Shown here: one piece after another, positions 1 to 62,992 of the stretch
How the letters are laid out: every line of letters starts with the position of its first letter
Numbering within the stretch: position 1 is the first letter of the stretch
DNA from: Armatimonadota bacterium
GTDB lineage: Bacteria > Armatimonadota > JAAZEB01
Direction of reading: 5' to 3'
Assembly: GCA_016199585.1 (NCBI GenBank)
Contig: JACQGM010000105.1
Location: 1-62,992, forward strand
DNA: 62,992 nt
Notes under the pieces: generated by a model
Told to the model about the DNA's origin: nothing
Database searches by the model: none
The model's input: the letters and a program-made list of their open reading frames with translations, nothing else
Made by a program: the position numbers and the translations under genes

Positions 1-45
1 ACATGGAAGTTTTCGCTGAGCAGTGACAAGACCCCAGTTGGGGGT

Positions 46-74
46 TGACAGATTCCCAAGCGCGTGCTACAATG
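46..74 (+). promoter_or_regulatory. sigma70-like promoter upstream of the LacI-family gene
   Basis: TTGACA (46-51), 17-nt spacer, TACAAT (69-74). It lies about 110 nt upstream of the proposed GTG start at 187. Confidence 0.55.
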
Positions 75-81
75 CGTGGAG

Positions 82-99
82 ACGATTGTCAGCAATCGT
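82..99. promoter_or_regulatory. inverted repeat, candidate LacI-type operator
   Basis: ACGATTG-N4-CAATCGT sits immediately downstream of the -10 box. That position fits autoregulation by the adjacent LacI-family protein. Confidence 0.4.
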
Positions 100-186
100 T
101 CCCGGGCGACCGACAGAGGGAAGGCGGGCTCCGCTTCTGGATCCCCTGCTCGGGAACGCCTGATCCCCGGCAAGGAGGCGCGGCGA

Positions 187-1269
187 GTGGCGGTTACCCT
201 CAAGGACGTGGCCCGGGAGGCGGGTGTTGCCGTCTCCACGGTATCGCGGGTGCTCGGCGGATCCCCCCACCCGATGACGAGCGTGGCAACCCGCGAACGG
301 GTCATCGAGGCGGCCCACCGCCTGAAGTACCGCTACAACCTCCACGCCCGCCGGCTTCGGACGGGCAGGAGCGAGGTCGTGGGGATCATGGCGTGGGCGC
401 TGACCTGGGGCATCTCCTTCACGAAGCTGCACGCCGTCGAGCGCGCCGTCCGCAGCAAGGGCTACCGTACCCTCGTGCGCTACGCGGTCGAGGCGGAGGA
501 CGCGCTGGTTCAGTTCGCCCACGAGTTCGCCGAGAGCGCCGTGGAGGGAGCGATCCTGCTCAACTTCGGCCCGGACCACCGCGAGGCGCTGGCGATGCTC
601 GTCGAGAGGGAGATCCCGATCGTCAGTCTCGAGCCGTTGGAGGGCGTGAAGGCGGACGTCGTCACCGTAGACCGTGTGTCCGGGGTCTACATGGTCACCA
701 AGCACCTTCTCGAGCTGGGGCACCGTCGGATCGGCATGCTCCACGGCGGCTTCGAGGCGCCCAGGGACAAGGAGCGCCACCAGGGATACCGTCAGGCCCT
801 GGCGGAGCATGGCTGCCCCGTGGATGAGAGGGACCTCGTCCTGCTCGAGGGCGCCGGCGTCATGGTGAGCTACCTTCGCGGCTACCATGCCGCCCGCGAG
901 CTGCTGACCCGCCGGCCGCTGCCGACGGCGCTCTTTTGCAGCAACGACGAGGCGGCCATCGGGGCGATGAAGGCGCTGGAAGAGGCTGGCCTGCGAATCC
1001 CCGAGGAGATGGCGGTCGTCGGATTCGATGATGTTGACGTCGCGGCGTACGCCCCGGTGCCGCTGACAACCGTGGCGCAGCCGGTGGCGGAGCAGGCCGC
1101 GCAGGCGGTTGCGCTCCTCTTCGAGCGGATCGCCAACCCGGAGCAGGAGCGGCCGCCGGCGTTGGTGCGCCTGAAGCCGCGCCTGGTGGTCCGCGCCTCT
1201 TCCGGCGGGCCCGTCGCCCCGGAGACCGTCGGGCGAGCAACAGCTCCGCGTGCGCCGCGGTGCGGCTGA
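187..1269 (+). CDS. LacI/GalR-family transcriptional regulator
   Basis: ORF 64-1269. The HTH '[21 protein letters not shown]' is followed by a sugar-binding-like core. I moved the start to GTG 187 because AAGGAGG (172-178) lies 8 nt upstream and the HTH begins 3 codons later. Confidence 0.85.
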
Positions 1270-1382
1270 CGTGGGGGCGTGCTCACGCAGTTGTGGGGAG
1301 CAGATTCGCCGGGACAGGTTCACCCGCACGCAGGGAACGTGCCGGGAGTCCCGGTGAAGTTCGATGCCGTGAGGAGGTTCCT

Positions 1383-2174
1383 ATGTTGCAGATCAAGAAG
1401 GGTCCGGTTACTCACCGCCGAGGGATCAGGGCGTTCACCCTGATCGAATTGCTCGTCGTAATAGCGATCATCGCTATTCTGGCGGCGATTCTCTTTCCAG
1501 TCTTCTCCCGCGCGCGGGAGAGAGCCCGTGCGGCGAGCTGCCTGAACAACATGAAGCAGCTCGGCACCGCGTGGAGCATGTACATGCAGGACTATGACGC
1601 GGTGATGATCGAGCAGATCCGGCCGCCCTGCTATGCGGGCCCGGCGGGCGGCGCCCTGGCGTGTTCGGTCGCTTGGCCCGTCCTGGCGATGCCGTACGTC
1701 AAGAGCTGGGACGTCATCAAGTGCCCATCGTGGTCGGCGAGCATGCCGATGGACCGCACGCAGAACCCCGTACTCCGCAAGCCGCTCAGCTACCTCTACT
1801 CCAAGATGTGTCCGACATCCTGGTGGCTGAACCCCCAGTACACGGGCAAGCAGGGGTTCTGCACCGACTGCTTCACCCTCCCCATCACGGACGCCATGGT
1901 AGAGGATCCTTCCGGCACCCTCTGGCTGGTGGAAGGCGGGAACAGAACCACCGGGCCGCTGGAGTACCAGGTCTACTGGGCTGGCATGCAGGTCGCTTAC
2001 GAGCCGCACGCGGACTACGGCATGAACACCTACTACTCGGGTAGCTCTCTCATCGGGTGCCGGGTGGGGAACCCGCACTTCGACGGCTTCAACGCCGTGT
2101 TCGGTGACGGGCACGCCAAATGGGTGAAGTGGAAGAGCGGCACGCCACGGATGTACACTATCCAGGCAGACTGA
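1383..2174 (+). CDS. prepilin-type N-terminal cleavage/methylation domain protein (H-X9-DG / DUF1559-like pseudopilin-like)
   Basis: ORF 1260-2174 with start at ATG 1383 (GAGGAGG at 1370-1376). '[24 protein letters not shown]' is the prepilin methylation motif. The C-terminal '[13 protein letters not shown]' fits H-X9-DG exactly. Confidence 0.85.
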
Positions 2175-2187
2175 TGCCCGCCGGTGT

Positions 2188-2218
2188 CGGGGCGCCCCGC
2201 CGACCGCGGGGCGCCCCG
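2188..2218 (+). terminator. GC-rich hairpin after the pseudopilin-like gene
   Basis: The self-complementary 12-mer CGGGGCGCCCCG occurs twice (2188-2199 and 2207-2218) around a 7-nt loop. There is no clear U-tract. Confidence 0.4.
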
Positions 2219-2294
2219 TGAGCGTTCGCTAAGTGGCCGCCGGTGCCTCGTCCGTCAACTCGGGCCATCGCCCGAACGGGGAGGAACAACGCCC

Positions 2295-3809
2295 ATGGTT
2301 CAGGAGATCACACGACGGCGCTTTCTGCTGGCATCGGCCGGCGCAGGCGCTGGATTGCTGATGGGACCGGCCGCATGGTTGGGTGCGGCTTCGCCTGAGG
2401 AGAGACACAGATTGTCAAGGCCCAATATCCTGCTGATCAACTGCGATGACCTCGGCTACGGAGACATCGGGTGCTACGGCTCCAAGGTCCACGGCACGCC
2501 GGCGATCGACCGGATGGCTGCCGAAGGCGTGCGCTTCACCGACTTCTACATGGCGGCGGCATGCTGCTCGCCATCCCGCGCCGCCATGATGACCGGCTGT
2601 CGTCCCCAGCGCATCGGCCTGCAGGCTGGCCACAAGGCGGGCGTGCTCGAGCCCTGCGATCCGATCGGACTGAGCCCCGACGAGATCACGGTAGCCGACT
2701 TGCTGAAGCGCCAGGGCTACGCCACGAAGATCATCGGCAAGTGGCACTGCGGCGACCAGCCCCCCTTCCTGCCCACGCGGCACGGCTTCGACAGCTACTA
2801 CGGCCTCCCCTACAGCAACGACATGCGCATGACGCGCAACTTCCCCGACACGCCCCCGCTGCCGCTCCTGCGCGACGAGGAGGTGGTCGAGGCGGAGCCC
2901 AACCAGGCATCCCTCACCGAGCGGTATACCGAAGAGGCGGTGCGCTTCCTCCGCCAGCATCGTGAGGGGCCCTTCTTGCTCTACTTCGCCCACATGTACG
3001 TCCACGGGCCGATCCAGGTGCCGCAGCGATTCCTAAGCCGATCCCGAGACGAGCACTACGGGGCCGCCGTGGAGCACATCGACTTCGTCGCCGCCGCCCT
3101 CTTCCACGAGCTGAAACGACTCGGTCTCGACGAGAGTACCCTCGTGGTGTTCACCTCGGACAACGGCGCCAACCGGAAGCGCGCCGACTTCGGGAGCAAC
3201 CTGCCGCTGCTCGGCTACAAGGGATCATCGTGGGAAGGCGGCCATCGCGTGCCGTGCATCATGCGCTGGCCGGGGAGGATCCCGGCGGGAAGCGTCTGCC
3301 CGGAAGTCGCCACGGCGATGGACTTTCTGCCCACCTTCACGCGTCTCGCCGGCGGGGAGCCGCCCACCGACCGGATTATTGACGGCAAGGATATCCGGTC
3401 ACTGATGACCGGGGAGCCGGGCGCGAAGTCTCCGTACGACGCCCATTTCTACTACCACGCCAACACGCTGTGTGCGATCCGCATGGGAGACTGGAAGCTC
3501 CATCTCACCGCGCCCAAGGTGCCCAATGGTCCCGGCGGCGAGAAGCGGGATCTGCACCCGGACATGCTCTTCAACCTGCGGGAGGACATTGGCGAGACCA
3601 CTGACGCGGCGCAGAAGCACCCCGACGTGGTGGCCCGCCTGAAGGCGCGCGCCGACATCTGCCGCCGGGACCTGGGCGACCAGGCGACCGGCGCGCGCGG
3701 CGAGAACCGGCGACCGGCCGGCCGGGTGGATGATCCGAAGCCGCTCACGAGATATGATCCCGCCCAGCCGTACATGCACGACCCCTTCCTGGCGGCGGCA
3801 TACGACTGA
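2295..3809 (+). CDS. sulfatase (Cys-type, Tat-exported)
   Basis: ORF 2184-3809 with start at ATG 2295 (GGGGAGGAA upstream). It has a twin-arginine signal 'TRRRFLLASAGAGAG', the sulfatase N-terminus 'NILLINCDDLGYGD' and the formylglycine motif 'CCSPSRAAMMTG'. Confidence 0.9.
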   Translation: MVQEITRRRFLLASAGAGAGLLMGPAAWLGAASPEERHRLSRPNILLINCDDLGYGDIGCYGSKVHGTPAIDRMAAEGVRFTDFYMAAACCSPSRAAMMTGCRPQRIGLQAGHKAGVLEPCDPIGLSPDEITVADLLKRQGYATKIIGKWHCGDQPPFLPTRHGFDSYYGLPYSNDMRMTRNFPDTPPLPLLRDEEVVEAEPNQASLTERYTEEAVRFLRQHREGPFLLYFAHMYVHGPIQVPQRFLSRSRDEHYGAAVEHIDFVAAALFHELKRLGLDESTLVVFTSDNGANRKRADFGSNLPLLGYKGSSWEGGHRVPCIMRWPGRIPAGSVCPEVATAMDFLPTFTRLAGGEPPTDRIIDGKDIRSLMTGEPGAKSPYDAHFYYHANTLCAIRMGDWKLHLTAPKVPNGPGGEKRDLHPDMLFNLREDIGETTDAAQKHPDVVARLKARADICRRDLGDQATGARGENRRPAGRVDDPKPLTRYDPAQPYMHDPFLAAAYD

Positions 3810-3834
3810 GATGTGTTGAGAGAGGAGAGAACCG

Positions 3835-4383
3835 ATGCGACGAACGGCGCTCTGCGCCGGTCTGGCAATCCTGACCTGGGCGTGCCTCGGAATCCCCGGG
3901 GAGGCCCAGATTCCTACACGGGAGGCACGCGTGAGAGATTCCAGCCTGAATCCGGAGTACGTCACCTGGCGGTCTGCGCCCCTGCAACTGGAACCGATCG
4001 AGCCGCCGAAGGAGAGAGAGGCGCCGCTCCTCGCCTGCTACCGCAAGGAGTTCACGCTGCCGGCCGCCGCACGCCAGGCGGCGTTGACGGTGTACCTGCA
4101 GACGAGCCGCACCACTGCCCCTTACTGGATCACTGTGAATGGGCAGGCCCTCTCCGAGCCCCGTGAGGGCGCCCTACAGCTCGCGGGCCTCACCAACCTG
4201 GACGCAACGAAGGTGCTGCGCGCAGGTCGCAACGTCATCACCGTCAAACGCGCATGCACCCTCCCCGCTCAGGCATGGCTCACGGTGGAGGGCATCGTCT
4301 TCTGCGAGGATGGGAGCACCCGCCGCGGCGGCGGCGGATTACGGCGCTGGCGTCGCATTGACAAGAATCCGTCCGCCTGCTAG
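3835..4383 (+). CDS. truncated 5' paralog of the giant proteins at 8039 and 11706 (signal peptide plus beta-sandwich domain only); possibly a gene remnant
   Basis: GAGAGGAGAG RBS and ATG 3835. 'GIPGEAQIPT..SLNPEYVTWRSAPLQL..CYRKEFTLPAAARQAALTVY..VNGQAL..LTNLD..EGIVFCEDGST' aligns residue for residue with the N-termini of the large paralogs. Similarity ends near 4320, and an unrelated Arg/Gly tail then runs to TAG 4381-4383. Confidence 0.6.
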   Translation: MRRTALCAGLAILTWACLGIPGEAQIPTREARVRDSSLNPEYVTWRSAPLQLEPIEPPKEREAPLLACYRKEFTLPAAARQAALTVYLQTSRTTAPYWITVNGQALSEPREGALQLAGLTNLDATKVLRAGRNVITVKRACTLPAQAWLTVEGIVFCEDGSTRRGGGGLRRWRRIDKNPSAC

Positions 4384-4386
4384 TAT
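4358..4386 (+). promoter_or_regulatory. sigma70-like promoter for the GNAT gene
   Basis: TTGACA (4358-4363), 17-nt spacer, TAGTAT (4381-4386). It overlaps the last codons of the truncated paralog. Confidence 0.5.
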
Positions 4387-4435
4387 AGGGCACGGACCGC
4401 CAGAGAGGGAGAGAGGGGGGCGGACGAGGAGGAAC

Positions 4436-4984
4436 ATGCCGACAGACGAAGGCCGGTTCGTAGAGGAGTGGGAGAGGGACGGGCGCCGGATCACGATCCG
4501 CACTGCCCGGTGGAGTGACCTGGACAGCTACGCCGAGATGCACCGAACGCTCTATCAGGAGCGGGTCATGGCCGCCCCTCGCAACGCCGACATGCGGGTG
4601 GGCGGGGAGCTTCTGGGAAAGATGCTCACCCATGACGCCGCGGGCACCGGGATCCTGCTCGTGGCGGAAGCGGACGGGCGCATCGTCGCCGAGGGGACGC
4701 TCACCCCTTCGCACGGCGACCGCAGCATCACCCTCGGTCTGCTGGTCTTGCGCGAGTACCGCGACATGGGCATCGGCCGGCGCCTGATGCGTGCCCTCGA
4801 AGTCGAGGCGCGGCGCCTCGGCAAGGAGCGGATGGATCTCACCGTCTGGAGCGCCAACCCGAGGGCCTACCACCTCTACACCAGCATGGGATACCGGGAG
4901 ATGGGACGCTTCCCCCGGTGGATCCGGTCCGACCTGGCGCCCACCGGGATCTCGGATCTCGTCTGGATGATCAAGGATCTGTAG
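4436..4984 (+). CDS. GNAT-family N-acetyltransferase
   Basis: ORF 4139-4984 with start at ATG 4436 (GAGGAGGA upstream). It carries a GNAT acetyl-CoA-binding-like core, 'LLVLREYRDMGIGRRLMRALEVEARRLG'. Confidence 0.75.
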   Translation: MPTDEGRFVEEWERDGRRITIRTARWSDLDSYAEMHRTLYQERVMAAPRNADMRVGGELLGKMLTHDAAGTGILLVAEADGRIVAEGTLTPSHGDRSITLGLLVLREYRDMGIGRRLMRALEVEARRLGKERMDLTVWSANPRAYHLYTSMGYREMGRFPRWIRSDLAPTGISDLVWMIKDL

Positions 4985-4985
4985 C

Positions 4986-5216
4986 ATGGCGATCATCGGC
5001 CTGGACGTGGGCACCTCGCGGCGCAAGGGCACCCGGGCGCTGGCGGGCGCCGGGGCCGCCGAAGCCCTCCTCCGCGCCGAGATGGAGACCTCCCCCGTGG
5101 CGCCGTTCCAACCCCGCCCGGAGACCGAGGGCCTCGCCGAGGATGCGTATGCCCGCTACCGGCGCCTGGCCGAATGGGTGGCCGCAGAGCGGGCGCTGAG
5201 AGCGGATGATGCTTGA
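4986..5216 (+). CDS. small hypothetical ORF (76 aa), possibly a remnant of an ASKHA/actin-fold ATPase N-terminus
   Basis: It begins 'MAIIGLDVGTS', which resembles the phosphate-1 motif of sugar-kinase/actin-fold ATPases, but the ORF is far too short for that fold. It starts 1 nt after the GNAT stop. Confidence 0.3.
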   Translation: MAIIGLDVGTSRRKGTRALAGAGAAEALLRAEMETSPVAPFQPRPETEGLAEDAYARYRRLAEWVAAERALRADDA

Positions 5217-5302
5217 CCGGCGGGATCCCGCGGGGGAGCGCGCTGCGCTGGTCGCGTGGCTGTACGGCCGGCGACGAGTCGCCGGCCCGGGAAGGAAAGA
5301 GC

Positions 5303-6130
5303 ATGACGGAAGCCTCGCCCGACCCGGCGCGGATGCGCCGGGAGTTCCAAACCGCTGTCGCTGCCCTGGGCTTCGTTGACATCAACGCCTGGGTAGGGAG
5401 CCATCCCGACCCCCTGCGGCCGGCGGAGACCTCTCTCCCCGCGCTGGCCGCGGCCGCAGCCGATGCGGGGATCCGCGAGATGGTGGTCTCGCACACGGAG
5501 TGCGTCTTCGCGGATCCCTGTGAGGGCAACGCTCTCCTCCTGGACGCCGTGGAGGCGAGCGGCGGAGCCGGCATCTCTCTCTGCGCGGGCATCTGCCTGC
5601 TCCCGGAAGGTGAGCTGCCGGGATCGGCGGGGACTTACCTGGATGCGTGCCTTGCCAGGGGCGCTCGCCTGGTCCGGCTCTTCCCCAAGAGCCACCGCTT
5701 CCCTTTGGCCGAATGGTGCTGCGGCGGCGTGCTGGCGGCGCTGGAGGAGCGCCGGCTCCCCCTGATGGTGGGGCACGTGGAGACCTCCTGGTCGGAGCTG
5801 CACGCCCTCTGCGAGCGCCACCCGGACCTACCCGTGATCATTGACGGCGCGGAACAGAAGCTCTTCTATCACAACCGCCCCGTGGAGGCGCTGCTCCGCG
5901 CGCACCCGAACCTCTACGTGGAGTCGCACAACCTGGTACACTTCCTCGGCCTGGACCACCTGGCGCGCCGGGTGGGCGCCGGGCGGTTCCTGTTCGGGTC
6001 CGGGATGCCGCAGAGGGATCCCGCGGCCGCGCTCGCGTGCGTGGCCCTCGCGGATCTGCCGGATGCCGACCGCGCGGCGATCGCTCGCGGCAATTGGCGC
6101 AGGTTGATGGAGGAGGTGCGCACGCCATGA
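5303..6130 (+). CDS. amidohydrolase-family (TIM-barrel metal-dependent hydrolase) protein
   Basis: ORF 5213-6130 with start at ATG 5303 after GGAAGGAAAGAG. 'FVDINAWVG' and the C-terminal 'FLFGSGMPQRDP' resemble the amidohydrolase_2 family. Confidence 0.6.
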   Translation: MTEASPDPARMRREFQTAVAALGFVDINAWVGSHPDPLRPAETSLPALAAAAADAGIREMVVSHTECVFADPCEGNALLLDAVEASGGAGISLCAGICLLPEGELPGSAGTYLDACLARGARLVRLFPKSHRFPLAEWCCGGVLAALEERRLPLMVGHVETSWSELHALCERHPDLPVIIDGAEQKLFYHNRPVEALLRAHPNLYVESHNLVHFLGLDHLARRVGAGRFLFGSGMPQRDPAAALACVALADLPDADRAAIARGNWRRLMEEVRTP

Positions 6131-6900
6131 TCGTTGACTCTCATACCCACATCGGCCTGATGGCCAGCTTCCGCTACGAGGCGCGCTCGGTGAGCGACAT
6201 CCTGGCCGCCTGCGACCGGGCCGGCATCCACACGCTGCTGGCGTGTCACCACCTTGACCTGGTCTACGGGCCGCGGGCGGGTGAAGAGGCGATGCGCCGG
6301 GCCTACGAGGAGTCCGGCGGCCGCATCCTGGCCTACTGCGGCTTCGACCCGCGTCTCCCCGATTCGGCCTCGGTGGGAGAGCGGCTCCTCTCCGCGCCTC
6401 CCTACGTGGGGATCAAGATCCATCCGGTGTTCCATGCGACGCCCGCCGAGGATCCCCGCTACGCCGACGCCTTCGCCCTCGCCCGCGACGCAGGGGTGCC
6501 CCTGATGTCGCACACCTGGTACCGCTCCGCTTACAACCCCCCCCAGGCGCTCAGCCTCCCCGAGCGCTTCCGCGGGCACGTGGAGCGGTTCCCGGAGGTG
6601 CGCTTCATCCTGGGGCACGGCGGCGGCGGTCTGGACGGCCTGGGCTCCGCCATCGAGATGATGCGTACCTACCCGAACGTCCATGCCGACCTCGCCGGGG
6701 ACGTCTACGAGCGCGGCATGATCCGCCGGCTGGCGGAGGCCGCCGGGCCGGAGCGCATCCTCTTCGCCAGTGATATCCCCTGGCTGGACCCCCGCGCGCA
6801 GCTCGGGTGCGTGCTGGCCTCAGGGCTTCCAGACGACGCCCTCCGCCTCATTCTCGGCGGGAACGCGTGCCGGATCTTCCGCATCCCGCAGGGCGCGTGA
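6127..6900 (+). CDS. amidohydrolase-family (amidohydrolase_2-like) protein
   Basis: ATG 6127 overlaps the upstream TGA (ATGA), which suggests translational coupling. 'MIVDSHTHIG', 'IKIHPVFH', 'FILGHGGGG' and 'ILFASDIPWLDP' look like metal-ligand motifs. Confidence 0.75.
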   Translation: MIVDSHTHIGLMASFRYEARSVSDILAACDRAGIHTLLACHHLDLVYGPRAGEEAMRRAYEESGGRILAYCGFDPRLPDSASVGERLLSAPPYVGIKIHPVFHATPAEDPRYADAFALARDAGVPLMSHTWYRSAYNPPQALSLPERFRGHVERFPEVRFILGHGGGGLDGLGSAIEMMRTYPNVHADLAGDVYERGMIRRLAEAAGPERILFASDIPWLDPRAQLGCVLASGLPDDALRLILGGNACRIFRIPQGA

Positions 6901-6953
6901 GGACGGGACACCGCGCAAGACGAGCCTTGGGGCCGATCTGGGGGTCGGAGTCG

Positions 6954-7000
6954 TTCGTAGTGGCTGGCTTCCAGCCGGCTGAACCCGGCCACTACGAACG
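6954..7000 (+). terminator. hairpin downstream of the amidohydrolase pair
   Basis: GTTCGTAGTGGCTGG (6954-6968) pairs with CCGGCCACTACGAAC (6986-7000). There is one wobble position and a 17-nt loop. Confidence 0.45.
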
Positions 7001-7090
7001 CAGAAATGCGCTACTCTTTTCTCAACATCACCAACCGCCGGGCGCGCCGGCCATGACTTCCAGGGCCCTCTCGGAACCAGGAGGTGGTAG

Positions 7091-7837
7091 ATGAGCTTCA
7101 CACAGGAGATGAAGGCGTTCGCAGCGCAGGCAGGCGCGGATCTGGTCGGCGTGGCGCCGGTGGCGCGCTACGCGGGGGCGCCGGAGCTCTTCCACCCACA
7201 GCGGCTTCTCCCCCAGACGAAGTGCGTGGTGTGCATCGCCATCCGGCACCTGCACGGCGTGCTCGTGCCGCAGAACGACCGCGTGGAGCTATACCCCTAC
7301 CAGATGTTCGGCTACGGCTGGCTCAGCAACATCCGCCTGAACATGGTCGCCTTCGAGGTCGCCCGCTTCCTGGAGGACCGCGGATACCTGAGCTGTCCCT
7401 ACCCCTCCTTTCACCAGGGCGACAACGCGCGCCTCTCTCTCCGTCACACCGCGGTGGTGGCCGGACTCGCGACCCTCGGCTGGAACAACCTGGCGATCAC
7501 CCCGAAGTACGGCACCAAGCAGCGGTTCGTGGCCGTGCTCACCTCGGCGGAGCTGGAGCCGGACCCGATGATCGAGGATGACCCGTGCGACCGGTGCATG
7601 GCGTGCGCGAATGCCTGCCCGGTGGGGGCGATCCCCCGCGACGAGGAGATCGCCTATGAGATTGCCGGGCACCCCGTGCGCGTGGCGAAGCTGGACAAGA
7701 AGAAGTGTAACGACTGCCATTTGGGCAAGGGTGGGTGGTTCGAGAACCAGTATCCCCCCTTCGTCACCTTCACGGTGGCCGGACACTGCGGCCGGTGCCT
7801 CATCAACTGTCCGAAGGGCACCTACGCGCCCGCCTGA
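7091..7837 (+). CDS. 4Fe-4S dicluster domain protein (epoxyqueuosine-reductase/dehalogenase-like fold)
   Basis: AGGAGGTGG RBS. It has the ferredoxin-type motif 'CDRCMACANACPVGAIP' plus a second Cys cluster, 'CNDCH...GHCGRCLINCP'. Confidence 0.6.
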   Translation: MSFTQEMKAFAAQAGADLVGVAPVARYAGAPELFHPQRLLPQTKCVVCIAIRHLHGVLVPQNDRVELYPYQMFGYGWLSNIRLNMVAFEVARFLEDRGYLSCPYPSFHQGDNARLSLRHTAVVAGLATLGWNNLAITPKYGTKQRFVAVLTSAELEPDPMIEDDPCDRCMACANACPVGAIPRDEEIAYEIAGHPVRVAKLDKKKCNDCHLGKGGWFENQYPPFVTFTVAGHCGRCLINCPKGTYAPA

Positions 7838-8038
7838 CGCCCATCGGCCTTCGGGCACCGGCGGCGTGCTCGCGCCAACCTGCCACGCACCGAGTGGGCA
7901 GAAGGGAATGCGGAGGTGACGCGCAGAAGTTGGTTGAGGAGAACGATCAAATACGGATGAGCCCTTCTGTCCAGCTTGGAGCCGGCGACCGCTCCGACTG
8001 CCCCGGGTCGGGCTCGGACGCCCACACAGGAGAAACGA

Positions 8039-11000
8039 ATGCCCGACTTGAGTCTCACCCCCGAGTACGCTACCTGGCGATCCGCGCGCCTGCAGCTGCC
8101 GCAAGCGCCCGTACCCGAGGAGGGCGCCCCGCGCCTCTCCGCGTGCTACCGGAAGGAGTTCACGCTGCCCGCCGCGCCCCGGCAGGCGGCGCTGACTCTC
8201 TACATCCACGGCAGCCGCGCCTATTGGTTCGCGGTGAATGGCCGGCCGCTGCTGGAGCCGCGCGAGGACGCCCTGCAGCTCGGGGGCCTGACGAACCTGG
8301 ACGTGACCGAGGCGCTGCGCGCCGGGAAGAACGTGCTCACTTTCCGCGCCGAGTGCCAGGGCGCATCCCAGGGATCAGTCACCATCGAGGGCATCGTCTT
8401 CTGCGAGGATGGCACTACCTACCGCATCCTCTCCGACGGCTGGCAGGGCGGCTGGAACGCCCCCAAGGGTTGGGACGGGCCTGACGCCGCGCCGCAGAGC
8501 CTGGCGCCCCTGCCTGCCGGCGAGCCGCTGCGGGGCACGCCGGACAGTGTCTTCCCCCGCCCCTACTACGGCCCGATTCAGGTGACGCCCGTCTGCCCGG
8601 CCGGCAAGGCGATGAGCCAGCCGGTCTTCGACGAGGAAGCCGCCATCCTCCTGAAAGTGACACTGCCGAACCAGCAGGCGAGTGCGCGGGCACCCGTGCT
8701 CACGGCGGAGGTTGTGAACGAGTTCATCGGTGAGGACCTGGGCACTCGGACGGTGCCGCTCGCCCCCGAGGGGAAGCTGGACCTGGCGGGCACCCTCGAT
8801 CTGGGCCGATACGCCAGGGGCGCCTACCGCCTCCGATTCCGCCTGGCGGACGGCGACGAGGAGGTGGACCGCCGCGACTACGAGGTGGCCGTCGTCGGTG
8901 AGATCCCGCAGCGCCTGGTGGAGGGCACCGACTACGAGGACGGACTCGACCTGAGGGAGGTCTACAGCATAGACTGCACGGCGCCAACCAGCCCCGAGAC
9001 GTTCGTGGCGAGCCATACCCAGTGGGGAGCGAAGTCGAACGAGTGGAAGGAAGTGGAGACGCGTGTGGTGACCGGGCCGGCGGGCCGCTATCGCGTCCTG
9101 GCGGAGACGACGAGCATGTTGTACTTCGCCTACAAGTACAAGGTGAAGAAGCTCTACGTGCCGCACCTGGCCGTGGTGGAATGGCCCGACGATGCCAGGC
9201 GCAACTTCATCGTTCATGTGGCCGAGCGTGCCAGTGGCTACCCTGAATCCGATCCCGATCCCGTTACGCGGCTCAAAGACTTCCACATGCCCGGCGGGGT
9301 GGAACTCCTCGGGACTACCGACTACGGGTCCTTCCGGAGCGTGGGGTTCCAGCGCTCCGAGGCCGGGCTCGTGGCGCAGCACGACCAGCACCCCGTCCGC
9401 AGCAACAAGCTGCAGAAGCTGCACCTCCTCTTCTGGCCGAACTCGGAGGAGGGCTCCGTCCACGTCTGCAACGTGGATGGAGGGGATGAGCCGGCCGCAG
9501 CCGCCCGCGTCACCATCTATGAGATCACCAACGACTTGCCGGCACTGCGCATCGCGGATGCCGGGGACCGTCTGATCGGTCCCCACACCGAGCGCGGCCC
9601 GGCCACCATGTCGAGCACCTACTACTCGGGCCCCTTGGGGTCGTACTTCACCTCGCACCTGGGCGCGCGGGACCATCCGGAGTTCTACCGCGACTGGTAC
9701 ACGACGACGGAGAACTGGATCAAGCGGGCGCGCTTCTCCGGGCAGAACTTCTACCTGATGGGCCACTTCATGTACCAGGGCACGCTCTACCCCTCACGCC
9801 TGTCGCGCTACGGCTTCAACCAGAACAAGTACGGCGGAGGCGACGTCATCCGCGACTACGCCGGGCTCATTCTTCGCATGTTCGAGCGCAACGGCATGGC
9901 GATGGTTTCGGGCATCGAGTTCTTTTCCGTGCCGGCATTGGTCGAGACCCAGCCGACTCCGGAGGAGATCCGCGCGGGCGAAGCGAGCCCTCTCTTCATG
10001 GTGAGCCGCCGGGGGACTCTCTTCCCGCTGCACGCCGTGATCCGGGCGGACGGCTCGTGGTGGGGCAGCGGGCGGCCAGGGCTCGATGGCCGCGTCCACT
10101 GGCCCGCCATGAACTTCATGCACCCCGGAATGCAGGAGCGCCTCCTGGCGATGGTGGGGGAGTTGGCGGACCTCTACGGGGAGTACCCCGCCTGGAAAGG
10201 CGTCGCGCTCGTCCTCTCGCGCTGCTTTGGACCGATGGAGCCGGCGCTCCTGCGCAGCGTGGACCTGTTGGAAGCGGGCTATGAGGACTACACCATTGAT
10301 CTCTTCGAGAAGGAGACCGGCACGCTCGTTCCGGTGGACGCGAAGGACCCCGAGCGCTTCGAGAAGCGCTACCAGTGGATCATGGGGAATGTGCGCGAGG
10401 GCTGGATTGACTGGCGCACGCGGAAGTACACGGAGCTGTACCGCCGCCTCGGGGAGCGGGTGGCACAGGCTCGTCCCGACGTCAAGCTGCACCTGATCGT
10501 CGGCGAGCCGATGCTCTGGCGCGGCAGCCAGGAGATCCTCGACGGGCGCTTCGATGACCTGCCGTACGCTGTGGATGTGCTGCGCCAGTTCGGGTTCGAT
10601 CTCGACAGCCTCCGGAAGGAGCCGGGGATCGTTCTCACCCAGTCCTTCCCCTCTCCCGGCTCTGGTGACGCGCGCATGACCGATGGCCATGACGGGTGGC
10701 GCGAGTTCACCCAGAACCAGGCATGGCAGTCCCTCTTCGCCAACGACAACCGCGGCGGCGCCTACGTGAAGAGCGGCTTGCAGCACTGGGGCAACTACAC
10801 CTTCCCCGAGGGGAAATGGCTCTTCCGCAACGTGCAGACCCGTCAGGGGTGGTTCTGGTCTACCTACGCCATCGAAACCTTCGTCAACACCATGGTCCGC
10901 TCCAACCCCACCTGGATCCCCCATACCTGGACGGACATCTCTGACTCCATGGGCCGCATCCAGGAACAGCGCCTCTTCGCGCGCGCCTACCGCAGCCTCC

Positions 11001-11539
11001 CGAACGGCCGGTACGAGCGTCTCACCGGCAACGGGCTGGACCGCAACCTATGGGTCTCGCGCACGCAGGCGAAGGGCGCTACTTACGCCTACGCGGCCAA
11101 CCTGCACTGGTGGGCACCGGAGGTGACGTTGCGCTTCAGCGAGGGCGCCCGGGTCCACGATCTGATCAAGGACCAGCCGGTGGCGCTGCAGGCCGGGGCC
11201 TGGGCGTTCCGGCTGGAGCCCTACCAGATCCAGAGCTTCCGTGTCAGCGGGGGCACGATCCTCTCCGCGGAGACACGGATTCCGGCGGCGGACCGCGAAT
11301 ACCTGGAAGGGGAAGTGCGCTGCACTCTGGGAGAGGCCCGGGATGTGGCAGCAGCGGCCCGCGCCCGCGAGAGGGAGTTGGCGGGCAAGGCGGGCTGGGA
11401 GGCGCTCCGCGAGCTGGAGGGCCGGATCGCGCGGGCCCAGGCCCGGCTGGACCAGGGGGACCTGGCGGGCGCCTACACGCTGATCAGCGGCGCGCTCCCC
11501 GTCGCCCGAGACCGGATTGCAGGCCTGCTGAAGCCGTAG
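8039..11539 (+). CDS. giant uncharacterized protein, paralog P1 (N-terminal rhamnosidase-N/GH2-N-like beta-sandwich, large unassigned core, helical C-terminal tail)
   Basis: ORF 7976-11539. I prefer ATG 8039 (AGGAG 8028-8032). 'CYRKEFTLPAAPRQAALTLYIHGSRAYWFAVNGRPL...LTNLDVTEALRAGKNVL' resembles sugar-binding beta-sandwich domains. It is collinear with the next gene over the whole length. No signal peptide is visible. Confidence 0.8.
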   Translation: MPDLSLTPEYATWRSARLQLPQAPVPEEGAPRLSACYRKEFTLPAAPRQAALTLYIHGSRAYWFAVNGRPLLEPREDALQLGGLTNLDVTEALRAGKNVLTFRAECQGASQGSVTIEGIVFCEDGTTYRILSDGWQGGWNAPKGWDGPDAAPQSLAPLPAGEPLRGTPDSVFPRPYYGPIQVTPVCPAGKAMSQPVFDEEAAILLKVTLPNQQASARAPVLTAEVVNEFIGEDLGTRTVPLAPEGKLDLAGTLDLGRYARGAYRLRFRLADGDEEVDRRDYEVAVVGEIPQRLVEGTDYEDGLDLREVYSIDCTAPTSPETFVASHTQWGAKSNEWKEVETRVVTGPAGRYRVLAETTSMLYFAYKYKVKKLYVPHLAVVEWPDDARRNFIVHVAERASGYPESDPDPVTRLKDFHMPGGVELLGTTDYGSFRSVGFQRSEAGLVAQHDQHPVRSNKLQKLHLLFWPNSEEGSVHVCNVDGGDEPAAAARVTIYEITNDLPALRIADAGDRLIGPHTERGPATMSSTYYSGPLGSYFTSHLGARDHPEFYRDWYTTTENWIKRARFSGQNFYLMGHFMYQGTLYPSRLSRYGFNQNKYGGGDVIRDYAGLILRMFERNGMAMVSGIEFFSVPALVETQPTPEEIRAGEASPLFMVSRRGTLFPLHAVIRADGSWWGSGRPGLDGRVHWPAMNFMHPGMQERLLAMVGELADLYGEYPAWKGVALVLSRCFGPMEPALLRSVDLLEAGYEDYTIDLFEKETGTLVPVDAKDPERFEKRYQWIMGNVREGWIDWRTRKYTELYRRLGERVAQARPDVKLHLIVGEPMLWRGSQEILDGRFDDLPYAVDVLRQFGFDLDSLRKEPGIVLTQSFPSPGSGDARMTDGHDGWREFTQNQAWQSLFANDNRGGAYVKSGLQHWGNYTFPEGKWLFRNVQTRQGWFWSTYAIETFVNTMVRSNPTWIPHTWTDISDSMGRIQEQRLFARAYRSLPNGRYERLTGNGLDRNLWVSRTQAKGATYAYAANLHWWAPEVTLRFSEGARVHDLIKDQPVALQAGAWAFRLEPYQIQSFRVSGGTILSAETRIPAADREYLEGEVRCTLGEARDVAAAARARERELAGKAGWEALRELEGRIARAQARLDQGDLAGAYTLISGALPVARDRIAGLLKP

Positions 11540-11705
11540 CATGGCTTGGGCAGCCGCGCCGGAGAGGTTGGGGTCCTCAGGAGAGCGATCCCTCCGCCGT
11601 CGTGCGAGTGGCGCGTCCGGGAGGGGGCGCGTGCGTCTGAGACACGCGCGCCAGGCGAGGCTGCCGCTGGTGTGGCCCGGCCGCTGTCTCGCAGAAGGGA
11701 AGGGC

Positions 11706-14700
11706 ATGATGCGACGACTGGCGTTTTGGATCGGTCTGATGATGGCGATGACCAGCCCGGGAACCCCGGGCGAGGCCCAGATCCCCACACAGGAGGAACG
11801 GATGCTCAACTCAAGCCTCAGCCCTGAATACGCCACCTGGCGCTCCGGGGCGCTTCAGTTGGCGCCAGCCGAGGCGCCGCCGGGGGGCCAGCCGGCGAGA
11901 CTGGCGTGCTACCGGAAGGAGATCACGCTCCCGGCAGCGCCGCGCCAGGCAGCGCTCACGGTCTACGTGCAGATGAGCCGCAGCCCGGCTCCCTACTGGT
12001 TCGCCGTGAACGGGCGGACCCTTCTCCAGCCGCGTGAAGGCGGCTTTCAGACCGGGGGTCTGGCGAACCTGGATGTCACCGGGCTGCTGCGCCCTGGCCG
12101 CAACGTGCTCACTTTCAAGCGCGAGTGCCGCGACGCGGCCCAGAGCTGGCTGGTGGTGGAGGGCATCGTCTTCTGCGAGGGCGGGAGCACCCACCGCATC
12201 CTCTCCGACGGCTGGGAGGGCGGCTGGAATGCCCCCGAGGGCTGGGACCGGACGGATGCCGTAGGGCGCGGGCTCCGCCCCGCGCCGGGCCTGGCGCCGG
12301 TGGCGGCCGCGGAGCCGCTGCGGGGCAGGCCGGGGAGCACCTTCCCGCGCCCCTACTACGGGCCGATCCAGGTGGCGCCCGCCGGCAGCGCCGGCAAGCC
12401 CGGCGCCGAGCCGATCTTCGATGAGGAGAAGCCGGTCGCCCTGGAGATCCTCCTCCTGAACGGACGGGCGGGTGGCAGGGACCCTTCGCTCACCGTCGAG
12501 GTGATGGACGAGTTCTCCCGGAATCCTCTGGGGCAGCGCACCATCTCCCTGGCGCCGCAGGGAGAGCGCGACCTGGCCGGCGCCCTGGATCTCGGCAAGC
12601 TGGCGAAGGGCGCCTACCGCTGCCGCTTCCTCCTCAAAGAGGGCGGCGCGGATGTGGACCGCCGCGACTACGAGGTGGCCGTCGTCGGCGAGATCAAGCA
12701 GCGACTGGTGGATGGCGCCAGCTACGAAGACGGGTTGGACCTGAAGGAGGTCTACAGCATAGACTGCACGGCGCCGACCACTCCCGATACGTTCGTGGCC
12801 AGCCACACGGAGTGGGGCGCCAAACCGGACGAGTGGCGCGAGGTGGAGACGCGCTTGGCGGAGGGTCCCGCGGGCCGTTACCGCGTGCTGGTGGAGCCCA
12901 CGCGCATGCTCTTCTTCGCCTACAAGTACCGGGTGAAGAAGCTGTACGCGCCGCACCTGGCGGTGGTGGAGTGGCCGGACGACGCCCGCCGCAACTTCAT
13001 CGTCCACCTCAAGGAGCCGGGGAGCATCAGCAGCCAGAACTCCGGGTTCCAGCGGTCGGAGGCGGGCCTCGTCACCGATGACGACCGGCATCCGACCCGC
13101 AGCAACCGGATGCAGAAGCTGCACCTCCTCTTCTGGCCCAACTCCGAGGAAGGCTCCATTCACGTCTGCAACGTGGGCGGGGGAGAGGCGCCCGCCGCGG
13201 CGGCGCGCATCACCGTCTACGAGATCGCCAACGACCTGCCCGCGCTGCGCATCGCCGACGCCGGCGACCACCTGATCGGCCCGCACACCGAGCGGGGTCC
13301 CTGGACCATGGCCAGCAACTACTACGCCGGTCCTCTGGGCGCCCAGTTCATGCAGTTCCTCGGGCCGCGAGACCACCCGGAGTATTACCGCAACTGGTAC
13401 ACGACCACGGAGAACTGGATCAAGCGGGCGCGCTTCTCCGGCCAGAACCTCTACCTGATGGGCCACTTCATGTACAAGGGCACGCTCTACCCCTCCCATC
13501 TCTCGGAATACGGCTACGACCAGAACAACTACAGCGGCGGCGATGCCGTGCGCGACTACGTGGGCCTCATCCTGCGCATGTTCGAGCGGAACGGCATGGC
13601 GATGGTCTCCGGCGTGGAGCACTTCTCCGTGCCGGGGGATACCCAGCCGACGCCCGAGGAGATCCGCAAGGGAGTCTCCACGCTCTTCTCGGTCAGCCGC
13701 GAGGGGAAGCTCTTCCCGCTCCATTCCGTCCGCCGGGCGGATGGGACCTGGGGCGGCAGCGGCCGACCGCGCGAAGACGGCACCATGAACTGGCCAGCGA
13801 TGAACTACTTCCACCCGCAGGTGCAGGAGCGGTTCCTCGCCATTGTGGGGGATCTGGCGGACCGCTACGCGCGCTACCCCGCCTGGAAGGGCGTCGCCAT
13901 CTTCCTCTCCCGCTGCTTCGGGCCGATGGAGCCCGCCCTCTTGCGCAGCGTGGACCTGCTCGAGTGCGGCTACGAGGACTACACCATTGACCTCTTCGAG
14001 AAGGAGACGGGCCTGACCGTTCCCGTGGACAAGAAGGACCCGGCTCGCTTCGAGAAACGGTATCAGTGGCTGATGGGCAAGCAGCGCCAGCGCTGGATCG
14101 ACTGGCGCTCGCGCAAGTACACGGACCTCTTCCGCCGCATGCGAGACCGCATCGCGCAAGGGAGGCCCGACGTGAAGCTCCAGCTCGTCATCGCCGAGCC
14201 GATGCTCTGGACCGGCAGCCAGGAGATCATGGACGGCCACTACGACAACGTGGCCTATATGAACGACCTGGTCCGGCGCTTCGGCTTCGACCTCGCATCC
14301 TTGAAGAACGAACCGGGTATCGTCGTCAACCAGGTGTTCGCCCTCGCCGGATCGGGAGAGGCACAGCAGACCGGGGGACACGAGGGATGGCGGGAGTTCT
14401 CCCAGAACGACGCCTGGCAGGCGCTCTTCGCGAACGACAACCAGGGCGGCGCCTACATCAAGGGGAACATTCCCCACTACGGCGCCTACACCTTCCCTCC
14501 GGGTCGCTGGATCTTCACCGGTTCCGGCACCCGCCAGGGGTGGTTCTGGTCCACCTACGTGACCGAGACGCTGGTGAACGTGATGGCGCGCTCCAACCCG
14601 ACCTGGATGCCCCATACCTGGATGGATGTCTGCGAATCGATGGGCCGTATCCAGGAGCAGCGCCTCTTCGCCCGCGCCTACCGCAGCCTCCCCGACGGCA

Positions 14701-15230
14701 AATACGAACACCTCACCGGCAGCGGCCTCGACCGCAACCTGTGGGTTTCCCGCACGCAGGCGAAGGGTGCGGAGCATGCCTACGCCGCCAACCTGAACTG
14801 GTGGACGCCGGAGGTGACGCTGCGCTTCTCCGAGGGCGCTCAGGTCCACGATCTGATCAAGGACCAGCCGCTGGCGCTGCAGGGCGGGGCGTGGACCTTC
14901 CGCCTGCCGCCCTACCAGGCGCAGAGTTTCCGGCTCACCGGGGGCCGGATCCTCTCCGCGGAAACGCAGATCCCGGCGGCGGACCGCGAGCAGGCGGAGG
15001 GCGAAGTGCGCCGGACGCTCCAGGAGGCCCGAGAGGTGGCCGCCGGGGCGCGGGCCCGGGAAGCGGAGCTGGCGGGCAAGCCGGGCTGGGAGGCGCTGCG
15101 CGAGCTGGAGGGCCGGGTGACGCGGGCGCAGGCCCAACTGGATGAGGGCGACCTGGCGGGCGCCTACACGCTGGTCAGCGGGGCGCTCCCCGTCGCCCGA
15201 GACCGGATCGCGAGCCTCCTCCAGAAGTAG
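11706..15230 (+). CDS. giant uncharacterized protein, paralog P2 (secreted)
   Basis: ORF 11541-15230. I prefer ATG 11706, which gives the signal peptide 'MMRRLAFWIGLMMAMTSPGTPGEAQ'. It is collinear with P1 and many nucleotide stretches are identical. Confidence 0.8.
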   Translation: MMRRLAFWIGLMMAMTSPGTPGEAQIPTQEERMLNSSLSPEYATWRSGALQLAPAEAPPGGQPARLACYRKEITLPAAPRQAALTVYVQMSRSPAPYWFAVNGRTLLQPREGGFQTGGLANLDVTGLLRPGRNVLTFKRECRDAAQSWLVVEGIVFCEGGSTHRILSDGWEGGWNAPEGWDRTDAVGRGLRPAPGLAPVAAAEPLRGRPGSTFPRPYYGPIQVAPAGSAGKPGAEPIFDEEKPVALEILLLNGRAGGRDPSLTVEVMDEFSRNPLGQRTISLAPQGERDLAGALDLGKLAKGAYRCRFLLKEGGADVDRRDYEVAVVGEIKQRLVDGASYEDGLDLKEVYSIDCTAPTTPDTFVASHTEWGAKPDEWREVETRLAEGPAGRYRVLVEPTRMLFFAYKYRVKKLYAPHLAVVEWPDDARRNFIVHLKEPGSISSQNSGFQRSEAGLVTDDDRHPTRSNRMQKLHLLFWPNSEEGSIHVCNVGGGEAPAAAARITVYEIANDLPALRIADAGDHLIGPHTERGPWTMASNYYAGPLGAQFMQFLGPRDHPEYYRNWYTTTENWIKRARFSGQNLYLMGHFMYKGTLYPSHLSEYGYDQNNYSGGDAVRDYVGLILRMFERNGMAMVSGVEHFSVPGDTQPTPEEIRKGVSTLFSVSREGKLFPLHSVRRADGTWGGSGRPREDGTMNWPAMNYFHPQVQERFLAIVGDLADRYARYPAWKGVAIFLSRCFGPMEPALLRSVDLLECGYEDYTIDLFEKETGLTVPVDKKDPARFEKRYQWLMGKQRQRWIDWRSRKYTDLFRRMRDRIAQGRPDVKLQLVIAEPMLWTGSQEIMDGHYDNVAYMNDLVRRFGFDLASLKNEPGIVVNQVFALAGSGEAQQTGGHEGWREFSQNDAWQALFANDNQGGAYIKGNIPHYGAYTFPPGRWIFTGSGTRQGWFWSTYVTETLVNVMARSNPTWMPHTWMDVCESMGRIQEQRLFARAYRSLPDGKYEHLTGSGLDRNLWVSRTQAKGAEHAYAANLNWWTPEVTLRFSEGAQVHDLIKDQPLALQGGAWTFRLPPYQAQSFRLTGGRILSAETQIPAADREQAEGEVRRTLQEAREVAAGARAREAELAGKPGWEALRELEGRVTRAQAQLDEGDLAGAYTLVSGALPVARDRIASLLQK

Positions 15231-15246
15231 GCGGATTCGGATCGCG

Positions 15247-15276
15247 CGAGGGGGGGAGCATCGGGATCCCCCCTCG
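15247..15276 (+). terminator. G/C-run hairpin after P2
   Basis: CGAGGGGGG (15247-15255) pairs with CCCCCCTCG (15268-15276). It starts 17 nt after the stop codon and has no U-tract. Confidence 0.4.
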
Positions 15277-15380
15277 GGCTTCGGAAAGGGTTGGCGGTGA
15301 GACGCGCACTTCTCCCCCCGGGCAATGGCCGGGACCTGCCCGACTGGGTCTACCCCATCGCGGATTGAGGCGGCGGGCCG

Positions 15381-16700
15381 ATGGATTACAGCCTGCTGAA
15401 CGAGATACGGGAAGCGCTGGCCGCCGAAGGGGCGGCGGGCGTCCTGGCTGAGCGCCTGCAGGCCCTGCGCGCCGCCGACCTCGCCGACGTGATGGAGCGC
15501 CTCAACCAGGAGGAGCGCCGGTCCCTCTTCCTGCTCCTCCCCGACGAGGAGGCGGGCGCGGTGCTGCAGGAGCTGGACGAGGCGGCGGCAGCCGAAGTGC
15601 TGGAGAACCTCCCCGCCGAACGCGCCTCGCGCCTGCTGGGCGGTATCCCCAGCGACGACGCCGCCGACCTGCTGCAAGACCTCCCCGACCAGGCCGCCGA
15701 CGCCCTCCTCGCCGGGATGGCGCGCGACGATGCCCGGGCCGTCCGCCAGCTCATGGAGTACCCCGAGACCACGGCCGGCGGGCGCATGACCACCGAGTTC
15801 GCCACCGTCTCCGAGGATGCCACGGTCGCGCAGGTGATCGCCGGCCTGCGCGACCAACCGCCTGCGGCGGAGACCGGCTACTACCTCTACGTGTGTGACT
15901 CCCTCGAGCGACTGAAGGGTGTGGTCTCCCTGCGCGACCTGATCGTGGCCGCCCCCGAGGCGCGCATCGGCGAGATCATGGCCCGCGAAGTCGTCAGTGT
16001 GCCGGCCGATGCCGACCAGGAAGAGGCGGCCGACCTGGTGGCCCGGTATGACCTGCTGGCCCTGCCCGTGGTGGATGCCGACCAGCGCCTGGTGGGCGTC
16101 ATCACGGTAGACGACGTGCTGGAGGTGCTGGAGGAGGAGGCCACCGAAGACATCCTGGGCCTGGCGCCGGGGTCGGAGCCCTCGCCGGCGCGATTGGCTC
16201 CGTCGTTGCGGGCGCGCTTGTCGCGCGCGGCGGCCGTGCTCCTTGCCGGGCTGGCCGCCGCGGGGCTGGTGAGCCCGGGGCAACCAGGGCTTTCGGTGCG
16301 GGCGCCGTTCCTCCTCTTCCTGCCGCTCGTATTGGCGGTCAGCGAAGTGGTCACCGCACAGGTGATGGCGGGCGTGGCGGGTGCCTTCCGCCGCGAGCTG
16401 CCCGCTGCGGCGTTGGCGCGCGCCGCCGGGCGCGAGTTGGTCGTCACGGGGATGCTCGCCGGGGGCGCCGGGCTGGCGGTCGCGGCGCTCCTCGGCCGCT
16501 GGCACGGCCTGGGTGCGGTGGGCGCCGATCTTGGGGCGGCGGTGTTCCTCGTCGCCCTCATCGCGGCCGTGATCGGCGTCGCGGCTCCCATCCTGTCGCA
16601 CCTGCTCCGTCACGACCCTTCGGCCGCTCCCGTCTCCTTGGTCGCGGCGCTCTCCGCCGTGGTCGGCGTGGCGACGTACCTGTGGGTGGTGGGGCGTTAG
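15381..16700 (+). CDS. mgtE: MgtE-family divalent cation transporter homolog (divergent membrane domain)
   Basis: It has an MgtE N-domain ('LADVMERLNQEERRSLFLLLPDEEAGAVLQEL', 'DDAADLLQDLP'), a tandem CBS region ('MTTEFATVSEDATV', 'LLALPVVDADQRLVGVITVDDVLEVLEEEATED') and a C-terminal multi-TM domain. Confidence 0.8.
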   Translation: MDYSLLNEIREALAAEGAAGVLAERLQALRAADLADVMERLNQEERRSLFLLLPDEEAGAVLQELDEAAAAEVLENLPAERASRLLGGIPSDDAADLLQDLPDQAADALLAGMARDDARAVRQLMEYPETTAGGRMTTEFATVSEDATVAQVIAGLRDQPPAAETGYYLYVCDSLERLKGVVSLRDLIVAAPEARIGEIMAREVVSVPADADQEEAADLVARYDLLALPVVDADQRLVGVITVDDVLEVLEEEATEDILGLAPGSEPSPARLAPSLRARLSRAAAVLLAGLAAAGLVSPGQPGLSVRAPFLLFLPLVLAVSEVVTAQVMAGVAGAFRRELPAAALARAAGRELVVTGMLAGGAGLAVAALLGRWHGLGAVGADLGAAVFLVALIAAVIGVAAPILSHLLRHDPSAAPVSLVAALSAVVGVATYLWVVGR

Positions 16701-16754
16701 AGCCGGGCCGCGAACTGACGTGGGCGCCCTGCAAGAGAGTGCGCGAGAACGCCC

Positions 16755-16858
16755 GGAGACGCAGAGCGGGGAACACGGAGGCGCTGAGGATCCCGAGGAC
16801 GCTGAGGATCAGGCTGAATTCTTATACAGACCTCAGTGCTTTCCCTTTCCTCCGTAGG
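16755..16858. repeat. strand-skewed imperfect palindromic intergenic element, copy A
   Basis: A purine-rich arm (GGAGACGCAGAG..GGGGAAC..CACGGAGG..ACGCTGAGG) faces a pyrimidine-rich arm (CCTCAGTGC..TTTCCC..CCTCCGTA). It shares words and architecture with the element at 24522-24682. Confidence 0.5.
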
Positions 16859-16921
16859 GGCGAAGCATGCGCGCACAGGTCCGGGCATTCAGCGACGGCG
16901 CCTCGCGAATGCTTCGCCCCT
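16856..16921. terminator. long hairpin between the convergent mgtE and comEC genes
   Basis: AGGGGCGAAGCATGCGCG (16856-16873) pairs with CGCGAATGCTTCGCCCCT (16904-16921). The arms are 18 nt with one mismatch and a 30-nt loop. Confidence 0.5.
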
Positions 16922-16955
16922 ACCGCAGACCGGATCCGAACGGACACAATCCGTA

Positions 16956-19466
16956 TCAGTCGGTCTCGTCCCTGGCGCGGAGAGCCACTACGCTCCCGCT
17001 CCCCCAGCGCGCCGCGCGAACCATGAGCCGGTTGCCGTCCGTGCGCACTTCCACGGCGCCGTCCTCATCCGTGCGGAAGAGAAGCACCGAGCGGCCCAGC
17101 GCCCGTTTCACCGCCGCCGGGTGGGGCAGGTCGTACCGGCTCTCCTGCCCCACGCTGATCACTGCCAATCGGGGGGCGACGGCGTCCAGGAATGCCTCGC
17201 TGGAGGAACCGCCGCTGCCGTGGTGCGCCACCTTCAGCACCATGGCGCGCAGCGGCGCACCCGATGCCCGCAGCCGCTCCTCGGTGGCCGCGCCGATGTC
17301 TCCCGTCAGGAGGAAGGAGACCTGCCCGAAGTCCACGCGGAGAACGAGGCTGCTCTCGTTCTCCGCATCATCGCCATCCCGCTCCGGTGCGCCTTCGGGC
17401 GGACTGAGCACCGTGATGCGGGTGTCGGGGTCCAGCAGCCACGAAGTGCCGGCGCGGGCCCGCAGCACCGGAACGGATTGTCGCCGGGCGGCGTCGAGGA
17501 GCCGGGCCATGTCCGGGGCGCCGGCATGGAGGCCGGAGACAACCAGCGCGCCCACTGGCAAATCGCGGCAGGCCTCCGCCAATCCCTCGGTGTGGTCCGC
17601 GTGCGGGTGGGTGGCTACGACGTAGTCGAGCCGGCGCGCGCCGCGATGGAGAAGGGCCGGGAGGAGCACGCGCTCTCCGAGGCGGCACGCCTCCTGCTCG
17701 CTGCCCCCGCCATCCACCAATAGCGTTGCCCCGGAGGGTGCCTGCACCAGGGCGCTGTCGCCATGCCCCACGTCGAGGAAGGTGACGCGCAGCACCCGCT
17801 GGCGCGGAGCCATGCGCCAGGCGGCGAGCGTCGCGGCCAGGACGAGGGAGAGCGCGAGCGCGGTGGCGCGGTGGTTGGGTGGACGGGTGGTTGGGGAGTC
17901 CAGCGCTCGGACGGCAGAATCGTCTGCCGCCGACACACCCGCCGTCCACCCAACCACCCGACCGCCCAACCACCGGATGAGCCGGGGCAGCAGGCCGAGG
18001 GCGCCAAAGCAGAGGGCCACCTGGAGGCCGTTGGGCGGCACCACCCAGACGTGCCCGCCGGGGATGCCCGCGCAGCCGCGCGCCACGGCGCGCAGCAGCG
18101 CCAGCAAGGGCAGGTTGACCGTGTCCAGCGCCCAGGCCGCCGCGGGAGAGACGAGGCCCGCGAGCGCCCCGGCAAGGCCGCCGGCGAGGAGCAGACCCGC
18201 CAGCGGCACCGCCGCCAGGTTGGCCAGCACGCCCACGGGGGCAGCCCGGCAGAACCAGTGGGCGATGACCGGCGCCGTGGCGAGTTGCGCGGCGATGGAG
18301 GCCGGCACCACCAGCCAGAACCGGCGGTGGCGCTCCGGCAGCCGCTGCCAGATCCAGCGCGGACGCGGGGGCAGGAGCTTCGCGATGGGGGAAGTGAGGT
18401 GCAGCAGGCCCCACACCGCGGCGAACGAGAGCTGGAACCCGATGTCAAAGAGGGCCGGCGGGTCGAGCGCCAGGATGCCGAGGGCGGCCAGTGAGAGGAG
18501 CGAGAGGGGGTCGCTCTTCCGACCGAGCACCAGCCCGGCGGTCAGGGCCACGCTCATCGCCCCGGCGCGCAGGATCGACGGGCCGCCGCCGGCCATCAGC
18601 CCGTAGAGCCAGGCGGCGGCGAAGGCGATCCCCACGTAGAGCCACCGCGGCAGCCAGAGCCAGCGCAGCATCGGCAGCAGCGCCAGCACGATGAGCGACA
18701 CCTGCGCCCCGGAGGCGACCAGCAGGTGGGTGATGCCCGCGTCCCGGAAGTCGCGCTCCAGCGCCTCCGGCACGGCCGCCGCCCGCGTCCCGAAGACCAG
18801 GCTGTTCAGCAGCGCGGCGTCGTCCGGGGCCAGGGCTGCGTGGTGGGCGGCCAACAGCCGCTCGCGGAGCCGCCACGCCAGCCGCCGGTCCCAGCGCACG
18901 TCCGCCCGCGGGATGGGTCGGAGGAAGGCACTGCGGGCGTAGAGCTGCGCATGGAGGTGCTGGGGCGCCAAGTAGCGCTCGTTGCTCGTGGCGCCGAAGT
19001 TGGCGAAGCCGCGGATGGGGCGTAGGAAGCCGCTCGCCTCGAACCAGGTGCCGGGCGCGAGTGGTCCGGCGTCCGTGCGCAGGAGAAAGAGCGCGTCCAC
19101 CGCCGTGGCTTCGCCGCGGTGGCGCACCTCCGCCGCGCGCGCCCGGTAGAGCCAACTGCCGGTGCAGGTGGCCCTGGGCTCCTGGAGGACCTGGCCGACC
19201 AGGGTGACGCGGTGGTGCGCCCACGCGGCCAGGACGTTCGGGTGGCCGGCGCGGTCGTTGGCCTCGGCGAACGCTCCGGCCGCCAGGGCCAGGGCGCCAA
19301 GCGCCGGCAGCGCCAATCGGGGCGCGGCACGAAGAGCGGCGAGCGCCACGAAGCCTGCGGCCGCAGCGGCCCCGAGGAGCGGGCGCGGCGGTGAGAGACC
19401 GGCGCCGGAGAGGGCAACGCCGGCCGCGAAGGCGACCGTGAATAGCGGCAGCGGCTGAAGTCGCAC
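16956..19466 (-). CDS. comEC: ComEC/Rec2 DNA internalization competence protein
   Basis: It has an N-terminal TM/OB region, a multi-TM competence domain and a C-terminal metallo-beta-lactamase domain ('VTFLDVGHGDSALV', 'HPHADHTEGL', 'LKVAHHGS'). Confidence 0.9.
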   Translation of the reverse strand: MRLQPLPLFTVAFAAGVALSGAGLSPPRPLLGAAAAAGFVALAALRAAPRLALPALGALALAAGAFAEANDRAGHPNVLAAWAHHRVTLVGQVLQEPRATCTGSWLYRARAAEVRHRGEATAVDALFLLRTDAGPLAPGTWFEASGFLRPIRGFANFGATSNERYLAPQHLHAQLYARSAFLRPIPRADVRWDRRLAWRLRERLLAAHHAALAPDDAALLNSLVFGTRAAAVPEALERDFRDAGITHLLVASGAQVSLIVLALLPMLRWLWLPRWLYVGIAFAAAWLYGLMAGGGPSILRAGAMSVALTAGLVLGRKSDPLSLLSLAALGILALDPPALFDIGFQLSFAAVWGLLHLTSPIAKLLPPRPRWIWQRLPERHRRFWLVVPASIAAQLATAPVIAHWFCRAAPVGVLANLAAVPLAGLLLAGGLAGALAGLVSPAAAWALDTVNLPLLALLRAVARGCAGIPGGHVWVVPPNGLQVALCFGALGLLPRLIRWLGGRVVGWTAGVSAADDSAVRALDSPTTRPPNHRATALALSLVLAATLAAWRMAPRQRVLRVTFLDVGHGDSALVQAPSGATLLVDGGGSEQEACRLGERVLLPALLHRGARRLDYVVATHPHADHTEGLAEACRDLPVGALVVSGLHAGAPDMARLLDAARRQSVPVLRARAGTSWLLDPDTRITVLSPPEGAPERDGDDAENESSLVLRVDFGQVSFLLTGDIGAATEERLRASGAPLRAMVLKVAHHGSGGSSSEAFLDAVAPRLAVISVGQESRYDLPHPAAVKRALGRSVLLFRTDEDGAVEVRTDGNRLMVRAARWGSGSVVALRARDETD

Positions 19467-20084
19467 GGGCTCGGGCCGGGATCCGGCCGTTCACCTCCTC
19501 AGGAGTGAGCTGGGCACCCCTCTCTTCCACGGGGGGCGGCCCGTTCCCTTCCTGGCGCGCTCGGCGCCACCAGTGTCGGTCTTGCCTTCGGGCAGTCTGC
19601 GATGGCTGTTGCTCAGATGCGGCTGCGCAGTTCTTGCCGGATCGGGCCTGGCCGGAGAACGGCCCGCCGGTCGCAGGAATTCGGCATAGAGGGGTCTTGG
19701 GTGGCATAGCGCCGTGCTGCGAACCGGCTCGGCGCCGAACAGCCACTGGGTGAGCTACCTGGACCGCCATCTCGACTTGCGCGCACCCGTCTCATCATGC
19801 TCTCTTGAGCGTTACCTCATGGCCCATTGTCCCCAGGCGCTTCTCTAGCCTTCGTGCCATTGTATCATGTATCATGAATGCGCTGGTCGAAGAAGTCCAG
19901 CCCCAGGTCTTTGTAGGCCCACACCGATCCCGTTGCGCGGGGGCGCCTCTACGCCGGGGCGGTGCGCCATCGGCTGGGGCATGGGGGCGAAGGAGACGGG
20001 CGTGCAGGCTCGTTGAGCCCGGACTGCACGCTCCGCGCCGGTCCCTCAACACCGAGGATGCCCCACTAAACGCCCGTTTGCCTC

Positions 20085-20114
20085 TTGACAGCCCCGCAGT
20101 TCCGGTCATATAAT
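20085..20114 (+). promoter_or_regulatory. consensus sigma70 promoter of the MarR-family gene
   Basis: TTGACA (20085-20090), 18-nt spacer, TATAAT (20109-20114). The ATG at 20123 lies only 8 nt after the -10 box, which implies a leaderless or near-leaderless mRNA. Confidence 0.6.
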
Positions 20115-20115
20115 G

Positions 20116-20146
20116 TTCATATATGAATAATGCGCTCGTGAATAAT
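20116..20146. promoter_or_regulatory. candidate MarR operator (palindrome plus direct repeat)
   Basis: A perfect 12-bp palindrome TTCATATATGAA (20116-20127) spans the start codon. RTGAATAAT is repeated at 20123-20131 and 20138-20146. Confidence 0.4.
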
Positions 20147-20632
20147 CTGCCCGATCCGCACGGTGGCGACGAGGTCCTCCAGGAGCTGCTGCGCGCTTCG
20201 CGCGTCGTCTACCGGTGGCTGGGGGCGCGGCTGGAGGTCATGGGGCTGACACCGGCGCAGTTGGAGGTGCTCGACGCGGTGCGGCAGAGCGAGGGCCTCC
20301 CCCTGAGCCGGCTGCGCGATGCCCTCTGCTGCGTCGGCAGCAACGTGACGGCGCTGGTGGACCGCATGGAGCGCGAGGGCCTGGTGGAGCGCCGGCGCGA
20401 CGGCGCGGACCGGCGTGTGGTTCGGCTCTTCCTCGGCCCGGCCGGGCGCGAGAAGCTGGCGCGCCTGGGGGATCCCCGGGAGTGCTGCCCCGAGACCCTG
20501 GCGGCGCTCTCTCCCGCCGAGCGGCGCCGGCTTGTGAGTCTTCTCCGAAAGCTGGTGGAGGGTCTGGGGGGCGCCTGTGCCCGGTGCGACGCCGGTGGCG
20601 AGCCGCGGGTGAGCGCGGATGGCGAGACGTGA
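20123..20632 (+). CDS. MarR-family transcriptional regulator
   Basis: Winged-helix core 'LTPAQLEVLDAVRQSEGLPLSRLRDALCCVGSNVTALVDRMEREGLVERRRDGADRRVVRLFL'. Confidence 0.85.
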   Translation: MNNALVNNLPDPHGGDEVLQELLRASRVVYRWLGARLEVMGLTPAQLEVLDAVRQSEGLPLSRLRDALCCVGSNVTALVDRMEREGLVERRRDGADRRVVRLFLGPAGREKLARLGDPRECCPETLAALSPAERRRLVSLLRKLVEGLGGACARCDAGGEPRVSADGET

Positions 20633-20655
20633 TTGGGCGAGAGTGAGGAGAACGC

Positions 20656-21537
20656 ATGAGTGAGGAGCGACCGGTGGTTGACGAGAAGGGATCGGCGTGT
20701 CGTGAGAGCGGCGCGTCCTGCTGCGGCACCGCGGCGGGCGCGGCGCCGGCGGACGTGAAGGCGCTGGTGCGCGAGGCATATGGCCGGATCGGTGCCGGCG
20801 AGCGCCAGGGGTGCGGCTGCGGCTGCGGCAGCGCCGCCCGGGTCTCGGCGCACCTCGGATACGGGACGGCCGACCTCTCCGCCGTGCCCGATGGCGCCAA
20901 CCTAGGCCTCGGCTGCGGCAACCCCACGGCGCTCGCCAGCCTGCAGCCGGGCGAGACGGTTCTCGACCTCGGGTCGGGCGGCGGCCTGGACTGCTTCCTG
21001 GCGGCGAAGCGGGTGGGCCTGGCCGGCAAGGTCATCGGCGTGGACATGACCCCGGAGATGATCGAGCGCGCCCGCGACAACGCGCAGCGCGGCGGCTACA
21101 TCAACGTCGAGTTCCGCCAGGGCGACATCGAGGCGCTCCCGGTTGCCGGCGCCAGCGTTGACGTGGTGATCAGCAACTGCGTGCTCAACCTGGTGCCGGA
21201 CAAGGCCCGGGCTTTCGGGGAGATCTCCCGCGTGCTGAAGCCGGGCGGGCGCATGATGGTCTCCGACATGGTGCTCTCCCGCCCGCTCCCCGCGTGGGTG
21301 AAGGAGCTGGGCTCGGCCTACACCGCGTGCGTCGCCGGGGCCGCCCTGCGCGACGACTACCTGCGCCTGATCCGCGAGGCGGGTTTGGGCGATGTGGATG
21401 TCCTGGATGAGCGCGACGCCGCCGCGATGTTCGTGAACGCCAACGATCCCCTGGTGAGCCGCCTTCTCGGGGGGAATGCCCTGGAGGACCTTCGCGGGGC
21501 GGTGTTGAGCATCAGCGTGCGCGCGGTGAAGGGGTGA
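20656..21537 (+). CDS. arsM: arsenite S-adenosylmethionine methyltransferase (ArsM-like)
   Basis: GAGGAG RBS. It has a Cys-rich N-terminus ('SCCGT', 'GCGCGCG'). '[53 protein letters not shown]', '[13 protein letters not shown]' and 'YTACVAGA' match the ArsM signature. Confidence 0.85.
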
Positions 21538-21584
21538 CGCGGGGCTTGGGACATCGGCCAACTCTCGACGCGGGGCCGGAAACC

Positions 21585-21593
21585 TGATATAAT
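21585..21593 (+). promoter_or_regulatory. extended -10 promoter element
   Basis: TGATATAAT (TG-n-TATAAT) lies in the arsM-metallophosphoesterase intergenic region. The -35 (TCGACG) is only weak. Confidence 0.4.
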
Positions 21594-21674
21594 CCAAGCC
21601 GTGGGCGCATCCCCGAACGGTTGTGTGATGCTCCCGTTCGCTGGGGGAGAGACTGCTGCCCGCGGGAGCCGGCT

Positions 21675-22493
21675 TTGCGCGTCTTGACGCTGCTGCACAC
21701 CAGTGATATGCACCACCGGCTGACGGCGGAGGCCGCAGAGCGACTCCGGGCGCTGAAGGCGCGGGAGACGCGCGCGCTGCTCGTGGACGCCGGCGATGCG
21801 ATCCGCGCGGGCAACCTGGGCATCACCCCCTGGGGAGAGCGGGCGCTGGAGTGGATGCGGCTCGCCGGCTACGACGCGATGGCGGTCGGGAACCGTGAGA
21901 CGCACCCGTGGTCCCGGGCAGTGCGCGCCAAGGTGGGACGGGCATCCTTCCCGGTGCTCTGCGCGAACGTGAGCGGCCCGGGGGTCGCCGAGGGATCGTT
22001 CGAGGCGGTGCCGGTGGGAGACCTCCCCTGCTTCGGCCGGGATCGGGCGCTCTACCGGAGTCACGTGCTCGCGCAGCTCCCCGGCGGCCTGCGGGTGGCC
22101 CTCTTCGGGCTCACCGTGCCGATGGTCCGGGGCACCTCCGCGGCGCGATGGGTCGGCGCCTATCGGTTTGCCGACCCGCTGGAGACGGCGCGCCGGCTCG
22201 TGCCCCTCCTGGCGCCCCGCGCCGATCTGGTGGTGGCGCTCACGCACCTGGGGCTGGAGAGGGACCGCGAGCTGGCGCGGCAGGTGGATGGCATGGACGT
22301 CATCGTCGGGGGGCATAGCCACAGCCTGCCGGATGAGCCGGAGCGAGTGAACGGCACGATGATCCTGCACGCCGGCCATTACGCCCGTTTCGTAGGGAAG
22401 GCGGAGATCAGTTTGGAGAGCCGACCGGTGTCGGTGCGCTGGACCCGGGTCCCCCTCGGGGAGGCGCGTGGAGGGACCCAGCCACGGCCCTGA
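21675..22493 (+). CDS. metallophosphoesterase (5'-nucleotidase/UshA N-terminal-like)
   Basis: ORF 21621-22493, with a probable TTG start at 21675. Calcineurin-like motifs are present: 'LHTSDMHH', 'VDAGDAIRAGN', 'GNRETH' (Arg where GNHE is usual) and 'IVGGHSH'. Confidence 0.7.
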   Translation: MRVLTLLHTSDMHHRLTAEAAERLRALKARETRALLVDAGDAIRAGNLGITPWGERALEWMRLAGYDAMAVGNRETHPWSRAVRAKVGRASFPVLCANVSGPGVAEGSFEAVPVGDLPCFGRDRALYRSHVLAQLPGGLRVALFGLTVPMVRGTSAARWVGAYRFADPLETARRLVPLLAPRADLVVALTHLGLERDRELARQVDGMDVIVGGHSHSLPDEPERVNGTMILHAGHYARFVGKAEISLESRPVSVRWTRVPLGEARGGTQPRP

Positions 22494-24514
22494 TGGCGCT
22501 GCTGATACTCCTGGTCGTGTCCGCTATCGCGCTGGGCGTGGGCGCGCGCGCGCTCCGGGGCCTCGGCCTGGAGGAGGAGCCGGCGCCCGATCGTGCCTGC
22601 TTCGCGCTCGGCATCGGCCTGGGATGCACCGCCTACGGCGTGTTGGCGCTCGGGTTGGTCCGGCAGCTTGCGCCCATCCCCGTTGGCGTACTGCTGCTGG
22701 GGCTGGCGGCCCTCGGCGCCCGGCCGGGCCTCGCGCTCGCCAGGGAGGGAGCGGCGTCGCTGCGGCGCCGGGGCGCGGGCGGGTCCGCCCTGGCGGCCGT
22801 CACCGGCGGCGCCCTGGCGTTCCTGCTCCTGCTGGCCCTGGCGGCGGCGCTGGCGCCTCCCTCCGGCGGCGACTGGGACGGCCTCTCCTACCACCTGGCG
22901 GACCCGGCGATCTACATCCGCCGCCGCGGCATCGTCTACCTCTTCTGGGAGTCGCACTCCAACTTCCCCTTCACGGTGGAGATGCTCTACGCCATCGGCT
23001 TGCTCCTGAAGAGCCCCGAGGGAGCGCGCCTCTTCCACTGGCTCTACCTGGCGCTGGCCTGCCTCACTCTGGCATCCGCCTGGCGTCGCCTCTGGCCCGA
23101 CGCGCCGCCGGGCGCCCGCTGGCTGGCGCCCCTTCTCCTGGCGGCCACGCCGATGCTCTTCTGGTGCGCCACCGTCGCCTACATCGACCTGGCGCTGATG
23201 GCCTACACCCTCCTTGCGCTCTACGCAACGTGGCTCTGGGCGCGCACCGCGCGGGGCGGATGGCTGTGGGCCTCGGGGATCTGCCTCGGCCTCGCGCTGG
23301 GCGTCAAGATGACGGGCGGGCTGACCGCGCTCCTGCTGGCTCCCGTGGTTCTGGTCATCGGGTGGCGTGCGGGAGCGGCGGTGCGCTCCCTCCTGGCCTG
23401 GGGCGGAATCGCCGCGGCGGTGGCGGCACCGTGGTACATCAAGAGTTACCTCTACACGGGGAATCCGGTCTACCCCTTCTTCTACCACCTCTTCCCTCAG
23501 ACGCGCTATTGGAACGCCGGCATCGCCGCCACCTATGCCGAGCACCAGGCGGGGTTCGGGCTGGGGCGCGGCCTCCGCCACCTGCTGGCGGCGCCGTGGG
23601 ACCTGGTGGCGCACCCGGACCGGTTCAGCGACGGCCCGGCGTCATTCCAGATCCTGTTCGAGTCGACCGGGCCGGCGCTCCTCGCCCTGGCGCCGGCCGT
23701 CCTGCTGCTGCGCCGCCGCGATCCCCTGGCGTGGGGGATGCTCCTCTTCACGGCCGTCTACGGCCTGATCTGGTTCCACCTGACCCAGCAGACGCGCTAC
23801 CTGGTGCCGGTCTTCCCCTTGCTGGCGCTCGTCGGGGCGCGCGGGCTGTGCGGCTTGGGCGTCGGAAGCGCCGCGCGCGAGGGTCCGGCGAGAGAGCGCA
23901 CCCGGCCCGGAGCACCGGCGCGGCGAGAGCGACGGGCACGCTCCGGGACGCGCCGCGCACCCGCGGGGCCGCCCGTCGCGGCGCAGGAACCTCCGATGAA
24001 GCCCGGCGGCGACGGCCTCGGCATCGCTCGCCTGGCGGGGGCCGGCACAGTGGGGATCACGGTGGCGGCGGTGCTCCTCAGCGGCCTCCTGATCGTCGAG
24101 CCGGCGCTCCCGGTGGTGCTGGGTCGGGAGTCGCGGGAGGCCTACCTGAGCCGCACGCTCGATGTCTACCCGGTGTGCGCCTACGCCAACGCGGCCCTGC
24201 CGCCGGACGCGCGCGTGATGCTCATCCACGAGGTGCGCGGGCTCTACCTGGAGCGCGACTACCTGTGGGGGAACGAGGGCCACCACGCGCGCATTCCCTG
24301 GCAGGAGTTCGCCGACGAGGCGGAGATGCGCCGGTTCCTCCGCCGCGAGCTGGGCGTGACCCACGTTCTGATCAACCACCATATCCTGGCGAAGGACGCG
24401 CGCCCCGGGAAGGGGAGTTGGGAGCGCACCCTCTGGGAGGCGATCCACGCCGGCACGCTGGCGCCCGAGTACGAGGCGAGGGGGTTCTCGTTGCACGCGT
24501 TGGCGGGAGAGTAG
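22493..24514 (+). CDS. polytopic membrane protein, GT-C fold (family 39/83-like) glycosyltransferase candidate
   Basis: ATG 22493 overlaps the upstream TGA (TGATG). It has many hydrophobic segments and a first-loop acidic motif 'GGDWDGLSYH'. An Arg-rich low-complexity insert ('AREGPARERTRPGAPARRERRARSG') is followed by a C-terminal soluble domain. Confidence 0.55.
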   Translation: MALLILLVVSAIALGVGARALRGLGLEEEPAPDRACFALGIGLGCTAYGVLALGLVRQLAPIPVGVLLLGLAALGARPGLALAREGAASLRRRGAGGSALAAVTGGALAFLLLLALAAALAPPSGGDWDGLSYHLADPAIYIRRRGIVYLFWESHSNFPFTVEMLYAIGLLLKSPEGARLFHWLYLALACLTLASAWRRLWPDAPPGARWLAPLLLAATPMLFWCATVAYIDLALMAYTLLALYATWLWARTARGGWLWASGICLGLALGVKMTGGLTALLLAPVVLVIGWRAGAAVRSLLAWGGIAAAVAAPWYIKSYLYTGNPVYPFFYHLFPQTRYWNAGIAATYAEHQAGFGLGRGLRHLLAAPWDLVAHPDRFSDGPASFQILFESTGPALLALAPAVLLLRRRDPLAWGMLLFTAVYGLIWFHLTQQTRYLVPVFPLLALVGARGLCGLGVGSAAREGPARERTRPGAPARRERRARSGTRRAPAGPPVAAQEPPMKPGGDGLGIARLAGAGTVGITVAAVLLSGLLIVEPALPVVLGRESREAYLSRTLDVYPVCAYANAALPPDARVMLIHEVRGLYLERDYLWGNEGHHARIPWQEFADEAEMRRFLRRELGVTHVLINHHILAKDARPGKGSWERTLWEAIHAGTLAPEYEARGFSLHALAGE

Positions 24515-24521
24515 GTGTCAC

Positions 24522-24682
24522 CGGAGCCTGAGAGACGGCAGAGACGCTGAGAGGGGAACGCAGAGACCATTGAGATTCACGGAGAACGCTGAGGGTTTCC
24601 GCTTCTTCCTCAGTCCTCTGAGGTTTCTGGCTCCTCTGTTCCTCTGCGTTTGCCTTGCTCAGTGTCCTCTCCGCCTCTCTCG
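24522..24682. repeat. strand-skewed imperfect palindromic intergenic element, copy B
   Basis: A purine-rich arm (GAGACGGCAGAGACGCTGAGAGGGGAACGCAGAG..CACGGAGAACGCTGAGG) faces a pyrimidine-rich arm (CCTCAGTCCTCTGAGG..CCTCTGTTCCTCTGCGTT..GCTCAGTGTCCTCTCC). For example, AACGCAGAG pairs with CTCTGCGTT and CTGAGG with CCTCAG. Confidence 0.5.
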
Positions 24683-24740
24683 CGAGTGAACCGGAAGGCC
24701 CCGACGAATGTCCCGATAAGGGGGAGTGAGCGGAGAGCGC

Positions 24741-26225
24741 ATGGCGAAGCGGCGAAAGAGCAGGTCGGCGGGAGGGATGCCGTCCGGGCGCGGCCGGGAG
24801 GCGAAGGCCGTCGGCGGCAACCGGGCGGCGGCGCGCCCCCCCGTGGCGGCTGCGGGCGCGAAGGCGCTGCCCCTCTGGCGCGGCGGGAGCCCCGGCACGC
24901 GGTGGACGCTCGGGGCGATCCTGGCGGTCTACTTCGCGCTCGGAGGCCTCTACCTCGCCACGGTGCCGTTCGGGCACGCGCCCGACGAGGTGCCGCACCT
25001 CCTCTACGTGCAGGAGCTGGCGGGCGGCCGGCTGCCCGTGCTGCGCCAGGAGGACCGCGCCGGCTTCGAGGCGCACCAGCCGCCGCTGGCCTACGCCCTG
25101 GCGCTGCCGGCCTACCTGGCCGCGGGCGGGCGCGCCGGCGAAGGCGACGGGGCGCCACGGGCGGCCAAGTATGCCGTCCGCGTCACCAGTCTACTCCTCG
25201 GCGCGGTGGTAGTGGTGCTGGTGTTCGCCGGGGTGCGGGCGTGGCTGCCGGGCAATGCCGCGGCCGCGGCCCTGGCGGCGATGGTGGCGGCGTTCGTGCC
25301 GATGCGCCTCGCCGTCTTCTCCTCCTTCAGCAACGACCCCCTGACCGAGGCGGTCTTCACGGCCACGCTGCTGCTGCTCCTGATCGGCGTGCGGGACGGC
25401 TTCGACCGGCGGCGCAGCCTGCTCATCGGGGTGCTGCTGGGAGCCGGCCTGCTGACGAAGAGCACCTGCGCGCTCCTCTTCCTCGTGGCGCTGCTGGCGC
25501 TCTTCCTGGAGTGGCGGCGGCACCGCACTCGCGCGCGGGAGTACCGGGGACACGCAGCGGCGATGGTCGGGGTGGGACTCCTCATCGGCGGGCCGTGGCT
25601 GGCGCGGAACGTCGCCCTCTACGGCGATCCCTTCGCCTGGGGGGTGTTCAACACGTTCTTCGCCGACCGGGCCGGCCCGAAGTACTTCTCGGAGAAGCAG
25701 GGCATGGCGTTCGTGGAGTACCTGCGCTTCGCGGCGGCGGTGACGGCGCGCAGCTTCTGGGGGGTCTTCGACCATGCGAACCTCTGGCTGGGAGGGCCGG
25801 CGCCGCCGCGCCCCGGGATCCGGCCGGACGTCCTGGCGCGAGGGAGCGCGGATGCGCCGATCTACACTCTGTTGAACATCATGGCCTTCCTTCTCGCCGG
25901 CGGCGCTGCTGCCGCGGCCGTGCGGGGATGGCGCCCGCGGGCGGAGTGGCAGCGTGATGTGGCTGCCACCTGGAGCGTGTGCCTCGCGCTCCTGATTGCG
26001 GCGATGGCGCGCTTCACCACCACCTTCATCGCCGGGGCGCAGGCGCGCTATCTCTACCCGGGCGTGCTCCCCATCACCGCGGCGATGGCGCTCGGCTGGC
26101 TGGCGCTCTGCCCGCGCCGCTGGCGCGCGCCCCGGGCCGCCGTCGGCGGGGTGCTGCTGGCCGCTCTGGCGGTCTACGCCTGGCACGGCACGCTGCTGCG
26201 CATCTTCGGAAAGGTCGGGTGGTGA
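24741..26225 (+). CDS. polytopic membrane protein, GT-C fold (ArnT/PMT-like) glycosyltransferase candidate
   Basis: ORF 24726-26225, with ATG 24741 preferred. It has a basic N-terminus, about 10 or more TM segments and a first-loop motif 'FGHAPDEVPHLLYV'. Confidence 0.55.
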   Translation: MAKRRKSRSAGGMPSGRGREAKAVGGNRAAARPPVAAAGAKALPLWRGGSPGTRWTLGAILAVYFALGGLYLATVPFGHAPDEVPHLLYVQELAGGRLPVLRQEDRAGFEAHQPPLAYALALPAYLAAGGRAGEGDGAPRAAKYAVRVTSLLLGAVVVVLVFAGVRAWLPGNAAAAALAAMVAAFVPMRLAVFSSFSNDPLTEAVFTATLLLLLIGVRDGFDRRRSLLIGVLLGAGLLTKSTCALLFLVALLALFLEWRRHRTRAREYRGHAAAMVGVGLLIGGPWLARNVALYGDPFAWGVFNTFFADRAGPKYFSEKQGMAFVEYLRFAAAVTARSFWGVFDHANLWLGGPAPPRPGIRPDVLARGSADAPIYTLLNIMAFLLAGGAAAAAVRGWRPRAEWQRDVAATWSVCLALLIAAMARFTTTFIAGAQARYLYPGVLPITAAMALGWLALCPRRWRAPRAAVGGVLLAALAVYAWHGTLLRIFGKVGW

Positions 26226-26917
26226 TGGATCCGATCACGCTGACGATTATCGTGCCGGCCTACAATGAGCGTGACACGATCTTGGAGGCGATCCGGCGGG
26301 TCGAAGAGGCGGACCTGGGGCCCGCCGTCACCCGCGAGATCCTCGTGGTAGATGATTGTTCGCGCGACGGCACGCGCGAGCTGCTCCGCGCGGTGCCCGG
26401 CATCCGCCTCCTGGAGCACGCGCGCAACCAGGGGAAGGGCATGGCGATCCGCACCGCCCTGGCCGAGGCCACCGGGGAGGTGGTCGTCATCCAGGATGCG
26501 GACCTGGAGTACGACCCGGCGGACTTCCGGGCGATGCTCGAGCCGATCCGCTACGGGAAGACGGCGGTGGTCTATGGCTCCCGGTTCCTGAAGGGCCGGC
26601 CGCGGATGCGCCTGGCGAACTACATCGCCAACCGTCTGCTGGCGTGGTCCGCCACGCTTCTTTTCCGGCGGCGCCTCACGGACGAGGCGACGTGTTACAA
26701 GATGTTCCGCACCGACGTGCTGCGGGCGATGGATCTGCGCGCCGAGCGGTTCGAGTTCTGCCCGGAGGTGACGGCCAAGGCGCTCCGCGCCGGCTACCGC
26801 ATCCTCGAGGTGCCGATCTCCTACCGAGCGCGCAGCATCGCCGAGGGGAAGAAGATCACCTGGCGCGACGGGCTGGATGCGTTCTGGACGCTGGCGAAGT
26901 ACCGATTCTTGCGTTGA
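26225..26917 (+). CDS. family 2 glycosyltransferase (polyprenol-phosphate sugar synthase-like)
   Basis: ATG 26225 overlaps the upstream TGA (TGATG). 'TIIVPAYNERDTI', 'VVDDCSRDGT' and 'IQDADLEYDP' (DxD) are present. Confidence 0.85.
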   Translation: MDPITLTIIVPAYNERDTILEAIRRVEEADLGPAVTREILVVDDCSRDGTRELLRAVPGIRLLEHARNQGKGMAIRTALAEATGEVVVIQDADLEYDPADFRAMLEPIRYGKTAVVYGSRFLKGRPRMRLANYIANRLLAWSATLLFRRRLTDEATCYKMFRTDVLRAMDLRAERFEFCPEVTAKALRAGYRILEVPISYRARSIAEGKKITWRDGLDAFWTLAKYRFLR

Positions 26918-26928
26918 GGAGGGGATGA

Positions 26929-27053
26929 TTGAAAATTGACAATTGAAAATTATCAATTGCAAAATGGTACGGATGGAAAGCCCGGCGCTTGCCGCTGTGC
27001 CCGCGCGTCCGCCCCCATTTTTCAATTTTCAATTTTCAATTTTCAATTTTCAA
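26929..27053. repeat. AT-rich inverted repeat built from TTGAAAA heptamers
   Basis: The left arm (26929-26967) has five degenerate heptamers: TTGAAAA TTGACAA TTGAAAA TTATCAA TTGCAAA. The right arm (27015-27053) has five tandem TTTTCAA units, which are the reverse complement; the last four are exact and the first carries one extra T. A 47-nt GC-rich spacer separates the arms. Confidence 0.8.
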
Positions 27054-27070
27054 TAACCTCTCTCGTTGCG

Positions 27071-27586
27071 TTGCTTCTCCTGGTGCTGACCGCTGCCGGC
27101 TGCGCGCGGCGCAAGCCGCCGCCCGCGCCGCCGAAACCGACGCCGGCGGCGCCCAAGACGGAGTTCAACGCCGCGGTGAGCGTGAGCGGCCTCCGCTGGA
27201 GCGTGCCCGATCTGCACGACCGGCCGCTGTGGGAGATGCGCGCGGGAAAGGGATCCAGCACCGTCGCGAGCGGCCTGGCGGAGCTGGAGGACGTGCGCTG
27301 CAAGGTCTACTCGGAGGGCGTGCTCGCCCTGGAAGCCGAGGCGCCGCGCGTGAAGGCGGACTACGCCGGCAAGCGCCTCACTCTCTACGGCGGCGTGTCG
27401 GCGCGGACGACGGATGGCGCGCGCCGCTTCCGCGCCGAGCGCGTCAGCCTCCACGCGAAGGACCGGCAGCGCGCGGTGATCGAAGCGGCGGGCGCGGTGC
27501 GCCTCGATCTGGACGGCGCCTCGGTGGAGGGCGCGCGACTGGTGACGAATCCGCACCTGACGGAGGGGCGGATCCTTGGCAAGTGA
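27071..27586 (+). CDS. LptC-like membrane-anchored protein (start uncertain)
   Basis: ORF 26936-27586. The hydrophobic anchor 'SLVALLLLVLTAAGC' is followed by a Pro-rich linker and a beta-rich domain. The gene sits directly upstream of LptA-like and LptB genes. In-frame start options are TTG 26936, 26957 and 27071, and GTG 27083. Confidence 0.5.
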   Translation: MLLLVLTAAGCARRKPPPAPPKPTPAAPKTEFNAAVSVSGLRWSVPDLHDRPLWEMRAGKGSSTVASGLAELEDVRCKVYSEGVLALEAEAPRVKADYAGKRLTLYGGVSARTTDGARRFRAERVSLHAKDRQRAVIEAAGAVRLDLDGASVEGARLVTNPHLTEGRILGK

Positions 27587-27590
27587 TCAC

Positions 27591-27624
27591 GATTTCAGAT
27601 TGCAGATTTCAGAATGCAGATTGG
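27591..27624. repeat. AT-rich 14-bp tandem repeat
   Basis: GATTTCAGATTGCA, GATTTCAGAATGCA and a partial GATTGG unit, starting 5 nt after the LptC-like stop codon. Confidence 0.7.
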
Positions 27625-27737
27625 CGGACCGGCACCGCCCATGGCTGCGGCGGCCTGATTCGTCCCGTCCCTGTCTGAAACTGTCATGAGGGATTGGCGC
27701 TTGGGACCACGACATACATGCTGATGTCTGTGCGGCG

Positions 27738-28376
27738 GTGGCGCAGGGCATGCGCTGGAGCATGGGAGTGATGATGGTGCGTGCATATCGGTTGGTGTTC
27801 ATCATGCTATTGGCAGCCCTGGCGGTGGGCGTCTGGGCCGCGCGCGGGCGGGCGGCGGAGTCCGACCGGATGCGGGCGCGCTATGGCGACATGACGGTCG
27901 AGGCGGCCGTGTTCGACTACAAAGTGAAGCGACCTGGCACGCTGCTGGTGTTCACCGGTGACGTCCGCGCCACGCGCCCCGGCATGGAGCTGCAGCACGC
28001 GGAGAAGGCGACCGCCGAGCTGGGCGCCGGGGGGAAGTGGAGCACGATCACCGCCACCGGCGGCGTCCGCTTCTGGATGAAGAAGGAAGCGGCGGGGCAG
28101 GCGCAGAAGGCGAGCGGCCGGTGCGAGAAGGCGATCCTCCACAACACCGAGGGCAGGAAGCTGGCCGGCGACCAGCGCCTGCTGGTGGCGGACCTGAGCG
28201 GCAAGGTCTACCTGGAGCTCACCGGGATGGGCGTGGCAGGGCTGCCGGGGGGCGCCGCGCCCCAACCGGGGGCCGCGGCCGCCCCGCCGGAGCCGTTGAT
28301 CATCGAGGCGGCGCGCGCCCGGGTGTGGCAGACCGCCGAGGGCCTGGAGTACACCGTCGGGAAGGGGATAGACTGA
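27738..28376 (+). CDS. LptA/OstA-like periplasmic protein (start uncertain: 27738, 27762 or 27774)
   Basis: It has the signal/anchor '[22 protein letters not shown]' and a beta-jellyroll-like repeat pattern ('[13 protein letters not shown]', '[10 protein letters not shown]', 'LSGKVYLEL'). Its stop lies 1 nt before the lptB ATG. Confidence 0.5.
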
Positions 28377-28377
28377 G

Positions 28378-29097
28378 ATGCGCATCGCCACCGAGGACCT
28401 GGTGAAGACCTACCGTGGCCGCAACGTGGTGGATGGCGTCAGCCTCAGCGTGGACCGGGGGGAGATCGTGGGCCTCCTGGGGCGCAACGGTGCCGGGAAG
28501 ACGACCACGTTCTACATGGTGGTCGGGCTGGTGCGCCCGCGCCGCGGCCGCGTGCTCCTGGACGACCGCGACATCACTCGCCTCCCGATGTACCAGCGGG
28601 CGCGCGCCGGCATCGGCTACCTGGCTCAGGAGGCCTCCGTCTTTCGCAAGCTCACTGTGGAGCAAAACATCCGCCTCGTGCTGGAGATGAAGGGGATGTC
28701 GCGCGCCGACCAGCAGAAGCGCATCGATTCCCTGCTGGAGGAGTTCAGCATCAAGCACCTGCGCCAGGAGATCGGCTACTCCCTCTCCGGCGGCGAGCGC
28801 CGCCGCGTCGAGATCGCCCGCTGCCTCGCTACCGACCCGACCTTCATTCTCCTCGACGAGCCCTTCACCGGCATCGATCCGATCGTCATCGCCGACATTC
28901 AGGACACCGTGCGCCACCTGAAGGGGCGCGGCATCGGCATCCTGATCACCGACCACAGCGTGCGCGAAACCCTGGCCATCACCGACCGCGCCTACATCAT
29001 CGTCGAGGGGCAGATCCGCACCGCCGGCTCCCCCGAGCAGATCCTGAAGGACCCGATCGCCAAAGAACACTACCTGGGGGACCGTTTTGCGATGTAG
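28378..29097 (+). CDS. lptB: LPS export ABC transporter ATP-binding protein LptB
   Basis: Walker A '[20 protein letters not shown]', '[20 protein letters not shown]', signature '[16 protein letters not shown]' and Walker B '[13 protein letters not shown]'. Confidence 0.9.
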
Positions 29098-29257
29098 CGT
29101 GAAGGAACGTTGAACTTCGCCGCCGAAGATGCGTCTAAGGCATAGGCGCAGGGGCAGCAGTCACGTCTGTGCCGTACATGGCACGAGTGTCTGCGGCGTG
29201 CGGTCGTGAGTGCCCGGGCCTGCCTCGGGGGTGTGATCAACTGAGGAAGGAGGTTGT

Positions 29258-30430
29258 GTGGGCTTCTTCACCGAGTATCTCGACCGGAAGATGGATTTCC
29301 AAGCGTTGACCGCCGAGCGGAAGCAGCAGCTTCGGAGGATCGCCGACACCCGCGGGCATGATGTGCTGGTTATCGCGGCCGATCTGTCGAAGAATGTCCC
29401 CGGCATCAATACCGGTCTGTGCTACGCCGACATCGAGCGGGTAAGGGACCAACTGGCAAACCTCTCCGGCGAAGGGATCGATGTGATTCTGGAGACCCCC
29501 GGAGGATCAGGGGAGGTGGCGGAGGATGTGGTGCATCTCATCCGCGGCCGGTTCAGTGCGTTGGGCGTGATCGTACCCGGTTGGGCGAAGAGCGCCGGCA
29601 CGATCATGGCGATGGCAGCCGATGAAATCCTTATGGATCCCACGTCCGCCTTCGGTCCCATCGACGCACAGATAACCTGGCAAGGCAAGGTCTTCTCTGC
29701 TGAGGCACTCATTCAGGGTCTTGAGAGTATCAAGAGGGAGGTGGAGGAGAGCGGCGTCCTGAACAAGGCTTACATCCCCATGCTGCAGGGCATCTCGCCA
29801 GGCGAGTTGCAGCACGCCCGCAACGCGCTGGACTTCGGGAAAAAGTTGGTGACGAACTGGCTCGCCGAGTACAAGTTCCGAAACTGGGAGATCCACGCCA
29901 GCACCGGTCAGCCGGTGACCGCGGATGAGCGCCGCAGACGGGCCAAGGAGATTGCCGCCGAGCTCTGCAACCACTCTCGATGGTTGAGCCACGGGCGCTC
30001 GATCAAGATGCAGGATCTGAAGGCGATGGGGCTGCGGATTACCGACTACTCACAGAGTCCGGAGTTGGCGGACGCCATCGGACGCTATCACACGCTGCTC
30101 CGTATGACGTTCAGCTACACCAACGCGTACAAGGTCTTCGAAACACCCGTGTCGCAACTGCTGGACTTCTTGGCGCCACCCATGCCGGCCGCCCCCGGAC
30201 TCCCCGGCCAACTATCGCCGGACATGGTGGTGGCAAACGTGCAGTGCCACAACTGCAATACGGTTTCGCGTGTCCAGTTCAACCTCGGCAAGAAGCAGCC
30301 TGTGCAGGCCGGCAACCATCCGTTTCCGCCTGATGGTAAGTTCCGGTGCCCGTCGTGTGGGACCGAACACGATCTCTCCGGCGCGAAGCAGCAGGTAGAA
30401 GCTCAGACCAAGAAGCGCGTAGTTGTGTGA
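29258..30430 (+). CDS. Clp/SppA-fold (SDH-type, S49-like) serine proteinase fused to a C-terminal zinc ribbon
   Basis: GTG start with a GGAAGGAGG RBS. 'IDVILETPGGSGEVAEDVV' and 'GWAKSAGTIMAMAADEILMDP' match the ClpP/SppA-type Ser nucleophile region. The C-terminus carries 'CHNCNT...(x33)...CPSCGTEHD'. GC content is visibly lower than in the flanks. Confidence 0.65.
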   Translation: MGFFTEYLDRKMDFQALTAERKQQLRRIADTRGHDVLVIAADLSKNVPGINTGLCYADIERVRDQLANLSGEGIDVILETPGGSGEVAEDVVHLIRGRFSALGVIVPGWAKSAGTIMAMAADEILMDPTSAFGPIDAQITWQGKVFSAEALIQGLESIKREVEESGVLNKAYIPMLQGISPGELQHARNALDFGKKLVTNWLAEYKFRNWEIHASTGQPVTADERRRRAKEIAAELCNHSRWLSHGRSIKMQDLKAMGLRITDYSQSPELADAIGRYHTLLRMTFSYTNAYKVFETPVSQLLDFLAPPMPAAPGLPGQLSPDMVVANVQCHNCNTVSRVQFNLGKKQPVQAGNHPFPPDGKFRCPSCGTEHDLSGAKQQVEAQTKKRVVV

Positions 30431-30441
30431 GGAGAACAGAG

Positions 30442-30639
30442 ATGGAGAACATGGAGGCCCGTTTCCGCATCGTCTTCGAGAAGCTTCCGAGGGTGTCGCG
30501 CGAGAAGGAGCCAGCAGGCACCAAAGAGGATGCACACCGTGCGGAAGCGACGGAAGTCGAGATTGAGGCCATCGCTGAGTTGTGCAGGCTCTCTGCTGAG
30601 ATCGCCCAACCGCCGTCGGTGCTCTTCACCACCACCTGA
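30442..30639 (+). CDS. small acidic hypothetical protein (65 aa)
   Basis: ATG 30442 lies 12 nt after the protease stop and has a GAGGAG RBS. I recognise no family. It shares the lower GC content of the protease gene. Confidence 0.4.
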   Translation: MENMEARFRIVFEKLPRVSREKEPAGTKEDAHRAEATEVEIEAIAELCRLSAEIAQPPSVLFTTT

Positions 30640-30867
30640 CAGCAGGGGCCTCCCGGGGCAGCCGGTCCTGCTCGTCCCAGGAAACCTCTCACCCCTACCG
30701 TCTGGTGTTCCATGCACGCATCAGGTCCCGTCGTTCGCCCGGCGCTGTAGACCCCTGACCGGGCGGTCGTTTCCGTGGTGGCGAGACCCCCGTGCGGGAC
30801 AGGCTGTGCATTGGAACGGTCGCCCAAGGTACGGCCCGAGAGGTACACGTCCCGTGGGCTGTGCGCC

Positions 30868-32055
30868 CTACCACCCACAACCGAGCAACCGCAGCCCCAC
30901 CCGCGCCATCAGCGCCACGCCGAGGGGTACGGCGGCGTCGGGGAAGTCGAAACGAGGGTTGTGCAGCGAGGGGGTGTCGCCCAGGCCGAGGCGGAGGATG
31001 GCGCCGGGGGCCTCCGCCAGGTAGCAGGCGAAGTCCTCGGACACCATCGAGGGCGGGCCGTCGCCGCGCACGCTCGCGGCGCCGAGCAGCGGCTCGGCGG
31101 CCTCCCGGATCGCCCGGCACGCGCGCGGGTCGTTGGCGGTGACGGGGCAGCACTCCTGGTAATCCACCCGCGCCTCCGCCTCGTGCGCGGCGCAGACGCC
31201 GGCGGCGATGCGCCGCATCCGCTCCGGGATCCGGGCGCGCACCGCCGGGTCCAGCGTGCGCACGGTTCCCCGCAGGCGCGCCGCTTCGGGGATCACGTTG
31301 TAGGCCTCCCCCGCGTGGATAGCGGTGACGCTCACCACCACGGGCGCATTCGGCGAGACCTCGCGGCTGGCGATGCTCTGCAGCGCGCCCACCACTTCGC
31401 AGGCGGCGACCACCGGGTCAACCGTCAGGTGCGGCATGGCGCCGTGCCCGCCGCGGCCGGTGATCGCGATCTCGAACGCATCGGCGGAGGCCATCACCGG
31501 CCCGGGGCTGACGTTAATCGTGCCGAGGGGCAAGCCGGGCCACCCGTGGAGGGCGGCGATGGCCGCCACGGGCGGGTTGCTCATCACGCCCGCGGCGCAC
31601 ATCCGGGAGGCGCCGGCCACCTGCTCCTCCGCCGGCTGGAAGATCAGCTTCACGTCTCCTGACAGGTGGGCGCGCAAGGCAGCGAGCGCGCCGGCCGCTC
31701 CCACCAGGATTGCGGTGTGCCCGTCGTGCCCGCAGGCGTGCATCCTTCCCGGCGTGGTTGAGGCGTAAGCGGCGCCCGTTTGCTCCTGGATCGGGAGCGC
31801 GTCCATCTCGGCGCGCAGGGCCACCGTCGGCCCGGGTTGCCCGCCGCGCAGCAGCCCGACGACGCCGGTGCCGGCCACGCCGGTGGTCACCTCGATGTCG
31901 AGCGCGCGCAGGCGCTCCGCCACTTCCCGCGCGGTGCGCTCCTCCTGGAAGGCGGTCTCGGGGTGCGCGTGGATCGCGTGGCGCAGGGCGATGATCTCGG
32001 GAGTGATGGCGCGGCAGCGTTCGCGCAGCGCCGCGTCGAGAGCGAGAGTGTTCAC
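30868..32055 (-). CDS. M20-family amidohydrolase (N-acyl-amino acid amidohydrolase/hippurate hydrolase-like)
   Basis: This is part of ORF 30868-32637. The start is GTG 32055, which overlaps the TPR gene stop (GTGA). 'LRHAIHAHPETAFQEERT', 'RAEMDALP', 'MHACGHDGH', 'FQPAEE' and 'GRGGHGAMPH' are present. Confidence 0.85.
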   Translation of the reverse strand: MNTLALDAALRERCRAITPEIIALRHAIHAHPETAFQEERTAREVAERLRALDIEVTTGVAGTGVVGLLRGGQPGPTVALRAEMDALPIQEQTGAAYASTTPGRMHACGHDGHTAILVGAAGALAALRAHLSGDVKLIFQPAEEQVAGASRMCAAGVMSNPPVAAIAALHGWPGLPLGTINVSPGPVMASADAFEIAITGRGGHGAMPHLTVDPVVAACEVVGALQSIASREVSPNAPVVVSVTAIHAGEAYNVIPEAARLRGTVRTLDPAVRARIPERMRRIAAGVCAAHEAEARVDYQECCPVTANDPRACRAIREAAEPLLGAASVRGDGPPSMVSEDFACYLAEAPGAILRLGLGDTPSLHNPRFDFPDAAVPLGVALMARVGLRLLGCGW

Positions 32056-35000
32056 TGGTTCTCCGCCGTCTTCGTGGACGTGAGCTTCTCCATGGCCGCC
32101 GTCACGCGGGCCAGGGTCTTCTCGTCGGCTTGCAGGCCGATGTAGGCGAGTTGGGGGATGGCGTCCTTGCCGAGGTGCGTGCCCAAGGCCCAGATCACCA
32201 GGGCGGCGCGCTCGGGAGGCTTGGCGAAGTAGGCCACCACGTGGGGAGGCAGGGCGCGGAGCGTGCTCAAGAGCGGGCCGAGCTTCTGCCAGCCCAGATC
32301 GGTGGGCTCGGACTTGCTGAACTCCGGCCCGAGCGCGAGACGCAGCAGCCAGCCGGCGACGGTCTCCGTCGCCATCTTCTCCGCCGGGGTGCTCTTCGAC
32401 ACGTTGGCGCTGGCGGCGATGACCGCGCTGCGGCGCTGGGCGAACGCCGCGGCCTCCTGGTCCTTCCAGAGGGGGCCGACGAGGGCGGCTTCCATCTGCA
32501 GCGCGGCGAGCGCGGCGAGCGCGGGCATCAGCCGGGGATGGGCGGGCGCCACCGCCTGCGCGTGCATCGGGTCGGTGATCCACGCCTCGGCGATCTTCGG
32601 GACCAACGAGGCCCACTGAACGGGAGTGGTTAGCCACCGGGTATCAAAGCGGCCATACATCGCCCGGGCCGGGCCGGGATAGGCGGCCAGGGAGACAACG
32701 AACGGCGGGTCATGCACGGCAGGAGCGCTGCCATTCCCGCACAGGGCCGCGAGAAGGTCTTGGAAGAAGTTCGGCACGTTGTACTGGCGGAGCTGCACGG
32801 CGACGGAGGGGGGCGCGAGGATGATCAGACTCCCGCAGCGGATCTCCTCCAGTCCGTAGTCGCGCGCGTTGTCGCCTGCCACGAGGAGCAGCGCCTGGAC
32901 GTGGGTCTGAATGTCGGCGGGGAGTCGCTGCTGGCTCAGGGAGGCGAGTCGCCTCGCCGCCGCCAGGAACTGCCCCCGGGCGTAGTAGCCGCGCGCCAAC
33001 TGGAACGCCTCCCGATACACGTCGTCGGGGGTGCGGTCGGGCGGCTTCTTGGCGCCCTTGGCAGGGGTGGCGGCGGCGACGGCATCCTTGAGCGCCTGGT
33101 GCTCGGGATCCGGGCGCGTCGCCCACTTGCGCTCGTCCAGGTCCACCAGGATCTCGGTGAGCGTCAGTTTGGCGTTCATGGCGGCGCCGGCCGAGAACTC
33201 CTGGAACTTGCCGTCCTCCACTCCCAGGGCGATCCGGCCCTCGCGCTCCGGGGGGAGGCCGTCGGAGATGAGCGCCAGGCAGTCCCAGCGCATCATGTTG
33301 TCGGCGCTGGCGATGGTTACCGTGTTCACGCCCTCGACCACCCGGGTGGCGAGGAGCCTCACCTGCGTGACCGTGTTGGGCTGGACGTAGAGGGCGTGGG
33401 CCGGCTGGCCGTTGAAGGCGATCTGCACGTTGGCGAAGGGATCGCCGGTGAGCCACTTGATCGCCAGGTCAACCGGCAGTTGGCGGGCCATCCGGAAGCG
33501 GAGGTGGAGCGGCGATCCGGCTCCGGGGGGGCTGCCGACGGGCCCGCACACCCCCTCCGGCAGGGGCTCTGGTGGCTCCTTGAAAGCCTCCCACTTCGCC
33601 GGCTCCGGGGCGGCCGGGGGAGGGCCGGGCAGCGGTGCCTCACGGAAGAGACGAACCCGCTCGGCCTCCGCCGGGGTCTCCAACACGCTGATCTGGGCCA
33701 GCGCGTCGTCCGCCAGACCGGTATTCGGGAGGGCTCGGGCGACTTTCTGATAGGTCAGGCGAGCGGCGGTCAGGTCACCGGATTCGTGCTGGCAGCGCGC
33801 GAGGAGGAAGAGGGAGTGAACCGCCAGGTCGCTGCCGGGACGAGTCTGCAGCAGGCGGTTGTAGAGGGCGGCGGCGGCGCCGTAGCGACGGAGCTGCTGG
33901 TGGATGTTGGCGGCCTCGAAGATCGCGTTGTCGGCGAGGTCGAGGTCGGGGAACTCGGTGTAGACACGCTGGAGCACGGCGAGGAGCGTCGGGATGTTCC
34001 GCGCCGAGCGGTGGTAGCCGAGCACGTCGCTCCAGTAGCGCTCCACGTTAGCGCCCGTGGGGAAGAGCGCGATATAGTCGACCTTGGCCTGCAGCTCCCC
34101 CGCCGTGTCCTTCAACGTGCCGAGGGAGCGGATGATCTTCAGCATCGCGGCGCTGCGCTGATCGCTGCCGACGCAGGTGTCCACAACCGCGCGCCAGGCC
34201 CGGATGGCGGAGACCTCGTCTTTCGCTTCCGAGAAGACGTCGCCGACCACCATCATCCAGGAGTCCTGGTTCTCATGGCCGGCGAACTGCCGGATCATGT
34301 TCTGGTAGAGGACGATCACCTCGGGGTAGCGGCGGAGGGCGCGCAGCCGCTCGGCGGGCCGCAGCAGCGCCTCGGGGTCGGGGACGGGCTCATTGGTGTC
34401 GTAGCGCGGGGGCTTCTTCTGGGAGCGCAGGCAGGAGTTGACGGAGTTCCGGGCCTGGGAGACATAGCGGCTGAAGGGGTAGCGCGCCATGAAGCCCTCG
34501 AGCGCCTCGATGCTGGCCTCGTATTCGCGGATCGGATTGTTCGTCTGGTAATAGAGATAGGCCAACTGATAGGCGGCGTCATCCCGGTAGCGGCTGAAGG
34601 GGATGCGCTCGACGGCTTCGTAAGCGCGCAGCGCCGGGCCGTAGTCTTCGTAGCTGAGTGTTGCGCCGGTGTCCCGGGCCTCCTGGCTGAACTGCTGCGC
34701 GTAGAGTTGCCCCATGGCGTAGAGGGCATCGTCGCACAGGTTGCTGTTCGGATAGGCTTTCAGCAGCGTCTGATAGGCGGCCACGGCCCCGTCGTAGTCC
34801 CCTTCGCGCTGAAGGTTGCCCGCGGCGGCGAGCAGGTTCTGTTCGGCCTGGGGGCTGTGGGGGAAACGCCGGTGGAAGTCCACCTGTGCCGCGGCCGAGC
34901 CTGTGTAGTCCTGCTCCTGGCGCAGCAGGCTGATGATCTGCGTGAGGGCGTCGTCGTTCAGGTCATGGCCGGGATAGCGCGCGAGGTACTGCTGGAACGC

Positions 35001-35363
35001 TGCGATCGCCTCGGGGCGCAGGCGCTGGGCGGCGAACGCCACGCCCGCATTGTAGAGCGCCTGGCGCGCGTCCTCCACGTCGGGAAAGCGGGCGGCGAAG
35101 GCGAGCATCGCCCGGGCGCCCTGGATGTTGTCCTGCTTGCGGACCTTCTCCGCCTCTCGCCAGGCGGCATCCACGTCGGCGCGGCTGATGACCCAATCCG
35201 ACGGGGGCGCCTGGGCCTCGCCGGCGGCACCGGGCTGATCTCCCGGCTCCCCTTGGTCTGCGCCCGGGGACGCAGGGGCCCCGGTTCCGCCGTGGGCCGC
35301 CATCGCGGCAAGCGCGAGGCACGCTGCCAGTGCCAGCGCGCGCCTTCGGATCCGTTCCAGCAT
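32052..35363 (-). CDS. large secreted tetratricopeptide-repeat (TPR) protein
   Basis: It has the signal peptide 'RRRALALAACLALAAMAAHG' and many YbgF/BamD-like TPR units ('ALYNAGVAFAAQ..AIAAFQQYLARYPG', 'ALYAMGQLYAQ'). The C-terminal half is unassigned. Confidence 0.75.
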   Translation of the reverse strand: MLERIRRRALALAACLALAAMAAHGGTGAPASPGADQGEPGDQPGAAGEAQAPPSDWVISRADVDAAWREAEKVRKQDNIQGARAMLAFAARFPDVEDARQALYNAGVAFAAQRLRPEAIAAFQQYLARYPGHDLNDDALTQIISLLRQEQDYTGSAAAQVDFHRRFPHSPQAEQNLLAAAGNLQREGDYDGAVAAYQTLLKAYPNSNLCDDALYAMGQLYAQQFSQEARDTGATLSYEDYGPALRAYEAVERIPFSRYRDDAAYQLAYLYYQTNNPIREYEASIEALEGFMARYPFSRYVSQARNSVNSCLRSQKKPPRYDTNEPVPDPEALLRPAERLRALRRYPEVIVLYQNMIRQFAGHENQDSWMMVVGDVFSEAKDEVSAIRAWRAVVDTCVGSDQRSAAMLKIIRSLGTLKDTAGELQAKVDYIALFPTGANVERYWSDVLGYHRSARNIPTLLAVLQRVYTEFPDLDLADNAIFEAANIHQQLRRYGAAAALYNRLLQTRPGSDLAVHSLFLLARCQHESGDLTAARLTYQKVARALPNTGLADDALAQISVLETPAEAERVRLFREAPLPGPPPAAPEPAKWEAFKEPPEPLPEGVCGPVGSPPGAGSPLHLRFRMARQLPVDLAIKWLTGDPFANVQIAFNGQPAHALYVQPNTVTQVRLLATRVVEGVNTVTIASADNMMRWDCLALISDGLPPEREGRIALGVEDGKFQEFSAGAAMNAKLTLTEILVDLDERKWATRPDPEHQALKDAVAAATPAKGAKKPPDRTPDDVYREAFQLARGYYARGQFLAAARRLASLSQQRLPADIQTHVQALLLVAGDNARDYGLEEIRCGSLIILAPPSVAVQLRQYNVPNFFQDLLAALCGNGSAPAVHDPPFVVSLAAYPGPARAMYGRFDTRWLTTPVQWASLVPKIAEAWITDPMHAQAVAPAHPRLMPALAALAALQMEAALVGPLWKDQEAAAFAQRRSAVIAASANVSKSTPAEKMATETVAGWLLRLALGPEFSKSEPTDLGWQKLGPLLSTLRALPPHVVAYFAKPPERAALVIWALGTHLGKDAIPQLAYIGLQADEKTLARVTAAMEKLTSTKTAENQ

Positions 35364-35479
35364 AGACCTCTCCGTGACCGGCCGGCACCGCGCGCGAGCC
35401 CGCGCCAGGCGAGCACCGGCAACCTATGATCCACCGGGTGTTAGATTCGGCGGCGGGAGGGAAAGTTTCAGTCGCGGCG

Positions 35480-36607
35480 TCAGCGTGCGGCGACCGCCTT
35501 GCCGTAAGCAGCCAGCGTCTCGCGCGCGGCCGCCTCCCAAGAGAACCGGTCGGCCTGGCGTAGACCCGCCTCGCGCATCTGCAGCCGCAGCCCTTCGTCC
35601 GACGACACCCGGACGAGAGCCTCGGTTAGCGCCGCCACATCGCGGGGATCCACCAGCACTCCGGCGTCGCCCGCCACCTCCGGCAGCGAGGATGCGTTGG
35701 AGGCGACCACGGGGCTGCCGCACGCCATCGCCTCCAGCACCGGCAGGCCGAACCCCTCGTAGAACGATGGGTAGGCGGTGAGCACGGCTCGGCGATAGAG
35801 CGATGCGATGGCCGCGCTGGACAGGCCGCTCAGATGCACGATTCGGCGGCGCTGCTCCGATCGCTCGATGTAGGCGCAGACCGGCTCGTATCGCCAGCCC
35901 AATCCGCCGGCGAGCACCAGGTGGGTTTCGGTGTCGCCCGTCCGGCGCACGAACTGCTCGAAGGCGCGCAGCAGCGACAGGTGGTTCTTGCGCGGCTCGA
36001 TGGTTCCCACGGAGAGGAAGAACTGTTGGGGGATGGCGTCGGCGAGGGCGGCGTCGGGCGGCTCGGGCCGGGGATGGAAGCAGGCGCGGTCGAATCCGAG
36101 ATGGACGGCGGATACCTTCTCCGGGGGAGTCCCGAAGACGCGCACCACATCGGCGGCCGTGCTGTGAGAGTCGGTCACGATGTGGTCGGCGCGCGCCACT
36201 TGCTCCGACACCGCCCGAACGAGGTATCGGAAGTACTCGCGGTCGGCTACGAAGTCGGGGAAGAGGAGGAAAGTGAGGTCGTGGACGGTGACGACCAATC
36301 GGGTCTTTGGCGCCGTGCGGAAGGGCAGCCCCGGGTAGGGATGGTGGTAGACGTCCACATCGGCGGGCAGGCGCGGTACCCATCCTTTCCGAGCCAGGTG
36401 GTCCAGAGCGACCACGTTGCACAGCCACGCGCGTATCCGCAGCTCCTTGGGGTACTGAGGGAAGGGATCGCGGCGCACCTCCGGCCCGAAGAGGCAGTAG
36501 CGGTTCGCCGGGTCCCCCCTCAGCAGCGCCTCGGTGAGGTGGAAGACGTAGTTCCCGATGCCGGTTCGACTGGAAGCCAGCGAGCTGATGTCAATGAGGA
36601 TCTTCAT
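35480..36607 (-). CDS. family 4 (GT-B, group 1) glycosyltransferase
   Basis: 'MKILIDISSLASSRTGIGNYV' at the N-terminus and the E-x7-E region 'PSFYEGFGLPVLEAMACGSPVVASN'. Confidence 0.85.
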   Translation of the reverse strand: MKILIDISSLASSRTGIGNYVFHLTEALLRGDPANRYCLFGPEVRRDPFPQYPKELRIRAWLCNVVALDHLARKGWVPRLPADVDVYHHPYPGLPFRTAPKTRLVVTVHDLTFLLFPDFVADREYFRYLVRAVSEQVARADHIVTDSHSTAADVVRVFGTPPEKVSAVHLGFDRACFHPRPEPPDAALADAIPQQFFLSVGTIEPRKNHLSLLRAFEQFVRRTGDTETHLVLAGGLGWRYEPVCAYIERSEQRRRIVHLSGLSSAAIASLYRRAVLTAYPSFYEGFGLPVLEAMACGSPVVASNASSLPEVAGDAGVLVDPRDVAALTEALVRVSSDEGLRLQMREAGLRQADRFSWEAAARETLAAYGKAVAAR

Positions 36608-37457
36608 CGGCAGCGACCAACCACGCTTCCGTCACCTCGTCGTTGAGAAGCGTGTCCGCGTGGTGAACCCGAAAGCCCGCCTCTGCGGCGGCGCGCGCAG
36701 GGAAGTCCCGGCACCGGAGAAGGACGACGCCCCCTGGACGGCACGCGCTCCGGAGCCGCCGGAGGAAGGGGAGCGGATCGGCCACGTCATCCACCGCGTC
36801 CAGCGCGAGGACAAGGTCGAACGGGCCGGAGACAGGGGGATCGACGCCGGCCACGTCGCTCAGGAGACATGCCCTGTCTATCTCGCACGCCTCCCATCCC
36901 TCATCCCGCGCGACGTCCGACCGGGATGCGCCGTGACGAACGTTCATGAGCTGCCCTCTGCGCCGGCCGAAGGCGCTCTCGTGCAGCCTGAGGTAGACGA
37001 AAGTCTCGGCGCGTGTGAAGCCGGACGGTGCCTCACCTCCCCCCGTCCCCGGCCGCGCCGCCGTCCGAGACGTAAGGATGATGTCCACCAGACGGACCAG
37101 CGTGTTGCGCCAGCGGCACCGGACACGGTACGCTGCGAGCTGGAGCAGATCCAGCCACAGGGCGGCAGCCGCGAACTCCTTCCCCTCGAAGTGGACGGGA
37201 GCGCCGATGCAGGCCGCGATGATCTTGGCTCTGCTGTAGCCGATCGGCGCGGCGCCGCGTTCGATGAGGCAGTGCCGGAAGCGCCCGGTGCGGAGACGGA
37301 TCAGGTGCCCCGGGCCGCCCTGCGAGCGGTCGCGCTGATCCCACACCACCACCCGGCTGTCGGGGTAGCGCTCCCGGACCCGCTCCAGGCTGGAGAGGCG
37401 CTCGTGCTCAGTGAGAACGGCAGGCAGCAACAATAGAATCCTATCGGCATCGCTCAT
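36591..37457 (-). CDS. hypothetical protein with a methyltransferase-like C-terminal segment
   Basis: It overlaps the GT4 start by 17 nt. 'FDLVLALDAVDDVADPLPFLRRLRSACRPGGVVLL' resembles class I SAM-methyltransferase motifs, but I saw no GxGxG motif. Confidence 0.45.
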   Translation of the reverse strand: MSDADRILLLLPAVLTEHERLSSLERVRERYPDSRVVVWDQRDRSQGGPGHLIRLRTGRFRHCLIERGAAPIGYSRAKIIAACIGAPVHFEGKEFAAAALWLDLLQLAAYRVRCRWRNTLVRLVDIILTSRTAARPGTGGGEAPSGFTRAETFVYLRLHESAFGRRRGQLMNVRHGASRSDVARDEGWEACEIDRACLLSDVAGVDPPVSGPFDLVLALDAVDDVADPLPFLRRLRSACRPGGVVLLRCRDFPARAAAEAGFRVHHADTLLNDEVTEAWLVAADEDPH

Positions 37458-37544
37458 GGCGGCACCTCACCGGCTCACGCTCTCCGGAACACGCCACGGT
37501 GCTGCGACGACCGCCGCCCGGCCCCGAGGCGGTGTAGTTGGCAC

Positions 37545-37573
37545 ATTGTACTGAAGGCGTTGAGGGATGTCAA
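37545..37573 (-). promoter_or_regulatory. consensus-like sigma70 promoter for the minus-strand operon
   Basis: On the minus strand: TTGACA (37573-37568), 17-nt spacer, TACAAT (37550-37545). Confidence 0.55.
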
Positions 37574-37604
37574 TATGCCGGCTCCGCCGCTCCGTCTCCC
37601 GGCA

Positions 37605-37633
37605 TTGACAGGGAGGGATCGTGGTGCTATACT
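37605..37633 (+). promoter_or_regulatory. consensus-like sigma70 promoter for the heparinase-like gene array
   Basis: TTGACA (37605-37610), 17-nt spacer, TATACT (37628-37633). It lies about 180 nt upstream of ATG 37816. Confidence 0.55.
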
Positions 37634-37815
37634 GGCGCCGAAAGGGCACCCGGCCGACACGTGACGGCGCGCGGCGCCCCGGCAGCGGCGGCGGCCCGAC
37701 GAGGAGATAGGGACGACCGCCTCGGGGCGGGCAGCAGCCGGTCGCGCGACGCCGCTGCCCGGTCGGCGCGTCGTTCCACCCCACAATCTGCACCACTCGG
37801 GAGGAGGTAGCCAGA

Positions 37816-40800
37816 ATGGTATCATTCGCCTTGGTTCTCTTGCTGGGCGCGGCTTCCGCCGGTTCCGCTCAGGCGGAGCGCAACGGGAACCTGATCCCCA
37901 ACGGGGGATTCGAGAAGGACGGAGACCGTGACGGTCTCCCCGATGGCTGGGCGTTCGCCGATGTCGGCGAGGGGGTTCGGCCTGAAGCGCGGCCGGCCGC
38001 TCCCGCACGGGCAGGGCGCTCCAGCCTCTGCGTGGTCACCGGCGGGCAGCAGGTCACGCTGACATCCCCCGGCTTCGTGCTGAAGCCGGGCGCCACCTAC
38101 CAGGTGAGCGCGTGGCTGCGGATGGAGGGCCGGTTCCCACAGGACATGGTGAGCGTGCGCGTCGCCACGGACGCCGGGAACCGCTCCTTCGAGTTCCACC
38201 TGGCGCGGCCATGGCGCAAGTGCGCCGCCACGTTCGTCGCTCCGGAGGGTGCGCGCTCGGCAACGCTCCAGTTCCGCGGGCTGGGCGGCCTGGCCGACCG
38301 GACCTACATGGACGACGTGGCAGTGAGGGAAGCGGCCGCGTCGGTGGCGGAGCGGAAGCCGCCCGTCCACCGGACGGACCTCGCCCGGTTCGAGTTCCCG
38401 CGGACGGGGTCGTTCGTGGAGTATGCCACGGCGCAGATCGAAGAGATGAAGCGCGAGATGGCGGGCCGCGACAGCCGCGAGCACCCGTGGGTGAGGCAGG
38501 CCGAGCCACTGCTCCAGGAGCAGTTCCACTTCTTCAAGGAGGGATACACGACCGACGGCCGGTGGCTGCCGGTCTTCAACGTCGGCATGAACTGCCCCAA
38601 AGACGCGGCCCGCCTGAACCCGGTGGTCCATGCCGATGGCAGCCATGAGATGAAGTGCCCCAAGTGCGAGGGGGTCTACCGCACCGAGGCGAACCTTCAG
38701 TGCGCCCGGGCGGTCTACAACCAGAACCTGTTGAGGGCCGGGGCGGCGTTGGGCCGGGCCTATGCGCTCACCGGGGATGAACGCTACGCCCGGCGGGTCA
38801 AGGATATCATGCTCGGGTTGGCGGAACGCTATCCGACCTGGGGGCGAGGGCCTCACCTCTCCTTCACCACGTTGAACGAGGCTGAGAACATGGTCTCCTT
38901 CTCGGCAGCCTTCGAGCAGATCCGAGATAGCGTCATTCTCTCGGTCGAGGAGCGCCGGAAGATCGAGGAGGGCCTCCTGCGGCCGGTTGGGGAGTTCATC
39001 CGCAGGGGGAGCATCTCGGATCGGATGAACAACCGGGCGGCGATCTACAGCAAGGCGGTGATGGCCATCGGCCTCGCCCTTCGCGACAAGGCACTGGTGG
39101 ACCACGCCCTCAACGACCCGGATGCCGGGCTTCACGCGCTGTCGGCGGGGATGTTCGACGCAGATGGCCTCTCGTTCGAGGGGTTCGGATACCAGTCCTA
39201 CGGCCTCTCGGGGCTCTCTCCCACGGCGGAGATGGCCTACCGCATCGGCCTCAACGTCTACCGCGACCCCGCCTACCGGAAGGTCTTCCTCCCGCAGTTG
39301 CAGATCCTGCTCCCCGGCGAGGAGAGCCGCGGGTGGGTGCGCCAGTACGACCTGGCGTGCCGGCGCTTCGCCGAAGCGGGACAGCCCCTGGAGTTCCCCT
39401 TCGATGACGAGGGTCGGCTCACGGTGGTTCCCGCTTCCTCTTACAACTTCGGAAAGTTCGGCTACGGGATCCTCCGTTCCGGAGAAGGCCTGGACCAGGT
39501 CTATCTGACGATGGAGTACGGCGTCGAGACGATGTTCATGGGCCACGCGCCCGCGCCGAAGTTCGCCACGCTCCTCTACGCCAACCGCCGGCTGCTGACG
39601 CCACGAGGCGCCACCTCTTCGTACGGAGACCCGCTCTGCGGCGGGTGGTCGCGCCGCACGCTGGCGCACAACGCCCTCACGGTGGACGACCGCGACCAGT
39701 GGGGGCGCACGCCCGGCCGGTTCGTCGCCTTCGAGGCGGCCCCCCGGGTGAAGGTGGCGCGCGCGGCAGACGACGAGACCTACGGTGGCGTCACGCTGGA
39801 CCGGACGCTCTTCCTGGCGGACGGCTACGTGGTGGACCTCTCCGCCGCCCTCGCCGCTGCCGGAGATCACCGCTTCGATCTTTGCTATCGCTTCTACGGC
39901 GACCTCGCCTGCGGCCTCCCCTTCCAGCCTCGCGGCGGCCCCCTGGGCGCCGGGCACGGCTACCAGTACCTCACCGACGCGCGGAGCGCGCGCACCGCCG
40001 CAGACTGGTCGGCCGATTGGCGCCAGGCGGAGGACTCGGCGCTGCGGCTCTCGGTGGTAGGCGGGCCGGAGACGGAAGTGATCGCCTGCGCGTCACCGGA
40101 CAACCGGAGCGCCGAAGAGAAGGTGGATGCCATCGTCGCCCGCCGGTGGGGCGGGGATACGGTGTTCGCCTCCGTGTGGGAGACCTACCGCGACCGGCCG
40201 TCGGTCGTCAGCACCCGCCGTCTGCCGGCGGCGGGAGGGGATGCCGAGGGCGTGGGCGTAGAAGTCGTAAGGCAGGGACGCCCGGGCGCGGAGTGCTTTC
40301 TTGCCGCGTACGCGGCGGGGGAGCGTCAGTACGGCGACATTGAGCTGGACGGGAAGATTGCGGCGGGACGCTGGGTCAACGCGGAGGCGGCGCCCGACTA
40401 TGCCTACCTGGTGAAGGGCGTGCTGCTGCGGCGCGGCGGCCGCTCGCTGGAGGCGAGTGCCCCCGCCACGCTCTATGTCGAGCAGATCGCTCCCGACCGG
40501 CTGCGGGTGCAGACCGGCAGCGAGAGCGCCGGCAAGCTGGCCCTCACGGGGAGATTGGCCGCCGGGGCCGGCGTGACGCGCGCCGGCGAGAAGGTGGCGA
40601 CGAAGGCGGATCGAGGTCGGACTCTCACCTTCACGGCCGCTGCCGATGCCGCCTACGAGGTGACGGGCGTTGCCGACTGGCGGCGGATCCGGCTGGCGCG
40701 CGAAGGCCGGGCGCAGGAGACGGCAGCGGCGGAGATGGTGCCCGTGGCGGCGACCGCGCCGCCCGAACCCACGATCCAGGCGCCCCTGGCGCCCGACGGC

Positions 40801-41367
40801 ACGCTGGCGGGGAAGAACAAGGTCCCCGACGCCGGCTTCGAGGTGAACCCCAAGTCGCGGCCCGGCGCCGTCAGCCCCTGGGAGACGTGGTCCTCCTACC
40901 ACTTCGCCAAGTTCCGCCCGCGCACCGAGTACGACGCCGAGCAGGCTCACAGCGGCAAGCACTCGCTGAAGATCCTGCAGAGCAACTGGGCGAACGAAGC
41001 CACCCAGGACGGCTGGATCGAGCAGCGGGTGCCGGGCGTGGGGGCGGGCAAGACCTACACGCTCTCCGCCTGGGTGAAGGCGAACCTGGCTCCGACGCGG
41101 GTGCGCCTCTGCATCTACGGCTACAACCCGAAGTGGGGCAACGACTACGAGGGCGGCGTCTCGCCCATGTTCGACGTTGGCACGGAGTGGCAGCGGGTTG
41201 CCTGGACGCGCACCTTCGGCCCGGAGATCACCGACGTGCGCGTGATGGTGAAGCGCGAGCACCAGGTCCTCGGCGGTGACCTCTGGATCGATGACGTCCA
41301 GTTGGAAGAAGGCCCGGCGGCCACCGACTTCGCGCCGGACGCCTGGAGCGGGAGCGTTCAGCAGTGA
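37816..41367 (+). CDS. heparinase II/III-like polysaccharide-lyase-family protein H1 with N- and C-terminal jelly-roll (CBM4_9-like) domains
   Basis: GGAGGAGG RBS and signal peptide 'MVSFALVLLLGAASAGSAQA'. The N-terminal domain shows 'NLIPNGGFE...TYQVSAWLRM...YMDDVAVRE'. The toroid-like region shows 'NNRAAIYSKAVMAIGLAL..FEGFGYQSY'. The Hepar_II_III-like region shows 'MFMGHAPAPKF...LAHNALTVDDRDQW'. The C-terminal domain shows 'TYTLSAWVKA...WIDDVQLEEG'. Confidence 0.7.
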   Translation: MVSFALVLLLGAASAGSAQAERNGNLIPNGGFEKDGDRDGLPDGWAFADVGEGVRPEARPAAPARAGRSSLCVVTGGQQVTLTSPGFVLKPGATYQVSAWLRMEGRFPQDMVSVRVATDAGNRSFEFHLARPWRKCAATFVAPEGARSATLQFRGLGGLADRTYMDDVAVREAAASVAERKPPVHRTDLARFEFPRTGSFVEYATAQIEEMKREMAGRDSREHPWVRQAEPLLQEQFHFFKEGYTTDGRWLPVFNVGMNCPKDAARLNPVVHADGSHEMKCPKCEGVYRTEANLQCARAVYNQNLLRAGAALGRAYALTGDERYARRVKDIMLGLAERYPTWGRGPHLSFTTLNEAENMVSFSAAFEQIRDSVILSVEERRKIEEGLLRPVGEFIRRGSISDRMNNRAAIYSKAVMAIGLALRDKALVDHALNDPDAGLHALSAGMFDADGLSFEGFGYQSYGLSGLSPTAEMAYRIGLNVYRDPAYRKVFLPQLQILLPGEESRGWVRQYDLACRRFAEAGQPLEFPFDDEGRLTVVPASSYNFGKFGYGILRSGEGLDQVYLTMEYGVETMFMGHAPAPKFATLLYANRRLLTPRGATSSYGDPLCGGWSRRTLAHNALTVDDRDQWGRTPGRFVAFEAAPRVKVARAADDETYGGVTLDRTLFLADGYVVDLSAALAAAGDHRFDLCYRFYGDLACGLPFQPRGGPLGAGHGYQYLTDARSARTAADWSADWRQAEDSALRLSVVGGPETEVIACASPDNRSAEEKVDAIVARRWGGDTVFASVWETYRDRPSVVSTRRLPAAGGDAEGVGVEVVRQGRPGAECFLAAYAAGERQYGDIELDGKIAAGRWVNAEAAPDYAYLVKGVLLRRGGRSLEASAPATLYVEQIAPDRLRVQTGSESAGKLALTGRLAAGAGVTRAGEKVATKADRGRTLTFTAAADAAYEVTGVADWRRIRLAREGRAQETAAAEMVPVAATAPPEPTIQAPLAPDGTLAGKNKVPDAGFEVNPKSRPGAVSPWETWSSYHFAKFRPRTEYDAEQAHSGKHSLKILQSNWANEATQDGWIEQRVPGVGAGKTYTLSAWVKANLAPTRVRLCIYGYNPKWGNDYEGGVSPMFDVGTEWQRVAWTRTFGPEITDVRVMVKREHQVLGGDLWIDDVQLEEGPAATDFAPDAWSGSVQQ

Positions 41368-41375
41368 AGGCTTGA

Positions 41376-41445
41376 GCGGGCGTGAAGCACCGCAAGCGGC
41401 CGGCCGCGAACAGGGTGGCTCTCCCTTGCGGCGCTTCGCGCCCGC
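41376..41445 (+). terminator. long hairpin between H1 and H2
   Basis: GCGGGCGTGAAGCACCGCAAG (41376-41396) pairs with CTTGCGGCGCTTCGCGCCCGC (41425-41445). The arms are 21 nt with two non-Watson-Crick positions. Confidence 0.45.
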
Positions 41446-41466
41446 ACTGTTGGCGGCTCGCCAGCC

Positions 41467-41498
41467 GCGGTTGCAGCCCAGCGCGGTTGCAGCCCAGC
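41467..41498. repeat. perfect 16-bp tandem duplication
   Basis: GCGGTTGCAGCCCAGC occurs twice back to back, just upstream of the H2 RBS. Confidence 0.8.
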
Positions 41499-41524
41499 AG
41501 GGAGAACGGAAGGAGAGCCGGTAG

Positions 41525-44500
41525 ATGAGAGGGAACGTGCTGGTCCTGTTGATGGGAACGGCTTGCCTGGCCGCCGGGGGCGCCGAGCCGGCACGGGGAA
41601 CCGACCTGCTGCCCAGCGGCGGGTTCGAGACGGACGCGGACGGAGATGGCATCCCCGACGGGTGGCGACTCGCCGTAGACCCGGCGGATCGGCACCTCAC
41701 CGGTCGCCTCTCTCCCGAGGCCCACTCCGGGAGACACGGCTTCTGCGTGGCGAACGGCACGGGGAGCCGAGGATCCACCCTCACATCGCCCGCGTTCGAC
41801 CTGAAGCCGGACACCGCCTACGAGGTGAGCGCCTGGCTGAGGATGGACGCCCGGTTCCCCCAGGATACCGCGCTCCTGCGCGTCTCCGCGGGTGGCCGTT
41901 CCTACTCCTTCGATCTCACCATTACCCGGCAGTGGCGACGGCGCGCGATCCGATTCGTGACCGAGCCCGGCACGACATCGGGCACCCTGCAGTTCTCGCA
42001 GTTGGGCGGCCAGGCGGAGCGCCTTTACCTGGATGACGTGGCGGTGAGGGAGGTGGATGCGAAGGACGCCGTCCCGCGCATCCCCCGCACCGACCTGACG
42101 GGCTTCGAGTTCCCCCGGCACCGCCCCAGGGTCCAGCACACGGCGGAGGAGGTCGAGGCGATCCGGCGGGCGATGACGGGCCGTGACCTGCGCCAGCACG
42201 CCCGGGTCACGGCCGGCGACCGCTGGCTGGAGAAGCGGCTTCACTTCTTCGAGGAAGGCTACGACTTCCGGAAGCACTTCGCCACCGGGCGCAACTGCTC
42301 CGACGACGGCACGGTCCTCAAGCCGGTGGTTCACCCGGACGGCACGTGCGAGATGCGCTGCCCCAAGTGTGAGCGGGTCTTCCGGGAGGAGGCGCACCGG
42401 GCGACGGCCCGGGCACTCTTCAATCGGGAGATGGCCGTGGGGGCGGCGAGTCTGGGGCGGGCGTACGCGCTCACCGGGGATCCGCGCTACGCCGTCCGCG
42501 CGCGGGAGATCCTTGTCGGCCTGGCGGACCGCTACCGGGTGCTGAAACCGGGGATGCACCTGGTCTTCACTCACCTCACCGAAGCGCACACCTTCCTCCT
42601 CTCGTGCGCGCAAGCCTACGACTACATCTGCGAGAGCCCGGCCTTCCCCGAGGAGGACCGCCGGAAGGTGGAGGAGGACCTGCTCCGCGCCGGGGCGGAG
42701 TACTTCTGCCACCACTCGCAGACCAACGGCGCGAGGAACAACCGCGGGGCGATCCACAACAAGGCGGTGATGGCGATCGGGGTCGCCCTTGGCGACAAGC
42801 GGTTCGTGGACCACGCGCTCAACAACCATCTCTCGGGCTTCCACGCGCTGGTGGGGTGCTTGTTCCTCCCGGACGGTCTGAGCTGGGAGGGCTTCGGGTA
42901 CCACTTCTACACGCTGTCGGGGCTTCTGCCAATCGCTGAGATGGCCCATCGGGTGGGCATCAACGTGTATGAAGACCCCGCCTGGCGGAGGGTCTTCGAG
43001 GCGCCTCTCAAGGCGCTGGCGCCAGGCGAGGAGTTCCCGAGAGTGGACCTGGAGACCGCTTCCCGAAGGTTCGCGGAACTCGGTCGGCCGCTGGCGTTCC
43101 CTTCCGGGAAGAGTGACACGCCTGCCGCCATCGCGTCCCACAACTTCGACCACTTCGGGCTCGCGGTGCTGCGGCGAGGCGCGGGCCCGGATGAGATCTA
43201 CCTCTCGATGGAGTGCGGCAAAGAGGCGATGTTCATGGGCCACGCCCCGGGGGTGAAGTTCTCGTTGGGTCTCCATGCGAACGGCCGGATGCTCACGCCT
43301 CGGGGCGCCGCCACCTACGGCAGCGCGCTCTGCGGGGGATGGGCTCGCCGATCACTCGCGCACAACGCCATCACGGTGGATGACCGCGACCAGTGGGGGC
43401 GCGTCGCCGCCGGACCCGACCTCAACTACGTGCCGCACCGGCTGACCGCCTTCGCCGCCGCTCCCGGCGTCCAGGTGGTGCGCGCGCGGGACGACGATGC
43501 CTACGGCGACGTCACGCTCGACCGGACGCTCTTCCTGGCGGACGGCTACGTGGTGGACCTCTCTGCCGCGCGCGCCGCTGCCGGAGAGCACCGTTTCGAC
43601 CTCTGCTACCGCTCCTATGGCAGCCTCGCCTGCGGCCTCCCCTTCCAGCCTCGCGGCGGCCCCCTGGGCGCCGGGCACGGCTACCAGTACCTCACCGACG
43701 CGCGGAGCGCGCGCACCGCCGCGGACTGGTCGGCTGATTGGCGGCAGGACGAAGGGAGCGCCTTGCGGCTCTCGGTTGTGGGGGGGCCGGAGACGGAGGT
43801 GATCGCCTGCGCCTCCCCCGACAACACGAGCGAGGAGAGGCGCGTGGATGCCGTCGTCGCCCGCCGGTGGGGCGAGGGCACGGTGTTCGCCGCCGTGTGG
43901 GAGCCCTACCGCGACCGGCCATCCGTCACCAGCGCCCGCCGCCTGCCGGTGGCGCAGAGGGATGCGGAGGGCGTGGGCGTAGAGGTCGCGAAGGAGGGCC
44001 AGCCGGGCGCCGCGGTCTTCCTCGCCGCGTACCGGCCGGGGAAGCGGCGGTACGGCGACATCGAGCTGGACGGGATGGTCGCGGCCGGGCGCTGGCGCAG
44101 CCCGGAAGCCGCGCCCGACTACGCGCACCTGGTCAAGGGCGTGCTGCTGCGGCGCGGGAGCCACTCGCTGGAGGCGACCGCCCCCGCCACGCTCTATGTC
44201 GAGCAGATCGCTCCCGACCGGCTGCTGGTGCGGACCGGCAGCGAGAGCGCCGGCACGCTGACCATCACGGGAAGGCTGGCGCCCCGGGCAGGCGTGGAGC
44301 GCGGCGGCGAGAGGCTGGCGGCGAAGCCGGAGCGCGGGCAGTCCCTGACCTTCGCGGCCGCGGCTGATACGTCCTATGAGGTCACCGGAGTGGCCGATTG
44401 GCGGAGGATCCGGCTGGAGTGCGAAGGCCGGGCCGAGGAGCCGGTGCAGCCGGAGGCGGCGCCCGTGGCGGAGACGTCCGTGCGGGAGCCCGCAGCCGAG

Positions 44501-45073
44501 GCGCCCCTGGCGGGGAGGAACAAGCTCCGCAACGCCGGCTTCGAGATCAACGAGCAGACGCATCCCGGCGCAGCGAACCCCTGGGAAGCCCGGAGTTCCT
44601 ACCACCTGGTGAAGTTCCGCGCCGACCACGAGTACGACGCGGCGGTCGTCCACAGTGGTGGGCGCTCGTTGAAGATCCCCGGGCTCACCTGGGCGAACGA
44701 GGCGACCCGCGACGGCTGGATCGAGCAGCGGGTGCCGGGCGTCGGGGCGGGCAAGACCTACACGCTCTCGGCCTGGGTGAAAGCCAGCCAGGACCCGACG
44801 CGGGCGCGACTGGTGATCTACGGCTGGAACCCGAAGTGGGGCAACGACTACGAGGGCGGGGTCTCGCCCATGTTCGACGTTGGCACGGAGTGGCAGCGGG
44901 TGGCCTGGACGCGCGCCTTCGGCCCGGGGATCACCGACGTGCGCGTGATGGTGAAGCGCGAGCACCAGGTTATCGGCGGCGACGTCTGGATTGACGACAT
45001 CCAGTTGGAGGAAGGCCCGACGGCCACCGACTTCGCGCCCGATGCCTGGAGCGAGAGCGTACTCCCCCCGTAG
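41525..45073 (+). CDS. heparinase II/III-like protein H2 (paralog of H1)
   Basis: GGAAGGAGAG RBS and signal peptide 'MRGNVLVLLMGTACLAAGGA'. It has the same architecture and motifs as H1 ('AYEVSAWLRM', 'MFMGHAPGVKF', 'LAHNAITVDDRDQW', 'WIDDIQLEEG'). Confidence 0.7.
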   Translation: MRGNVLVLLMGTACLAAGGAEPARGTDLLPSGGFETDADGDGIPDGWRLAVDPADRHLTGRLSPEAHSGRHGFCVANGTGSRGSTLTSPAFDLKPDTAYEVSAWLRMDARFPQDTALLRVSAGGRSYSFDLTITRQWRRRAIRFVTEPGTTSGTLQFSQLGGQAERLYLDDVAVREVDAKDAVPRIPRTDLTGFEFPRHRPRVQHTAEEVEAIRRAMTGRDLRQHARVTAGDRWLEKRLHFFEEGYDFRKHFATGRNCSDDGTVLKPVVHPDGTCEMRCPKCERVFREEAHRATARALFNREMAVGAASLGRAYALTGDPRYAVRAREILVGLADRYRVLKPGMHLVFTHLTEAHTFLLSCAQAYDYICESPAFPEEDRRKVEEDLLRAGAEYFCHHSQTNGARNNRGAIHNKAVMAIGVALGDKRFVDHALNNHLSGFHALVGCLFLPDGLSWEGFGYHFYTLSGLLPIAEMAHRVGINVYEDPAWRRVFEAPLKALAPGEEFPRVDLETASRRFAELGRPLAFPSGKSDTPAAIASHNFDHFGLAVLRRGAGPDEIYLSMECGKEAMFMGHAPGVKFSLGLHANGRMLTPRGAATYGSALCGGWARRSLAHNAITVDDRDQWGRVAAGPDLNYVPHRLTAFAAAPGVQVVRARDDDAYGDVTLDRTLFLADGYVVDLSAARAAAGEHRFDLCYRSYGSLACGLPFQPRGGPLGAGHGYQYLTDARSARTAADWSADWRQDEGSALRLSVVGGPETEVIACASPDNTSEERRVDAVVARRWGEGTVFAAVWEPYRDRPSVTSARRLPVAQRDAEGVGVEVAKEGQPGAAVFLAAYRPGKRRYGDIELDGMVAAGRWRSPEAAPDYAHLVKGVLLRRGSHSLEATAPATLYVEQIAPDRLLVRTGSESAGTLTITGRLAPRAGVERGGERLAAKPERGQSLTFAAAADTSYEVTGVADWRRIRLECEGRAEEPVQPEAAPVAETSVREPAAEAPLAGRNKLRNAGFEINEQTHPGAANPWEARSSYHLVKFRADHEYDAAVVHSGGRSLKIPGLTWANEATRDGWIEQRVPGVGAGKTYTLSAWVKASQDPTRARLVIYGWNPKWGNDYEGGVSPMFDVGTEWQRVAWTRAFGPGITDVRVMVKREHQVIGGDVWIDDIQLEEGPTATDFAPDAWSESVLPP

Positions 45074-45115
45074 GGCGCGGGTTCCGCCCCGCGCCGGAAC
45101 CCGCGCCCTACGGGG
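45066..45115 (+). terminator. perfect 21-bp-stem hairpin overlapping the H2 stop codon
   Basis: CCCCGTAGGGCGCGGGTTCCG (45066-45086), an 8-nt loop, then CGGAACCCGCGCCCTACGGGG (45095-45115). The TAG stop (45071-45073) lies inside the stem. Confidence 0.55.
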
Positions 45116-45195
45116 ACAGATACGGCTTGGTCCGAAGCGGGGGTGTGGGCCGCTTGCCGCGGGGCGCCGGTGCCCGACCGGCTGGAGGTGGGGCG

Positions 45196-46596
45196 ATGAA
45201 ATGGCCCTGCGGGAAAGGTGGGACAGATATGCACACCTGGTTTCGCGGCACATTGGCAGTGGCAGGCACCTGCTGGCTGGGCCTGGGCGTCGCAGCGGCC
45301 CGGGGGAGCCAGCCCGGGCCGCTGCGCGTCGGCATCGCTACCGCCGACATCACGCCGGAATCCCCCGCGTGGCTGCGTGGTTTCGGGAACCGCGACAACG
45401 TGAAGCCCTCCGAGGGCGTGGCCCGGAAGCTGCTGGCCGAATGTGCGGTCTTCGACAATGGGCAGACGCGCGTGGCGCTGGTGGCTCTGGATCTGTGCAA
45501 TCTTGGCTACCGGCAGTTGCTCGGGCTGCGCGCGGCCGCGGAGGCCGCCGGCATCCCTCAGCAGCACCTCATGGTCAACGTCTCACACACGCACTTCGGC
45601 CCTCGCATCGAGGAACCCCAGCCCGGCCAGCGGAACTCCGAGTACGCGGCCCTCTTCACGGATCGCACCCGGGGGCTCTTCGCCGCCGCCGTTGCCGACC
45701 TGCAGCCGGCAGTGCTGGACTACACCGTCGGCTCCTGCGCGATGGGGATGAACCGCCGCCAACTGAGGCCGGACGGCACCTATCGCGGGGGACCGGAGCC
45801 CCGCAAGGCAATCGATCCCGATGTGCCGGTGCTGCGGGTGCTCAACGCCGAGGGACAGGTGCGCGCCGTCCTCTTCGGCTATGCCTGCCATCCCACCACC
45901 GCCGGGGGGCGGGCGATGTTCCTGGTGGGGACGGACTACCCCGGCTACGCGCGCGATTGGGTGGCGGCCGCCTATCCCGGAGCGGTGCCGATCTTCTTCC
46001 AGGGGTGCGGGGGCGACATCAAGCCGCGCGCCATCCGGCCCAGCAATGGGGAATCCCGCGGGCAGTTCCACTGCGTGCTCCTGAACGAGGAGGAGATGAA
46101 GAAGGCGGTGGGCTACGAGCTGGGGAGGGCGGTGGTGGCCGCCACGGCCGTGCCCCCCCCGCCGGTGCCCGCCGACCGTTCCGCCGAGCTGGAGAAGGCC
46201 CTCGCCACCCCCGTGGTTCTCGGCGGCATCGTGGAGACGGTCTCCCTCCCCTCCAAAGCGGATCCGAAGCGGATGGGCGACTACCGTTGGCACATGGGCG
46301 CGTGGCGCATCGGCGATGTCTGCATCTTCGGCAGCCAGGGGGAGCTGCTCAACGCCATCGGGCGGCGGATCAAGTCGGAGTCGCCGGGCGTGCGCCTCTG
46401 GGCCAACGGCTACACGCACTGGGGCGGGGGCTACTTCGCCGATGCCGCATCCCGTCCGGAGGGCGGCTACGAGGTGGAGAACACCGCGTTCGCCGTAGAG
46501 GCCGAGGAGATCATGGTCGGCAACGCCCGCCGCTACGTCAAGGAGCTGCAGACTGACCCGGTCCACGCCGCGCCGATCCCGCGCCTGCACCCCTGA
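45196..46596 (+). CDS. neutral/alkaline ceramidase N-terminal-domain-like secreted hydrolase C1
   Basis: ORF 45127-46596. ATG 45196 has GGAGG 7 nt upstream, and ATG 45229 is an alternative. Signal peptide 'GTLAVAGTCWLGLGVAAA'. Motifs: 'GPLRVGIATADITPESPAWLRGFG', 'MVNVSHTHFGP' and 'FGYACHPTT'. Confidence 0.65.
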   Translation: MKWPCGKGGTDMHTWFRGTLAVAGTCWLGLGVAAARGSQPGPLRVGIATADITPESPAWLRGFGNRDNVKPSEGVARKLLAECAVFDNGQTRVALVALDLCNLGYRQLLGLRAAAEAAGIPQQHLMVNVSHTHFGPRIEEPQPGQRNSEYAALFTDRTRGLFAAAVADLQPAVLDYTVGSCAMGMNRRQLRPDGTYRGGPEPRKAIDPDVPVLRVLNAEGQVRAVLFGYACHPTTAGGRAMFLVGTDYPGYARDWVAAAYPGAVPIFFQGCGGDIKPRAIRPSNGESRGQFHCVLLNEEEMKKAVGYELGRAVVAATAVPPPPVPADRSAELEKALATPVVLGGIVETVSLPSKADPKRMGDYRWHMGAWRIGDVCIFGSQGELLNAIGRRIKSESPGVRLWANGYTHWGGGYFADAASRPEGGYEVENTAFAVEAEEIMVGNARRYVKELQTDPVHAAPIPRLHP

Positions 46597-46628
46597 GAGC
46601 GCCGCGTCGGGAAGTAAAGGAGGAACTG

Positions 46629-49025
46629 ATGGCTTGCCACACAGGGGCTTGCGCCGGCATGATCGCCCTGTTGGGCGCCACCGCCTCGCTGGCGGCGCCA
46701 CCGGCGCCCTCGTCGCCGGGCTCCGCCGGCGGCTGGCTCAACGTCCAGGAGCTGGGCGCCTCCGGCTCTGAGTCCGAGACTACGGCGTCCACCACGGCCG
46801 GCTCGAAGGAGATCACGGTGGCGGATGTGGGCGACTTCCGGGTGGGCCAGGGAGTGATGGTCTCCCGAGCGTTCACCCGCTACACGGGCGCCACGCTCTG
46901 GGGACCCGACCGCGGCCGGCCCAGCCCCCTGTCCGGCGACGTGATGGAGGTGCGTGGCTACGACGGCAGCAGCGGGAGCTGGTGCGTCTACCTCCTCGAG
47001 GTGAACCCGGCCGCGCCCGCCAGCTTCCGCTGGACCGACGACATCGGGCGCACCTGGCACGGACCCGTACCGATCACCCACGAGTGGCAACCGCTGAGCG
47101 GGGGCATCGAGGTGCGGCTCAACCGGCGCGAGTGGGGCGGCCCTTGCTGCATCAGCTTCAGCGGGCGCGACCAGTTGGTGAGCACCATCGAGAAGATTGA
47201 AGGGAACGTGCTCACCCTCAAGGACGCGGCCAATCGCTCCGCGCTGGATGCCGTGGTGCGCCACTGCGATGACGCCGCGCTTCAGGCAGCCGTGGACGAG
47301 GCAATCCGCGAGAAGCGCAACGTCTACTTCCCGCCCGGTCGCTATCGGCTGGCGAGCGGCATCGTCGTGAAGGATGCCACCGGCATCACTCTCCAGGGGA
47401 GCAGCGGGGTGGAAACCGTGCTGGATGTCCAGGACGGCGTCGGGCGAGCCAGTGAGCAATCCACCGGCGTCGCCGCCGCGTGCTTCACGCTCCTCGGCGG
47501 CACTGAGGTAACACTGCGCAACTTTCGCATGGTGGGCCACTCGGGGTTCGCCAATCGCGACCAGTGCGGGAGCGTGCGAGTCACTCCCCGAGTCTGGGGT
47601 TTCTTTCTGAAAGGGTGCAACGCGGTGACGATCCGGGGCACCGAGCGCGTGCTGGTGGAGAACTGCCATGCCACCCGCATGGCGAGCGAGTGTTTCTACT
47701 CAGGTGGGCCCGCACGGTGGAAGGGTAACGAGCCGAAGCAGTACACCAAGGCGATCACCTACCTGCGCTGCTCGGTGGTGGACTCCGGGCGCAACGCCTT
47801 CAACAACAACGACATGGCGGAGAACACCAGTGTCCTCTACTGCCGCATCCAGGATGTGGGCGGGTGTACCTGGGAAGGGGCGTCCCGCTTTGTGCGCTTC
47901 ATCGGCAACTACGTGTGCAACGCCGGCCCGGTGGCGATGGGCAACATCGGCAGCCGCGACGCGACCCTGGAGGAGCTGGGTTCCGGGCAGCACATCGTCG
48001 CCGACAACGTCTTCGAGAGCGGCGTCGCCTACGACCACTGCGCCATCCGATCGGCTCAGGGCGCCAACCAGGTGGTCGTCCGCAACAACCTCTTCGTGAA
48101 CTTCGGCTCCCATGCCATCGAGATGTCCGGAATGGGAGGAGAGCGCTGGCTTCCCGCCGGCAGAGCCTCCATCGTCGGCAACATCATAGACATGACGGAG
48201 ATCGGTGACAAGCCGATCGCCCGCACCGCCATCCAGATCAGCGCGAGCGACGTGATGGTCTGCGACAACCAGATCTACGTCCGCGGCACGCCCGCCCCGC
48301 TGGTCACGGCCATCCGCATCACGGAGCCCGCTGTGAACCTCAGCATCCACGACAACCTGATCCGCAACTGCGGCATCGGCCTGGTGACCGGGCGCGGACA
48401 GGCGAGCATCAGCCAGGTGGTGGATCCCGCCACCTTCCTCCTGACCGGAAGGGACGTGCCCCTGGTGCAGCGCCAGTCGCACCGCTACCGGGGTTTCCAC
48501 CTCGCCTGGCTGAGTGGAAAGGCATCCAAGACGGTCTCCGTCATCGAATCCTTCGACCCAGAGAGTCTCCGGTTCAGGCTGAGGGAGCCGCACGAGATGG
48601 AAACGGGGGACCGGTTCGAGGTCTTCCCGCCCTCCGCCAACTGGAGCATCCACCATAACACGATCACCGATTGCCTGCAGCCGGTGGTGCTGGACTCCTA
48701 TGGGAGCCCCACATCATCCTTCGCGGACAACACCCTCACGCGCGGCGGCGCCACGGGCGTGAAGGCGGCAGTGGCGATACGCGGCGCCTTCCGGGTGACG
48801 GGCAACCACCTCTTCGGCTTCGACGAGCCGGGGAGCATCGGGTTGTCACTCTTCCCGAACGCGGTGGGGCAGGTGTGCCGCAGCGTCTACCAGAACAATG
48901 TGATCGAGGAGTGCTCGCTTGCTACGGCGGAGAGCGTGAAGGGGCTATGGAAGGCCTCGCTGGTCAGCGGCAACCGCTTTGAGGAATGTGGGAGTGCCCC
49001 CGACGCGGGCGGCCTGCCAAGATGA
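46629..49025 (+). CDS. right-handed parallel beta-helix repeat protein (pectate-lyase-fold)
   Basis: AAAGGAGGA RBS and signal peptide 'MIALLGATASLAAPPA'. 'NVYFPPGRYRLASGIVVKDATGITLQG' is followed by repeated 'N..I.(N/D)' coils ('VVRNNLFVNFGSHAIEM', 'IHDNLIRNCGIGL', 'IHHNTITDC'). Confidence 0.7.
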   Translation: MACHTGACAGMIALLGATASLAAPPAPSSPGSAGGWLNVQELGASGSESETTASTTAGSKEITVADVGDFRVGQGVMVSRAFTRYTGATLWGPDRGRPSPLSGDVMEVRGYDGSSGSWCVYLLEVNPAAPASFRWTDDIGRTWHGPVPITHEWQPLSGGIEVRLNRREWGGPCCISFSGRDQLVSTIEKIEGNVLTLKDAANRSALDAVVRHCDDAALQAAVDEAIREKRNVYFPPGRYRLASGIVVKDATGITLQGSSGVETVLDVQDGVGRASEQSTGVAAACFTLLGGTEVTLRNFRMVGHSGFANRDQCGSVRVTPRVWGFFLKGCNAVTIRGTERVLVENCHATRMASECFYSGGPARWKGNEPKQYTKAITYLRCSVVDSGRNAFNNNDMAENTSVLYCRIQDVGGCTWEGASRFVRFIGNYVCNAGPVAMGNIGSRDATLEELGSGQHIVADNVFESGVAYDHCAIRSAQGANQVVVRNNLFVNFGSHAIEMSGMGGERWLPAGRASIVGNIIDMTEIGDKPIARTAIQISASDVMVCDNQIYVRGTPAPLVTAIRITEPAVNLSIHDNLIRNCGIGLVTGRGQASISQVVDPATFLLTGRDVPLVQRQSHRYRGFHLAWLSGKASKTVSVIESFDPESLRFRLREPHEMETGDRFEVFPPSANWSIHHNTITDCLQPVVLDSYGSPTSSFADNTLTRGGATGVKAAVAIRGAFRVTGNHLFGFDEPGSIGLSLFPNAVGQVCRSVYQNNVIEECSLATAESVKGLWKASLVSGNRFEECGSAPDAGGLPR

Positions 49026-49067
49026 GAGCGGGATACGGCTCCGTTGGGCCTTGGAAGGGGACCTACG

Positions 49068-52000
49068 ATGAGACACCTGATGGTCGCCGCAGTGCTGGTG
49101 GCTGCGATGGTCAGCACCCCAGGCACCTGGAGTGAGGAGTTTGCTCCGATGGAGAACGTGCAGATCACTCGATTGAAGAAGATGTACCGGGAGACGGCGC
49201 TGGTGGCGGGGGGTCAGGCGCAGTGCGCCATCGTGGCGCCGGCTGACCCGGCCTACCTGCCGCTGGCGCAGAAGCTCGCGGGGGCCGTCGAGAAGGCCTA
49301 CGGGGCGGCCCCTCCCGTCCGGCAGGCCGGCGAGATGTCCGGGCGGCTTCCACCGAGCGAGAACCTGATCGCCCTGGGGGTCTTTGCCAACAACAAGGTG
49401 GTGGATGACCTGTACCTGCGCGAGTTCGTGCTGTGCGACTATAGCTGGCCGGGTGCGGGGAACAGTTTCGAGATCCGCACGGTCCACAACCCCTGGCTGA
49501 ACGGGAAGAACGTGCTCTACCTGGGCAGCGCGAGCCTGGCAGGCTGCCAGGCAGCGGTGGACCGCTTCATCCAGATCCTGGCCGAGCACCCCGGGGGCTC
49601 CATCGGCCCGATCATCGAGGTCGTCAAGGATGGCGAGAGGGCCGCGCCTCCCAGCGATGAGGAGGTGGCCACGATCCAGAGGGGCATTGATGCGGCCACC
49701 CATCAGGATGGGCCGAACAACGACGCGGCGCTCTGCGCCACCAACTACTTCGTCACGGGGCAGCCGGTCTGGGCGAAGCTCTTCCTCCAGGCAATGAGGA
49801 AGGCGGATGAGCTCCGGCGGACGCAGCCCGCCGTCGAATTGCCCCCCAACTGCCAGTACCTCTTCCACTGGTTTGACTGCATCGAAGAGGGATCCGCCTT
49901 CAGCGATGCGGAGCGGCTCGAGCTGACCAACATCCTCTATCGCGCTGCCACCCGCATGCGGGAAGCCCGGTCGGTCCAGAAGCCGCTGACGATCTCGGCC
50001 GGGAACTGGCGGCTGACGGGCGCCTTCGCGGCCCTCTACCTCTCTCGCTCCTATCCGGACCTGGCGCTGAGCAAGCTCCTCCTATCCAACCTGGATACCT
50101 TCTACGCCCCCGACATGGTCCACTGGAAGCCGCCTGAGGACTGCCCGAGCTACGGGCAGCACACGATCGCTCGCAGCTTCAGGTGGGCGCTGCACCGCCC
50201 CAGTCCTGCCTACATTGAGAACGGCCTGCTCAAGAAAGCCGCCGACTACTACATGCTGATCAGCAACAACCTGGGCCAGACCTCCGGGTTCGGCGACTTC
50301 ACCGGCCTGGGCGACAAGCCCCATCTGGTGGCAACCTATCCCCTTGCCGCCTGGCTTTACAAGGACGGGCGCTACCTCTGGTGGTGGGACCACTTCTCCA
50401 CGGATCCCACCGCTTCCGGCTCCGGGTCCTCTGCCTATCAACGCAAGGGTCTCCTCGGCTGGGTGCCGCCGGAGGTCCTCCCCCGGAAGCGCCCGGACGA
50501 CCTCCTCGGCGTCGCCGTGGCGCCCCTCGACCCGTGGATCTACGAGCGGCGCAACGTCGCCGAGTTCCTGGGCGTCTCCTACGAGGAGAGCCACCGCTTC
50601 CCGTTGGAGGAGTGCTACGACAAAGTGGCCTTCCGCGCCGGCTTCGAGCCGGAGGACCAGTACCTCTGCATGAGCGGCTTCAGTTGGGGCTACCACTCCC
50701 ATCCCGACGTGAACGCGATCGTCAACTACACCGACCAGCGCAAGACGATGCTGTATGACGACGGCTACATGGTCGCATGGCCGAGCGAGCACAACACGGT
50801 CGTCATTCTGAAGGACGGTTGGATGGGCGGCGTGCCCGAGCTGGCTCAGGTCCGGTCTCAGGCCGATCTCCCCGGCATCGGGGTGTTCGTCTCCCGCGTC
50901 AACGACTACAGCGGCGTGGACTGGGACCGCTGCGTCATCTGGTCCAAGGCGCGCTACTTCCTGGTGATTGACGACGTGCAGGCCAAGGACCCGGCGAGCT
51001 ACAGCTTGCAGTGCATCTGGCGGACGCTCGGCAGCGCGGAGCTCCAGGGGCGGCGATGGGTCAGCGAGAACCCTCCGGGCCGGTTCCACCTCATCGCCTG
51101 CTCGGATGCCGGCCTGACCGAGAAGGCCTCGGCGGGCATGAACCTCAACGCGCCGGCCCTGCCGCTGGACAAGGCCCGGCGCCTCATCCAGTCGGCCGAC
51201 GTGCGCCTGGAGCCCGGCCAGGGCTACCAGTTCGCCAACCTCTTCTACAGCACGCCGGATGAGGCAGGAGCGCGCCGCGTGGAAGTATCGCGCGTGGGGG
51301 ACACGACCACCTATCTGGTGGAAGACGAGGGGAAAGCGGCCCTGGCGGGCATCCGCGAGAGTGACGTCGTTCCGGGGCTCTCCATCGAAGGGGCGGCGTT
51401 CCACTTGCTGAGTGACACGCTGACGGTGGCCGGCGCCAGGCGTGTGGCGGCCGGCGGCCCGCTCTTCTCGGCCGACGCGCCGGTGAATGTCCAGGCCAAC
51501 CTGCGCACGGGCGAAGCGATCGTTCAGGTGAAGAAGGCGGCGCAGATCACCTTCGCGGCGGCGCAAGGGGAGAAGAGAGAGCGGCTGGAGCCGGGCACGC
51601 ACTCCCTGAAGCTCAGGCCGGTGTCCCCTGCCGCCCTGGAGGGAATCGCTCGGGAGGTGCAGGCCACCCGCGCTCGTCTGGCCGCGGCGCCCACCGCGGC
51701 CGAGAAGCCGGGCGCCGGCAGCGGCCAGGGGCTGCGCAAGCTCTGGGAGTACCGCGCCGCCGCCGCTGCCGGGGAGCAGGCCGTCGCCGGGAGCGGCTCG
51801 CGCCCCAACGTCGTGCGAGTGGCGGATGCCAACGGCGATGGCCGACACGAGGTCTTCGTGGCGGGCACCGATAACGCCATCCACGCCCTCGCCCCCGATG
51901 GGCGCCGCCTCTGGCGGCACCCGCTACCCGCCATCATCAACGACATGAACCTGGCGGAAGGCCCGGGCGACCAACTCCAGATCCTGGCCGGGTGCGGCAA

Positions 52001-52958
52001 CAACACCGACATCTCCTTCGAGGTGGACCCCTCTCACGGCACGGCCGCCGTCCACTCGCTGAAGGCGGATGGCACCGCCAACTGGCGCGTGGTGCCGCCC
52101 CCGCGGAGCTATGGCCGCCCGGGCTACCGCGAGGGCGATCCCGTGCTGCACCAGGGCACGCCCGTGGCGGTCTTCGCCGATGATCTGAACGGCGATGGAA
52201 GCCCGGAGATCATTGTGCTCGCCCACACCGGTTGGGTGTACGCCTACGACCACGCCGGGAAGCCGCTGTGGGAGCGGATCTCCCACTCGCCCCACTCGAT
52301 GACGACCGGCACCGCCTTCGACCTCGATGGCGATGGCCGCAAGGAGATCATCGTCAACAACGTCTATGGCTACTCCCAGATCCTCTCCTCGGAGGGTGAG
52401 GTGCTCGGCACCGCCGGGGGCACCGCCCATGCGGGCGGGGTCGCCGCGGCCGCCGCGGACGTGGATGGCGATGGTCAGGGCGAGGTCGTCGTGGGAGACA
52501 AGCTGGGCAAGGTCTGGCTCCAGAAGACGGTGAAAGGAGCAAAGTGGTCGGCCCGGGAGGAGACGAACGTCTACAACGCCGGGGGTGACATCACGGCGGT
52601 GGCGATGGGCGACGTGAACGGTGACGGCAAGCTGGAGACGGCCGTGGCGTCGAAGAACTTCCTCCTGTATCTGTTCGACGCGGAGCGCCAGCCCCTGTGG
52701 CACGTCAACCTGGGAGACACCTGCCTGGACATCCGCATGGCCGACGTGACGGGCGACGGACGTGCCGACATCGTGTGCGGGTGTGAAGACGGCACGGTGA
52801 AGGTGGTGGATGGAGGCGGCAAGGTGATCGCCTGGTATCAGGCCGGGTCGGCAGTGCGCGCCGTGTGCGTCTGCGAGCTGGACGGCAAGGCGGAGACGAA
52901 GGAGATCGTGGCGAGCTGCGCCGACGGCACGGTGTGCGCCCTGCAGGTGGCCCGGTAG
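49068..52958 (+). CDS. heparinase II/III-like domain fused to a C-terminal FG-GAP/VCBS beta-propeller (1296 aa)
   Basis: ORF 49044-52958, with ATG 49068 preferred and signal peptide 'MRHLMVAAVLVAAMVSTPG'. 'GYHSHPDVNAIVNYTDQRKTMLYDDGY..SEHNTVVI' is Hepar_II_III-like. Six FG-GAP-type repeats are present ('DANGDGRHEVFVAG', 'DLNGDGSPEIIVLA', 'DLDGDGRKEIIVNN', 'DVDGDGQGEVVVGD', 'DVNGDGKLETAVAS', 'DVTGDGRADIVCGC'). Confidence 0.7.
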   Translation: MRHLMVAAVLVAAMVSTPGTWSEEFAPMENVQITRLKKMYRETALVAGGQAQCAIVAPADPAYLPLAQKLAGAVEKAYGAAPPVRQAGEMSGRLPPSENLIALGVFANNKVVDDLYLREFVLCDYSWPGAGNSFEIRTVHNPWLNGKNVLYLGSASLAGCQAAVDRFIQILAEHPGGSIGPIIEVVKDGERAAPPSDEEVATIQRGIDAATHQDGPNNDAALCATNYFVTGQPVWAKLFLQAMRKADELRRTQPAVELPPNCQYLFHWFDCIEEGSAFSDAERLELTNILYRAATRMREARSVQKPLTISAGNWRLTGAFAALYLSRSYPDLALSKLLLSNLDTFYAPDMVHWKPPEDCPSYGQHTIARSFRWALHRPSPAYIENGLLKKAADYYMLISNNLGQTSGFGDFTGLGDKPHLVATYPLAAWLYKDGRYLWWWDHFSTDPTASGSGSSAYQRKGLLGWVPPEVLPRKRPDDLLGVAVAPLDPWIYERRNVAEFLGVSYEESHRFPLEECYDKVAFRAGFEPEDQYLCMSGFSWGYHSHPDVNAIVNYTDQRKTMLYDDGYMVAWPSEHNTVVILKDGWMGGVPELAQVRSQADLPGIGVFVSRVNDYSGVDWDRCVIWSKARYFLVIDDVQAKDPASYSLQCIWRTLGSAELQGRRWVSENPPGRFHLIACSDAGLTEKASAGMNLNAPALPLDKARRLIQSADVRLEPGQGYQFANLFYSTPDEAGARRVEVSRVGDTTTYLVEDEGKAALAGIRESDVVPGLSIEGAAFHLLSDTLTVAGARRVAAGGPLFSADAPVNVQANLRTGEAIVQVKKAAQITFAAAQGEKRERLEPGTHSLKLRPVSPAALEGIAREVQATRARLAAAPTAAEKPGAGSGQGLRKLWEYRAAAAAGEQAVAGSGSRPNVVRVADANGDGRHEVFVAGTDNAIHALAPDGRRLWRHPLPAIINDMNLAEGPGDQLQILAGCGNNTDISFEVDPSHGTAAVHSLKADGTANWRVVPPPRSYGRPGYREGDPVLHQGTPVAVFADDLNGDGSPEIIVLAHTGWVYAYDHAGKPLWERISHSPHSMTTGTAFDLDGDGRKEIIVNNVYGYSQILSSEGEVLGTAGGTAHAGGVAAAAADVDGDGQGEVVVGDKLGKVWLQKTVKGAKWSAREETNVYNAGGDITAVAMGDVNGDGKLETAVASKNFLLYLFDAERQPLWHVNLGDTCLDIRMADVTGDGRADIVCGCEDGTVKVVDGGGKVIAWYQAGSAVRAVCVCELDGKAETKEIVASCADGTVCALQVAR

Positions 52959-53024
52959 CCGGATCCCGTCGCGAGGGGGCCGGAACAGCAGGTGCCCGAT
53001 GGCGGGAGTGAGGAATCTACTCGA

Positions 53025-56000
53025 ATGGATGACGTGAAGATCACTCAGTTGAGGAACGTGTGCGCCCTGATGGGGGCGATCTGTGTCGCCGCGGGCAGCC
53101 CCGGTCAGGGAGCCGAGCGGGCGCGCGGGGACAACCTTGTACCCAACGCCGGGTTCGAAGAGGAGACGGTGAAGGCCGGCCTCCCCGACGGCTGGACGCT
53201 TTCCGTGCGTCCGGAAGATACCGGACAGACGAACGGGCAGCTCTCCAGAGCTGCGCGCTCGGGCCGGTACAGCTTCTGCGTGGAGCAGAGGAACGGATCG
53301 CAGGGGGCAACCCTCATCTCACCCCGCTTCGAGCTGAAGGCGGGCACCGCCTACGAGGTGAGCGCCTGGTTGAGGATGGAGGGGGGGCGGTTGCCCAAAG
53401 ACACCGTGACCCTTCGCGTGACCACCGACGGCGGCAACCGCAGCTTCGACTTCACCGCCACCCGCAGGTGGCGGCGGGCGACGGCCATCCTCCTCACCGG
53501 CGCCGGCACGACGTTCGGGAACCTCGAGTTGCAGCGGCTGGCCGATGTGGCGGATCGCGTCTTCATCGATGACGTGGCGGTGAGGGAGACCGATGCGAAA
53601 GGCGGGGTGCCGGTCGTCCACAAGACCGACCTCGCGGCCTTCGAGTTCGCCCGCCAGCGCCCGCGGGTGGAGCACACCGCGGCGGAGATCGAGGAGATGA
53701 AGCGTTCGCTGGCGGGCAGCAACGTTCGCGAGCACGAGTGGGTGAAGGCCGCGGAGCCGTGGCTGGAGCGGCAGCTCTTCTTCTACGAAGAGGGGTGCGG
53801 CCCGAAGTACTACTCTGCCGGGGTGATGTGCCCCGTGTGTGGCGCCCAACTGCGGGGGATCGTCCACCCGGACGGCGCAACCGAGATGGAGTGCCCCAAG
53901 TGCGGGAAGCGCTACCGAGAGGAGGCTCACCGGGCCGTGGGCCGCGCCTGGGTGAACTGCCGGCAGGCGAGCGGGGCCCAGGCGCTCGGCCGGGCCTACG
54001 CGCTCACCGGCGACCTGCGCTTCGCCCGGCGGGCGGCGGAGATCCTCCTCGGGTTCGCCGGCCACTACAAGGAGTGGGGCGGCGGACACGCGGCACACTA
54101 CACCCTCCACGAGCCCTATGCCTTTCTCACCCCCTGTGCCGCCGCCTACGACTACATCTACGACAGCGGCGTTCTCTCGGCGGAAGAGCGTGGCAAGGTC
54201 GAGGAGAACCTCCTGCGCGTCGGCGCCGAGTTCTACAGTCAGCAGGGCATCAGCGATCGACTGAACAACCGCTCGGCCGTCTACAGCGAAGCGGTGATGG
54301 CGATCGGGGTGGCGATCGGCGACAAGGGGTTCGTGGATCACGCGATCAACAACCCCTACGCCGGCTTCCACACCCTGGCGGCGCACCTCTACCTGCCGGA
54401 CGGGCTCTCTTGGGAGGGCTTCGGGTATCACACCTACACGGTGAGCGGCCTGGCGCCCATCGCGGAGAAAGCCTACCGCGTCGGCATCAACGTTTACGGC
54501 GACCCGGCCTACCGAAGGATCTTCGAGGCGCCCCTCGCCGTGCTCCTTCCCGGGGAGGAGTTGATACCCAAAGACTACGAGGTCGTCTGTCGCCGACTTG
54601 CGGAGATCGGCCTCCCGCTGGAATACCCCTTCGGCGCGGCAGACCTGCCTTCCCGCATGCCTTCCCACCTCTTCGACCAGTTCGGGTTCGGGGTGCTGCG
54701 CCGGGGCGAGGGCGCGGAGCAGATCTACCTCTCGATGGAGTACGGCAAGGAGGCGATGTTCATGGGGCACGCCCCGGGGGTGAAGTTCTCCCCGCGCCTC
54801 TTCGCCAACGGCCGGCTGCTCACGGCCCGGGATACCCATACGTACGAGGGCGAGCTGGGCGGCGGCTGGAATCGCCGGTCGCTGGCCCACAATACGATCA
54901 CCGTGGATGACCGGGATCAGTGGACGCGCACGACCGCCGGGGTCGACCCCGGCTACGCGCCGCGGAAGCTGGTCGCCTTCGCCACGGCGCCCCGGGTGAA
55001 GGTGGTGCGGGCGCGTGACGACGAGGTCTACGGCGGCGTCACGCTCGACCGGACGCTCTTCCTGGCAGACGGCTATGTGGTGGACCTGTCGGGCGCCCGG
55101 GGAAGTGGGGACAGCCACCGCTTCGATCTGAGCTATCGGATCTTCGGAAAGCTCAGTTGCGGCCTCCCCTTCCAGCCGCGCAAGGGCCCGCTGGGCGCCA
55201 ATCACGGCTACCAGTACCTCACCGACGTGCGCAGCGCGCGTACGGCCGCCGCGTGGTCGGCCGACTGGCGGCAGGCAGAGGAGAGTGCGCTGCGGCTCTC
55301 GGTGCTGGGAGATGCCGAGACGGAGGTGCTCGCCTGCGCGTCTCCTCCGGATGACCGGAAGCCGGATGAGAACGGGGAGGCCATCGTGGCGCGGCGCTGG
55401 GGCGAGGGCACGGTCTTCGCCTCGGTCTGGGAGCCCTACCGCGACACGCCCCGGGTTTCCCGGGTCCGGCGCCTGCAAGTGCAGGGCGCGGGAGACTCGC
55501 AGGGCGTCGGGGTGGAAGTGGTGCAGGAAGGGCAGGCCGGCGCCGATTGCTTCCTGGTGACGTATGCGCCGGGGAAGAAGCGCTTCGGCGACATCGAGCT
55601 GGACGGGAAGATCGCGGCGGGCCGCTGGCGCAGTGCGCCGGCCGCGCCGGAGTACCTGTACCTGGTGAAGGGGGTGCTGCTGAAGCGCGGCGCCCATTCC
55701 ATTGAGGCGAACGCCCCGGCGACGCTCTACGTCGAGCAGGCGGCTCCCGGCCGGCTGCTGGTGAAGTCGGGGAGCGAGAGCGCCGGCACGCTGACCCTGA
55801 GGGGGAGGCTGCCGGGCGCGGTGACAGTGCAGCGCGACGGGCAGCCGGTGACAGTGAACGTGGCGCAGGGGAGAACCCTCACCTTCGATGTGGCTCAAGA
55901 CGCCTCCTACGACGTGACCGGCGTGACGGAGTGGCAGAGGATCCGGCTGGTGCGCGAAGGCCCGGCGGAAGCGGAAGAAGCCGCGGCGGTGGGGGCTGCG

Positions 56001-56648
56001 TCCGTGGCGGCGGCGCCCGCGCCGAAGGCCGCGATTCGGGCGTCTCTGGCGCCGGATGGCACGCTGGCGGGGAAGAACAAGGTGGCCAATGGCGGCTTCG
56101 AGGTGAGTGGCGAGACCGACCCGGAGGCCGCGGGCCTCTGGAGCTTCTGGAGCTCCTACCACTTCGTCAAGTTCCGCGCCAAGTGTCACTACGATACCGA
56201 GGTCGCGCACAGCGGCCGCGGGTCGCTCAAGATCGCCAACACCAACTGGTACGGGGCGGTGAGCCAGGACGCGTGGGCGGTGCAGAAGGTGCCCGGCTCC
56301 TGGGCGAACAAGACGGTGACGCTCTCCGCATGGGTGAAGGCCAACCTGGCCCCGACGCGGGTGCGCCTCTGCATCTATGGGCTGAACCCGAAGTGGGGCA
56401 ACGACTTCGAGGGCGGGGTCTCGCCCGTCTTCGAGATCGGCACGGAGTGGCAGCGGATCACCTGGACGCGCACCTTCGGGCCCGACATCACCGACGTGCG
56501 CGTGATGATGAAGCGCGAGCACCAGGTGTTCGGCGGCGACCTCTGGATCGACGACGTGCAGTTGGAGGAGGGCACGGAAGCCACCGGCTTTGCCCCCGAC
56601 GCCTGGACTCAGGCGGCTGAGGCAAGACGCGCCACGCCGAGGCCGTAA
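53025..56648 (+). CDS. heparinase II/III-like protein H3 (paralog of H1/H2)
   Basis: ORF 52992-56648, with ATG 53025 preferred; the start is uncertain. It has the same architecture as H1 and H2 ('AYEVSAWLRM', 'MFMGHAPGVKF', 'LAHNTITVDDRDQW', 'WIDDVQLEEG'). It also has a complete CxxC...CxxC insert, 'CPVCGAQLRGIVHPDGATEMECPKCG'. Confidence 0.7.
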   Translation: MDDVKITQLRNVCALMGAICVAAGSPGQGAERARGDNLVPNAGFEEETVKAGLPDGWTLSVRPEDTGQTNGQLSRAARSGRYSFCVEQRNGSQGATLISPRFELKAGTAYEVSAWLRMEGGRLPKDTVTLRVTTDGGNRSFDFTATRRWRRATAILLTGAGTTFGNLELQRLADVADRVFIDDVAVRETDAKGGVPVVHKTDLAAFEFARQRPRVEHTAAEIEEMKRSLAGSNVREHEWVKAAEPWLERQLFFYEEGCGPKYYSAGVMCPVCGAQLRGIVHPDGATEMECPKCGKRYREEAHRAVGRAWVNCRQASGAQALGRAYALTGDLRFARRAAEILLGFAGHYKEWGGGHAAHYTLHEPYAFLTPCAAAYDYIYDSGVLSAEERGKVEENLLRVGAEFYSQQGISDRLNNRSAVYSEAVMAIGVAIGDKGFVDHAINNPYAGFHTLAAHLYLPDGLSWEGFGYHTYTVSGLAPIAEKAYRVGINVYGDPAYRRIFEAPLAVLLPGEELIPKDYEVVCRRLAEIGLPLEYPFGAADLPSRMPSHLFDQFGFGVLRRGEGAEQIYLSMEYGKEAMFMGHAPGVKFSPRLFANGRLLTARDTHTYEGELGGGWNRRSLAHNTITVDDRDQWTRTTAGVDPGYAPRKLVAFATAPRVKVVRARDDEVYGGVTLDRTLFLADGYVVDLSGARGSGDSHRFDLSYRIFGKLSCGLPFQPRKGPLGANHGYQYLTDVRSARTAAAWSADWRQAEESALRLSVLGDAETEVLACASPPDDRKPDENGEAIVARRWGEGTVFASVWEPYRDTPRVSRVRRLQVQGAGDSQGVGVEVVQEGQAGADCFLVTYAPGKKRFGDIELDGKIAAGRWRSAPAAPEYLYLVKGVLLKRGAHSIEANAPATLYVEQAAPGRLLVKSGSESAGTLTLRGRLPGAVTVQRDGQPVTVNVAQGRTLTFDVAQDASYDVTGVTEWQRIRLVREGPAEAEEAAAVGAASVAAAPAPKAAIRASLAPDGTLAGKNKVANGGFEVSGETDPEAAGLWSFWSSYHFVKFRAKCHYDTEVAHSGRGSLKIANTNWYGAVSQDAWAVQKVPGSWANKTVTLSAWVKANLAPTRVRLCIYGLNPKWGNDFEGGVSPVFEIGTEWQRITWTRTFGPDITDVRVMMKREHQVFGGDLWIDDVQLEEGTEATGFAPDAWTQAAEARRATPRP

Positions 56649-56659
56649 TCGCCGCCGCT

Positions 56660-56699
56660 CCGGTGGGGCCGGGAAGCCGCTGCGCTCCCGCCCCACCGG
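56660..56699 (+). terminator. hairpin between H3 and C2
   Basis: CCGGTGGGGC (56660-56669) pairs with GCCCCACCGG (56690-56699), and the inner CGGGA/TCCCG extends the stem. Confidence 0.45.
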
Positions 56700-56747
56700 G
56701 GCCACTGCCGCGCTATCGCAAGAGCGGATGAGAAAGGAGTGATTGAA

Positions 56748-58115
56748 GTGCAGAACGTACTACCGGTCGTGCTGGCCCCGGCACTCGTCTTCGGTCTGAG
56801 TCTGAGTGCTATCGCCGCCCCGGCGGATCAGCCCGGCCCGCTGCGCGTCGGCACCGCCACGGCCGACATCACCCCGGAGGCGCCGGCGTGGCTCTACGGA
56901 TTCGGCGGCCGTGACGGCGTGAAGGCCTCGGAGGGCGTAGCCCGGAAGCTGCTGGCCCAATGCGCTGTTTTCGACAACGGCCAGACGCGGGTGGCTCTCG
57001 TGTCTCTCGACCTGGGGAGGATCGGCTACGCTCAGTTGCGGCGGCTCCGCGCGGCCGCCGAGGCTGCCAGCATCCCCCAGCAGCACCTGATGGTGAACGT
57101 TTCGCACACCCACTTCGCCCCCTATGACGAAGACCGGGTACCCGGCGTGCGCAACGGCGAGTACGGGGCGCTCCTGGCGGAGCGCACCCGGGGGCTCTTC
57201 GCCGCCGCGGTTGCGGACCTGCAGCCGGCGCTGCTCGACTTCGCGGTCGGCTCCTGTGTGATGGGGATGAACCGCCGCTACCTGAAGCCGGACGGCACCT
57301 ATCGTGGAGGCCCCGAGCCGCGCAAGCCGATCGATCCCGATGTGCCGGTGCTTCGCGTGCTGGATGCTCAGGGGCAGGTGCGCGCCGTTCTTTTCGGCTA
57401 CGCCTGCCACCCTACCACCGCCGGGGGGCGGGCGATGTTCCTGCTGGGGACGGACTACCCCGGCTACGCGCGCGATTGGGTGGCGGCCGCCTATCCTGGA
57501 GCGGTGCCGATCTTCTTCCAGGGGTGCGGGGGCGACATCAAGCCGCGCTCCATTCGGCCGAGCAACGGGGGGTCTCCCGGACAGTTCCACTGCGTGCTCC
57601 TGAATGAGGAGGAGATGAAGAAGGCGGTGGGATACGAGCTGGGCCGGGCAGTGGTGGCCGCCACCGCAGTGCTGCCTCCCCCCGTTCCCGCGAACCGTCC
57701 GCAGGAACTGGAGGCGGCGCTCGCGGTCCCCGTGCCGCTCGGCGGCATCGTGGAGGCGGTACCGCTGCCCTCCAAGGAACACCCGGGGCAGATGCACACC
57801 TACCCGTGGCACATCGGCGTCTGGCGCATCGGGGACCTCTACCTCTTCGGGAGCCAGGGGGAGCTGCTCAACGCCATCGGGCGGCGGATCAAGCGCGAGA
57901 TGCCGGGCGTGCGCGCGTGGACCTGCGGCTACACCCACTGGGGGAGCGGCTACTTCGCCGACGCCGCCTCCCGTCCGGAGGGCGGCTATGAAGTGGACAA
58001 CACCGCGTTCGCCGTCGAAGCCGAGGAGATCCTGGTCGGCAACGCCCGGCGCTACGTCAAGGAGCTGCAGCGGGATCCGGTCCACGCCGCGCCGGTCCCG
58101 CGTCTGCACCCCTGA
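56748..58115 (+). CDS. ceramidase N-terminal-domain-like secreted hydrolase C2 (paralog of C1)
   Basis: ORF 56739-58115. I prefer GTG 56748, which lies 8 nt after AAAGGAG. Signal peptide 'VLPVVLAPALVFGLSLSAIAAPA'. Motifs: 'GPLRVGTATADITPEAPAWLYGFG' and 'MVNVSHTHFAP'. Confidence 0.65.
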   Translation: MQNVLPVVLAPALVFGLSLSAIAAPADQPGPLRVGTATADITPEAPAWLYGFGGRDGVKASEGVARKLLAQCAVFDNGQTRVALVSLDLGRIGYAQLRRLRAAAEAASIPQQHLMVNVSHTHFAPYDEDRVPGVRNGEYGALLAERTRGLFAAAVADLQPALLDFAVGSCVMGMNRRYLKPDGTYRGGPEPRKPIDPDVPVLRVLDAQGQVRAVLFGYACHPTTAGGRAMFLLGTDYPGYARDWVAAAYPGAVPIFFQGCGGDIKPRSIRPSNGGSPGQFHCVLLNEEEMKKAVGYELGRAVVAATAVLPPPVPANRPQELEAALAVPVPLGGIVEAVPLPSKEHPGQMHTYPWHIGVWRIGDLYLFGSQGELLNAIGRRIKREMPGVRAWTCGYTHWGSGYFADAASRPEGGYEVDNTAFAVEAEEILVGNARRYVKELQRDPVHAAPVPRLHP

Positions 58116-58157
58116 TGGCGGTCGGGCAACTGCCGCCCGTGCCGAGAAGGAAGCGAG

Positions 58158-59630
58158 ATGCCGAACGTCGTCTTCGTGATGACCGACGAACAGAACCTGA
58201 GGGGCGTCTCCTGCTACAAGGGCACCCTCTGCCAGACGCCCTCCGTGGACCGCCTGGCGGCCGAAGGGGTGCTCTTCGAGCGCGCTTACTGCTCCTATCC
58301 GGTGTGCATGCCCTCGCGCGCCGCCTTCATGACCGGGCGCTACCCTCACGTCAACGGGGTCCGGGCCAACGGCCTGACGCTCCCGGACAGGGAGGCGAGC
58401 CTGCCGGCCATCCTCAAGGCCGCGCGCTACACGACCGCCCTGTGCGGCAAAGACCACTGCTTCTCTCACCAGGCGCGCTCCAGGGTGTTCGACTACTCAC
58501 TCACGGCGATGCACTTCGGTCTTCTGGACCCAATCCCCGAGGGCTTCCCGGCTCAGGCGAAGGAGGCCAACAGCTACTACCGGGAGATGCGCAGCCGGCT
58601 CTACTCCCCCTTCGGGAACGAGGTGATCCCGTATCCGCCCGAAGTCTGCGACGCAGGCCTGATCACCGAGGCGGCGATCCGCTTCGTGGAGCGCGTCGGG
58701 AAGTCGCCCTTCTTCCTCTGGCTCTCCTATCCCGGACCGCACTGGCCCTTCACCTGCCCGGAAGCCTACGCCGGCCTCTTCCCGCCCGATAGGGTGGACC
58801 TGCCCCCTCCCGACGACCTCTCGCAGAAGCCCCGGGTCCAGGAAGTGGCCCGGCGGCTGCTCGGCCTGGACAAGGCGACCGAAGCGGACTTCCGCAAGAT
58901 CATCTCCCTCTACTACGGCAACTGCCGCTACATTGACGACCAGATCGGAAGGTTCCTGGCGCGCCTGCGCGCGCTCGCCCTGGAAGAGGAGACGCTGGTA
59001 GTCTTCACGAGCGACCACGGCGACTACCTGGGCGAGCACGGCCTCTTCCACAAGTCACCGTCGGCCTATGACGCGATCACGCGCGTTCCCTTCATCTGGC
59101 GGTGGCCCGGGCACATCCGCGCGGGTGAGCGCCGCCCCGAGTTGGTGGAGGGGGTGGACCTCCTGCCCACGGTTCTGGACCTGTGCGGCGTGCCGGTGCC
59201 GCCGGGCGTTCAGGGGATCAGCCACGCCGAGGCGCTCCTCGGGAGCGCGCCCTATCGTGCCCGCGAAGAGTGCTTCTGCGAGTGTGGCGTGGAAGGCAGG
59301 GCGACCACGCTTGAAGACCTGGCCGCGATGCCGCTCCCCGAAGGCCCCTATTCCGAGTGGGCGCTGGGTGCCTCCGGTGGCGCCGACTACTGGAACGGCC
59401 GGCTGAAGATGGTCCGAACCGACCGGTGGAAGCTCGTCTACTACCGCCGGGGCGAGGGCGAGCTGTACGACATGGACGCCGATCCCTGGGAGCTGCGCAA
59501 CCTGTACGATTCCCCCGATCATCAGGACATCGTGGCGGACCTGAAGGAGAGACTGCTGCGGTGGACCATCGAGAGTGAGGAGACTCTGCCCCCGCTGCGC
59601 GGCTCTTCGAGACAGGCGCCGGGGGGTTGA
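58158..59630 (+). CDS. sulfatase (Cys-type) without a signal peptide
   Basis: 'MPNVVFVMTDEQN' follows directly at the N-terminus. It has the formylglycine motif 'CMPSRAAFMTGRYP', plus 'VVFTSDHGDYLGEHG'. Confidence 0.85.
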   Translation: MPNVVFVMTDEQNLRGVSCYKGTLCQTPSVDRLAAEGVLFERAYCSYPVCMPSRAAFMTGRYPHVNGVRANGLTLPDREASLPAILKAARYTTALCGKDHCFSHQARSRVFDYSLTAMHFGLLDPIPEGFPAQAKEANSYYREMRSRLYSPFGNEVIPYPPEVCDAGLITEAAIRFVERVGKSPFFLWLSYPGPHWPFTCPEAYAGLFPPDRVDLPPPDDLSQKPRVQEVARRLLGLDKATEADFRKIISLYYGNCRYIDDQIGRFLARLRALALEEETLVVFTSDHGDYLGEHGLFHKSPSAYDAITRVPFIWRWPGHIRAGERRPELVEGVDLLPTVLDLCGVPVPPGVQGISHAEALLGSAPYRAREECFCECGVEGRATTLEDLAAMPLPEGPYSEWALGASGGADYWNGRLKMVRTDRWKLVYYRRGEGELYDMDADPWELRNLYDSPDHQDIVADLKERLLRWTIESEETLPPLRGSSRQAPGG

Positions 59631-59735
59631 TCTCCCCGGCCGTGGCGCCCGACGTGCCGGGTGGCCCGGCCCAGCGACCCTCCGGAGGGGCCGGTCCGTT
59701 CCCGGCGCTCGTCCGGCGAGAAAGGAAGGAGAGAG

Positions 59736-61163
59736 ATGCCGAACCTGTTCCGCACCGCAACCATTCTGGCGACGATGCCGCTCGCCACCCTGGCCGCCGC
59801 CCAACAGAGCCAACCCGGGCCGCTCCGCGTCGGCGTCGCCAGAGCCGACATCTCGCCCGAGGGACCGGCCTGGCTGTGCGGCTTCGGCGGCCGCGACGGC
59901 AACAAGCCCTCCGAGGGCACCGCCCAGGATCTGATGGCCTACTGCGTGCTCTTCGATAATGGACAGACCCGCGTCGCCTTCGTCACCCTCGACCTGGTCT
60001 GGACCAGCTACGACCACCTGCTCCGGCTGCGCGCCGCCGCGGAGGCCGCCGGCGTTCCCCAACAGCACCTCATGGTGAACGTCTCGCACACCCACTTCGG
60101 CCCGGCCCTTTCGGATGGACAGCCCGGGCAGCGGGCCACCGAGTACGACGCGCTCCTGGTGGAGCGCACCCGGGCGCTCTTCGCCGCCGCCGTGGCCGAC
60201 CTGAAGCCGGCCCTGCTGGACTACACCGTCGGCGCCTGCGACATGGGCTTCAACCGCCGCTCCTGCTACGGGCCGGGCGGGCGCAAGCCGAACGACCCGG
60301 ATGTGCCGGTGCTGCGGGTGCTCGCTCCCGATGGGAAGGTGCGCGCCGTCCTCTTCGGCTACGCCTGTCACCCGACGACGGCCGGCGGCAACATGCTCTA
60401 CCTGGTCGGTTCCGATTACCCCGGCTACGCGCGAGAGTGGGTGGCGGCCGCCTACCCCGGCGCCGAGGCGATCTTCCTGCAGGGGTGCGGCGGCGACATC
60501 AAGCCGGGGAACGCCGGCAAGCCGAACTCCGTGTGGGAAACGGGTCTGCTCAACCCGAACCAGGCGAAGCAGGCGATGGGCTACGAGCTGGGCCGGGCGG
60601 TGATCAAGGCCGTCGCCGGGCACGGCACGGGCGCCCCCAAGTCGCCCCCCCCGGTGCCCGCCGAGCCGCCCGCCGGCAAGACCCGGGCGTGGCTGGAGAA
60701 GGAGCGGGGCTTCCCGGTGCCGCCGCCGCCGGTGCCCGCCGACCGGCCGGCGGACCCCGAGCAGGCGCTGGCGACTCCGGTGCCCCTTGGCGGCATGGTG
60801 GAGACGATCTCGCTGCCGTCCAAAGCGGATCCGGAGCGGAGAGTGTACATGCTCTGGCACACGGGCGCCTGGCGCATCGGCGACGTCTACTTCTTCGGCA
60901 GCGAGGGGGAGCTCCTCTCCGCCATCGGACGGCGCATCAAGCGCGATCTGCCCGACGTGCGCGTCTGGACCGACGGCTACACGCACTGGGGCGGCGGCTA
61001 CATCCCCGAGGCTGCCACCTACCCGGAAGGCGGCTACGAGGTGGACAACACCGCCTTCGCGCCGCAGACGGAGGATATCCTGGTCGGCAACGCCCATCGC
61101 TACGTCAAGGAGCTGCAGGCCAACCCGATCCACACGGCGCCGATCGCGCGCCTGCACCCGTGA
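59736..61163 (+). CDS. ceramidase N-terminal-domain-like secreted hydrolase C3 (divergent paralog with a Pro-rich insert)
   Basis: ORF 59661-61163, with ATG 59736 after AAAGGAAGGAGAGAG. Signal peptide 'LFRTATILATMPLATLAAAQQ'. Motifs: 'GPLRVGVARADISPEGPAWLCGFG' and 'MVNVSHTHFGP'. Confidence 0.65.
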   Translation: MPNLFRTATILATMPLATLAAAQQSQPGPLRVGVARADISPEGPAWLCGFGGRDGNKPSEGTAQDLMAYCVLFDNGQTRVAFVTLDLVWTSYDHLLRLRAAAEAAGVPQQHLMVNVSHTHFGPALSDGQPGQRATEYDALLVERTRALFAAAVADLKPALLDYTVGACDMGFNRRSCYGPGGRKPNDPDVPVLRVLAPDGKVRAVLFGYACHPTTAGGNMLYLVGSDYPGYAREWVAAAYPGAEAIFLQGCGGDIKPGNAGKPNSVWETGLLNPNQAKQAMGYELGRAVIKAVAGHGTGAPKSPPPVPAEPPAGKTRAWLEKERGFPVPPPPVPADRPADPEQALATPVPLGGMVETISLPSKADPERRVYMLWHTGAWRIGDVYFFGSEGELLSAIGRRIKRDLPDVRVWTDGYTHWGGGYIPEAATYPEGGYEVDNTAFAPQTEDILVGNAHRYVKELQANPIHTAPIARLHP

Positions 61164-61322
61164 GGGGGCGCGGTGGCGCGGAGAGGGAGCACGGGCAAGG
61201 AGAGTGACGATGGCTCGACTGACCGTGCCTCCCGGTCGCTTCCCCGCGCCGCTGCCCCTGCTCTTACCCGGTAGAACACCTGTCGCCTCGAACCCGTTCT
61301 CCAGGCATGCCGCGCTGTCATG

Positions 61323-61351
61323 TTGACAGCGCGCGGCGCCGGGGGTATAAT
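61323..61351 (+). promoter_or_regulatory. perfect consensus sigma70 promoter
   Basis: TTGACA (61323-61328), exactly 17 nt, TATAAT (61346-61351). No convincing protein gene follows for about 600 nt. Confidence 0.65.
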
Positions 61352-61357
61352 GACGGT

Positions 61358-61958
61358 GCGAGTAACGACCGCTCCTCGGTCAGCGGGTGTTCCGCGCCAC
61401 ACGCAGGCTGCCGCCCGCCGCTTCGAACGAAGCCGGCTGACAGGCAGACCAGGCACTCCCGGACGAAGGGTCTGCTCAAAGTGGCTGAGGCCCAGGAGCT
61501 TCTGACGGTATGTGGCGCCAGAGTTCGGACGGGTGGGGAACGTGGGCCGCGACGCAGACGTGCGGGTGCGCGCACGGCGTCGAGTGAAGCCTGTTCCCCC
61601 GCTGGTAAGGGGCGTCTCCAACGGTGCCCTTTCATCCATCCGACCTGGCGCCCGGAGGAACGTATGGACGCTGGCAAACAGGAGCCTCCGAGTAAGGGAG
61701 GCGGCCAGAACCGGCCGTGGCAGAAGCGGTAGCGGCGAGTAGTCCCCCCGCGTGGCCTTCCCCCCTCGCTTCTTCCACGCCAACGGTGTGAAGAACAGCG
61801 AGGGGCGCAGGGAGGCATCCCCACTTCCCATCGCGCTCGGGCCGTCCCGGACGCGCTTCCTGCACCCCTCCAGCCAGGAGTTCTCGGCACGTGCCGACCC
61901 GCGCGCACGTGCTCACGGCGCGGGCCGCCGCCCCGGCGCGCCCGGCGAAGGAGATGGT
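61358..61958 (+). promoter_or_regulatory. long structured non-coding leader or unclassified RNA upstream of the CorA-like gene
   Basis: There is no plausible long ORF; the ORFs of both strands here are Arg/Gly/Pro-rich shadows. Many local helices are visible, for example GCAGACC..GGTCTGC, GGGGAAC..GTTCCCC and CCCCTCGCT..AGCGAGGGG. Confidence 0.45.
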
Positions 61959-62912
61959 ATGAAGGCTGGCTTCGAGCTGGAGCATGGCAGACTGGTCGCG
62001 AGTAATGATCCAGAGGCAACCGTTCTCGTCTATGTCAGTCCCGACGAGGATGAGCGCCGCCAGGTCGTTAAGTCGGAGGAGATGGACGCGTTCGACATCG
62101 ATTCCGCCCTCGACCCGGACGAGGTCTCCCGGGCCGAGCTGACATCCGATCGGCTCTCACTCATCTGGAAGCGGCCCAACAGCACCTCCTGCGACGAGGA
62201 GCTACAGCTCGACGTGTCGTCGCTCGGTCTCTTCCTGCGCCAGGACCGGCTGCTGGTCATCCTCAATGACGGGCCGATCCCCTTCTCGGCGAGGGAGTTC
62301 CAGGGCGTCGAGTCCGCTCCCGACGTCCTCCTGCGGTTCCTGCTCCACACCGTTCGCCAGTACCTCAGCCACCTGAAGGTGATCAAGCAGCTCAGCCGCG
62401 ACCTGGAGTCGAAGGTCAGCGCCTCGATGGAGAACCGCTACCTCTTGCAGATGTTCGCCCTCAGCGAGAGCCTGGTCTACTGCCTCAATGCCATCGAGGC
62501 GAACGGCGCCGCCCTCGTGAAGCTGCGCGGCCTGGCCGACCGGATCGGCCTGCTGCGGCAGCACACCGAAGCCCTGGACGACCTCATCCTGGAGAACCAG
62601 CAGTGCGCCCGCCAGGCGCGCATCTACACCGACGTGCTGGCCGGCCTGATGGATGCCCGCGGAACGATCGTCAACAACAACATGAACGTGCTGCTGAAGA
62701 ACCTCACCCTCATCAATATCATCTTTCTCCCGCTCAACCTTATCGCCAGCATCGGCGGCATGTCGGAATACAGCATGATGACGCGGGGCATCCACTGGCT
62801 CGTCTCCTACGCCGCGCTCTCGCTCGGGATGGTGGTGCTCGGCTGGGCCACCTGGTGGATCCTGGTCCGGGCACTCGACGGCGACGCGCGGCGGAAGCGC
62901 GCCGGGGTCTGA
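61959..62912 (+). CDS. CorA-family divalent metal ion transporter homolog (GMS variant of the GMN motif)
   Basis: ORF 61752-62912, with ATG 61959 five nt after GAAGGAG. It has a soluble N-domain and two C-terminal TM helices, with 'FLPLNLIASIGGMSEY' where CorA has 'YGMNF'. Confidence 0.7.
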   Translation: MKAGFELEHGRLVASNDPEATVLVYVSPDEDERRQVVKSEEMDAFDIDSALDPDEVSRAELTSDRLSLIWKRPNSTSCDEELQLDVSSLGLFLRQDRLLVILNDGPIPFSAREFQGVESAPDVLLRFLLHTVRQYLSHLKVIKQLSRDLESKVSASMENRYLLQMFALSESLVYCLNAIEANGAALVKLRGLADRIGLLRQHTEALDDLILENQQCARQARIYTDVLAGLMDARGTIVNNNMNVLLKNLTLINIIFLPLNLIASIGGMSEYSMMTRGIHWLVSYAALSLGMVVLGWATWWILVRALDGDARRKRAGV

Positions 62913-62992
62913 CGGGCCGGGCGGCGGGGGGCCGCAGCGTCGGGCGGTCAGAGCCTTTTCATTACTGCCGCACGGTGCGTCCCGGGGGGCAG

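What the first reader, a model, noticed from the sequence alone, without database searches (positions are those of the whole stretch)
8039..15230. Tandem pair of roughly 1170-aa paralogs of unknown family (P1/P2)
Two adjacent same-strand genes are collinear over their whole length and share many identical nucleotide runs, for example CGCCGCGACTACGAGGTGGCCGTCGTCGG and GAGGTCTACAGCATAGACTGCACGGCGCC. I can only assign the N-terminal sugar-binding-like beta-sandwich. The core of about 900 residues includes 'FWPNSEEGS(V/I)HVCNV', 'NWIKRARFSGQN(F/L)YLMGHFMY', 'MFERNGMAMVSG' and 'YPAWKGVA', and might be a TIM-barrel glycosidase-like domain. The Ala/Arg/Glu-rich helical tail matches nothing I recognise. 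P1 also carries an insert of about 30 aa ('ERASGYPESDPDPVTRLKDFHMPGGVELLGTTDYGSFRS') that P2 lacks. Together with the third, truncated copy at 3835, this is an expanding lineage-specific family.
Basis: partly seen in the sequence, partly recalled or inferred. Interest (0 to 1): 0.6.

Follow-up and report, generated by a model that had tools for sequence, protein, structure and literature searches.

The report
Tandem paralogs of uncharacterised glycosidase-like family
Two neighbouring genes encode 70%-identical, roughly 1170-residue proteins from a large, unnamed family of probable sugar-chain-cutting enzymes; the family lacks the catalytic motif of its nearest known relatives, so it may be a new enzyme family, but it is not a new kind of system.

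Summary
P1 (8039-11539) and P2 (11706-15230) are collinear tandem paralogs, 70% identical in protein and 76% in DNA. A 182-codon remnant (P3) lies at 3835-4383.

An AlphaFold model of P2 (pLDDT 86) shows these domains:
- a signal peptide
- a CBM67/GH2_N-like beta-sandwich
- two more beta-sandwiches
- a (beta/alpha)8 barrel
- a GH13-like C-terminal beta-sandwich
- a helical tail

Among all Pfam families, the barrel matches only GHL10, the family of DigH and Cwp19. The match is weak and partial. GHL10's Asp-Asp motif after strand 4 is missing. The family conserves its own set instead: E529, N581, Y590, N629, D758, R781, R785, R801, D974 and N1029.

The family is not lineage-specific. An exhaustive search found 2,883 clusters, all unnamed, in Verrucomicrobiota, Armatimonadota and relatives. 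They often sit near fucosidases, sulfatases and LacI regulators. Tandem arrays arose independently in another genome.

Both copies are under purifying selection, but P1 has lost its signal peptide and P3 is truncated. This looks like gene birth and death.

Most likely these are secreted glycan-cleaving enzymes whose substrate is unknown. No characterised family matches over the full length.

The parts
8039..11539 (+). P1 coding sequence (1166 aa). It is a full-length family member with no signal peptide. AGGAG lies 6 nt upstream of the ATG.
   Evidence: All family-conserved residues are intact except 2 of the >=90% conserved columns.
7957..8038 (+). Decayed signal-peptide region of P1. The ancestral ATG at 7957 aligns with the start codons of P2 and P3 but is now out of frame (net 5-nt loss). 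An in-frame stop lies at 7958-7960.
   Evidence: DNA alignment; sequence. A contig from a public run reproduces 7918-8068 without any difference.
9236..9325 (+). P1-specific 30-aa segment (GYPESDPDPVTRLKDFHMPGGVELLGTTDY) in a variable loop of the third beta-sandwich.
   Evidence: Other members carry 8-20 residues here. P2 has the shortest loop and P1 the longest.
11706..15230 (+). P2 coding sequence (1174 aa), with an N-terminal signal peptide (MMRRLAFWIGLMMAMTSPGTPGEA|QIPT).
11883..12230 (+). P2 residues 60-175: galactose-binding-like beta-sandwich related to CBM67, Bac_rhamnosid_N and GH2_N.
   Evidence: PDB profile searches: SaRha78A CBM67 at E = 3.9e-5 and 6.8e-31 with the broad profile. 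Pfam Glyco_hydro_2_N matches weakly. AlphaFold secondary structure.
12363..13226 (+). P2 residues 220-507: two further beta-sandwich domains. The second carries the conserved PHLAVVEWPDDA motif.
   Evidence: AlphaFold model; conservation.
13263..14705 (+). P2 residues ~520-1000: (beta/alpha)8 barrel, distantly GHL10-like. It holds the family-invariant residues E529, N581, Y590, N629, E638, D758, R781, F782, R785, R801 and D974.
13977..13979 (+). Codon of Asp758 (GYEDY motif), invariant in 128 of 128 diverse members. It is the best candidate for a catalytic carboxylate. It lies about 24 residues after barrel strand 4.
14742..14969 (+). P2 residues 1013-1088: C-terminal beta-sandwich resembling domain C of GH13 enzymes. 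It holds the invariant N1029.
   Evidence: Weak profile hit to the neopullulanase C domain, E = 0.0026. Foldseek hits.
14976..15224 (+). P2 residues 1091-1173: Ala/Arg/Glu-rich helical tail (three helices). In longer relatives it links to a further C-terminal domain of about 190 aa that P1 and P2 lack.
3835..4383 (+). P3: truncated remnant holding the signal peptide and most of the N-terminal beta-sandwich. Homology ends near 4320 and the last strands of the domain are missing.

Best explanation
P1 and P2 are the products of a local tandem duplication within a widespread but entirely uncharacterised family of large, normally secreted, multi-domain carbohydrate-active proteins.

**Architecture (shown).** Each protein has a CBM67/GH2_N-like beta-sandwich, two more beta-sandwiches, a (beta/alpha)8 barrel, a GH13-like C-terminal beta-sandwich and a helical tail.

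**Relationship to known families (shown).** The barrel is a remote relative of GHL10 and of the wider alpha-galactosidase-type barrels. It has lost GHL10's Asp-Asp pair after strand 4. It has instead a family-specific insertion carrying an invariant Asp758, together with invariant or near-invariant E529, N581, Y590, N629, R781, R785, R801 and D974.

**Mechanism (inferred).** I infer that the barrel is the catalytic domain and that the protein cleaves glycosidic bonds in a complex polysaccharide outside the cytoplasm. Asp758 plus a second carboxylate (E529 or D974) would act as the catalytic pair. The conserved arginines would hold an anionic group, sulfate or carboxylate. The N-terminal sandwich would tether the glycan.

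**Substrate (inferred, weakest step).** Gene neighbourhoods point to sulfated, deoxyhexose-rich glycans. The neighbours include sulfatases, GH29 and GH95 fucosidases, a GH109-like gene and LacI or AraC regulators.

**History of the copies.** Both copies are under purifying selection. P2 is exported. P1 lost its signal peptide and restarts at an internal Met, so it is either newly cytoplasmic or beginning to decay. P3 is a dead remnant.
For: - **Paralogy.** Protein identity is 70%. dN is 0.20, dS is 0.67 and omega is 0.30.
- **Equal constraint on both copies.** P1 and P2 are equally distant from 19 outgroup members (51.9% against 52.4%). They deviate at only 2 and 4 of the conserved columns.
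- **Architecture.** The AlphaFold model has pLDDT 86 and pTM 0.89.
- **Full-length fold matches.** Foldseek returns only multi-domain glycosidases: GH78, GH13, GH2 and GH31.
- **N-terminal domain.** The family profile hits SaRha78A CBM67 at E = 6.8e-31 and fungal lectins at about 5e-20.
- **Barrel.** GHL10 is the only Pfam family hit by the core, in 14 of 21 members, with a best E of 8.5e-9. P2 scores 27.5 bits against a cut-off of 27.9. hhalign of a 100-sequence core profile against the DigH family gives E = 5e-4 over 207 columns, in register from strand 2 to strand 5. Distant relatives again hit GHL10, at HMM positions 33-228.
- **Conserved polar set.** The residue set holds in 128 diverse members.
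- **Export.** Every other aligned member has a signal peptide.
- **Carbohydrate context.** In the window there are a LacI regulator, a sulfatase, and heparinase II/III-like paralogs further along. In other genomes there are three GH29 genes, GH95, a GH109-like gene and a sulfatase next to P0003. A fucosidase, a beta-helix protein and an AraC regulator lie in L002. A GHL6/GH42M gene lies in L023. Sulfatases occur in 4 of the fetched loci and LacI regulators in 3.
- **Accessory domains.** Some members carry CBM9 or Laminin_G_3 domains.
Against: - No member is characterised. All are annotated as hypothetical.
- The GHL10 match is partial (HMM 122-226 of 311) and sits at or below Pfam's threshold.
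- The GHL10 Asp-Asp motif (HMM 161-162) aligns to hydrophobic residues. The strand-4 segment alone gives no hit.
- hhalign probability is only 31%.
- I could not inspect model coordinates, so it is not shown that the conserved residues cluster at the mouth of the barrel.
- The barrel-only model was poor (pLDDT 63), and its Foldseek hits are generic TIM-plus-sandwich enzymes with TM of about 0.25.
- Synteny is loose. One member sits next to polysaccharide-synthesis genes.
- The sample is groundwater, so a marine fucoidan substrate is unlikely as such.
Confidence: 0.6

Rival explanations
1. The proteins are non-catalytic. The barrel is a pseudo-enzyme that lost the ancestral catalytic Asp-Asp. 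The family would then act as glycan-binding, scaffolding or surface-display proteins, using the CBM67-like domain and, in relatives, CBM9 or Laminin_G domains.
For: The canonical GHL10 acid pair is absent and that position is not conserved across the family. Multiple lectin-like domains are present.
Against: An invariant Asp (128 of 128) and near-invariant Glu, Asn, Tyr and Arg residues sit in barrel loops across members that are only 22-29% identical. That pattern is typical of an active site. The genes sit beside exo-glycosidases and sulfatases in degradative loci.
Confidence: 0.15
2. The barrel carries out a different bond chemistry on an anionic glycan, such as lytic transglycosylation or beta-elimination (lyase-like), or hydrolysis of a sugar ester. 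A Tyr or Asp would serve as the base, and arginines would neutralise the charge.
For: The conserved set is rich in Arg (R781, R785, R801), together with Y590 and N581/N629. The GHL10 member Cwp19 has been reported to be a lytic transglycosylase (PMC6016235, listed). Lyase-like and sulfatase genes share the window.
Against: There is no similarity to any polysaccharide lyase or esterase family in Pfam, NCBIfam or the PDB. All structural neighbours are hydrolases or transglycosidases.
Confidence: 0.15
3. P1 and P2 are ordinary GHL10 peptidoglycan glycosidases of the DigH/Cwp19 type that act on the cell's own wall.
For: GHL10 is the only Pfam family hit.
Against: The match covers a third of the model. 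The Asp-Asp motif is missing. The proteins are three times longer and carry lectin-like domains. The genes lie in sugar-utilisation contexts, not cell-division or cell-wall contexts. The profiles find no PDB entry for the barrel region, although a Cwp19 GHL10-domain structure has been published (PMC5765458).
Confidence: 0.05
4. P1 is a pseudogene in the making. Only P2 is functional, and the apparent pair is one live gene plus two decaying copies.
For: The P1 signal-peptide region is frameshifted and the ancestral ATG is out of frame. P3 is clearly a remnant. A split copy also exists in the tandem array of another genome (698 + 484 aa).
Against: P1 keeps an uninterrupted 1166-codon ORF. It is as close to the outgroups as P2 is and deviates at only 2 conserved columns. 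It has a good Shine-Dalgarno sequence and ATG at 8039. Any loss of function must therefore be very recent, or P1 works in the cytoplasm.
Confidence: 0.25

Closest known systems
GHL10 / PF02638 (COG1649, UPF0748): E. coli DigH (YddW) and C. difficile Cwp19
   Same: Both have a (beta/alpha)8 barrel. Sequence motifs from strand 2 to strand 5 align in register: GxN...LYPS, NG-M, N/D-x-x-P-x-V-Q, KG, W-x-x-W-R. GHL10 is the only Pfam family hit by the core.
   Different: Only HMM positions ~122-226 of 311 match, at or below the gathering score. The Asp-Asp-Tyr motif after strand 4 (HMM 161-162) is replaced by hydrophobic residues. The family has an insertion of about 25 residues carrying the invariant D758. 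The proteins are about 1170 aa with five extra domains, against about 400 aa for GHL10 proteins. The gene context is glycan utilisation, not cell wall.
CBM67 / Bac_rhamnosid_N domains of GH78 alpha-L-rhamnosidases (SaRha78A, PDB 3w5m) and the tandem-domain fungal lectins (6t0q, 6kbj)
   Same: The N-terminal beta-sandwich is clearly homologous: E = 6.8e-31 to SaRha78A residues 143-285 and about 5e-20 to the lectins.
   Different: From my memory of the CBM67 paper, Asp179 and Asn180 bind calcium and rhamnose. In the alignment they fall on non-conserved small residues, so the ligand need not be rhamnose. The rest of the protein has no GH78 (alpha/alpha)6 domain.
GH2 and GH13 multi-domain glycosidases (for example neopullulanase 1j0h, beta-glucuronidases, LacZ)
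   Same: The overall layout is the same: sugar-binding-type sandwich, Ig-like sandwich, TIM barrel, then a C-terminal sandwich. They are the top Foldseek hits. There is a weak sequence hit of the C-terminal sandwich to domain C of GH13 (E = 0.0026).
   Different: Global TM-scores are only 0.2-0.38. No Pfam hit appears to Glyco_hydro_2_C or Alpha-amylase. The catalytic signatures of GH2 (NE...E) and GH13 (D/E/D) are not recognisable.

Membership tests
GHL10 (PF02638) | Score at or above Pfam's gathering threshold (27.9 bits) | tested here: inconclusive
   P2 scores 27.5 bits and P1 19.2 bits. 14 of 21 close members hit at E < 0.01, with a best of 8.5e-9. Six of the 27 hits carry a precomputed PF02638 label.
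GHL10 (PF02638) | Match over the whole 311-position domain | tested here: not met
   Only HMM 122-226 matches in P2 and 169-225 in P1. The widest match in a distant relative is 33-228. DigH matches 1-310.
GHL10 (PF02638) | Asp-Asp(-Tyr) motif at the end of barrel strand 4 (Cwp19 D195/D196, DigH D235/D236, HMM 161-162) | tested here: not met
   hhalign places DigH GVQFDDY over P2 GVAIFLS. Fragment mapping puts P2 E753 at HMM 169, so D758 lies about 12-15 positions after the motif. These columns are not conserved in 128 members.
GHL10 (PF02638) | (beta/alpha)8 barrel fold | tested here: met
   The AlphaFold model shows alternating strands and helices over residues 520-1000. Foldseek hits TIM-barrel glycosidases.
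CBM67-like galactose-binding domain | Sequence homology to a solved CBM67 | tested here: met
   E = 6.8e-31 to 3w5m residues 143-285 with profile A5, and 3.9e-5 with profile A2.
CBM67-like galactose-binding domain | Calcium- and rhamnose-binding Asp179-Asn180 of SaRha78A (residue identities recalled from memory) | tested here: not met
   In the alignment, D179 and N180 face profile consensus 'a' and 'p'. In P2 the segment reads SRSPAPYW. The residue roles come from memory, so this row is provisional.
GH2 | Glyco_hydro_2_N plus Glyco_hydro_2 plus Glyco_hydro_2_C, with the NE acid/base and Glu nucleophile | tested here: not met
   Only weak Glyco_hydro_2_N hits appear (3 of 21 members; P3 at E = 0.0012). 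Nothing matches the GH2 barrel.
Any CAZy GH or PL family (via dbCAN) | Significant dbCAN HMM or CAZy BLAST hit | not testable with these tools
   No dbCAN or CAZy library was available. Pfam, NCBIfam and PDB sequence searches gave nothing for the barrel.

The most novel reading that the evidence does not exclude
The family is a new glycoside-hydrolase (or glycan-cleaving) family with a relocated catalytic centre. It would be a GHL10-type barrel that lost the ancestral strand-4 Asp-Asp pair and rebuilt its active site around Asp758, on a family-specific insertion, together with Glu529 and an arginine cluster. Its target would be an anionic, deoxyhexose-rich polysaccharide that no known family cleaves.
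Probability: 0.3. Interest if true: 0.65.

Novelty: new variant of a known kind. Interest (0 to 1): 0.42.

Why it matters
If the barrel is active, this would define a new carbohydrate-active enzyme family with thousands of members. They occur in Verrucomicrobiota (Kiritimatiellia, Victivallales), Armatimonadota and related uncultured bacteria, which specialise in recalcitrant sulfated glycans.

The family is invisible to Pfam, NCBIfam and the PDB, so current annotation of these degraders misses a recurrent, often multi-copy gene. The loss of the ancestral catalytic pair and the gain of a new invariant Asp would be a clear case of an active site moving within a TIM barrel.

The local story is ordinary gene-family turnover: a duplication, the loss of one signal peptide, and one truncated remnant.

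Tried and rejected
- **Barrel-only fold.** I folded the barrel and C-terminal sandwich alone from a 12-sequence alignment. The model was poor (pLDDT 63), and its Foldseek hits were generic GH13/GH27 enzymes with TM of about 0.25.
- **First exhaustive search.** The first job failed because the profile exceeded 1,200 positions. I re-ran it with alignment A2.
- **DigH homolog search.** I searched for DigH homologs to build a diverse GHL10 profile. Only Enterobacterales sequences of 75-100% identity were listed, so the template profile stayed shallow (Neff 1.8). hhalign probability was 31%, and 3.7% against DigH alone.
- **PDB sequence searches.** A single sequence and three profiles gave nothing for the barrel.
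- **NCBIfam.** No hit.
- **Promoter and terminator scan.** Nothing above the shuffled expectation.
- **Flanks of the copies.** No similarity outside the coding regions.
- **Hairpin after P2.** Its fold is not significant against shuffles.
- **Expression data.** No RNA runs were found. The only runs are four groundwater metagenomes.
- **E831.** I first favoured E831 (the 'xEP' motif after a strand) as a GH-A-type acid/base. I rejected it because it is kept in only 34 of 128 diverse members.
- **GYEDY as GHL10's DDY.** I also considered that GYEDY corresponds to GHL10's DDY. Fragment mapping against the Pfam model rejected this.
- **Two context look-ups.** P0019 and P0127 were not on record.
Full report
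**Observation**

GC3-filtered ORF calling gives two adjacent plus-strand genes, at 7976/8039-11539 and 11541/11706-15230. Their products are 70% identical over 1174 aligned positions. Codon-aligned DNA identity is 76%, and third-position identity is 64%.

The longest identical runs are 35 nt.

A third ORF at 3835-4383 matches only the signal peptide and the first ~165 residues, at ~60% identity. A tblastn search finds no further remnant in the window.

P2 starts at ATG 11706, giving 1174 aa identical to the database entry P0001.

**History of the copies**

P1 and P2 are each other's closest relatives at 72% identity. The next relatives are at 57% or less. In another genome (GCA_042580905.1), three full-length copies and one split copy stand in tandem. 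Two of those copies are also 72% identical to each other. Tandem duplication is therefore recurrent and independent.

NG86 gives dN 0.198, dS 0.669 and omega 0.30. P1 and P2 are equally distant from 19 outgroup members (51.9% against 52.4%). They deviate at only 2 and 4 of the columns that are at least 90% conserved. Both have therefore been under purifying selection.

Every other aligned member begins with a signal peptide followed by the motif AQIPTxEERxRDSxLNPE. P1 does not. A DNA alignment shows that the ancestral ATG survives at 7957 but is out of frame after a net 5-nt loss. An in-frame stop lies at 7958-7960. P1 restarts at the Met that corresponds to P2 Met33, with AGGAG 6 nt upstream. 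A contig from a public groundwater run reproduces 7918-8068 exactly, so this is not an obvious assembly slip.

P3 lacks the last strands of its only domain and is a remnant. The picture is birth and death, not simple expansion.

The 30-aa 'insert' of P1 (residues 400-429) lies in a loop that varies across the family. P1 has the longest version and P2 the shortest.

**Architecture**

An AlphaFold2 model of P2, built from a 21-sequence alignment, has mean pLDDT 86 and pTM 0.89. Its secondary structure gives these domains:

| P2 residues | Domain |
|---|---|
| 1-24 | Signal peptide |
| 60-175 | First beta-sandwich |
| 220-330 | Second beta-sandwich |
| 346-507 | Third beta-sandwich |
| ~520-1000 | Alternating strand/helix (beta/alpha)8 barrel |
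| 1013-1088 | C-terminal beta-sandwich |
| 1091-1173 | Three helices |

Foldseek with the whole model returns only multi-domain glycosidases: GH78, GH13 neopullulanases, GH2 and GH31. E-values reach 1e-12, but TM-scores are only 0.2-0.38.

*N-terminal sandwich.* It is homologous to the CBM67 domain of the Streptomyces avermitilis rhamnosidase (3w5m residues 143-285). E is 3.9e-5 with the narrow profile and 6.8e-31 with a 58-sequence profile. It is also homologous to tandem-domain fungal lectins, at about 5e-20.

*C-terminal sandwich.* It weakly resembles domain C of GH13 enzymes (E = 0.0026).

*Helical tail.* It matches nothing significant. In longer relatives (1330-1400 aa) it leads into a further domain of about 190 aa that P1 and P2 lack. 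Some relatives carry CBM9 or Laminin_G_3 domains.

**The barrel**

Of 24,736 Pfam families, only GHL10 (PF02638) hits the core. P2 scores 27.5 bits against a cut-off of 27.9, and P1 scores 19.2 bits. 14 of 21 close members hit at E < 0.01, with a best of 8.5e-9. Distant relatives from Lentisphaerae and Bryobacteraceae hit GHL10 again.

NCBIfam gives nothing. No PDB sequence matches the barrel, with either a single sequence or a profile.

hhalign of a 100-sequence core profile against the E. coli DigH family gives E = 5e-4 and probability 31%. It covers 207 columns in consistent register from helix 1 to strand 5. DigH is annotated as a divisome-localised glycosyl hydrolase (PMC12288456). Cwp19 is the structurally solved GHL10 member, with Asp195 and Asp196 at strand 4 (PMC5765458).

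That Asp-Asp pair is absent here. hhalign puts DigH GVQFDDY over P2 GVAIFLS. Mapping fragments against the Pfam model places the DigH Asp-Asp at HMM 161-162. The P2 match begins at E753, which is HMM 169. The invariant D758 therefore lies 12-15 positions further on, near DigH D249.

P1 and P2 therefore fail the membership test for GHL10 on coverage and on the catalytic motif. They remain its distant relatives.

**Family size and conservation**

The word-indexed search found only 27 relatives, all hypothetical. The exhaustive HMM search found 2,883 representative clusters at E <= 1e-3 and 731 at E <= 1e-30. Many cover profile positions ~60-1160 in proteins of 1100-2600 aa. The named members are all 'hypothetical protein'.

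Genome hits come from Verrucomicrobiota (including Kiritimatiellia and Victivallales), Armatimonadota, Auribacterota, Firestonebacteria and Bryobacteraceae.

Conservation across 128 diverse members:

| Residue (P2 numbering) | Members that conserve it (of 128) |
|---|---|
| D758 | 128 |
| R785 | 128 |
| N1029 | 128 |
| N581 | 127 |
| R781 | 127 |
| E529 | 126 |
| Y590 | 125 |
| F782 | 125 |
| N629 | 124 |
| R801 | 124 |
| D974 | 117 |
| E638 | 111 |

Position 757 is Asp or Glu in 91 of 128. E831 first looked like a GH-A 'xEP' acid/base, but it is kept in only 34.

**Context**

In the window the pair follows a LacI regulator, a DUF1559/prepilin-type protein, a sulfatase, P3, a GNAT, two amidohydrolase_2 genes and a small Fe-S protein. 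It precedes mgtE.

Elsewhere, family members sit in these neighbourhoods:
- next to three GH29 fucosidases, GH95, a GH109-like gene and a sulfatase
- near an AraC regulator, sugar isomerase-like and oxidoreductase genes, a beta-helix protein and a fucosidase
- next to a GHL6/GH42M protein and an arabinose-isomerase-like gene
- once beside polysaccharide-synthesis genes

Sulfatases recur in 4 of the fetched loci and LacI regulators in 3. Synteny is loose, but the theme is glycan utilisation.

**Interpretation**

*Shown:*
- the paralogy and purifying selection on both copies
- the domain architecture
- homology of the N-terminal domain to CBM67-type modules
- a TIM barrel remotely related to GHL10 but without its catalytic pair
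- a large, unnamed family
- the carbohydrate gene context

*Inferred:*
- The barrel is catalytic.
- D758 plus E529 or D974 form the catalytic pair.
- The arginines bind an anionic group.
- The substrate is a sulfated, deoxyhexose-rich glycan.

I give the reading as a glycan-cleaving enzyme a confidence of 0.6. The rivals are a non-catalytic lectin-like protein (0.15), another bond chemistry (0.15) and an ordinary GHL10 wall hydrolase (0.05). Separately, there is about a one-in-four chance that P1 is already on the way to becoming a pseudogene.

**Verdict**

This is a real and correctly described pair. It belongs to an uncharacterised but widespread family that is a divergent variant of a known kind, the multi-domain TIM-barrel glycosidases. 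It is worth an enzymologist's attention as a candidate new CAZy family. It is not categorically new. Interest is 0.42.

Noticed in passing
window 37816-41367, 41525-45073, 52992-56648: Three further paralogs of about 1180 aa, 57-62% identical. The one copy scanned (37816-41367) carries Alginate_lyase, Heparinase II/III C-terminal and CBM_4_9 domains. This second multi-copy glycan-degrading family in the same window was not part of the finding.
   Followed up: partly
window 45127-46596, 56739-58115, 59661-61163: Three paralogs of 460-500 aa, 60-81% identical. Only a sub-threshold hit to the neutral ceramidase N-terminal domain was found. They are interleaved with the heparinase-like paralogs, which suggests that a two-gene unit was duplicated.
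   Followed up: no
L001 (GCA_042580905.1, JBHOTR010000004.1) 19-14734: Another genome carries three full-length copies of the P1/P2 family in tandem. They are followed by a copy split into 698-aa and 484-aa ORFs, probably by a frameshift or as a decaying copy.
   Followed up: partly
window 4358-4386: The only sigma-70-like promoter match in 3600-15600 (10 of 12 hexamer positions, with an extended TG). It lies at the 3' end of the P3 remnant's ORF, upstream of the GNAT domain region.
   Followed up: no
window 5213-6130 and 6037-6900: Two adjacent amidohydrolase_2 genes, 26% identical, whose longest ORFs overlap by about 90 nt. They lie just upstream of a 248-aa protein with a 4Fe-4S dicluster motif (7091-7837), which immediately precedes P1.
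   Followed up: no
window 1260-2174: A protein with a prepilin-type N-terminal methylation motif and a DUF1559 domain. From my own knowledge, this gene type is abundant in Planctomycetota, Verrucomicrobiota and Armatimonadota. It is the best clue in the window to the source organism. The matching runs are groundwater metagenomes.
   Followed up: no
window 15249-15276: A 10-bp G/C hairpin (GAGGGGGGGA...UCCCCCCUC) lies 19 nt after the P2 stop codon, without a T-run. No comparable hairpin follows P1. The fold is not significant against shuffles (z = -1.6).
   Followed up: partly
family members P0009, P0014-P0019, P0021-P0024: The longer relatives (1330-1400 aa) continue past the helical tail into a domain of about 190 aa that begins with a conserved 'EALEAIPFLVLGPFG' motif. 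P1, P2 and their closest relatives end before it.
   Followed up: no

Follow-up and report, generated by a model that had tools for sequence, protein, structure and literature searches.

Nine open reading frames on the + strand occupy about 23 kb, positions 37816-61163, of the window, i.e., of the whole 62,992-nucleotide stretch of DNA that was analysed. The DNA belongs to the MAG of an uncultured Armatimonadota bacterium. Their GC3 is 0.86-0.92, and no other frame or strand within 37816-61163 passes the same ORF filter. The intergenic gaps are 18-157 bp when the NCBI start sites are used. The genes and the promoters that precede them are as follows (signal peptides were called by eye from the N-termini):

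37573-37545, - strand: divergent promoter TTGACA-17-TACAAT
37605..37633, + strand: sigma-70-like promoter TTGACA-17-TATACT with a TG extension, 11/12 match, about 180 nt 5' of H1
37816..41367, + strand: H1, 1183 aa, with a signal-peptide-like N-terminus, a CBM_4_9-like jelly roll, a PL17-like alpha-toroid, a Hepar_II_III_C sandwich and a second jelly roll
41525..45073, + strand: H2, 1182 aa (MBI3945277), architecture as in H1
45229..46596, + strand: C1, 455 aa at the NCBI start (the ORF opens at 45127), predicted secreted short ceramidase-fold Zn amidase
46629..49025, + strand: B, 798 aa, secreted right-handed beta-helix protein
49068..52958, + strand: FG, 1296 aa, with an N-terminal alpha/beta domain, a predicted toroid and beta-sandwich lyase fold (~aa 190-850) and an FG-GAP/VCBS beta-propeller (~aa 1040-1300)
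53025..56648, + strand: H3, 1207 aa at the NCBI start, architecture as in H1 and H2
56748..58115, + strand: C2, 455 aa (HY321_05140, MBI3945282), predicted secreted short ceramidase-fold Zn amidase; the AF2 model was built from this sequence
58158..59630, + strand: S, 490 aa, S1 sulfatase of the Cys type (CMPSR), signal-peptide-less and predicted to be cytoplasmic
59736..61163, + strand: C3, 475 aa at the NCBI start (HY321_05150), third predicted secreted short ceramidase-fold amidase

An earlier sequence-only reading of this DNA described nine co-directional genes behind one near-consensus promoter, and both the ORF map and the 11/12 promoter match bear this out. The region around the promoter contains five promoter-like sites vs. 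1.1 expected from shuffles. An Rfam scan of the leader before H1 gave zero matches, and no terminator-like sites were found between the array genes. The single strand, the short gaps and the single strong upstream promoter suggest that the nine genes may be co-transcribed; further promoters could lie in two of the internal gaps, each about 155 bp long. Domain searches of the array were also in line with the earlier statement that it embeds no transporter, regulator or SusC/D. SusC/SusD, GH88/GH105, KduI/KduD, KdgF and any transporter turned out to be absent from the window as a whole.

H1, H2 and H3 display 57-62% mutual identity over the full length. Alginate_lyase (PF05426), Hepar_II_III_C (PF07940) and CBM_4_9 all score above the Pfam gathering cut-offs, and hhalign detects homology between the N-terminal and the C-terminal jelly roll (probability 96%). 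The H-family profile matches the PL17 enzyme 9irq with an E of 2.7e-27; toroid and sandwich are collinear, and residues 312-833 of H align to 71-674 of the 707-residue 9irq. The shared architecture with a Hepar_II_III-like motif, proposed for the three proteins from their letters, is thus upheld by the Pfam scores, the paralogy and the PL17 profile match, and so is the lyase fold. Full-length relatives of H are rare: 5.8 billion proteins yielded only 12 clusters, 7 of which are in this MAG.

The PL17 catalytic Tyr, which lies in the EGpyY motif of PL17, is retained in H as Y459 (conservation ≥90%); three residues further on is the invariant Y462. The motif was equated with the catalytic acid Y258 of Alg17c on the basis of the reported Smlt2602 spacing, Y258/Y263/Y264. 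The GH and AHN..D motifs are also kept. In Alg17c the carboxylate is neutralised by an Asn-His dyad, N201/H202 (PMC4765187). Its counterpart in H is N406-R407, invariant in 12 H-family members. Arg is known to neutralise the carboxylate in other lyases, and mutating the His of the Asn-His dyad in Smlt2602 causes a shift in specificity. The invariant Y598 of H is a candidate equivalent of Y450, the Tyr base in the C-terminal domain of Alg17c; the alignment has an indel here. Given the replacement of a catalytic-site His by Arg and the uncertain Y450 equivalent, the H proteins may lack lyase activity and are best called putative lyases.

PL17 oligo-alginate lyases rank first among the matches of H, and NCBI names the H proteins alginate lyase family protein. 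This would suit an ordinary polyuronate (alginate or glucuronan) cluster of distant PL17 enzymes, in which the C genes and the sulfatase are unrelated and merely co-located. We consider such an explanation improbable. The H proteins reach 62.5-80.7 bits against the NCBIfam oligoalginate lyase equivalog, the cut-off of which is 1400, and the His that contributes to PL17 specificity is Arg in H. Moreover, H and C are linked repeatedly, in different genomes and phyla, and an ortholog of S lies beside H in the metagenomic locus L081 (see below).

The beta-helix protein recognised earlier in the array has Pfam support (Pect-lyase_RHGA_epim and Beta_helix); a search of B against PDB sequences gave zero matches. 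FG had been read as a fusion of a heparinase-like region with an FG-GAP propeller. The lyase fold in its N-terminal ~900 aa is detected neither by Pfam nor by direct HMM search, but hhalign against the H family (E 1.2e-4) and AF2 with Foldseek both support it. The model of the N-terminal region has pLDDT 85.3 and pTM 0.86, and its top matches are PL15, PL39, PL12, PL35 and PL17 lyases with E ~1e-15. They include 3a0o (PL15, E 1.1e-15), 6jp4 (PL39, TMq 0.48), 4mmi (PL12) and 8khw (PL35), each with a probability of 1.00. On the strength of this model, FG is predicted to carry the fourth lyase fold of the array.

C1, C2 and C3 share 60-81% identity. Their Pfam Ceramidase_alk (PF04734) scores of 20.2, 24.9 and 16.8 bits, respectively, all fall below the gathering cut-off of 32.1, which more distant family members (in L051 and in fusion proteins) do pass; against NCBIfam ceramidase_neut, C2 reaches 24.4 bits vs. 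a cut-off of 1200. Despite these sub-cut-off scores, the earlier assignment of the ~460-aa proteins to the ceramidase N-terminal domain proved well founded. Phmmer matches C to 2ZWS with E 7.5e-10 and the C-family profile does so with E 4.6e-19. The PDB structures that Foldseek matches to the AF2 model of C2 (pLDDT 81.6, pTM 0.86) are the neutral ceramidases 2zws and 2zxc (bacterial) and 4wgk (human) alone, with E from 1e-21 to 1.5e-19 and TMq 0.68-0.70; the next match has E 1.7e-3 and TM 0.11. In the profile alignment, H97, H99, R160, H204, E411, Y448 and Y460 of 2ZWS correspond to H120, H122, R177, H221, E372, Y402 and Y414 of C2, and these seven residues are invariant in 25 family members. 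We take H97, H204, E411 and Y448 of PaCD to be the Zn ligands and H99, R160 and Y460 to be catalytic. C1-C3 are therefore predicted to be Zn amidases of the neutral-ceramidase catalytic fold. The short ceramidase-like family comprises >10,000 clusters at 50% identity, and no characterised member was found in the open-access literature.

N-deacylation of amino sugars is one possible activity of such enzymes; amino-acid amides of uronic acids, or lipids, are equally open alternatives. C1-C3 could be genuine lipid amidases whose targets are the N-acyl chains of ceramide, glycosphingolipid or lipid-A-type molecules, with the array degrading sulfated glycolipids or envelope lipoglycans of other microbes. 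The only structural relatives of C are ceramidases, the full catalytic set is kept, and the solved relatives all act on a lipid (ceramide) and none on a glycan, which also counts against a glycan as substrate. Furthermore, GH123 occurs near close C homologs at two loci, and GH123 includes glycosphingolipid beta-N-acetylgalactosaminidases. However, C lacks the ceramidase C-terminal domain: it has 455 aa compared to the 646-aa chain of 2ZWS, the alignment stops at about residue 473, and the C2 model terminates in a helix and shows no additional beta domain. The fusion partners of C domains, RidA, BNR_2 (sialidase-like) and DUF7133-cytochrome c (sugar-dehydrogenase-like), point to sugar or amine metabolism. 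The recurrent neighbours are lyase-fold proteins, DegT, Amidohydro_2, GFO/IDH/MocA and SusC/D rather than lipases or exo-glycosidases. A lipid substrate thus appears unlikely.

S scores 188.6 bits against Pfam Sulfatase PF00884 (cut-off 25, E 2e-55) and contains the formylglycine motif C-x-P-x-R as C-M-P-S-R, in ...PVCMPSRAAFMTGR... Upstream of its ATG there is room for no more than 14 codons, too few for a signal peptide. The motif, the N-terminal space and the order S-C3 agree with the previous description of a signal-less Cys-type sulfatase followed by a third C protein. A PDB search gave mixed best matches for S; the characterised carbohydrate sulfatases closest to it include GlcNAc-6-O-sulfatases (5g2v, 7p24). 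That the substrate is sulfated is suggested by this one predicted cytoplasmic sulfatase, whose ortholog is kept beside H in L081.

Two H genes are each directly followed by a C gene (H2-C1 and H3-C2), as noticed earlier, and the proposed look at synteny revealed the association in further genomes. Two more adjacent pairs are present on other contigs of the same MAG with consecutive accession numbers; the four pairs may represent one duplicated cassette and hence are not independent evidence. The MAG contains at least seven H, eight C and four FG paralogs. L081 combines two C-like genes, a Hepar_II_III_C protein, H, S (77.5% identity), DegT and a GFO/IDH/MocA oxidoreductase, while L084, also metagenomic, has two C-like genes, an MR_MLE protein and H; the C-like genes in both loci are distant relatives of C. 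In Armatimonadia (L004, L010 and L011), 2-6 tandem C genes adjoin an H-like gene. Of the 18 loci with close C homologs that span 10 kb or more, 6 have an H-like neighbour, and no other family is equally frequent there. H is without C at two of the four independent loci outside the MAG with usable flanks (L083 and L086). SusC/D loci of cultured Lunatibacter and Cyclobacterium carry three ceramidase-like genes, two Amidohydro_2, one Hepar_II_III_C and DegT; in Lunatibacter salilacus (L051) the related module follows the SusC/SusD pair. The lyase-amidase pairing recurs in several phyla, far beyond this contig. The sequence-only reading underestimated the scope of this module, which is not confined to the window. 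No description of the pairing, and no characterised locus with the same gene set, was found in the open-access literature.

Taken with the gene order, the folds and the conserved catalytic residues, this recurrent linkage makes it fairly probable, in our opinion, that the array is an operon-like catabolic unit for an acidic (uronic-acid-containing) glycan with amide-linked substituents and sulfate. We infer the individual reactions, their order and the substrate as follows. Eight of the nine products would be exported. H1-H3 and the propeller-bearing FG would cleave the backbone outside the cytoplasm by beta-elimination, each H being anchored to the polymer through its two jelly-roll binding modules, and B probably assists in backbone breakdown. 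C1-C3 would hydrolyse amide bonds of the glycan. The simplest target would be the N-acyl groups of amino sugars; alternatively, they may attack amino-acid amides that mask uronate carboxylates. Removal of the amides may either expose lyase sites or finish the lyase products. The fragments would then be imported and stripped of sulfate by S in the cytoplasm. Of the interpretation offered earlier, the lyase fold, the ceramidase fold and the conserved pairing hold up; the chemistry and the substrate keep the status of a proposal.

The catabolic character of the array is indicated by the many paralogs in the MAG, the cytoplasmic sulfatase and the Bacteroidota relatives in SusC/D loci. The absence of lyase-product-processing genes and of a transporter from the window, and the occurrence of H without C at L083 and L086, speak against the proposed role of the array. 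There is a slim chance that the array instead acts on extracellular polysaccharide made by the cell itself, as AlgL, PelA, PgaB and Agd3 do in other bacteria, the lyase trimming and the amidase partly de-N-acylating the polymer during export rather than for nutrition. Exopolysaccharide operons often couple a cleaving enzyme with a de-N-acetylase. H1 is divergent from a GT4/methyltransferase/TPR gene set, with GT2, GT87 and PMT further upstream, and in L004 the C-C-C-H-like array adjoins, in back-to-back orientation, a gene cluster with GT2, Wzz, two GT4, Wzy and a pyruvyl-transferase. Such adjacency to glycosyltransferase genes was, however, observed at these two loci only. Four lyase-fold enzymes and three amidases, together with the genome paralogs, far exceed known exopolysaccharide operons, a sulfatase in the cytoplasm would not contribute to export, and the Bacteroidota relatives lie behind SusC/SusD, i.e., in import systems.

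The lyase-amidase module is a widespread association, so far unstudied in the open-access literature. As a broader idea, to which we give somewhat less than even chances, the short ceramidase-fold proteins would constitute a very large, hitherto unrecognised cross-phylum class of carbohydrate-active amidases. They would form a new CE-like deacylase family of dedicated partners of toroid-fold lyases, removing amide-linked groups that block beta-elimination. If so, their targets would be N-acyl groups or amino acids that mask the carboxyls of uronates, and the likely substrates would be amide-rich acidic glycans of microbial envelopes, e.g., N-acylated amino-uronic acid polymers. This would account for the frequent DegT and GFO/IDH/MocA neighbours, since the aminotransferase and the oxidoreductase could run WbpB/WbpE-type biosynthetic steps backwards.

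Among known systems, PL12/13/15/21/33/35 lyases are found together with S1 sulfatases in the GAG (heparin/heparan, chondroitin) utilisation loci of Bacteroides and Pedobacter. The array likewise contains several toroid and sandwich lyase-fold enzymes and a formylglycine sulfatase. PL12, PL15, PL33 and PL35 structures are among the matches of the FG N-terminal model, and the carbohydrate sulfatases nearest to S include GlcNAc-6-O-sulfatases. In contrast to GAG loci, the window has no SusC/D, GH88 or regulator, the sulfatase is predicted to be cytoplasmic, and H is nearest to PL17 rather than to the GAG lyase families. To our knowledge, three ceramidase-fold amidases occur in no described GAG locus. 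The lack of a SusC/SusD pair also separates the window from a Bacteroidota-type PUL.

H resembles the PL17 oligo-alginate lyases (Alg17c 4NEI/4OJZ, AlgL17 9IRQ, BoPL17 8BDD) in the collinear toroid and sandwich, the catalytic Tyr and the GH/AHN motifs. It differs from them in its length of ~1180 aa, the jelly rolls at both ends, a Cys-rich insert and Asn-Arg in place of Asn-His. C shares with neutral ceramidase (PaCD 2ZWS/2ZXC; human ASAH2 4WGK) the catalytic-domain fold, all Zn ligands and the catalytic residues, whereas the C-terminal Ig-like domain is missing, identity is ~15-19%, and the C genes lie in a context of glycan and amino-sugar rather than lipid metabolism. Finally, PgaB, PelA and Agd3 with Sph3/Ega3 follow a similar logic, in that the removal of amide-linked acyl groups is coupled to cleavage of the glycan backbone by a partner enzyme. 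The deacetylases of the PgaB/PelA/Agd3 type have CE4 or CE18 folds and reside within biosynthetic operons, whereas the amidase of the array has the ceramidase fold and its context looks catabolic.

The window covers the whole of a 62,992-bp contig from a MAG deposited at NCBI as 'Armatimonadetes bacterium' (locus tags HY321_05xxx), with a G+C content of ~69% and a uniform composition throughout. The array it carries is probably a cluster for glycan degradation, with divergent lyases and members of an uncharacterised amidase family at its core. Its genes encode, in order, the lyase-fold proteins H1 and H2 (identical to MBI3945277), the short ceramidase-fold protein C1, the beta-helix protein B, the lyase-fold/propeller protein FG, H3, C2 (identical to HY321_05140/MBI3945282), the sulfatase S, and C3. 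The sequence-only reading had placed nine same-strand genes behind one near-consensus promoter, and this was borne out by a codon-position G+C filter, which left exactly nine + strand genes in 37816-61163 (GC3 0.86-0.92) and no gene on the opposite strand of this interval, and by a promoter scoring 11/12. With NCBI start sites, the intergenic gaps are 18-157 bp, and a scan of the array revealed no terminator-like sites between the nine genes. The 180-nt leader of H1 has no Rfam match. The array promoter and a second one, which serves divergent GT4 and methyltransferase genes, face away from each other. The downstream limit is clear, since a new promoter, an M-box match and a CorA gene follow C3. 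The features concerned are the following:

64-15230, + strand: carbohydrate-type cluster that begins at the contig start
37605-37633: array promoter, near-consensus TTGACA-17-TATACT with a TG extension, 11/12
61323-61351, + strand: perfect sigma-70 promoter TTGACA-17-TATAAT, 12/12, downstream of C3
61368-61544, + strand: full-length match to the M-box (Mg2+) riboswitch (E 5e-8; 42.9 bits against an Rfam gathering score of 44, absent from the default gathering-threshold scan)
61752-62912, + strand: CorA Mg2+ transporter gene behind this promoter and the M-box match

A defence system or a mobile element was considered and rejected, as no feature of the array points to either and the composition of the window is uniform. 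The cluster at the contig start contains a LacI regulator, a DUF1559/N-methyl pseudopilin-like protein, a second sulfatase and two Amidohydro_2 genes, all within 64-6900, together with a GNAT protein, a 4Fe-4S protein and two paralogs of 1190-1230 aa that are 69% identical and show only a weak GHL10 match. Its Amidohydro_2 gene at 6037-6900 is related to the Amidohydro_2 genes flanking C genes in other genomes. This cluster and the main array may belong to one regulon.

C1-C3 are 60-81% identical to one another, and by eye each appears to begin with a Sec signal peptide, which leads into the motif PGPLRVG. Their matches to Pfam Ceramidase_alk are below threshold, and from this evidence alone a ceramidase assignment would be weak. 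The ceramidase-like assignment proposed earlier was confirmed by other means. C2 matches the neutral ceramidase of P. aeruginosa (PaCD, structure 2ZWS) with an E of 7.5e-10, and the C-family profile does so with an E of 4.6e-19. The AlphaFold2 model of C2 (pLDDT 81.6, pTM 0.86) finds in the PDB only bacterial and human neutral ceramidases (E 1e-21 to 1.5e-19, TM 0.68-0.70), all remaining matches having TM <0.2. In the profile alignment, H120/H122, R177, H221, E372, Y402 and Y414 of C2 correspond to PaCD H97/H99, R160, H204, E411, Y448 and Y460, which we take to be the Zn ligands and catalytic residues; all seven are invariant among 25 diverse C-family members. That C1-C3 are true lipid or glycolipid amidases appears unlikely to us, and we favour amidases that act on a glycan.

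The C family turned out to be very large. A HMMER scan of 1.84 billion cluster representatives yielded 20,261 matches at E <= 1e-3, 10,767 at E <= 1e-10 and 1,924 at E <= 1e-30, the top ones mostly of 420-490 aa, and the family comprises >10,000 clusters at 50% identity. More distant relatives, at ~30% identity, are spread over Planctomycetota, Bacteroidota and other phyla. A homolog with 32% identity was found in Halobacteriales archaeon YIM A00010 (locus L039, JAKCFJ010000002.1:119420-140610); its presence in a haloarchaeal genome means that the family spans the domain boundary. Among the fusion proteins examined (database representatives P0231, P0322, P0287, P0318 and P0205), the C domain is either duplicated or joined to RidA/L-PSP, a BNR_2 sialidase-like propeller, DUF7133 with cytochrome c and HEAT, or an M23 peptidase with PKD. 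The DUF7133 proteins presumably resemble PVC-type membrane-bound sugar dehydrogenases. In the open-access literature, we found neither a characterised member of the short ceramidase-fold family nor a paper tying ceramidase-like proteins to glycan loci, so that the system can still be called undescribed, as it had been at the outset. PF04734 is reported to have an unusually high share of 'partial' domain matches (PMC4443539), which the short C family would explain.

H1-H3 are 57-62% identical to one another, and each contains Alginate_lyase (PF05426), Hepar_II_III_C (PF07940) and CBM_4_9 above the Pfam cut-offs. Homologous jelly rolls make up their first ~185 and last ~190 residues (hhalign probability 96%, E 1e-9). 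The H profile, built from 12 members, is collinear with PL17 oligo-alginate lyases over the toroid and the sandwich (9irq, E 2.7e-27; also 8bdd, 7bjt and 4nei). In the PL17 lyase Alg17c, the proposed roles are neutralisation of the carboxylate for Asn201 and His202, acid for Tyr258 and base for Tyr450 (PMC4765187). In the profile alignment of the 12 H-family members, the Asn of this pair is kept and an invariant Arg takes the place of the His (N406-R407). Y459, close to Y462, aligns with the Tyr acid, the sandwich domain retains its GH and AHN..D motifs, and the equivalent of Tyr450 is ambiguous. Neutralisation of the carboxylate by Arg is known from other lyases, and in the PL17 enzyme Smlt2602, mutation of the corresponding His moved the specificity towards polyglucuronate. 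On these grounds lyase chemistry is plausible for the H family, and alginate is not the obvious substrate. A plain polyuronate cluster, in which the amidases and the sulfatase would have nothing to do with polyuronate use, is in our opinion improbable; a glycan-degradation cluster in which all these enzymes take part is preferred. Full-length H relatives are rare, with 12 clusters among 5.8 billion proteins (seven of them in this MAG) and none among the JGI metagenome contigs, which were scanned with the H alignment. A Cys-rich insert, C-P-V-D...H-P-D-G...C-P-K-C, precedes the toroid (H2 residues ~255-285, window ~42290-42380). It is conserved in all 12 family members, with C258, C279 and C282 invariant, and looks like a zinc-ribbon or zinc-knuckle, which would be unusual for an exported lyase-fold protein.

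FG ends in an FG-GAP/VCBS propeller, and its first ~900 residues have no sequence match in Pfam, NCBIfam or the PDB, nor do they match in a direct H-family HMM search. It took structure prediction and profile-profile comparison to reveal the relationship with H. A heparinase-type motif, HSHPDAN...DDGY...SEHNTV, is present in the consensus of 23 homologs, and FG aligns collinearly with the H family (hhalign E 1.2e-4). The AF2 model (pLDDT 85.3) shows an alpha/beta domain, then a toroid, then a beta-sandwich, and the best PDB matches are without exception lyases: PL15 Atu3025 (E 1e-15), PL39, PL12 heparinase III, exoHep, PL35, PL17, PL33 and PL40. The array thus carries four lyase-fold proteins. 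B matches Pfam Pect-lyase_RHGA_epim and Beta_helix, and a sequence search of the PDB gave no match for it. S is a Cys-type sulfatase (PF00884, E 2e-55, motif CMPSR) whose domain begins at residue 2 with <=14 codons available upstream, and it is therefore predicted to be cytoplasmic; eight of the nine array products are predicted to be exported. The nearest solved relatives of S are mixed, namely an uncharacterised Silicibacter sulfatase, GlcNAc-6-O-sulfatases and S1_30. By these hhalign, Pfam and model matches, the sequence-only reading was right about the domain architecture of H, the heparinase-like/FG-GAP fusion, the beta-helix protein and a signal-less Cys-type sulfatase.

The proposed pairing of lyase-fold with amidase-like proteins also holds, since the synteny recurs in the MAG and beyond it. 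On other contigs of the MAG, adjacency was deduced from consecutive NCBI accession numbers, which are serial along contigs; in the window, H2 (...277) and C2 (...282) are consistent with the six-gene order. Two more C-H pairs were found in this way (MBI3947525/6 and MBI3945054/5). Pairs within the MAG may share one duplicated cassette and are not independent evidence, whereas evidence from outside it is. The loci L081 and L082, on closed 5.4-Mb contigs, combine H with two distant C-like genes of 25-30% identity, a Hepar_II_III_C protein of 453 aa, a putative membrane protein (DUF6785), a sulfatase sharing 77.5% identity with S, DegT, an M14 peptidase and an oxidoreductase of the GFO/IDH/MocA type that has a 3-keto-disaccharide-hydrolase domain. 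Directly 3' of H in L081 (13620-15674) lies the gene of a 684-aa DUF6785/DUF6784 protein, presumably a membrane protein and a candidate for the transporter absent from the window's array. L084 and L085 contain H, two C-like genes and an MR_MLE enolase-superfamily protein; in L083 and L086, H is present without C.

A C-based comparison set of 78 genome loci was also assembled. Window H proteins match these loci weakly by tblastn, and the H-like neighbours were detected by family-HMM search. In Armatimonadia, tandem C genes lie directly 5' of an H-like protein of ~1030 aa (three in L004, six in L010, two in L011). In the uncultured Armatimonadia locus L010 (3297-11302), the six ceramidase-like genes (422-475 aa) stand in a row before an H-like gene truncated by the contig end. 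An H-like neighbour occurs in 6 of the 18 close C loci of >= 10 kb, and among 95 other neighbours of close C homologs, scanned together against Pfam, no partner family was as frequent. Recurrent neighbours over the whole set are DegT (14 of 78 loci), GFO/IDH/MocA (9), Amidohydro_2 (7) and DUF1559 pseudopilins (7). The context of the protein P0020 (L001/L002) is uninformative, with CRISPR-Cas, WD40 and restriction-like genes. In cultured Lunatibacter salilacus (L051:3286-19028, NZ_VOLC01000002.1), Pfam identifies, in this order, SusC, SusD, two ceramidase-like genes, two Amidohydro_2, Hepar_II_III_C, DegT and a further ceramidase-like gene. Gene lengths and BLAST gene clusters shared with L051 suggest that cultured Cyclobacterium xiamenense (L069, NZ_WIOK01000028.1) carries the same module; the only L069 gene checked against Pfam has no match. 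Some neighbourhoods could point to processing of the cell's own EPS: H1 is divergent from the GT4 and methyltransferase genes (35480-37457, - strand), GT87/PMT/GT2 genes lie further upstream (20656-26917, + strand), and in L004 (33-8132) a C-C-C-H-like array adjoins, back to back, an EPS cluster (GT2/Wzz/GT4/Wzy/pyruvyl-transferase). We give this explanation a low probability and prefer glycan degradation.

For such degradation we infer the following scheme. Extracytoplasmic lyases would depolymerise an acidic glycan, the amidases would strip amide-linked substituents, either to unblock the lyases or after these have acted, and S would desulfate the imported fragments. The amide could be an N-acetyl or N-acyl group of amino sugars, as proposed earlier, or equally an amino-acid amide on uronate carboxyls, which would account for a close coupling of lyase and amidase. 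The associations with DegT, GFO/IDH/MocA and RidA are in keeping with a later step that removes amino groups from sugars. WbpB and WbpE catalyse steps of di-N-acetyl-mannosaminuronic acid synthesis, and it is tempting to speculate that the steps considered here would mirror them in reverse.

The main appeal of these data is that a huge, unstudied amidase family becomes experimentally tractable in cultured Bacteroidota: with a related module in Lunatibacter salilacus and Cyclobacterium xiamenense, the question is directly testable. If the amidases do act on glycans, they would be a new enzyme class for carbohydrate degradation. The 'partial' matches of PF04734 would then make sense, and thousands of genes now called 'hypothetical' or misnamed 'neutral ceramidase' would be easier to annotate. 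Such amidases could also reveal the recycling, by microbes, of amide-decorated acidic polymers (microbial necromass, sulfated EPS, GAG-like material) in groundwater and soils. New lyase specificities may be found in the H family, which is PL17-like with Asn-Arg for Asn-His, and in the FG family. In general, glycan-degradation clusters are well known; here enzymes of unassigned function come into view, with a ceramidase-fold Zn amidase family repeatedly linked to lyase-fold proteins in Armatimonadota, other uncultured lineages and cultured Bacteroidota. Compared with neutral ceramidase, C1-C3 have a similar catalytic fold but lack the C-terminal domain, and for this reason they are best described as predicted active Zn amidases that have the catalytic fold of ceramidase, rather than as ceramidases.

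Follow-up and report, generated by a model that had tools for sequence, protein, structure and literature searches.

A divergent M-box riboswitch candidate with a long, terminator-less leader upstream of a CorA-family gene in an Armatimonadota bacterium

The leader that separates a consensus promoter from a CorA-family transporter gene in an Armatimonadota contig most probably belongs, as a new and divergent member, to a riboswitch class that is already known, the M-box class, and does not represent a new class. From the score against the family model and the position of the match, it is very likely that an M-box aptamer regulates the CorA-family gene. That the gene is controlled by an M-box riboswitch with a non-classical, terminator-less expression platform is also likely on the sequence evidence, with somewhat less assurance. 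A specific read-out through an upstream open reading frame (uORF) and the termination factor Rho, which is based on folding models, is put forward tentatively. The unusual point of the locus is the 415 nt of extra leader without a classical terminator; otherwise the arrangement is mostly ordinary.

The window, which denotes the whole stretch of 62,992 nt that was analysed, has a GC content of approximately 68%. Its last 1.8 kb consists of the end of a gene for a protein of 500 aa (59661–61163, with a weak ceramidase-like match), a gap of 795 nt, and the gene for a protein of 317 aa at 61959–62912. The features discussed below are as follows.

61311–61333, no strand assigned: perfect palindrome CGCGCTGTCA-tgt-TGACAGCGCG, 10 + 10 nt, 100% complementary, overlapping the −35 hexamer
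61323–61351, forward strand: sigma-70-type promoter, −35 TTGACA at 61323–61328, 17-nt spacer, −10 TATAAT at 61346–61351
61368–61544, forward strand: predicted divergent M-box (Mg2+) aptamer, Rfam RF00380, 42.9 bits
61535–61601, forward strand: hairpin H1 of the minimum-energy folds, outer stem GGGGAAC at 61537–61543 with GUUCCCC at 61594–61600
61590–61660, forward strand: predicted switching region, which pairs with the 3′ strand of the aptamer and ends at the ribosome-binding site (RBS) of the uORF
61654–61732, forward strand: candidate uORF, GGAGG at 61654–61658, 5-nt spacer, ATG at 61664, 22 codons, stop at 61730–61732
61752–61824, forward strand: long stable hairpin, core arms 61756–61770 and 61797–61811, no U-tract after it, folding z-score −3.43
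61798–61935, forward strand: C-rich, G-poor tract, C/G 1.46–1.95 in 78-nt windows, candidate Rho-loading (rut) region
61948–62912, forward strand: AAGGAG RBS at 61948–61953 and CorA-family gene at 61959–62912, 317 aa, PF01544

The promoter had been described as the best of the window, and this description is correct: the sequence at 61323–61351 matches the TTGACA-N17-TATAAT consensus at 12 of 12 positions, the exact consensus occurs once in the whole 63-kb window, and a promoter scan of 60000–62992 gave this site as the sole promoter-like one. When up to two mismatches are allowed, 7 sites are found in the window, where 0.15 would be expected, which suggests that the host organism works with consensus-like sigma-70 promoters. 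The six additional sites, with 1–2 mismatches, lie at 45–73, 4358–4386, 21565–21593, 37545–37573 (reverse strand), 37605–37633, and 48183–48211 (reverse strand); those at 37545 (reverse strand) and 37605 (forward strand) form a divergent pair upstream of a lyase gene at 37816. From the distance to the −10 hexamer, transcription at our locus is predicted to start near 61358. The palindrome that overlaps the −35 hexamer occurs once in the window, where perfect inverted repeats of its size are 2–3 times commoner than in random sequence. It may be an operator for a DNA-binding regulator, in which case protein-mediated control would act on top of the riboswitch.

The stretch of approximately 600 nt between the promoter and the CorA-family start at 61959 had been taken to be non-coding, and both the base composition and the domain search bear this out. 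The real genes of the window have a third-position GC content (GC3) of 0.89–0.92 and a second-position GC content (GC2) of 0.38–0.53. In the leader, coding composition is absent: the GC3 of every frame is at most 0.82, and the gene-like GC2/GC3 pattern is seen in none of the frames. The long leader ORFs gave zero matches in a Pfam search, and a protein-coding leader was ruled out by the GC3 values together with the Pfam result. No tRNA or tmRNA was found in the sequence using ARAGORN. The start at 61959 is itself sound, since homologues align from residue 1, and its ATG follows AAGGAG with a 5-nt spacer. The original prediction had called it the next credible start after the promoter, which is not strictly correct, because the ATG of the candidate uORF at 61664, which has a strong RBS, comes earlier.

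The match of 61368–61544 to RF00380 covers model positions 1–169 of 169 with a score of 42.9 bits. The curated gathering score, an operational cut-off that corresponds to no biological feature, is 44 bits and hence 1.1 bits higher. This difference is the reason for the absence of the M-box from a default Rfam gathering scan, which gave zero matches in the whole window. The original prediction had proposed a metal-sensing riboswitch of a class that it could not name, and had listed the M-box first among the families to be searched with cmscan; in that search, run with an E-value threshold, RF00380 was found at 42.9 bits, so that the proposal of a riboswitch is supported and its class can be named. 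The E-value of the match is 8.3e-8 in a 1-kb search and 5.2e-6 in a search of both strands of the whole window with all 4227 families. The second-best Rfam match in the window, that of a GC-rich hairpin to a microRNA model, has an E-value of 0.067, and RF00380 is thus four orders of magnitude ahead of any other family.

When the sequence is threaded on the RF00380 structure, all helices are present, and 40 of the 46 pairs are canonical. The outer helix (P1) is formed by a 5′ strand at 61372–61400 and a 3′ strand at 61508–61540, which enclose the inner helices at 61407–61485 and 61487–61502. The identity to the consensus is 88 of 169 positions (52%). Among the most conserved positions of the family, 36 of 60 are identical (60%), and among the unpaired ones of these the number is 22 of 40. 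The conserved blocks C-A-G at 61450–61452, CG...AAG at 61460–61468, and AA at 61478–61479 are retained; the GUGAGGCU block of the M-box (61385–61390) is largely altered. Because 24 of the 60 conserved positions are changed and 6 of the 46 pairs are non-canonical, the binding of the ligand could be weakened or changed.

The placement of M-boxes before corA, mgtE, or mgtA is textbook knowledge. The present aptamer starts approximately 10 nt past the predicted transcription start, on the same strand as the PF01544 CorA-family gene. In the literature, M-boxes are found "almost always" upstream of corA, mgtE, or mgtA, and the Mg2+-transport genes behind them comprise corA, mgtE, mgtA, and nrmT (PMC4072509). 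The position in the 5′ leader and on the same strand as a gene of a Mg2+-transport family agrees with this rule, where the downstream protein is of the GMS and not of the GMN type. The match statistics and the placement are mutually independent, and a divergent true M-box is therefore by far the best reading, with membership of the class being assigned from the model score and the context. The segment 61368–61544 would presumably bind Mg2+, and the direction of regulation is presumed in the same way.

The aptamer accounts for the first 180 nt or so of the region that had been proposed as a riboswitch over its whole length of approximately 600 nt; the other 415 nt or so have no Rfam match and are an expression platform or a long 5′ UTR. 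A second riboswitch at 61545–61958 was looked for and rejected, with no candidate at Rfam E ≤ 10, and on the forward strand of the leader the same threshold gave nothing beyond the M-box except the microRNA-like hairpin. The nested helices that had been named in the region are all present where they were placed. Two of them belong to the M-box aptamer, GCTTC-GAAC-GAAGC being its helix P3; GGGGAAC...GTTCCCC corresponds to hairpin H1 (61535–61601), and CCCCTCGCT...AGCGAGGGG forms the core of the long hairpin (61752–61824). Their abundance, however, is mostly a chance outcome at 68% GC. The whole leader of 618 nt folds no better than its dinucleotide shuffles (z-score of −0.29), and of its four sub-segments only 61741–61830 clearly exceeds the shuffles, with a z-score of −3.43 and 0 of 200 shuffles as stable; the other segments have z-scores of −1.43, +0.29, and +1.11. 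No further copies of the hairpin at 61752–61824 were found in the window.

In a classical M-box platform, a GC-rich hairpin followed by a U-run stands directly after the aptamer. Such an arrangement is not seen here: the scan for intrinsic terminators (a hairpin and then a U-run) on the forward strand of 60000–62992 gave none, and what follows the hairpins past the aptamer is rich in C and not in U. Because of the absence of an intrinsic terminator, we infer that the read-out differs from the classical terminator/antiterminator read-out of Bacillus. The 5′ arm of H1 reuses the G-run in the 3′ strand of P1 (61535–61540), and H1 and P1 are mutually exclusive because this run is shared. In addition, 61594–61600 and 61633–61652 are able to pair with the aptamer 3′ strand at 61512–61543 (within 61508–61544), around the hairpin H2 at 61607–61632. 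The computed binding energy between the aptamer 3′ strand and 61590–61660 is −22.3 kcal/mol, a value that is reached by only 0.35% of the 1151 control windows taken from this sequence. Such an excess of complementarity to the aptamer 3′ strand is, according to the folding calculations, the signature of a riboswitch switching helix.

The switching strand stops one nucleotide short of the GGAGG at 61654–61658, the putative RBS of the uORF, whose predicted product is MDAGKQEPPSKGGGQNRPWQKR. The initiation region of the uORF resembles those of real genes of the window, e.g., that of the gene at 46629. For such an ORF the chance expectation is approximately 0.045 per GGAGG site, and the leader contains 3 GGAGG sites, so the candidate could have arisen by chance with a probability of roughly 0.1–0.15; its translation is presumed from the sequence. 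In the partition-function folds, the probability that GGAGG is unpaired is 0.45 when the aptamer is enforced, as a proxy for high Mg2+, and 0.80 when P1, the closing helix, is blocked in its 5′ strand, as a proxy for low Mg2+. When a shorter context is folded, GGAGG pairs with UCUCC at 61615–61619. The thermodynamic shift in the accessibility of the RBS is thus modest and varies with the length of the sequence folded. A pairing of the 5′ arm of the 61752–61824 hairpin with the end of the uORF, which are complementary at 12 of 13 positions, was also considered and does not reach significance (P = 0.165). The C/G ratio of the tract at 61798–61935 lies around the 95th to 99th percentiles of the whole window, which are 1.68 and 2.11, respectively, and the tract may function as a rut site.

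On the basis of these features, the following mechanism can be proposed. Transcription would begin near 61358 from the consensus sigma-70 promoter, and 61368–61544 would fold as an M-box aptamer. At high cytoplasmic Mg2+, the aptamer would be compacted and its outer helix would lock the strand 61508–61540; at low Mg2+, this strand would instead pair with 61594–61600 and 61633–61652. The read-out would be the accessibility of the RBS of the uORF (61654–61732), which is located directly 3′ of the switching strand. At high Mg2+, the RBS would be masked, and the untranslated leader would be terminated prematurely, probably by Rho, in 61798–61935. At low Mg2+, the RBS would be free, the uORF would be translated, and RNA polymerase would reach the transporter gene. 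The participation of Rho is presumed, and this uORF/Rho read-out as a whole is a possibility of less than even probability, built on modelled folds.

The main alternative to the uORF/Rho read-out is a factor-independent attenuator, which appears unlikely. It supposes that the aptamer is an M-box and that a GC-rich hairpin without a U-tract, for which H1 (61535–61601), H2 (61607–61632), and the long hairpin at 61752–61824 are the candidates, acts as a non-canonical terminator or pause site, while the uORF is irrelevant. Non-canonical terminators or pause sites without a U-tract have reportedly been proposed for some high-GC bacteria. The mutual exclusion of H1 and P1 through their common G-run would suit such a device, the hairpin at 61752–61824 is the only element of the leader that is clearly more stable than its shuffles, and the uORF is statistically insecure. 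However, the scan shows no hairpin with a U-run on the forward strand, the sequence after H2 is CAUCCAUCC and that after the long hairpin is AUCCCCACUU, and H2 as a terminator would have the wrong polarity, as it forms together with H1, i.e., in the low-Mg2+ state.

The closest archetype is the M-box, or ykoK leader (RF00380), of Bacillus subtilis mgtE. The present leader resembles it in the full-length match to the multi-helix aptamer, in the location of this aptamer in the 5′ leader of a Mg2+-transporter-family gene, and in a downstream strand that competes with the closing helix of the aptamer. It differs from the archetype in a score just under the threshold with 24 of 60 highly conserved positions changed, in an aptamer that no intrinsic terminator follows, in the distance of 415 nt between aptamer and start codon, and in its GC-rich sequence (68%).

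In Mycobacterium tuberculosis, the M-box of pe20 has a translational platform with a uORF and Rho, with a distance of more than 200 nt from the termination sites to the ORF; at pe20/rv1535, a relay is made up of the aptamer end, which is G-rich and resembles a Shine-Dalgarno sequence, an anti-Shine-Dalgarno strand rich in pyrimidines, and the Shine-Dalgarno sequence of the uORF, and Rho terminates the untranslated leader (PMC12810186). The peptide Rv1805A of that system is described as mycobacteria-specific (PMC12810186). The present leader is similar to pe20/rv1535 in that a high-GC M-box without a canonical terminator is separated by more than 200 nt from the annotated ORF, that the aptamer is followed by a candidate uORF whose Shine-Dalgarno sequence is strong, that the leader contains C-rich stretches, and that a pyrimidine-rich strand can pair in two ways, either with the G-rich aptamer end or close to the initiation region of the uORF. 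The regulated gene is different: a CorA-family gene here and a pe/ppe-mgtC operon there. The likeness is one of layout and does not imply that the platforms are homologous.

In Salmonella, mgtA and corA have Mg2+-responsive leaders with the leader peptides mgtL and corL and Rho-dependent termination. The present locus shares with these leaders the long leader before a Mg2+ transporter gene, a short ORF with a Pro-Pro pair, and probable attenuation of the Rho type, whereas the RNAs themselves are different and unrelated. Of these, mgtA is also mentioned in PMC4072509.

Homologues of the transporter were collected from 80 loci obtained in genome scans and 80 loci obtained in metagenome scans, plus a search of 5.8 billion proteins. 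The nearest CorA homologues are 66–69% identical to the present protein, with 69% as the best value across the genomes, the metagenomes, and the 5.8-billion-protein set. Using our own covariance model (R1), which was built from the window and the Rfam consensus, no M-box was found at 166 loci of transporter homologues, among which the model had no positive control. Rfam gathering scans of the 40 closest homologue loci also gave no M-box, and nhmmer searches with the leader gave nothing in the 160 homologue loci or in the rest of the window. The closest homologue locus (L001) has only 397 nt upstream, which do not align with the leader, and a homologue from KSB1 with 69% identity is preceded by an intergenic region of 294 nt without an M-box. 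At L081, the nearest metagenome homologue (66–68% identity), approximately 980 nt upstream (1024–2000) are without coding composition, as is also the case at L083; the upstream region of L081 has no Rfam match and no similarity to the leader of the window. Because no M-box is found at the 166 loci and no homologue of the leader at the 160 loci searched with nhmmer, the recruitment of the M-box to the CorA-like gene seems to be specific to the source lineage. The exact protein was not found elsewhere on record. The sequence itself is present in three low-coverage groundwater DNA runs, as identical fragments with zero variants, and RNA sequencing runs containing it were not found.

Two structured RNAs that are unrelated to the leader were detected by Rfam at the comparison loci. 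A tmRNA gene is located at 2482–2870 (reverse strand) of L011 beside a CorA-like gene of Lentisphaerae, and an nhaA-I RNA is located at 5677–5733 (reverse strand) of L020 downstream of another homologue.

These comparative results bear on the reading in which the resemblance to the M-box is fortuitous or a decayed remnant, and the leader is a long 5′ UTR that may contain a different and undescribed sensor or be controlled only by a protein through the palindrome. This reading agrees with a score below the gathering threshold, with the change of 40% of the most conserved positions, with a leader that is as a whole not more structured than its shuffles, with the overlap of a perfect palindrome and the −35 hexamer, and with the absence of a homologous leader at the loci searched. 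An E-value of 5e-6 over the whole window, four orders ahead of other families, a match that covers the full model, and a location after the promoter and before a CorA-family gene, as is expected of an M-box, argue against it, and its probability is rated as low. A promoter that serves an independent small RNA, as the original prediction had alternatively supposed, or a small protein gene, with the CorA-like gene transcribed separately, would fit the 600 nt between promoter and start and the good RBS of the 22-codon ORF, but it is very improbable in view of the lack of a second promoter-like site or a terminator on the forward strand of 61352–61958, the absence of coding composition in any frame and of Pfam matches to the longer ORFs, and the cis-regulatory nature of the M-box.

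The product of the gene under the putative control of the M-box matches PF01544 with 80.3 bits (cut-off 27) and carries two transmembrane helices in its C-terminal part, and its residues 27–274 align to the CorA of M. jannaschii (4EV6/4CY4). The match to TIGR00383 is 69 bits, below the cut-off of 200.75, from which the protein is a member of the CorA family and not an equivalog. The GMN signature of CorA at the end of the first transmembrane helix is replaced: GGMSEY is found near 62760–62777 where 4EV6 has YGMNF, and the Ser of GMS aligns with the Asn of GMN in M. jannaschii CorA. The majority of the 120 best homologues, which belong to many phyla, have the form GMSE[YF]S, and in a tally of G[MVI]x, GMS was found in nearly all. 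A search of the literature gave no report of a CorA variant with GMS. Because GMS replaces GMN, the substrate of the protein is not certain. A precedent is given by NrmT, an Nramp-related protein, where an M-box was the clue to the transport of Mg2+ by a family in which it had not been expected (PMC4072509). By analogy, the present riboswitch suggests a tie of the GMS-type CorA branch to Mg2+, as a hint from one locus.

The main result is one of annotation, i.e., a riboswitch in a GC-rich, uncultured groundwater bacterium that is missed by the default Rfam thresholds by approximately 1 bit. The locus would also be a second, independent candidate for a terminator-less, long-leader M-box with a uORF and probable Rho dependence, a design for which the experimental proof is limited to M. 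tuberculosis (2026). The M-box before a GMS-type gene, as with NrmT (PMC4072509), offers a testable hint of a role of this branch in Mg2+ homeostasis. In its most far-reaching form, the interpretation would be that a divergent M-box outside Actinobacteria and Firmicutes gates an uncharacterised GMS-type CorA branch through uORF translation and Rho, or that a variant M-box senses another divalent cation; taken together, this form is doubtful. If the former were true, the riboswitch would be the first functional clue that the widespread GMS-type branch handles Mg2+. If the latter were true, the cation sensed would be matched to the altered selectivity motif, and such sensing is conceivable because 40% of the conserved core positions of the aptamer are changed.

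A second Mg2+-transporter-like gene is located at 15381–16700 on the forward strand of the window, and its product has MgtE_N and CBS domains and a weak match to the MgtE membrane domain (22 bits, under the cut-off). Its upstream region is only approximately 150 nt long and has no M-box match. Upstream of the ceramidase-like gene at 59661, a polysaccharide-degradation cluster extends over 37816–59630 on the forward strand, consisting of three paralogues of approximately 1180–1220 aa with alginate-lyase/heparinase II-III and CBM_4_9 domains, together with a 1304-aa FG-GAP protein, a pectate-lyase-like protein, two ceramidase-like proteins, and a sulfatase. At the other end of the window, a LacI-type regulator is encoded at 64–1269 and another sulfatase at 2184–3809.
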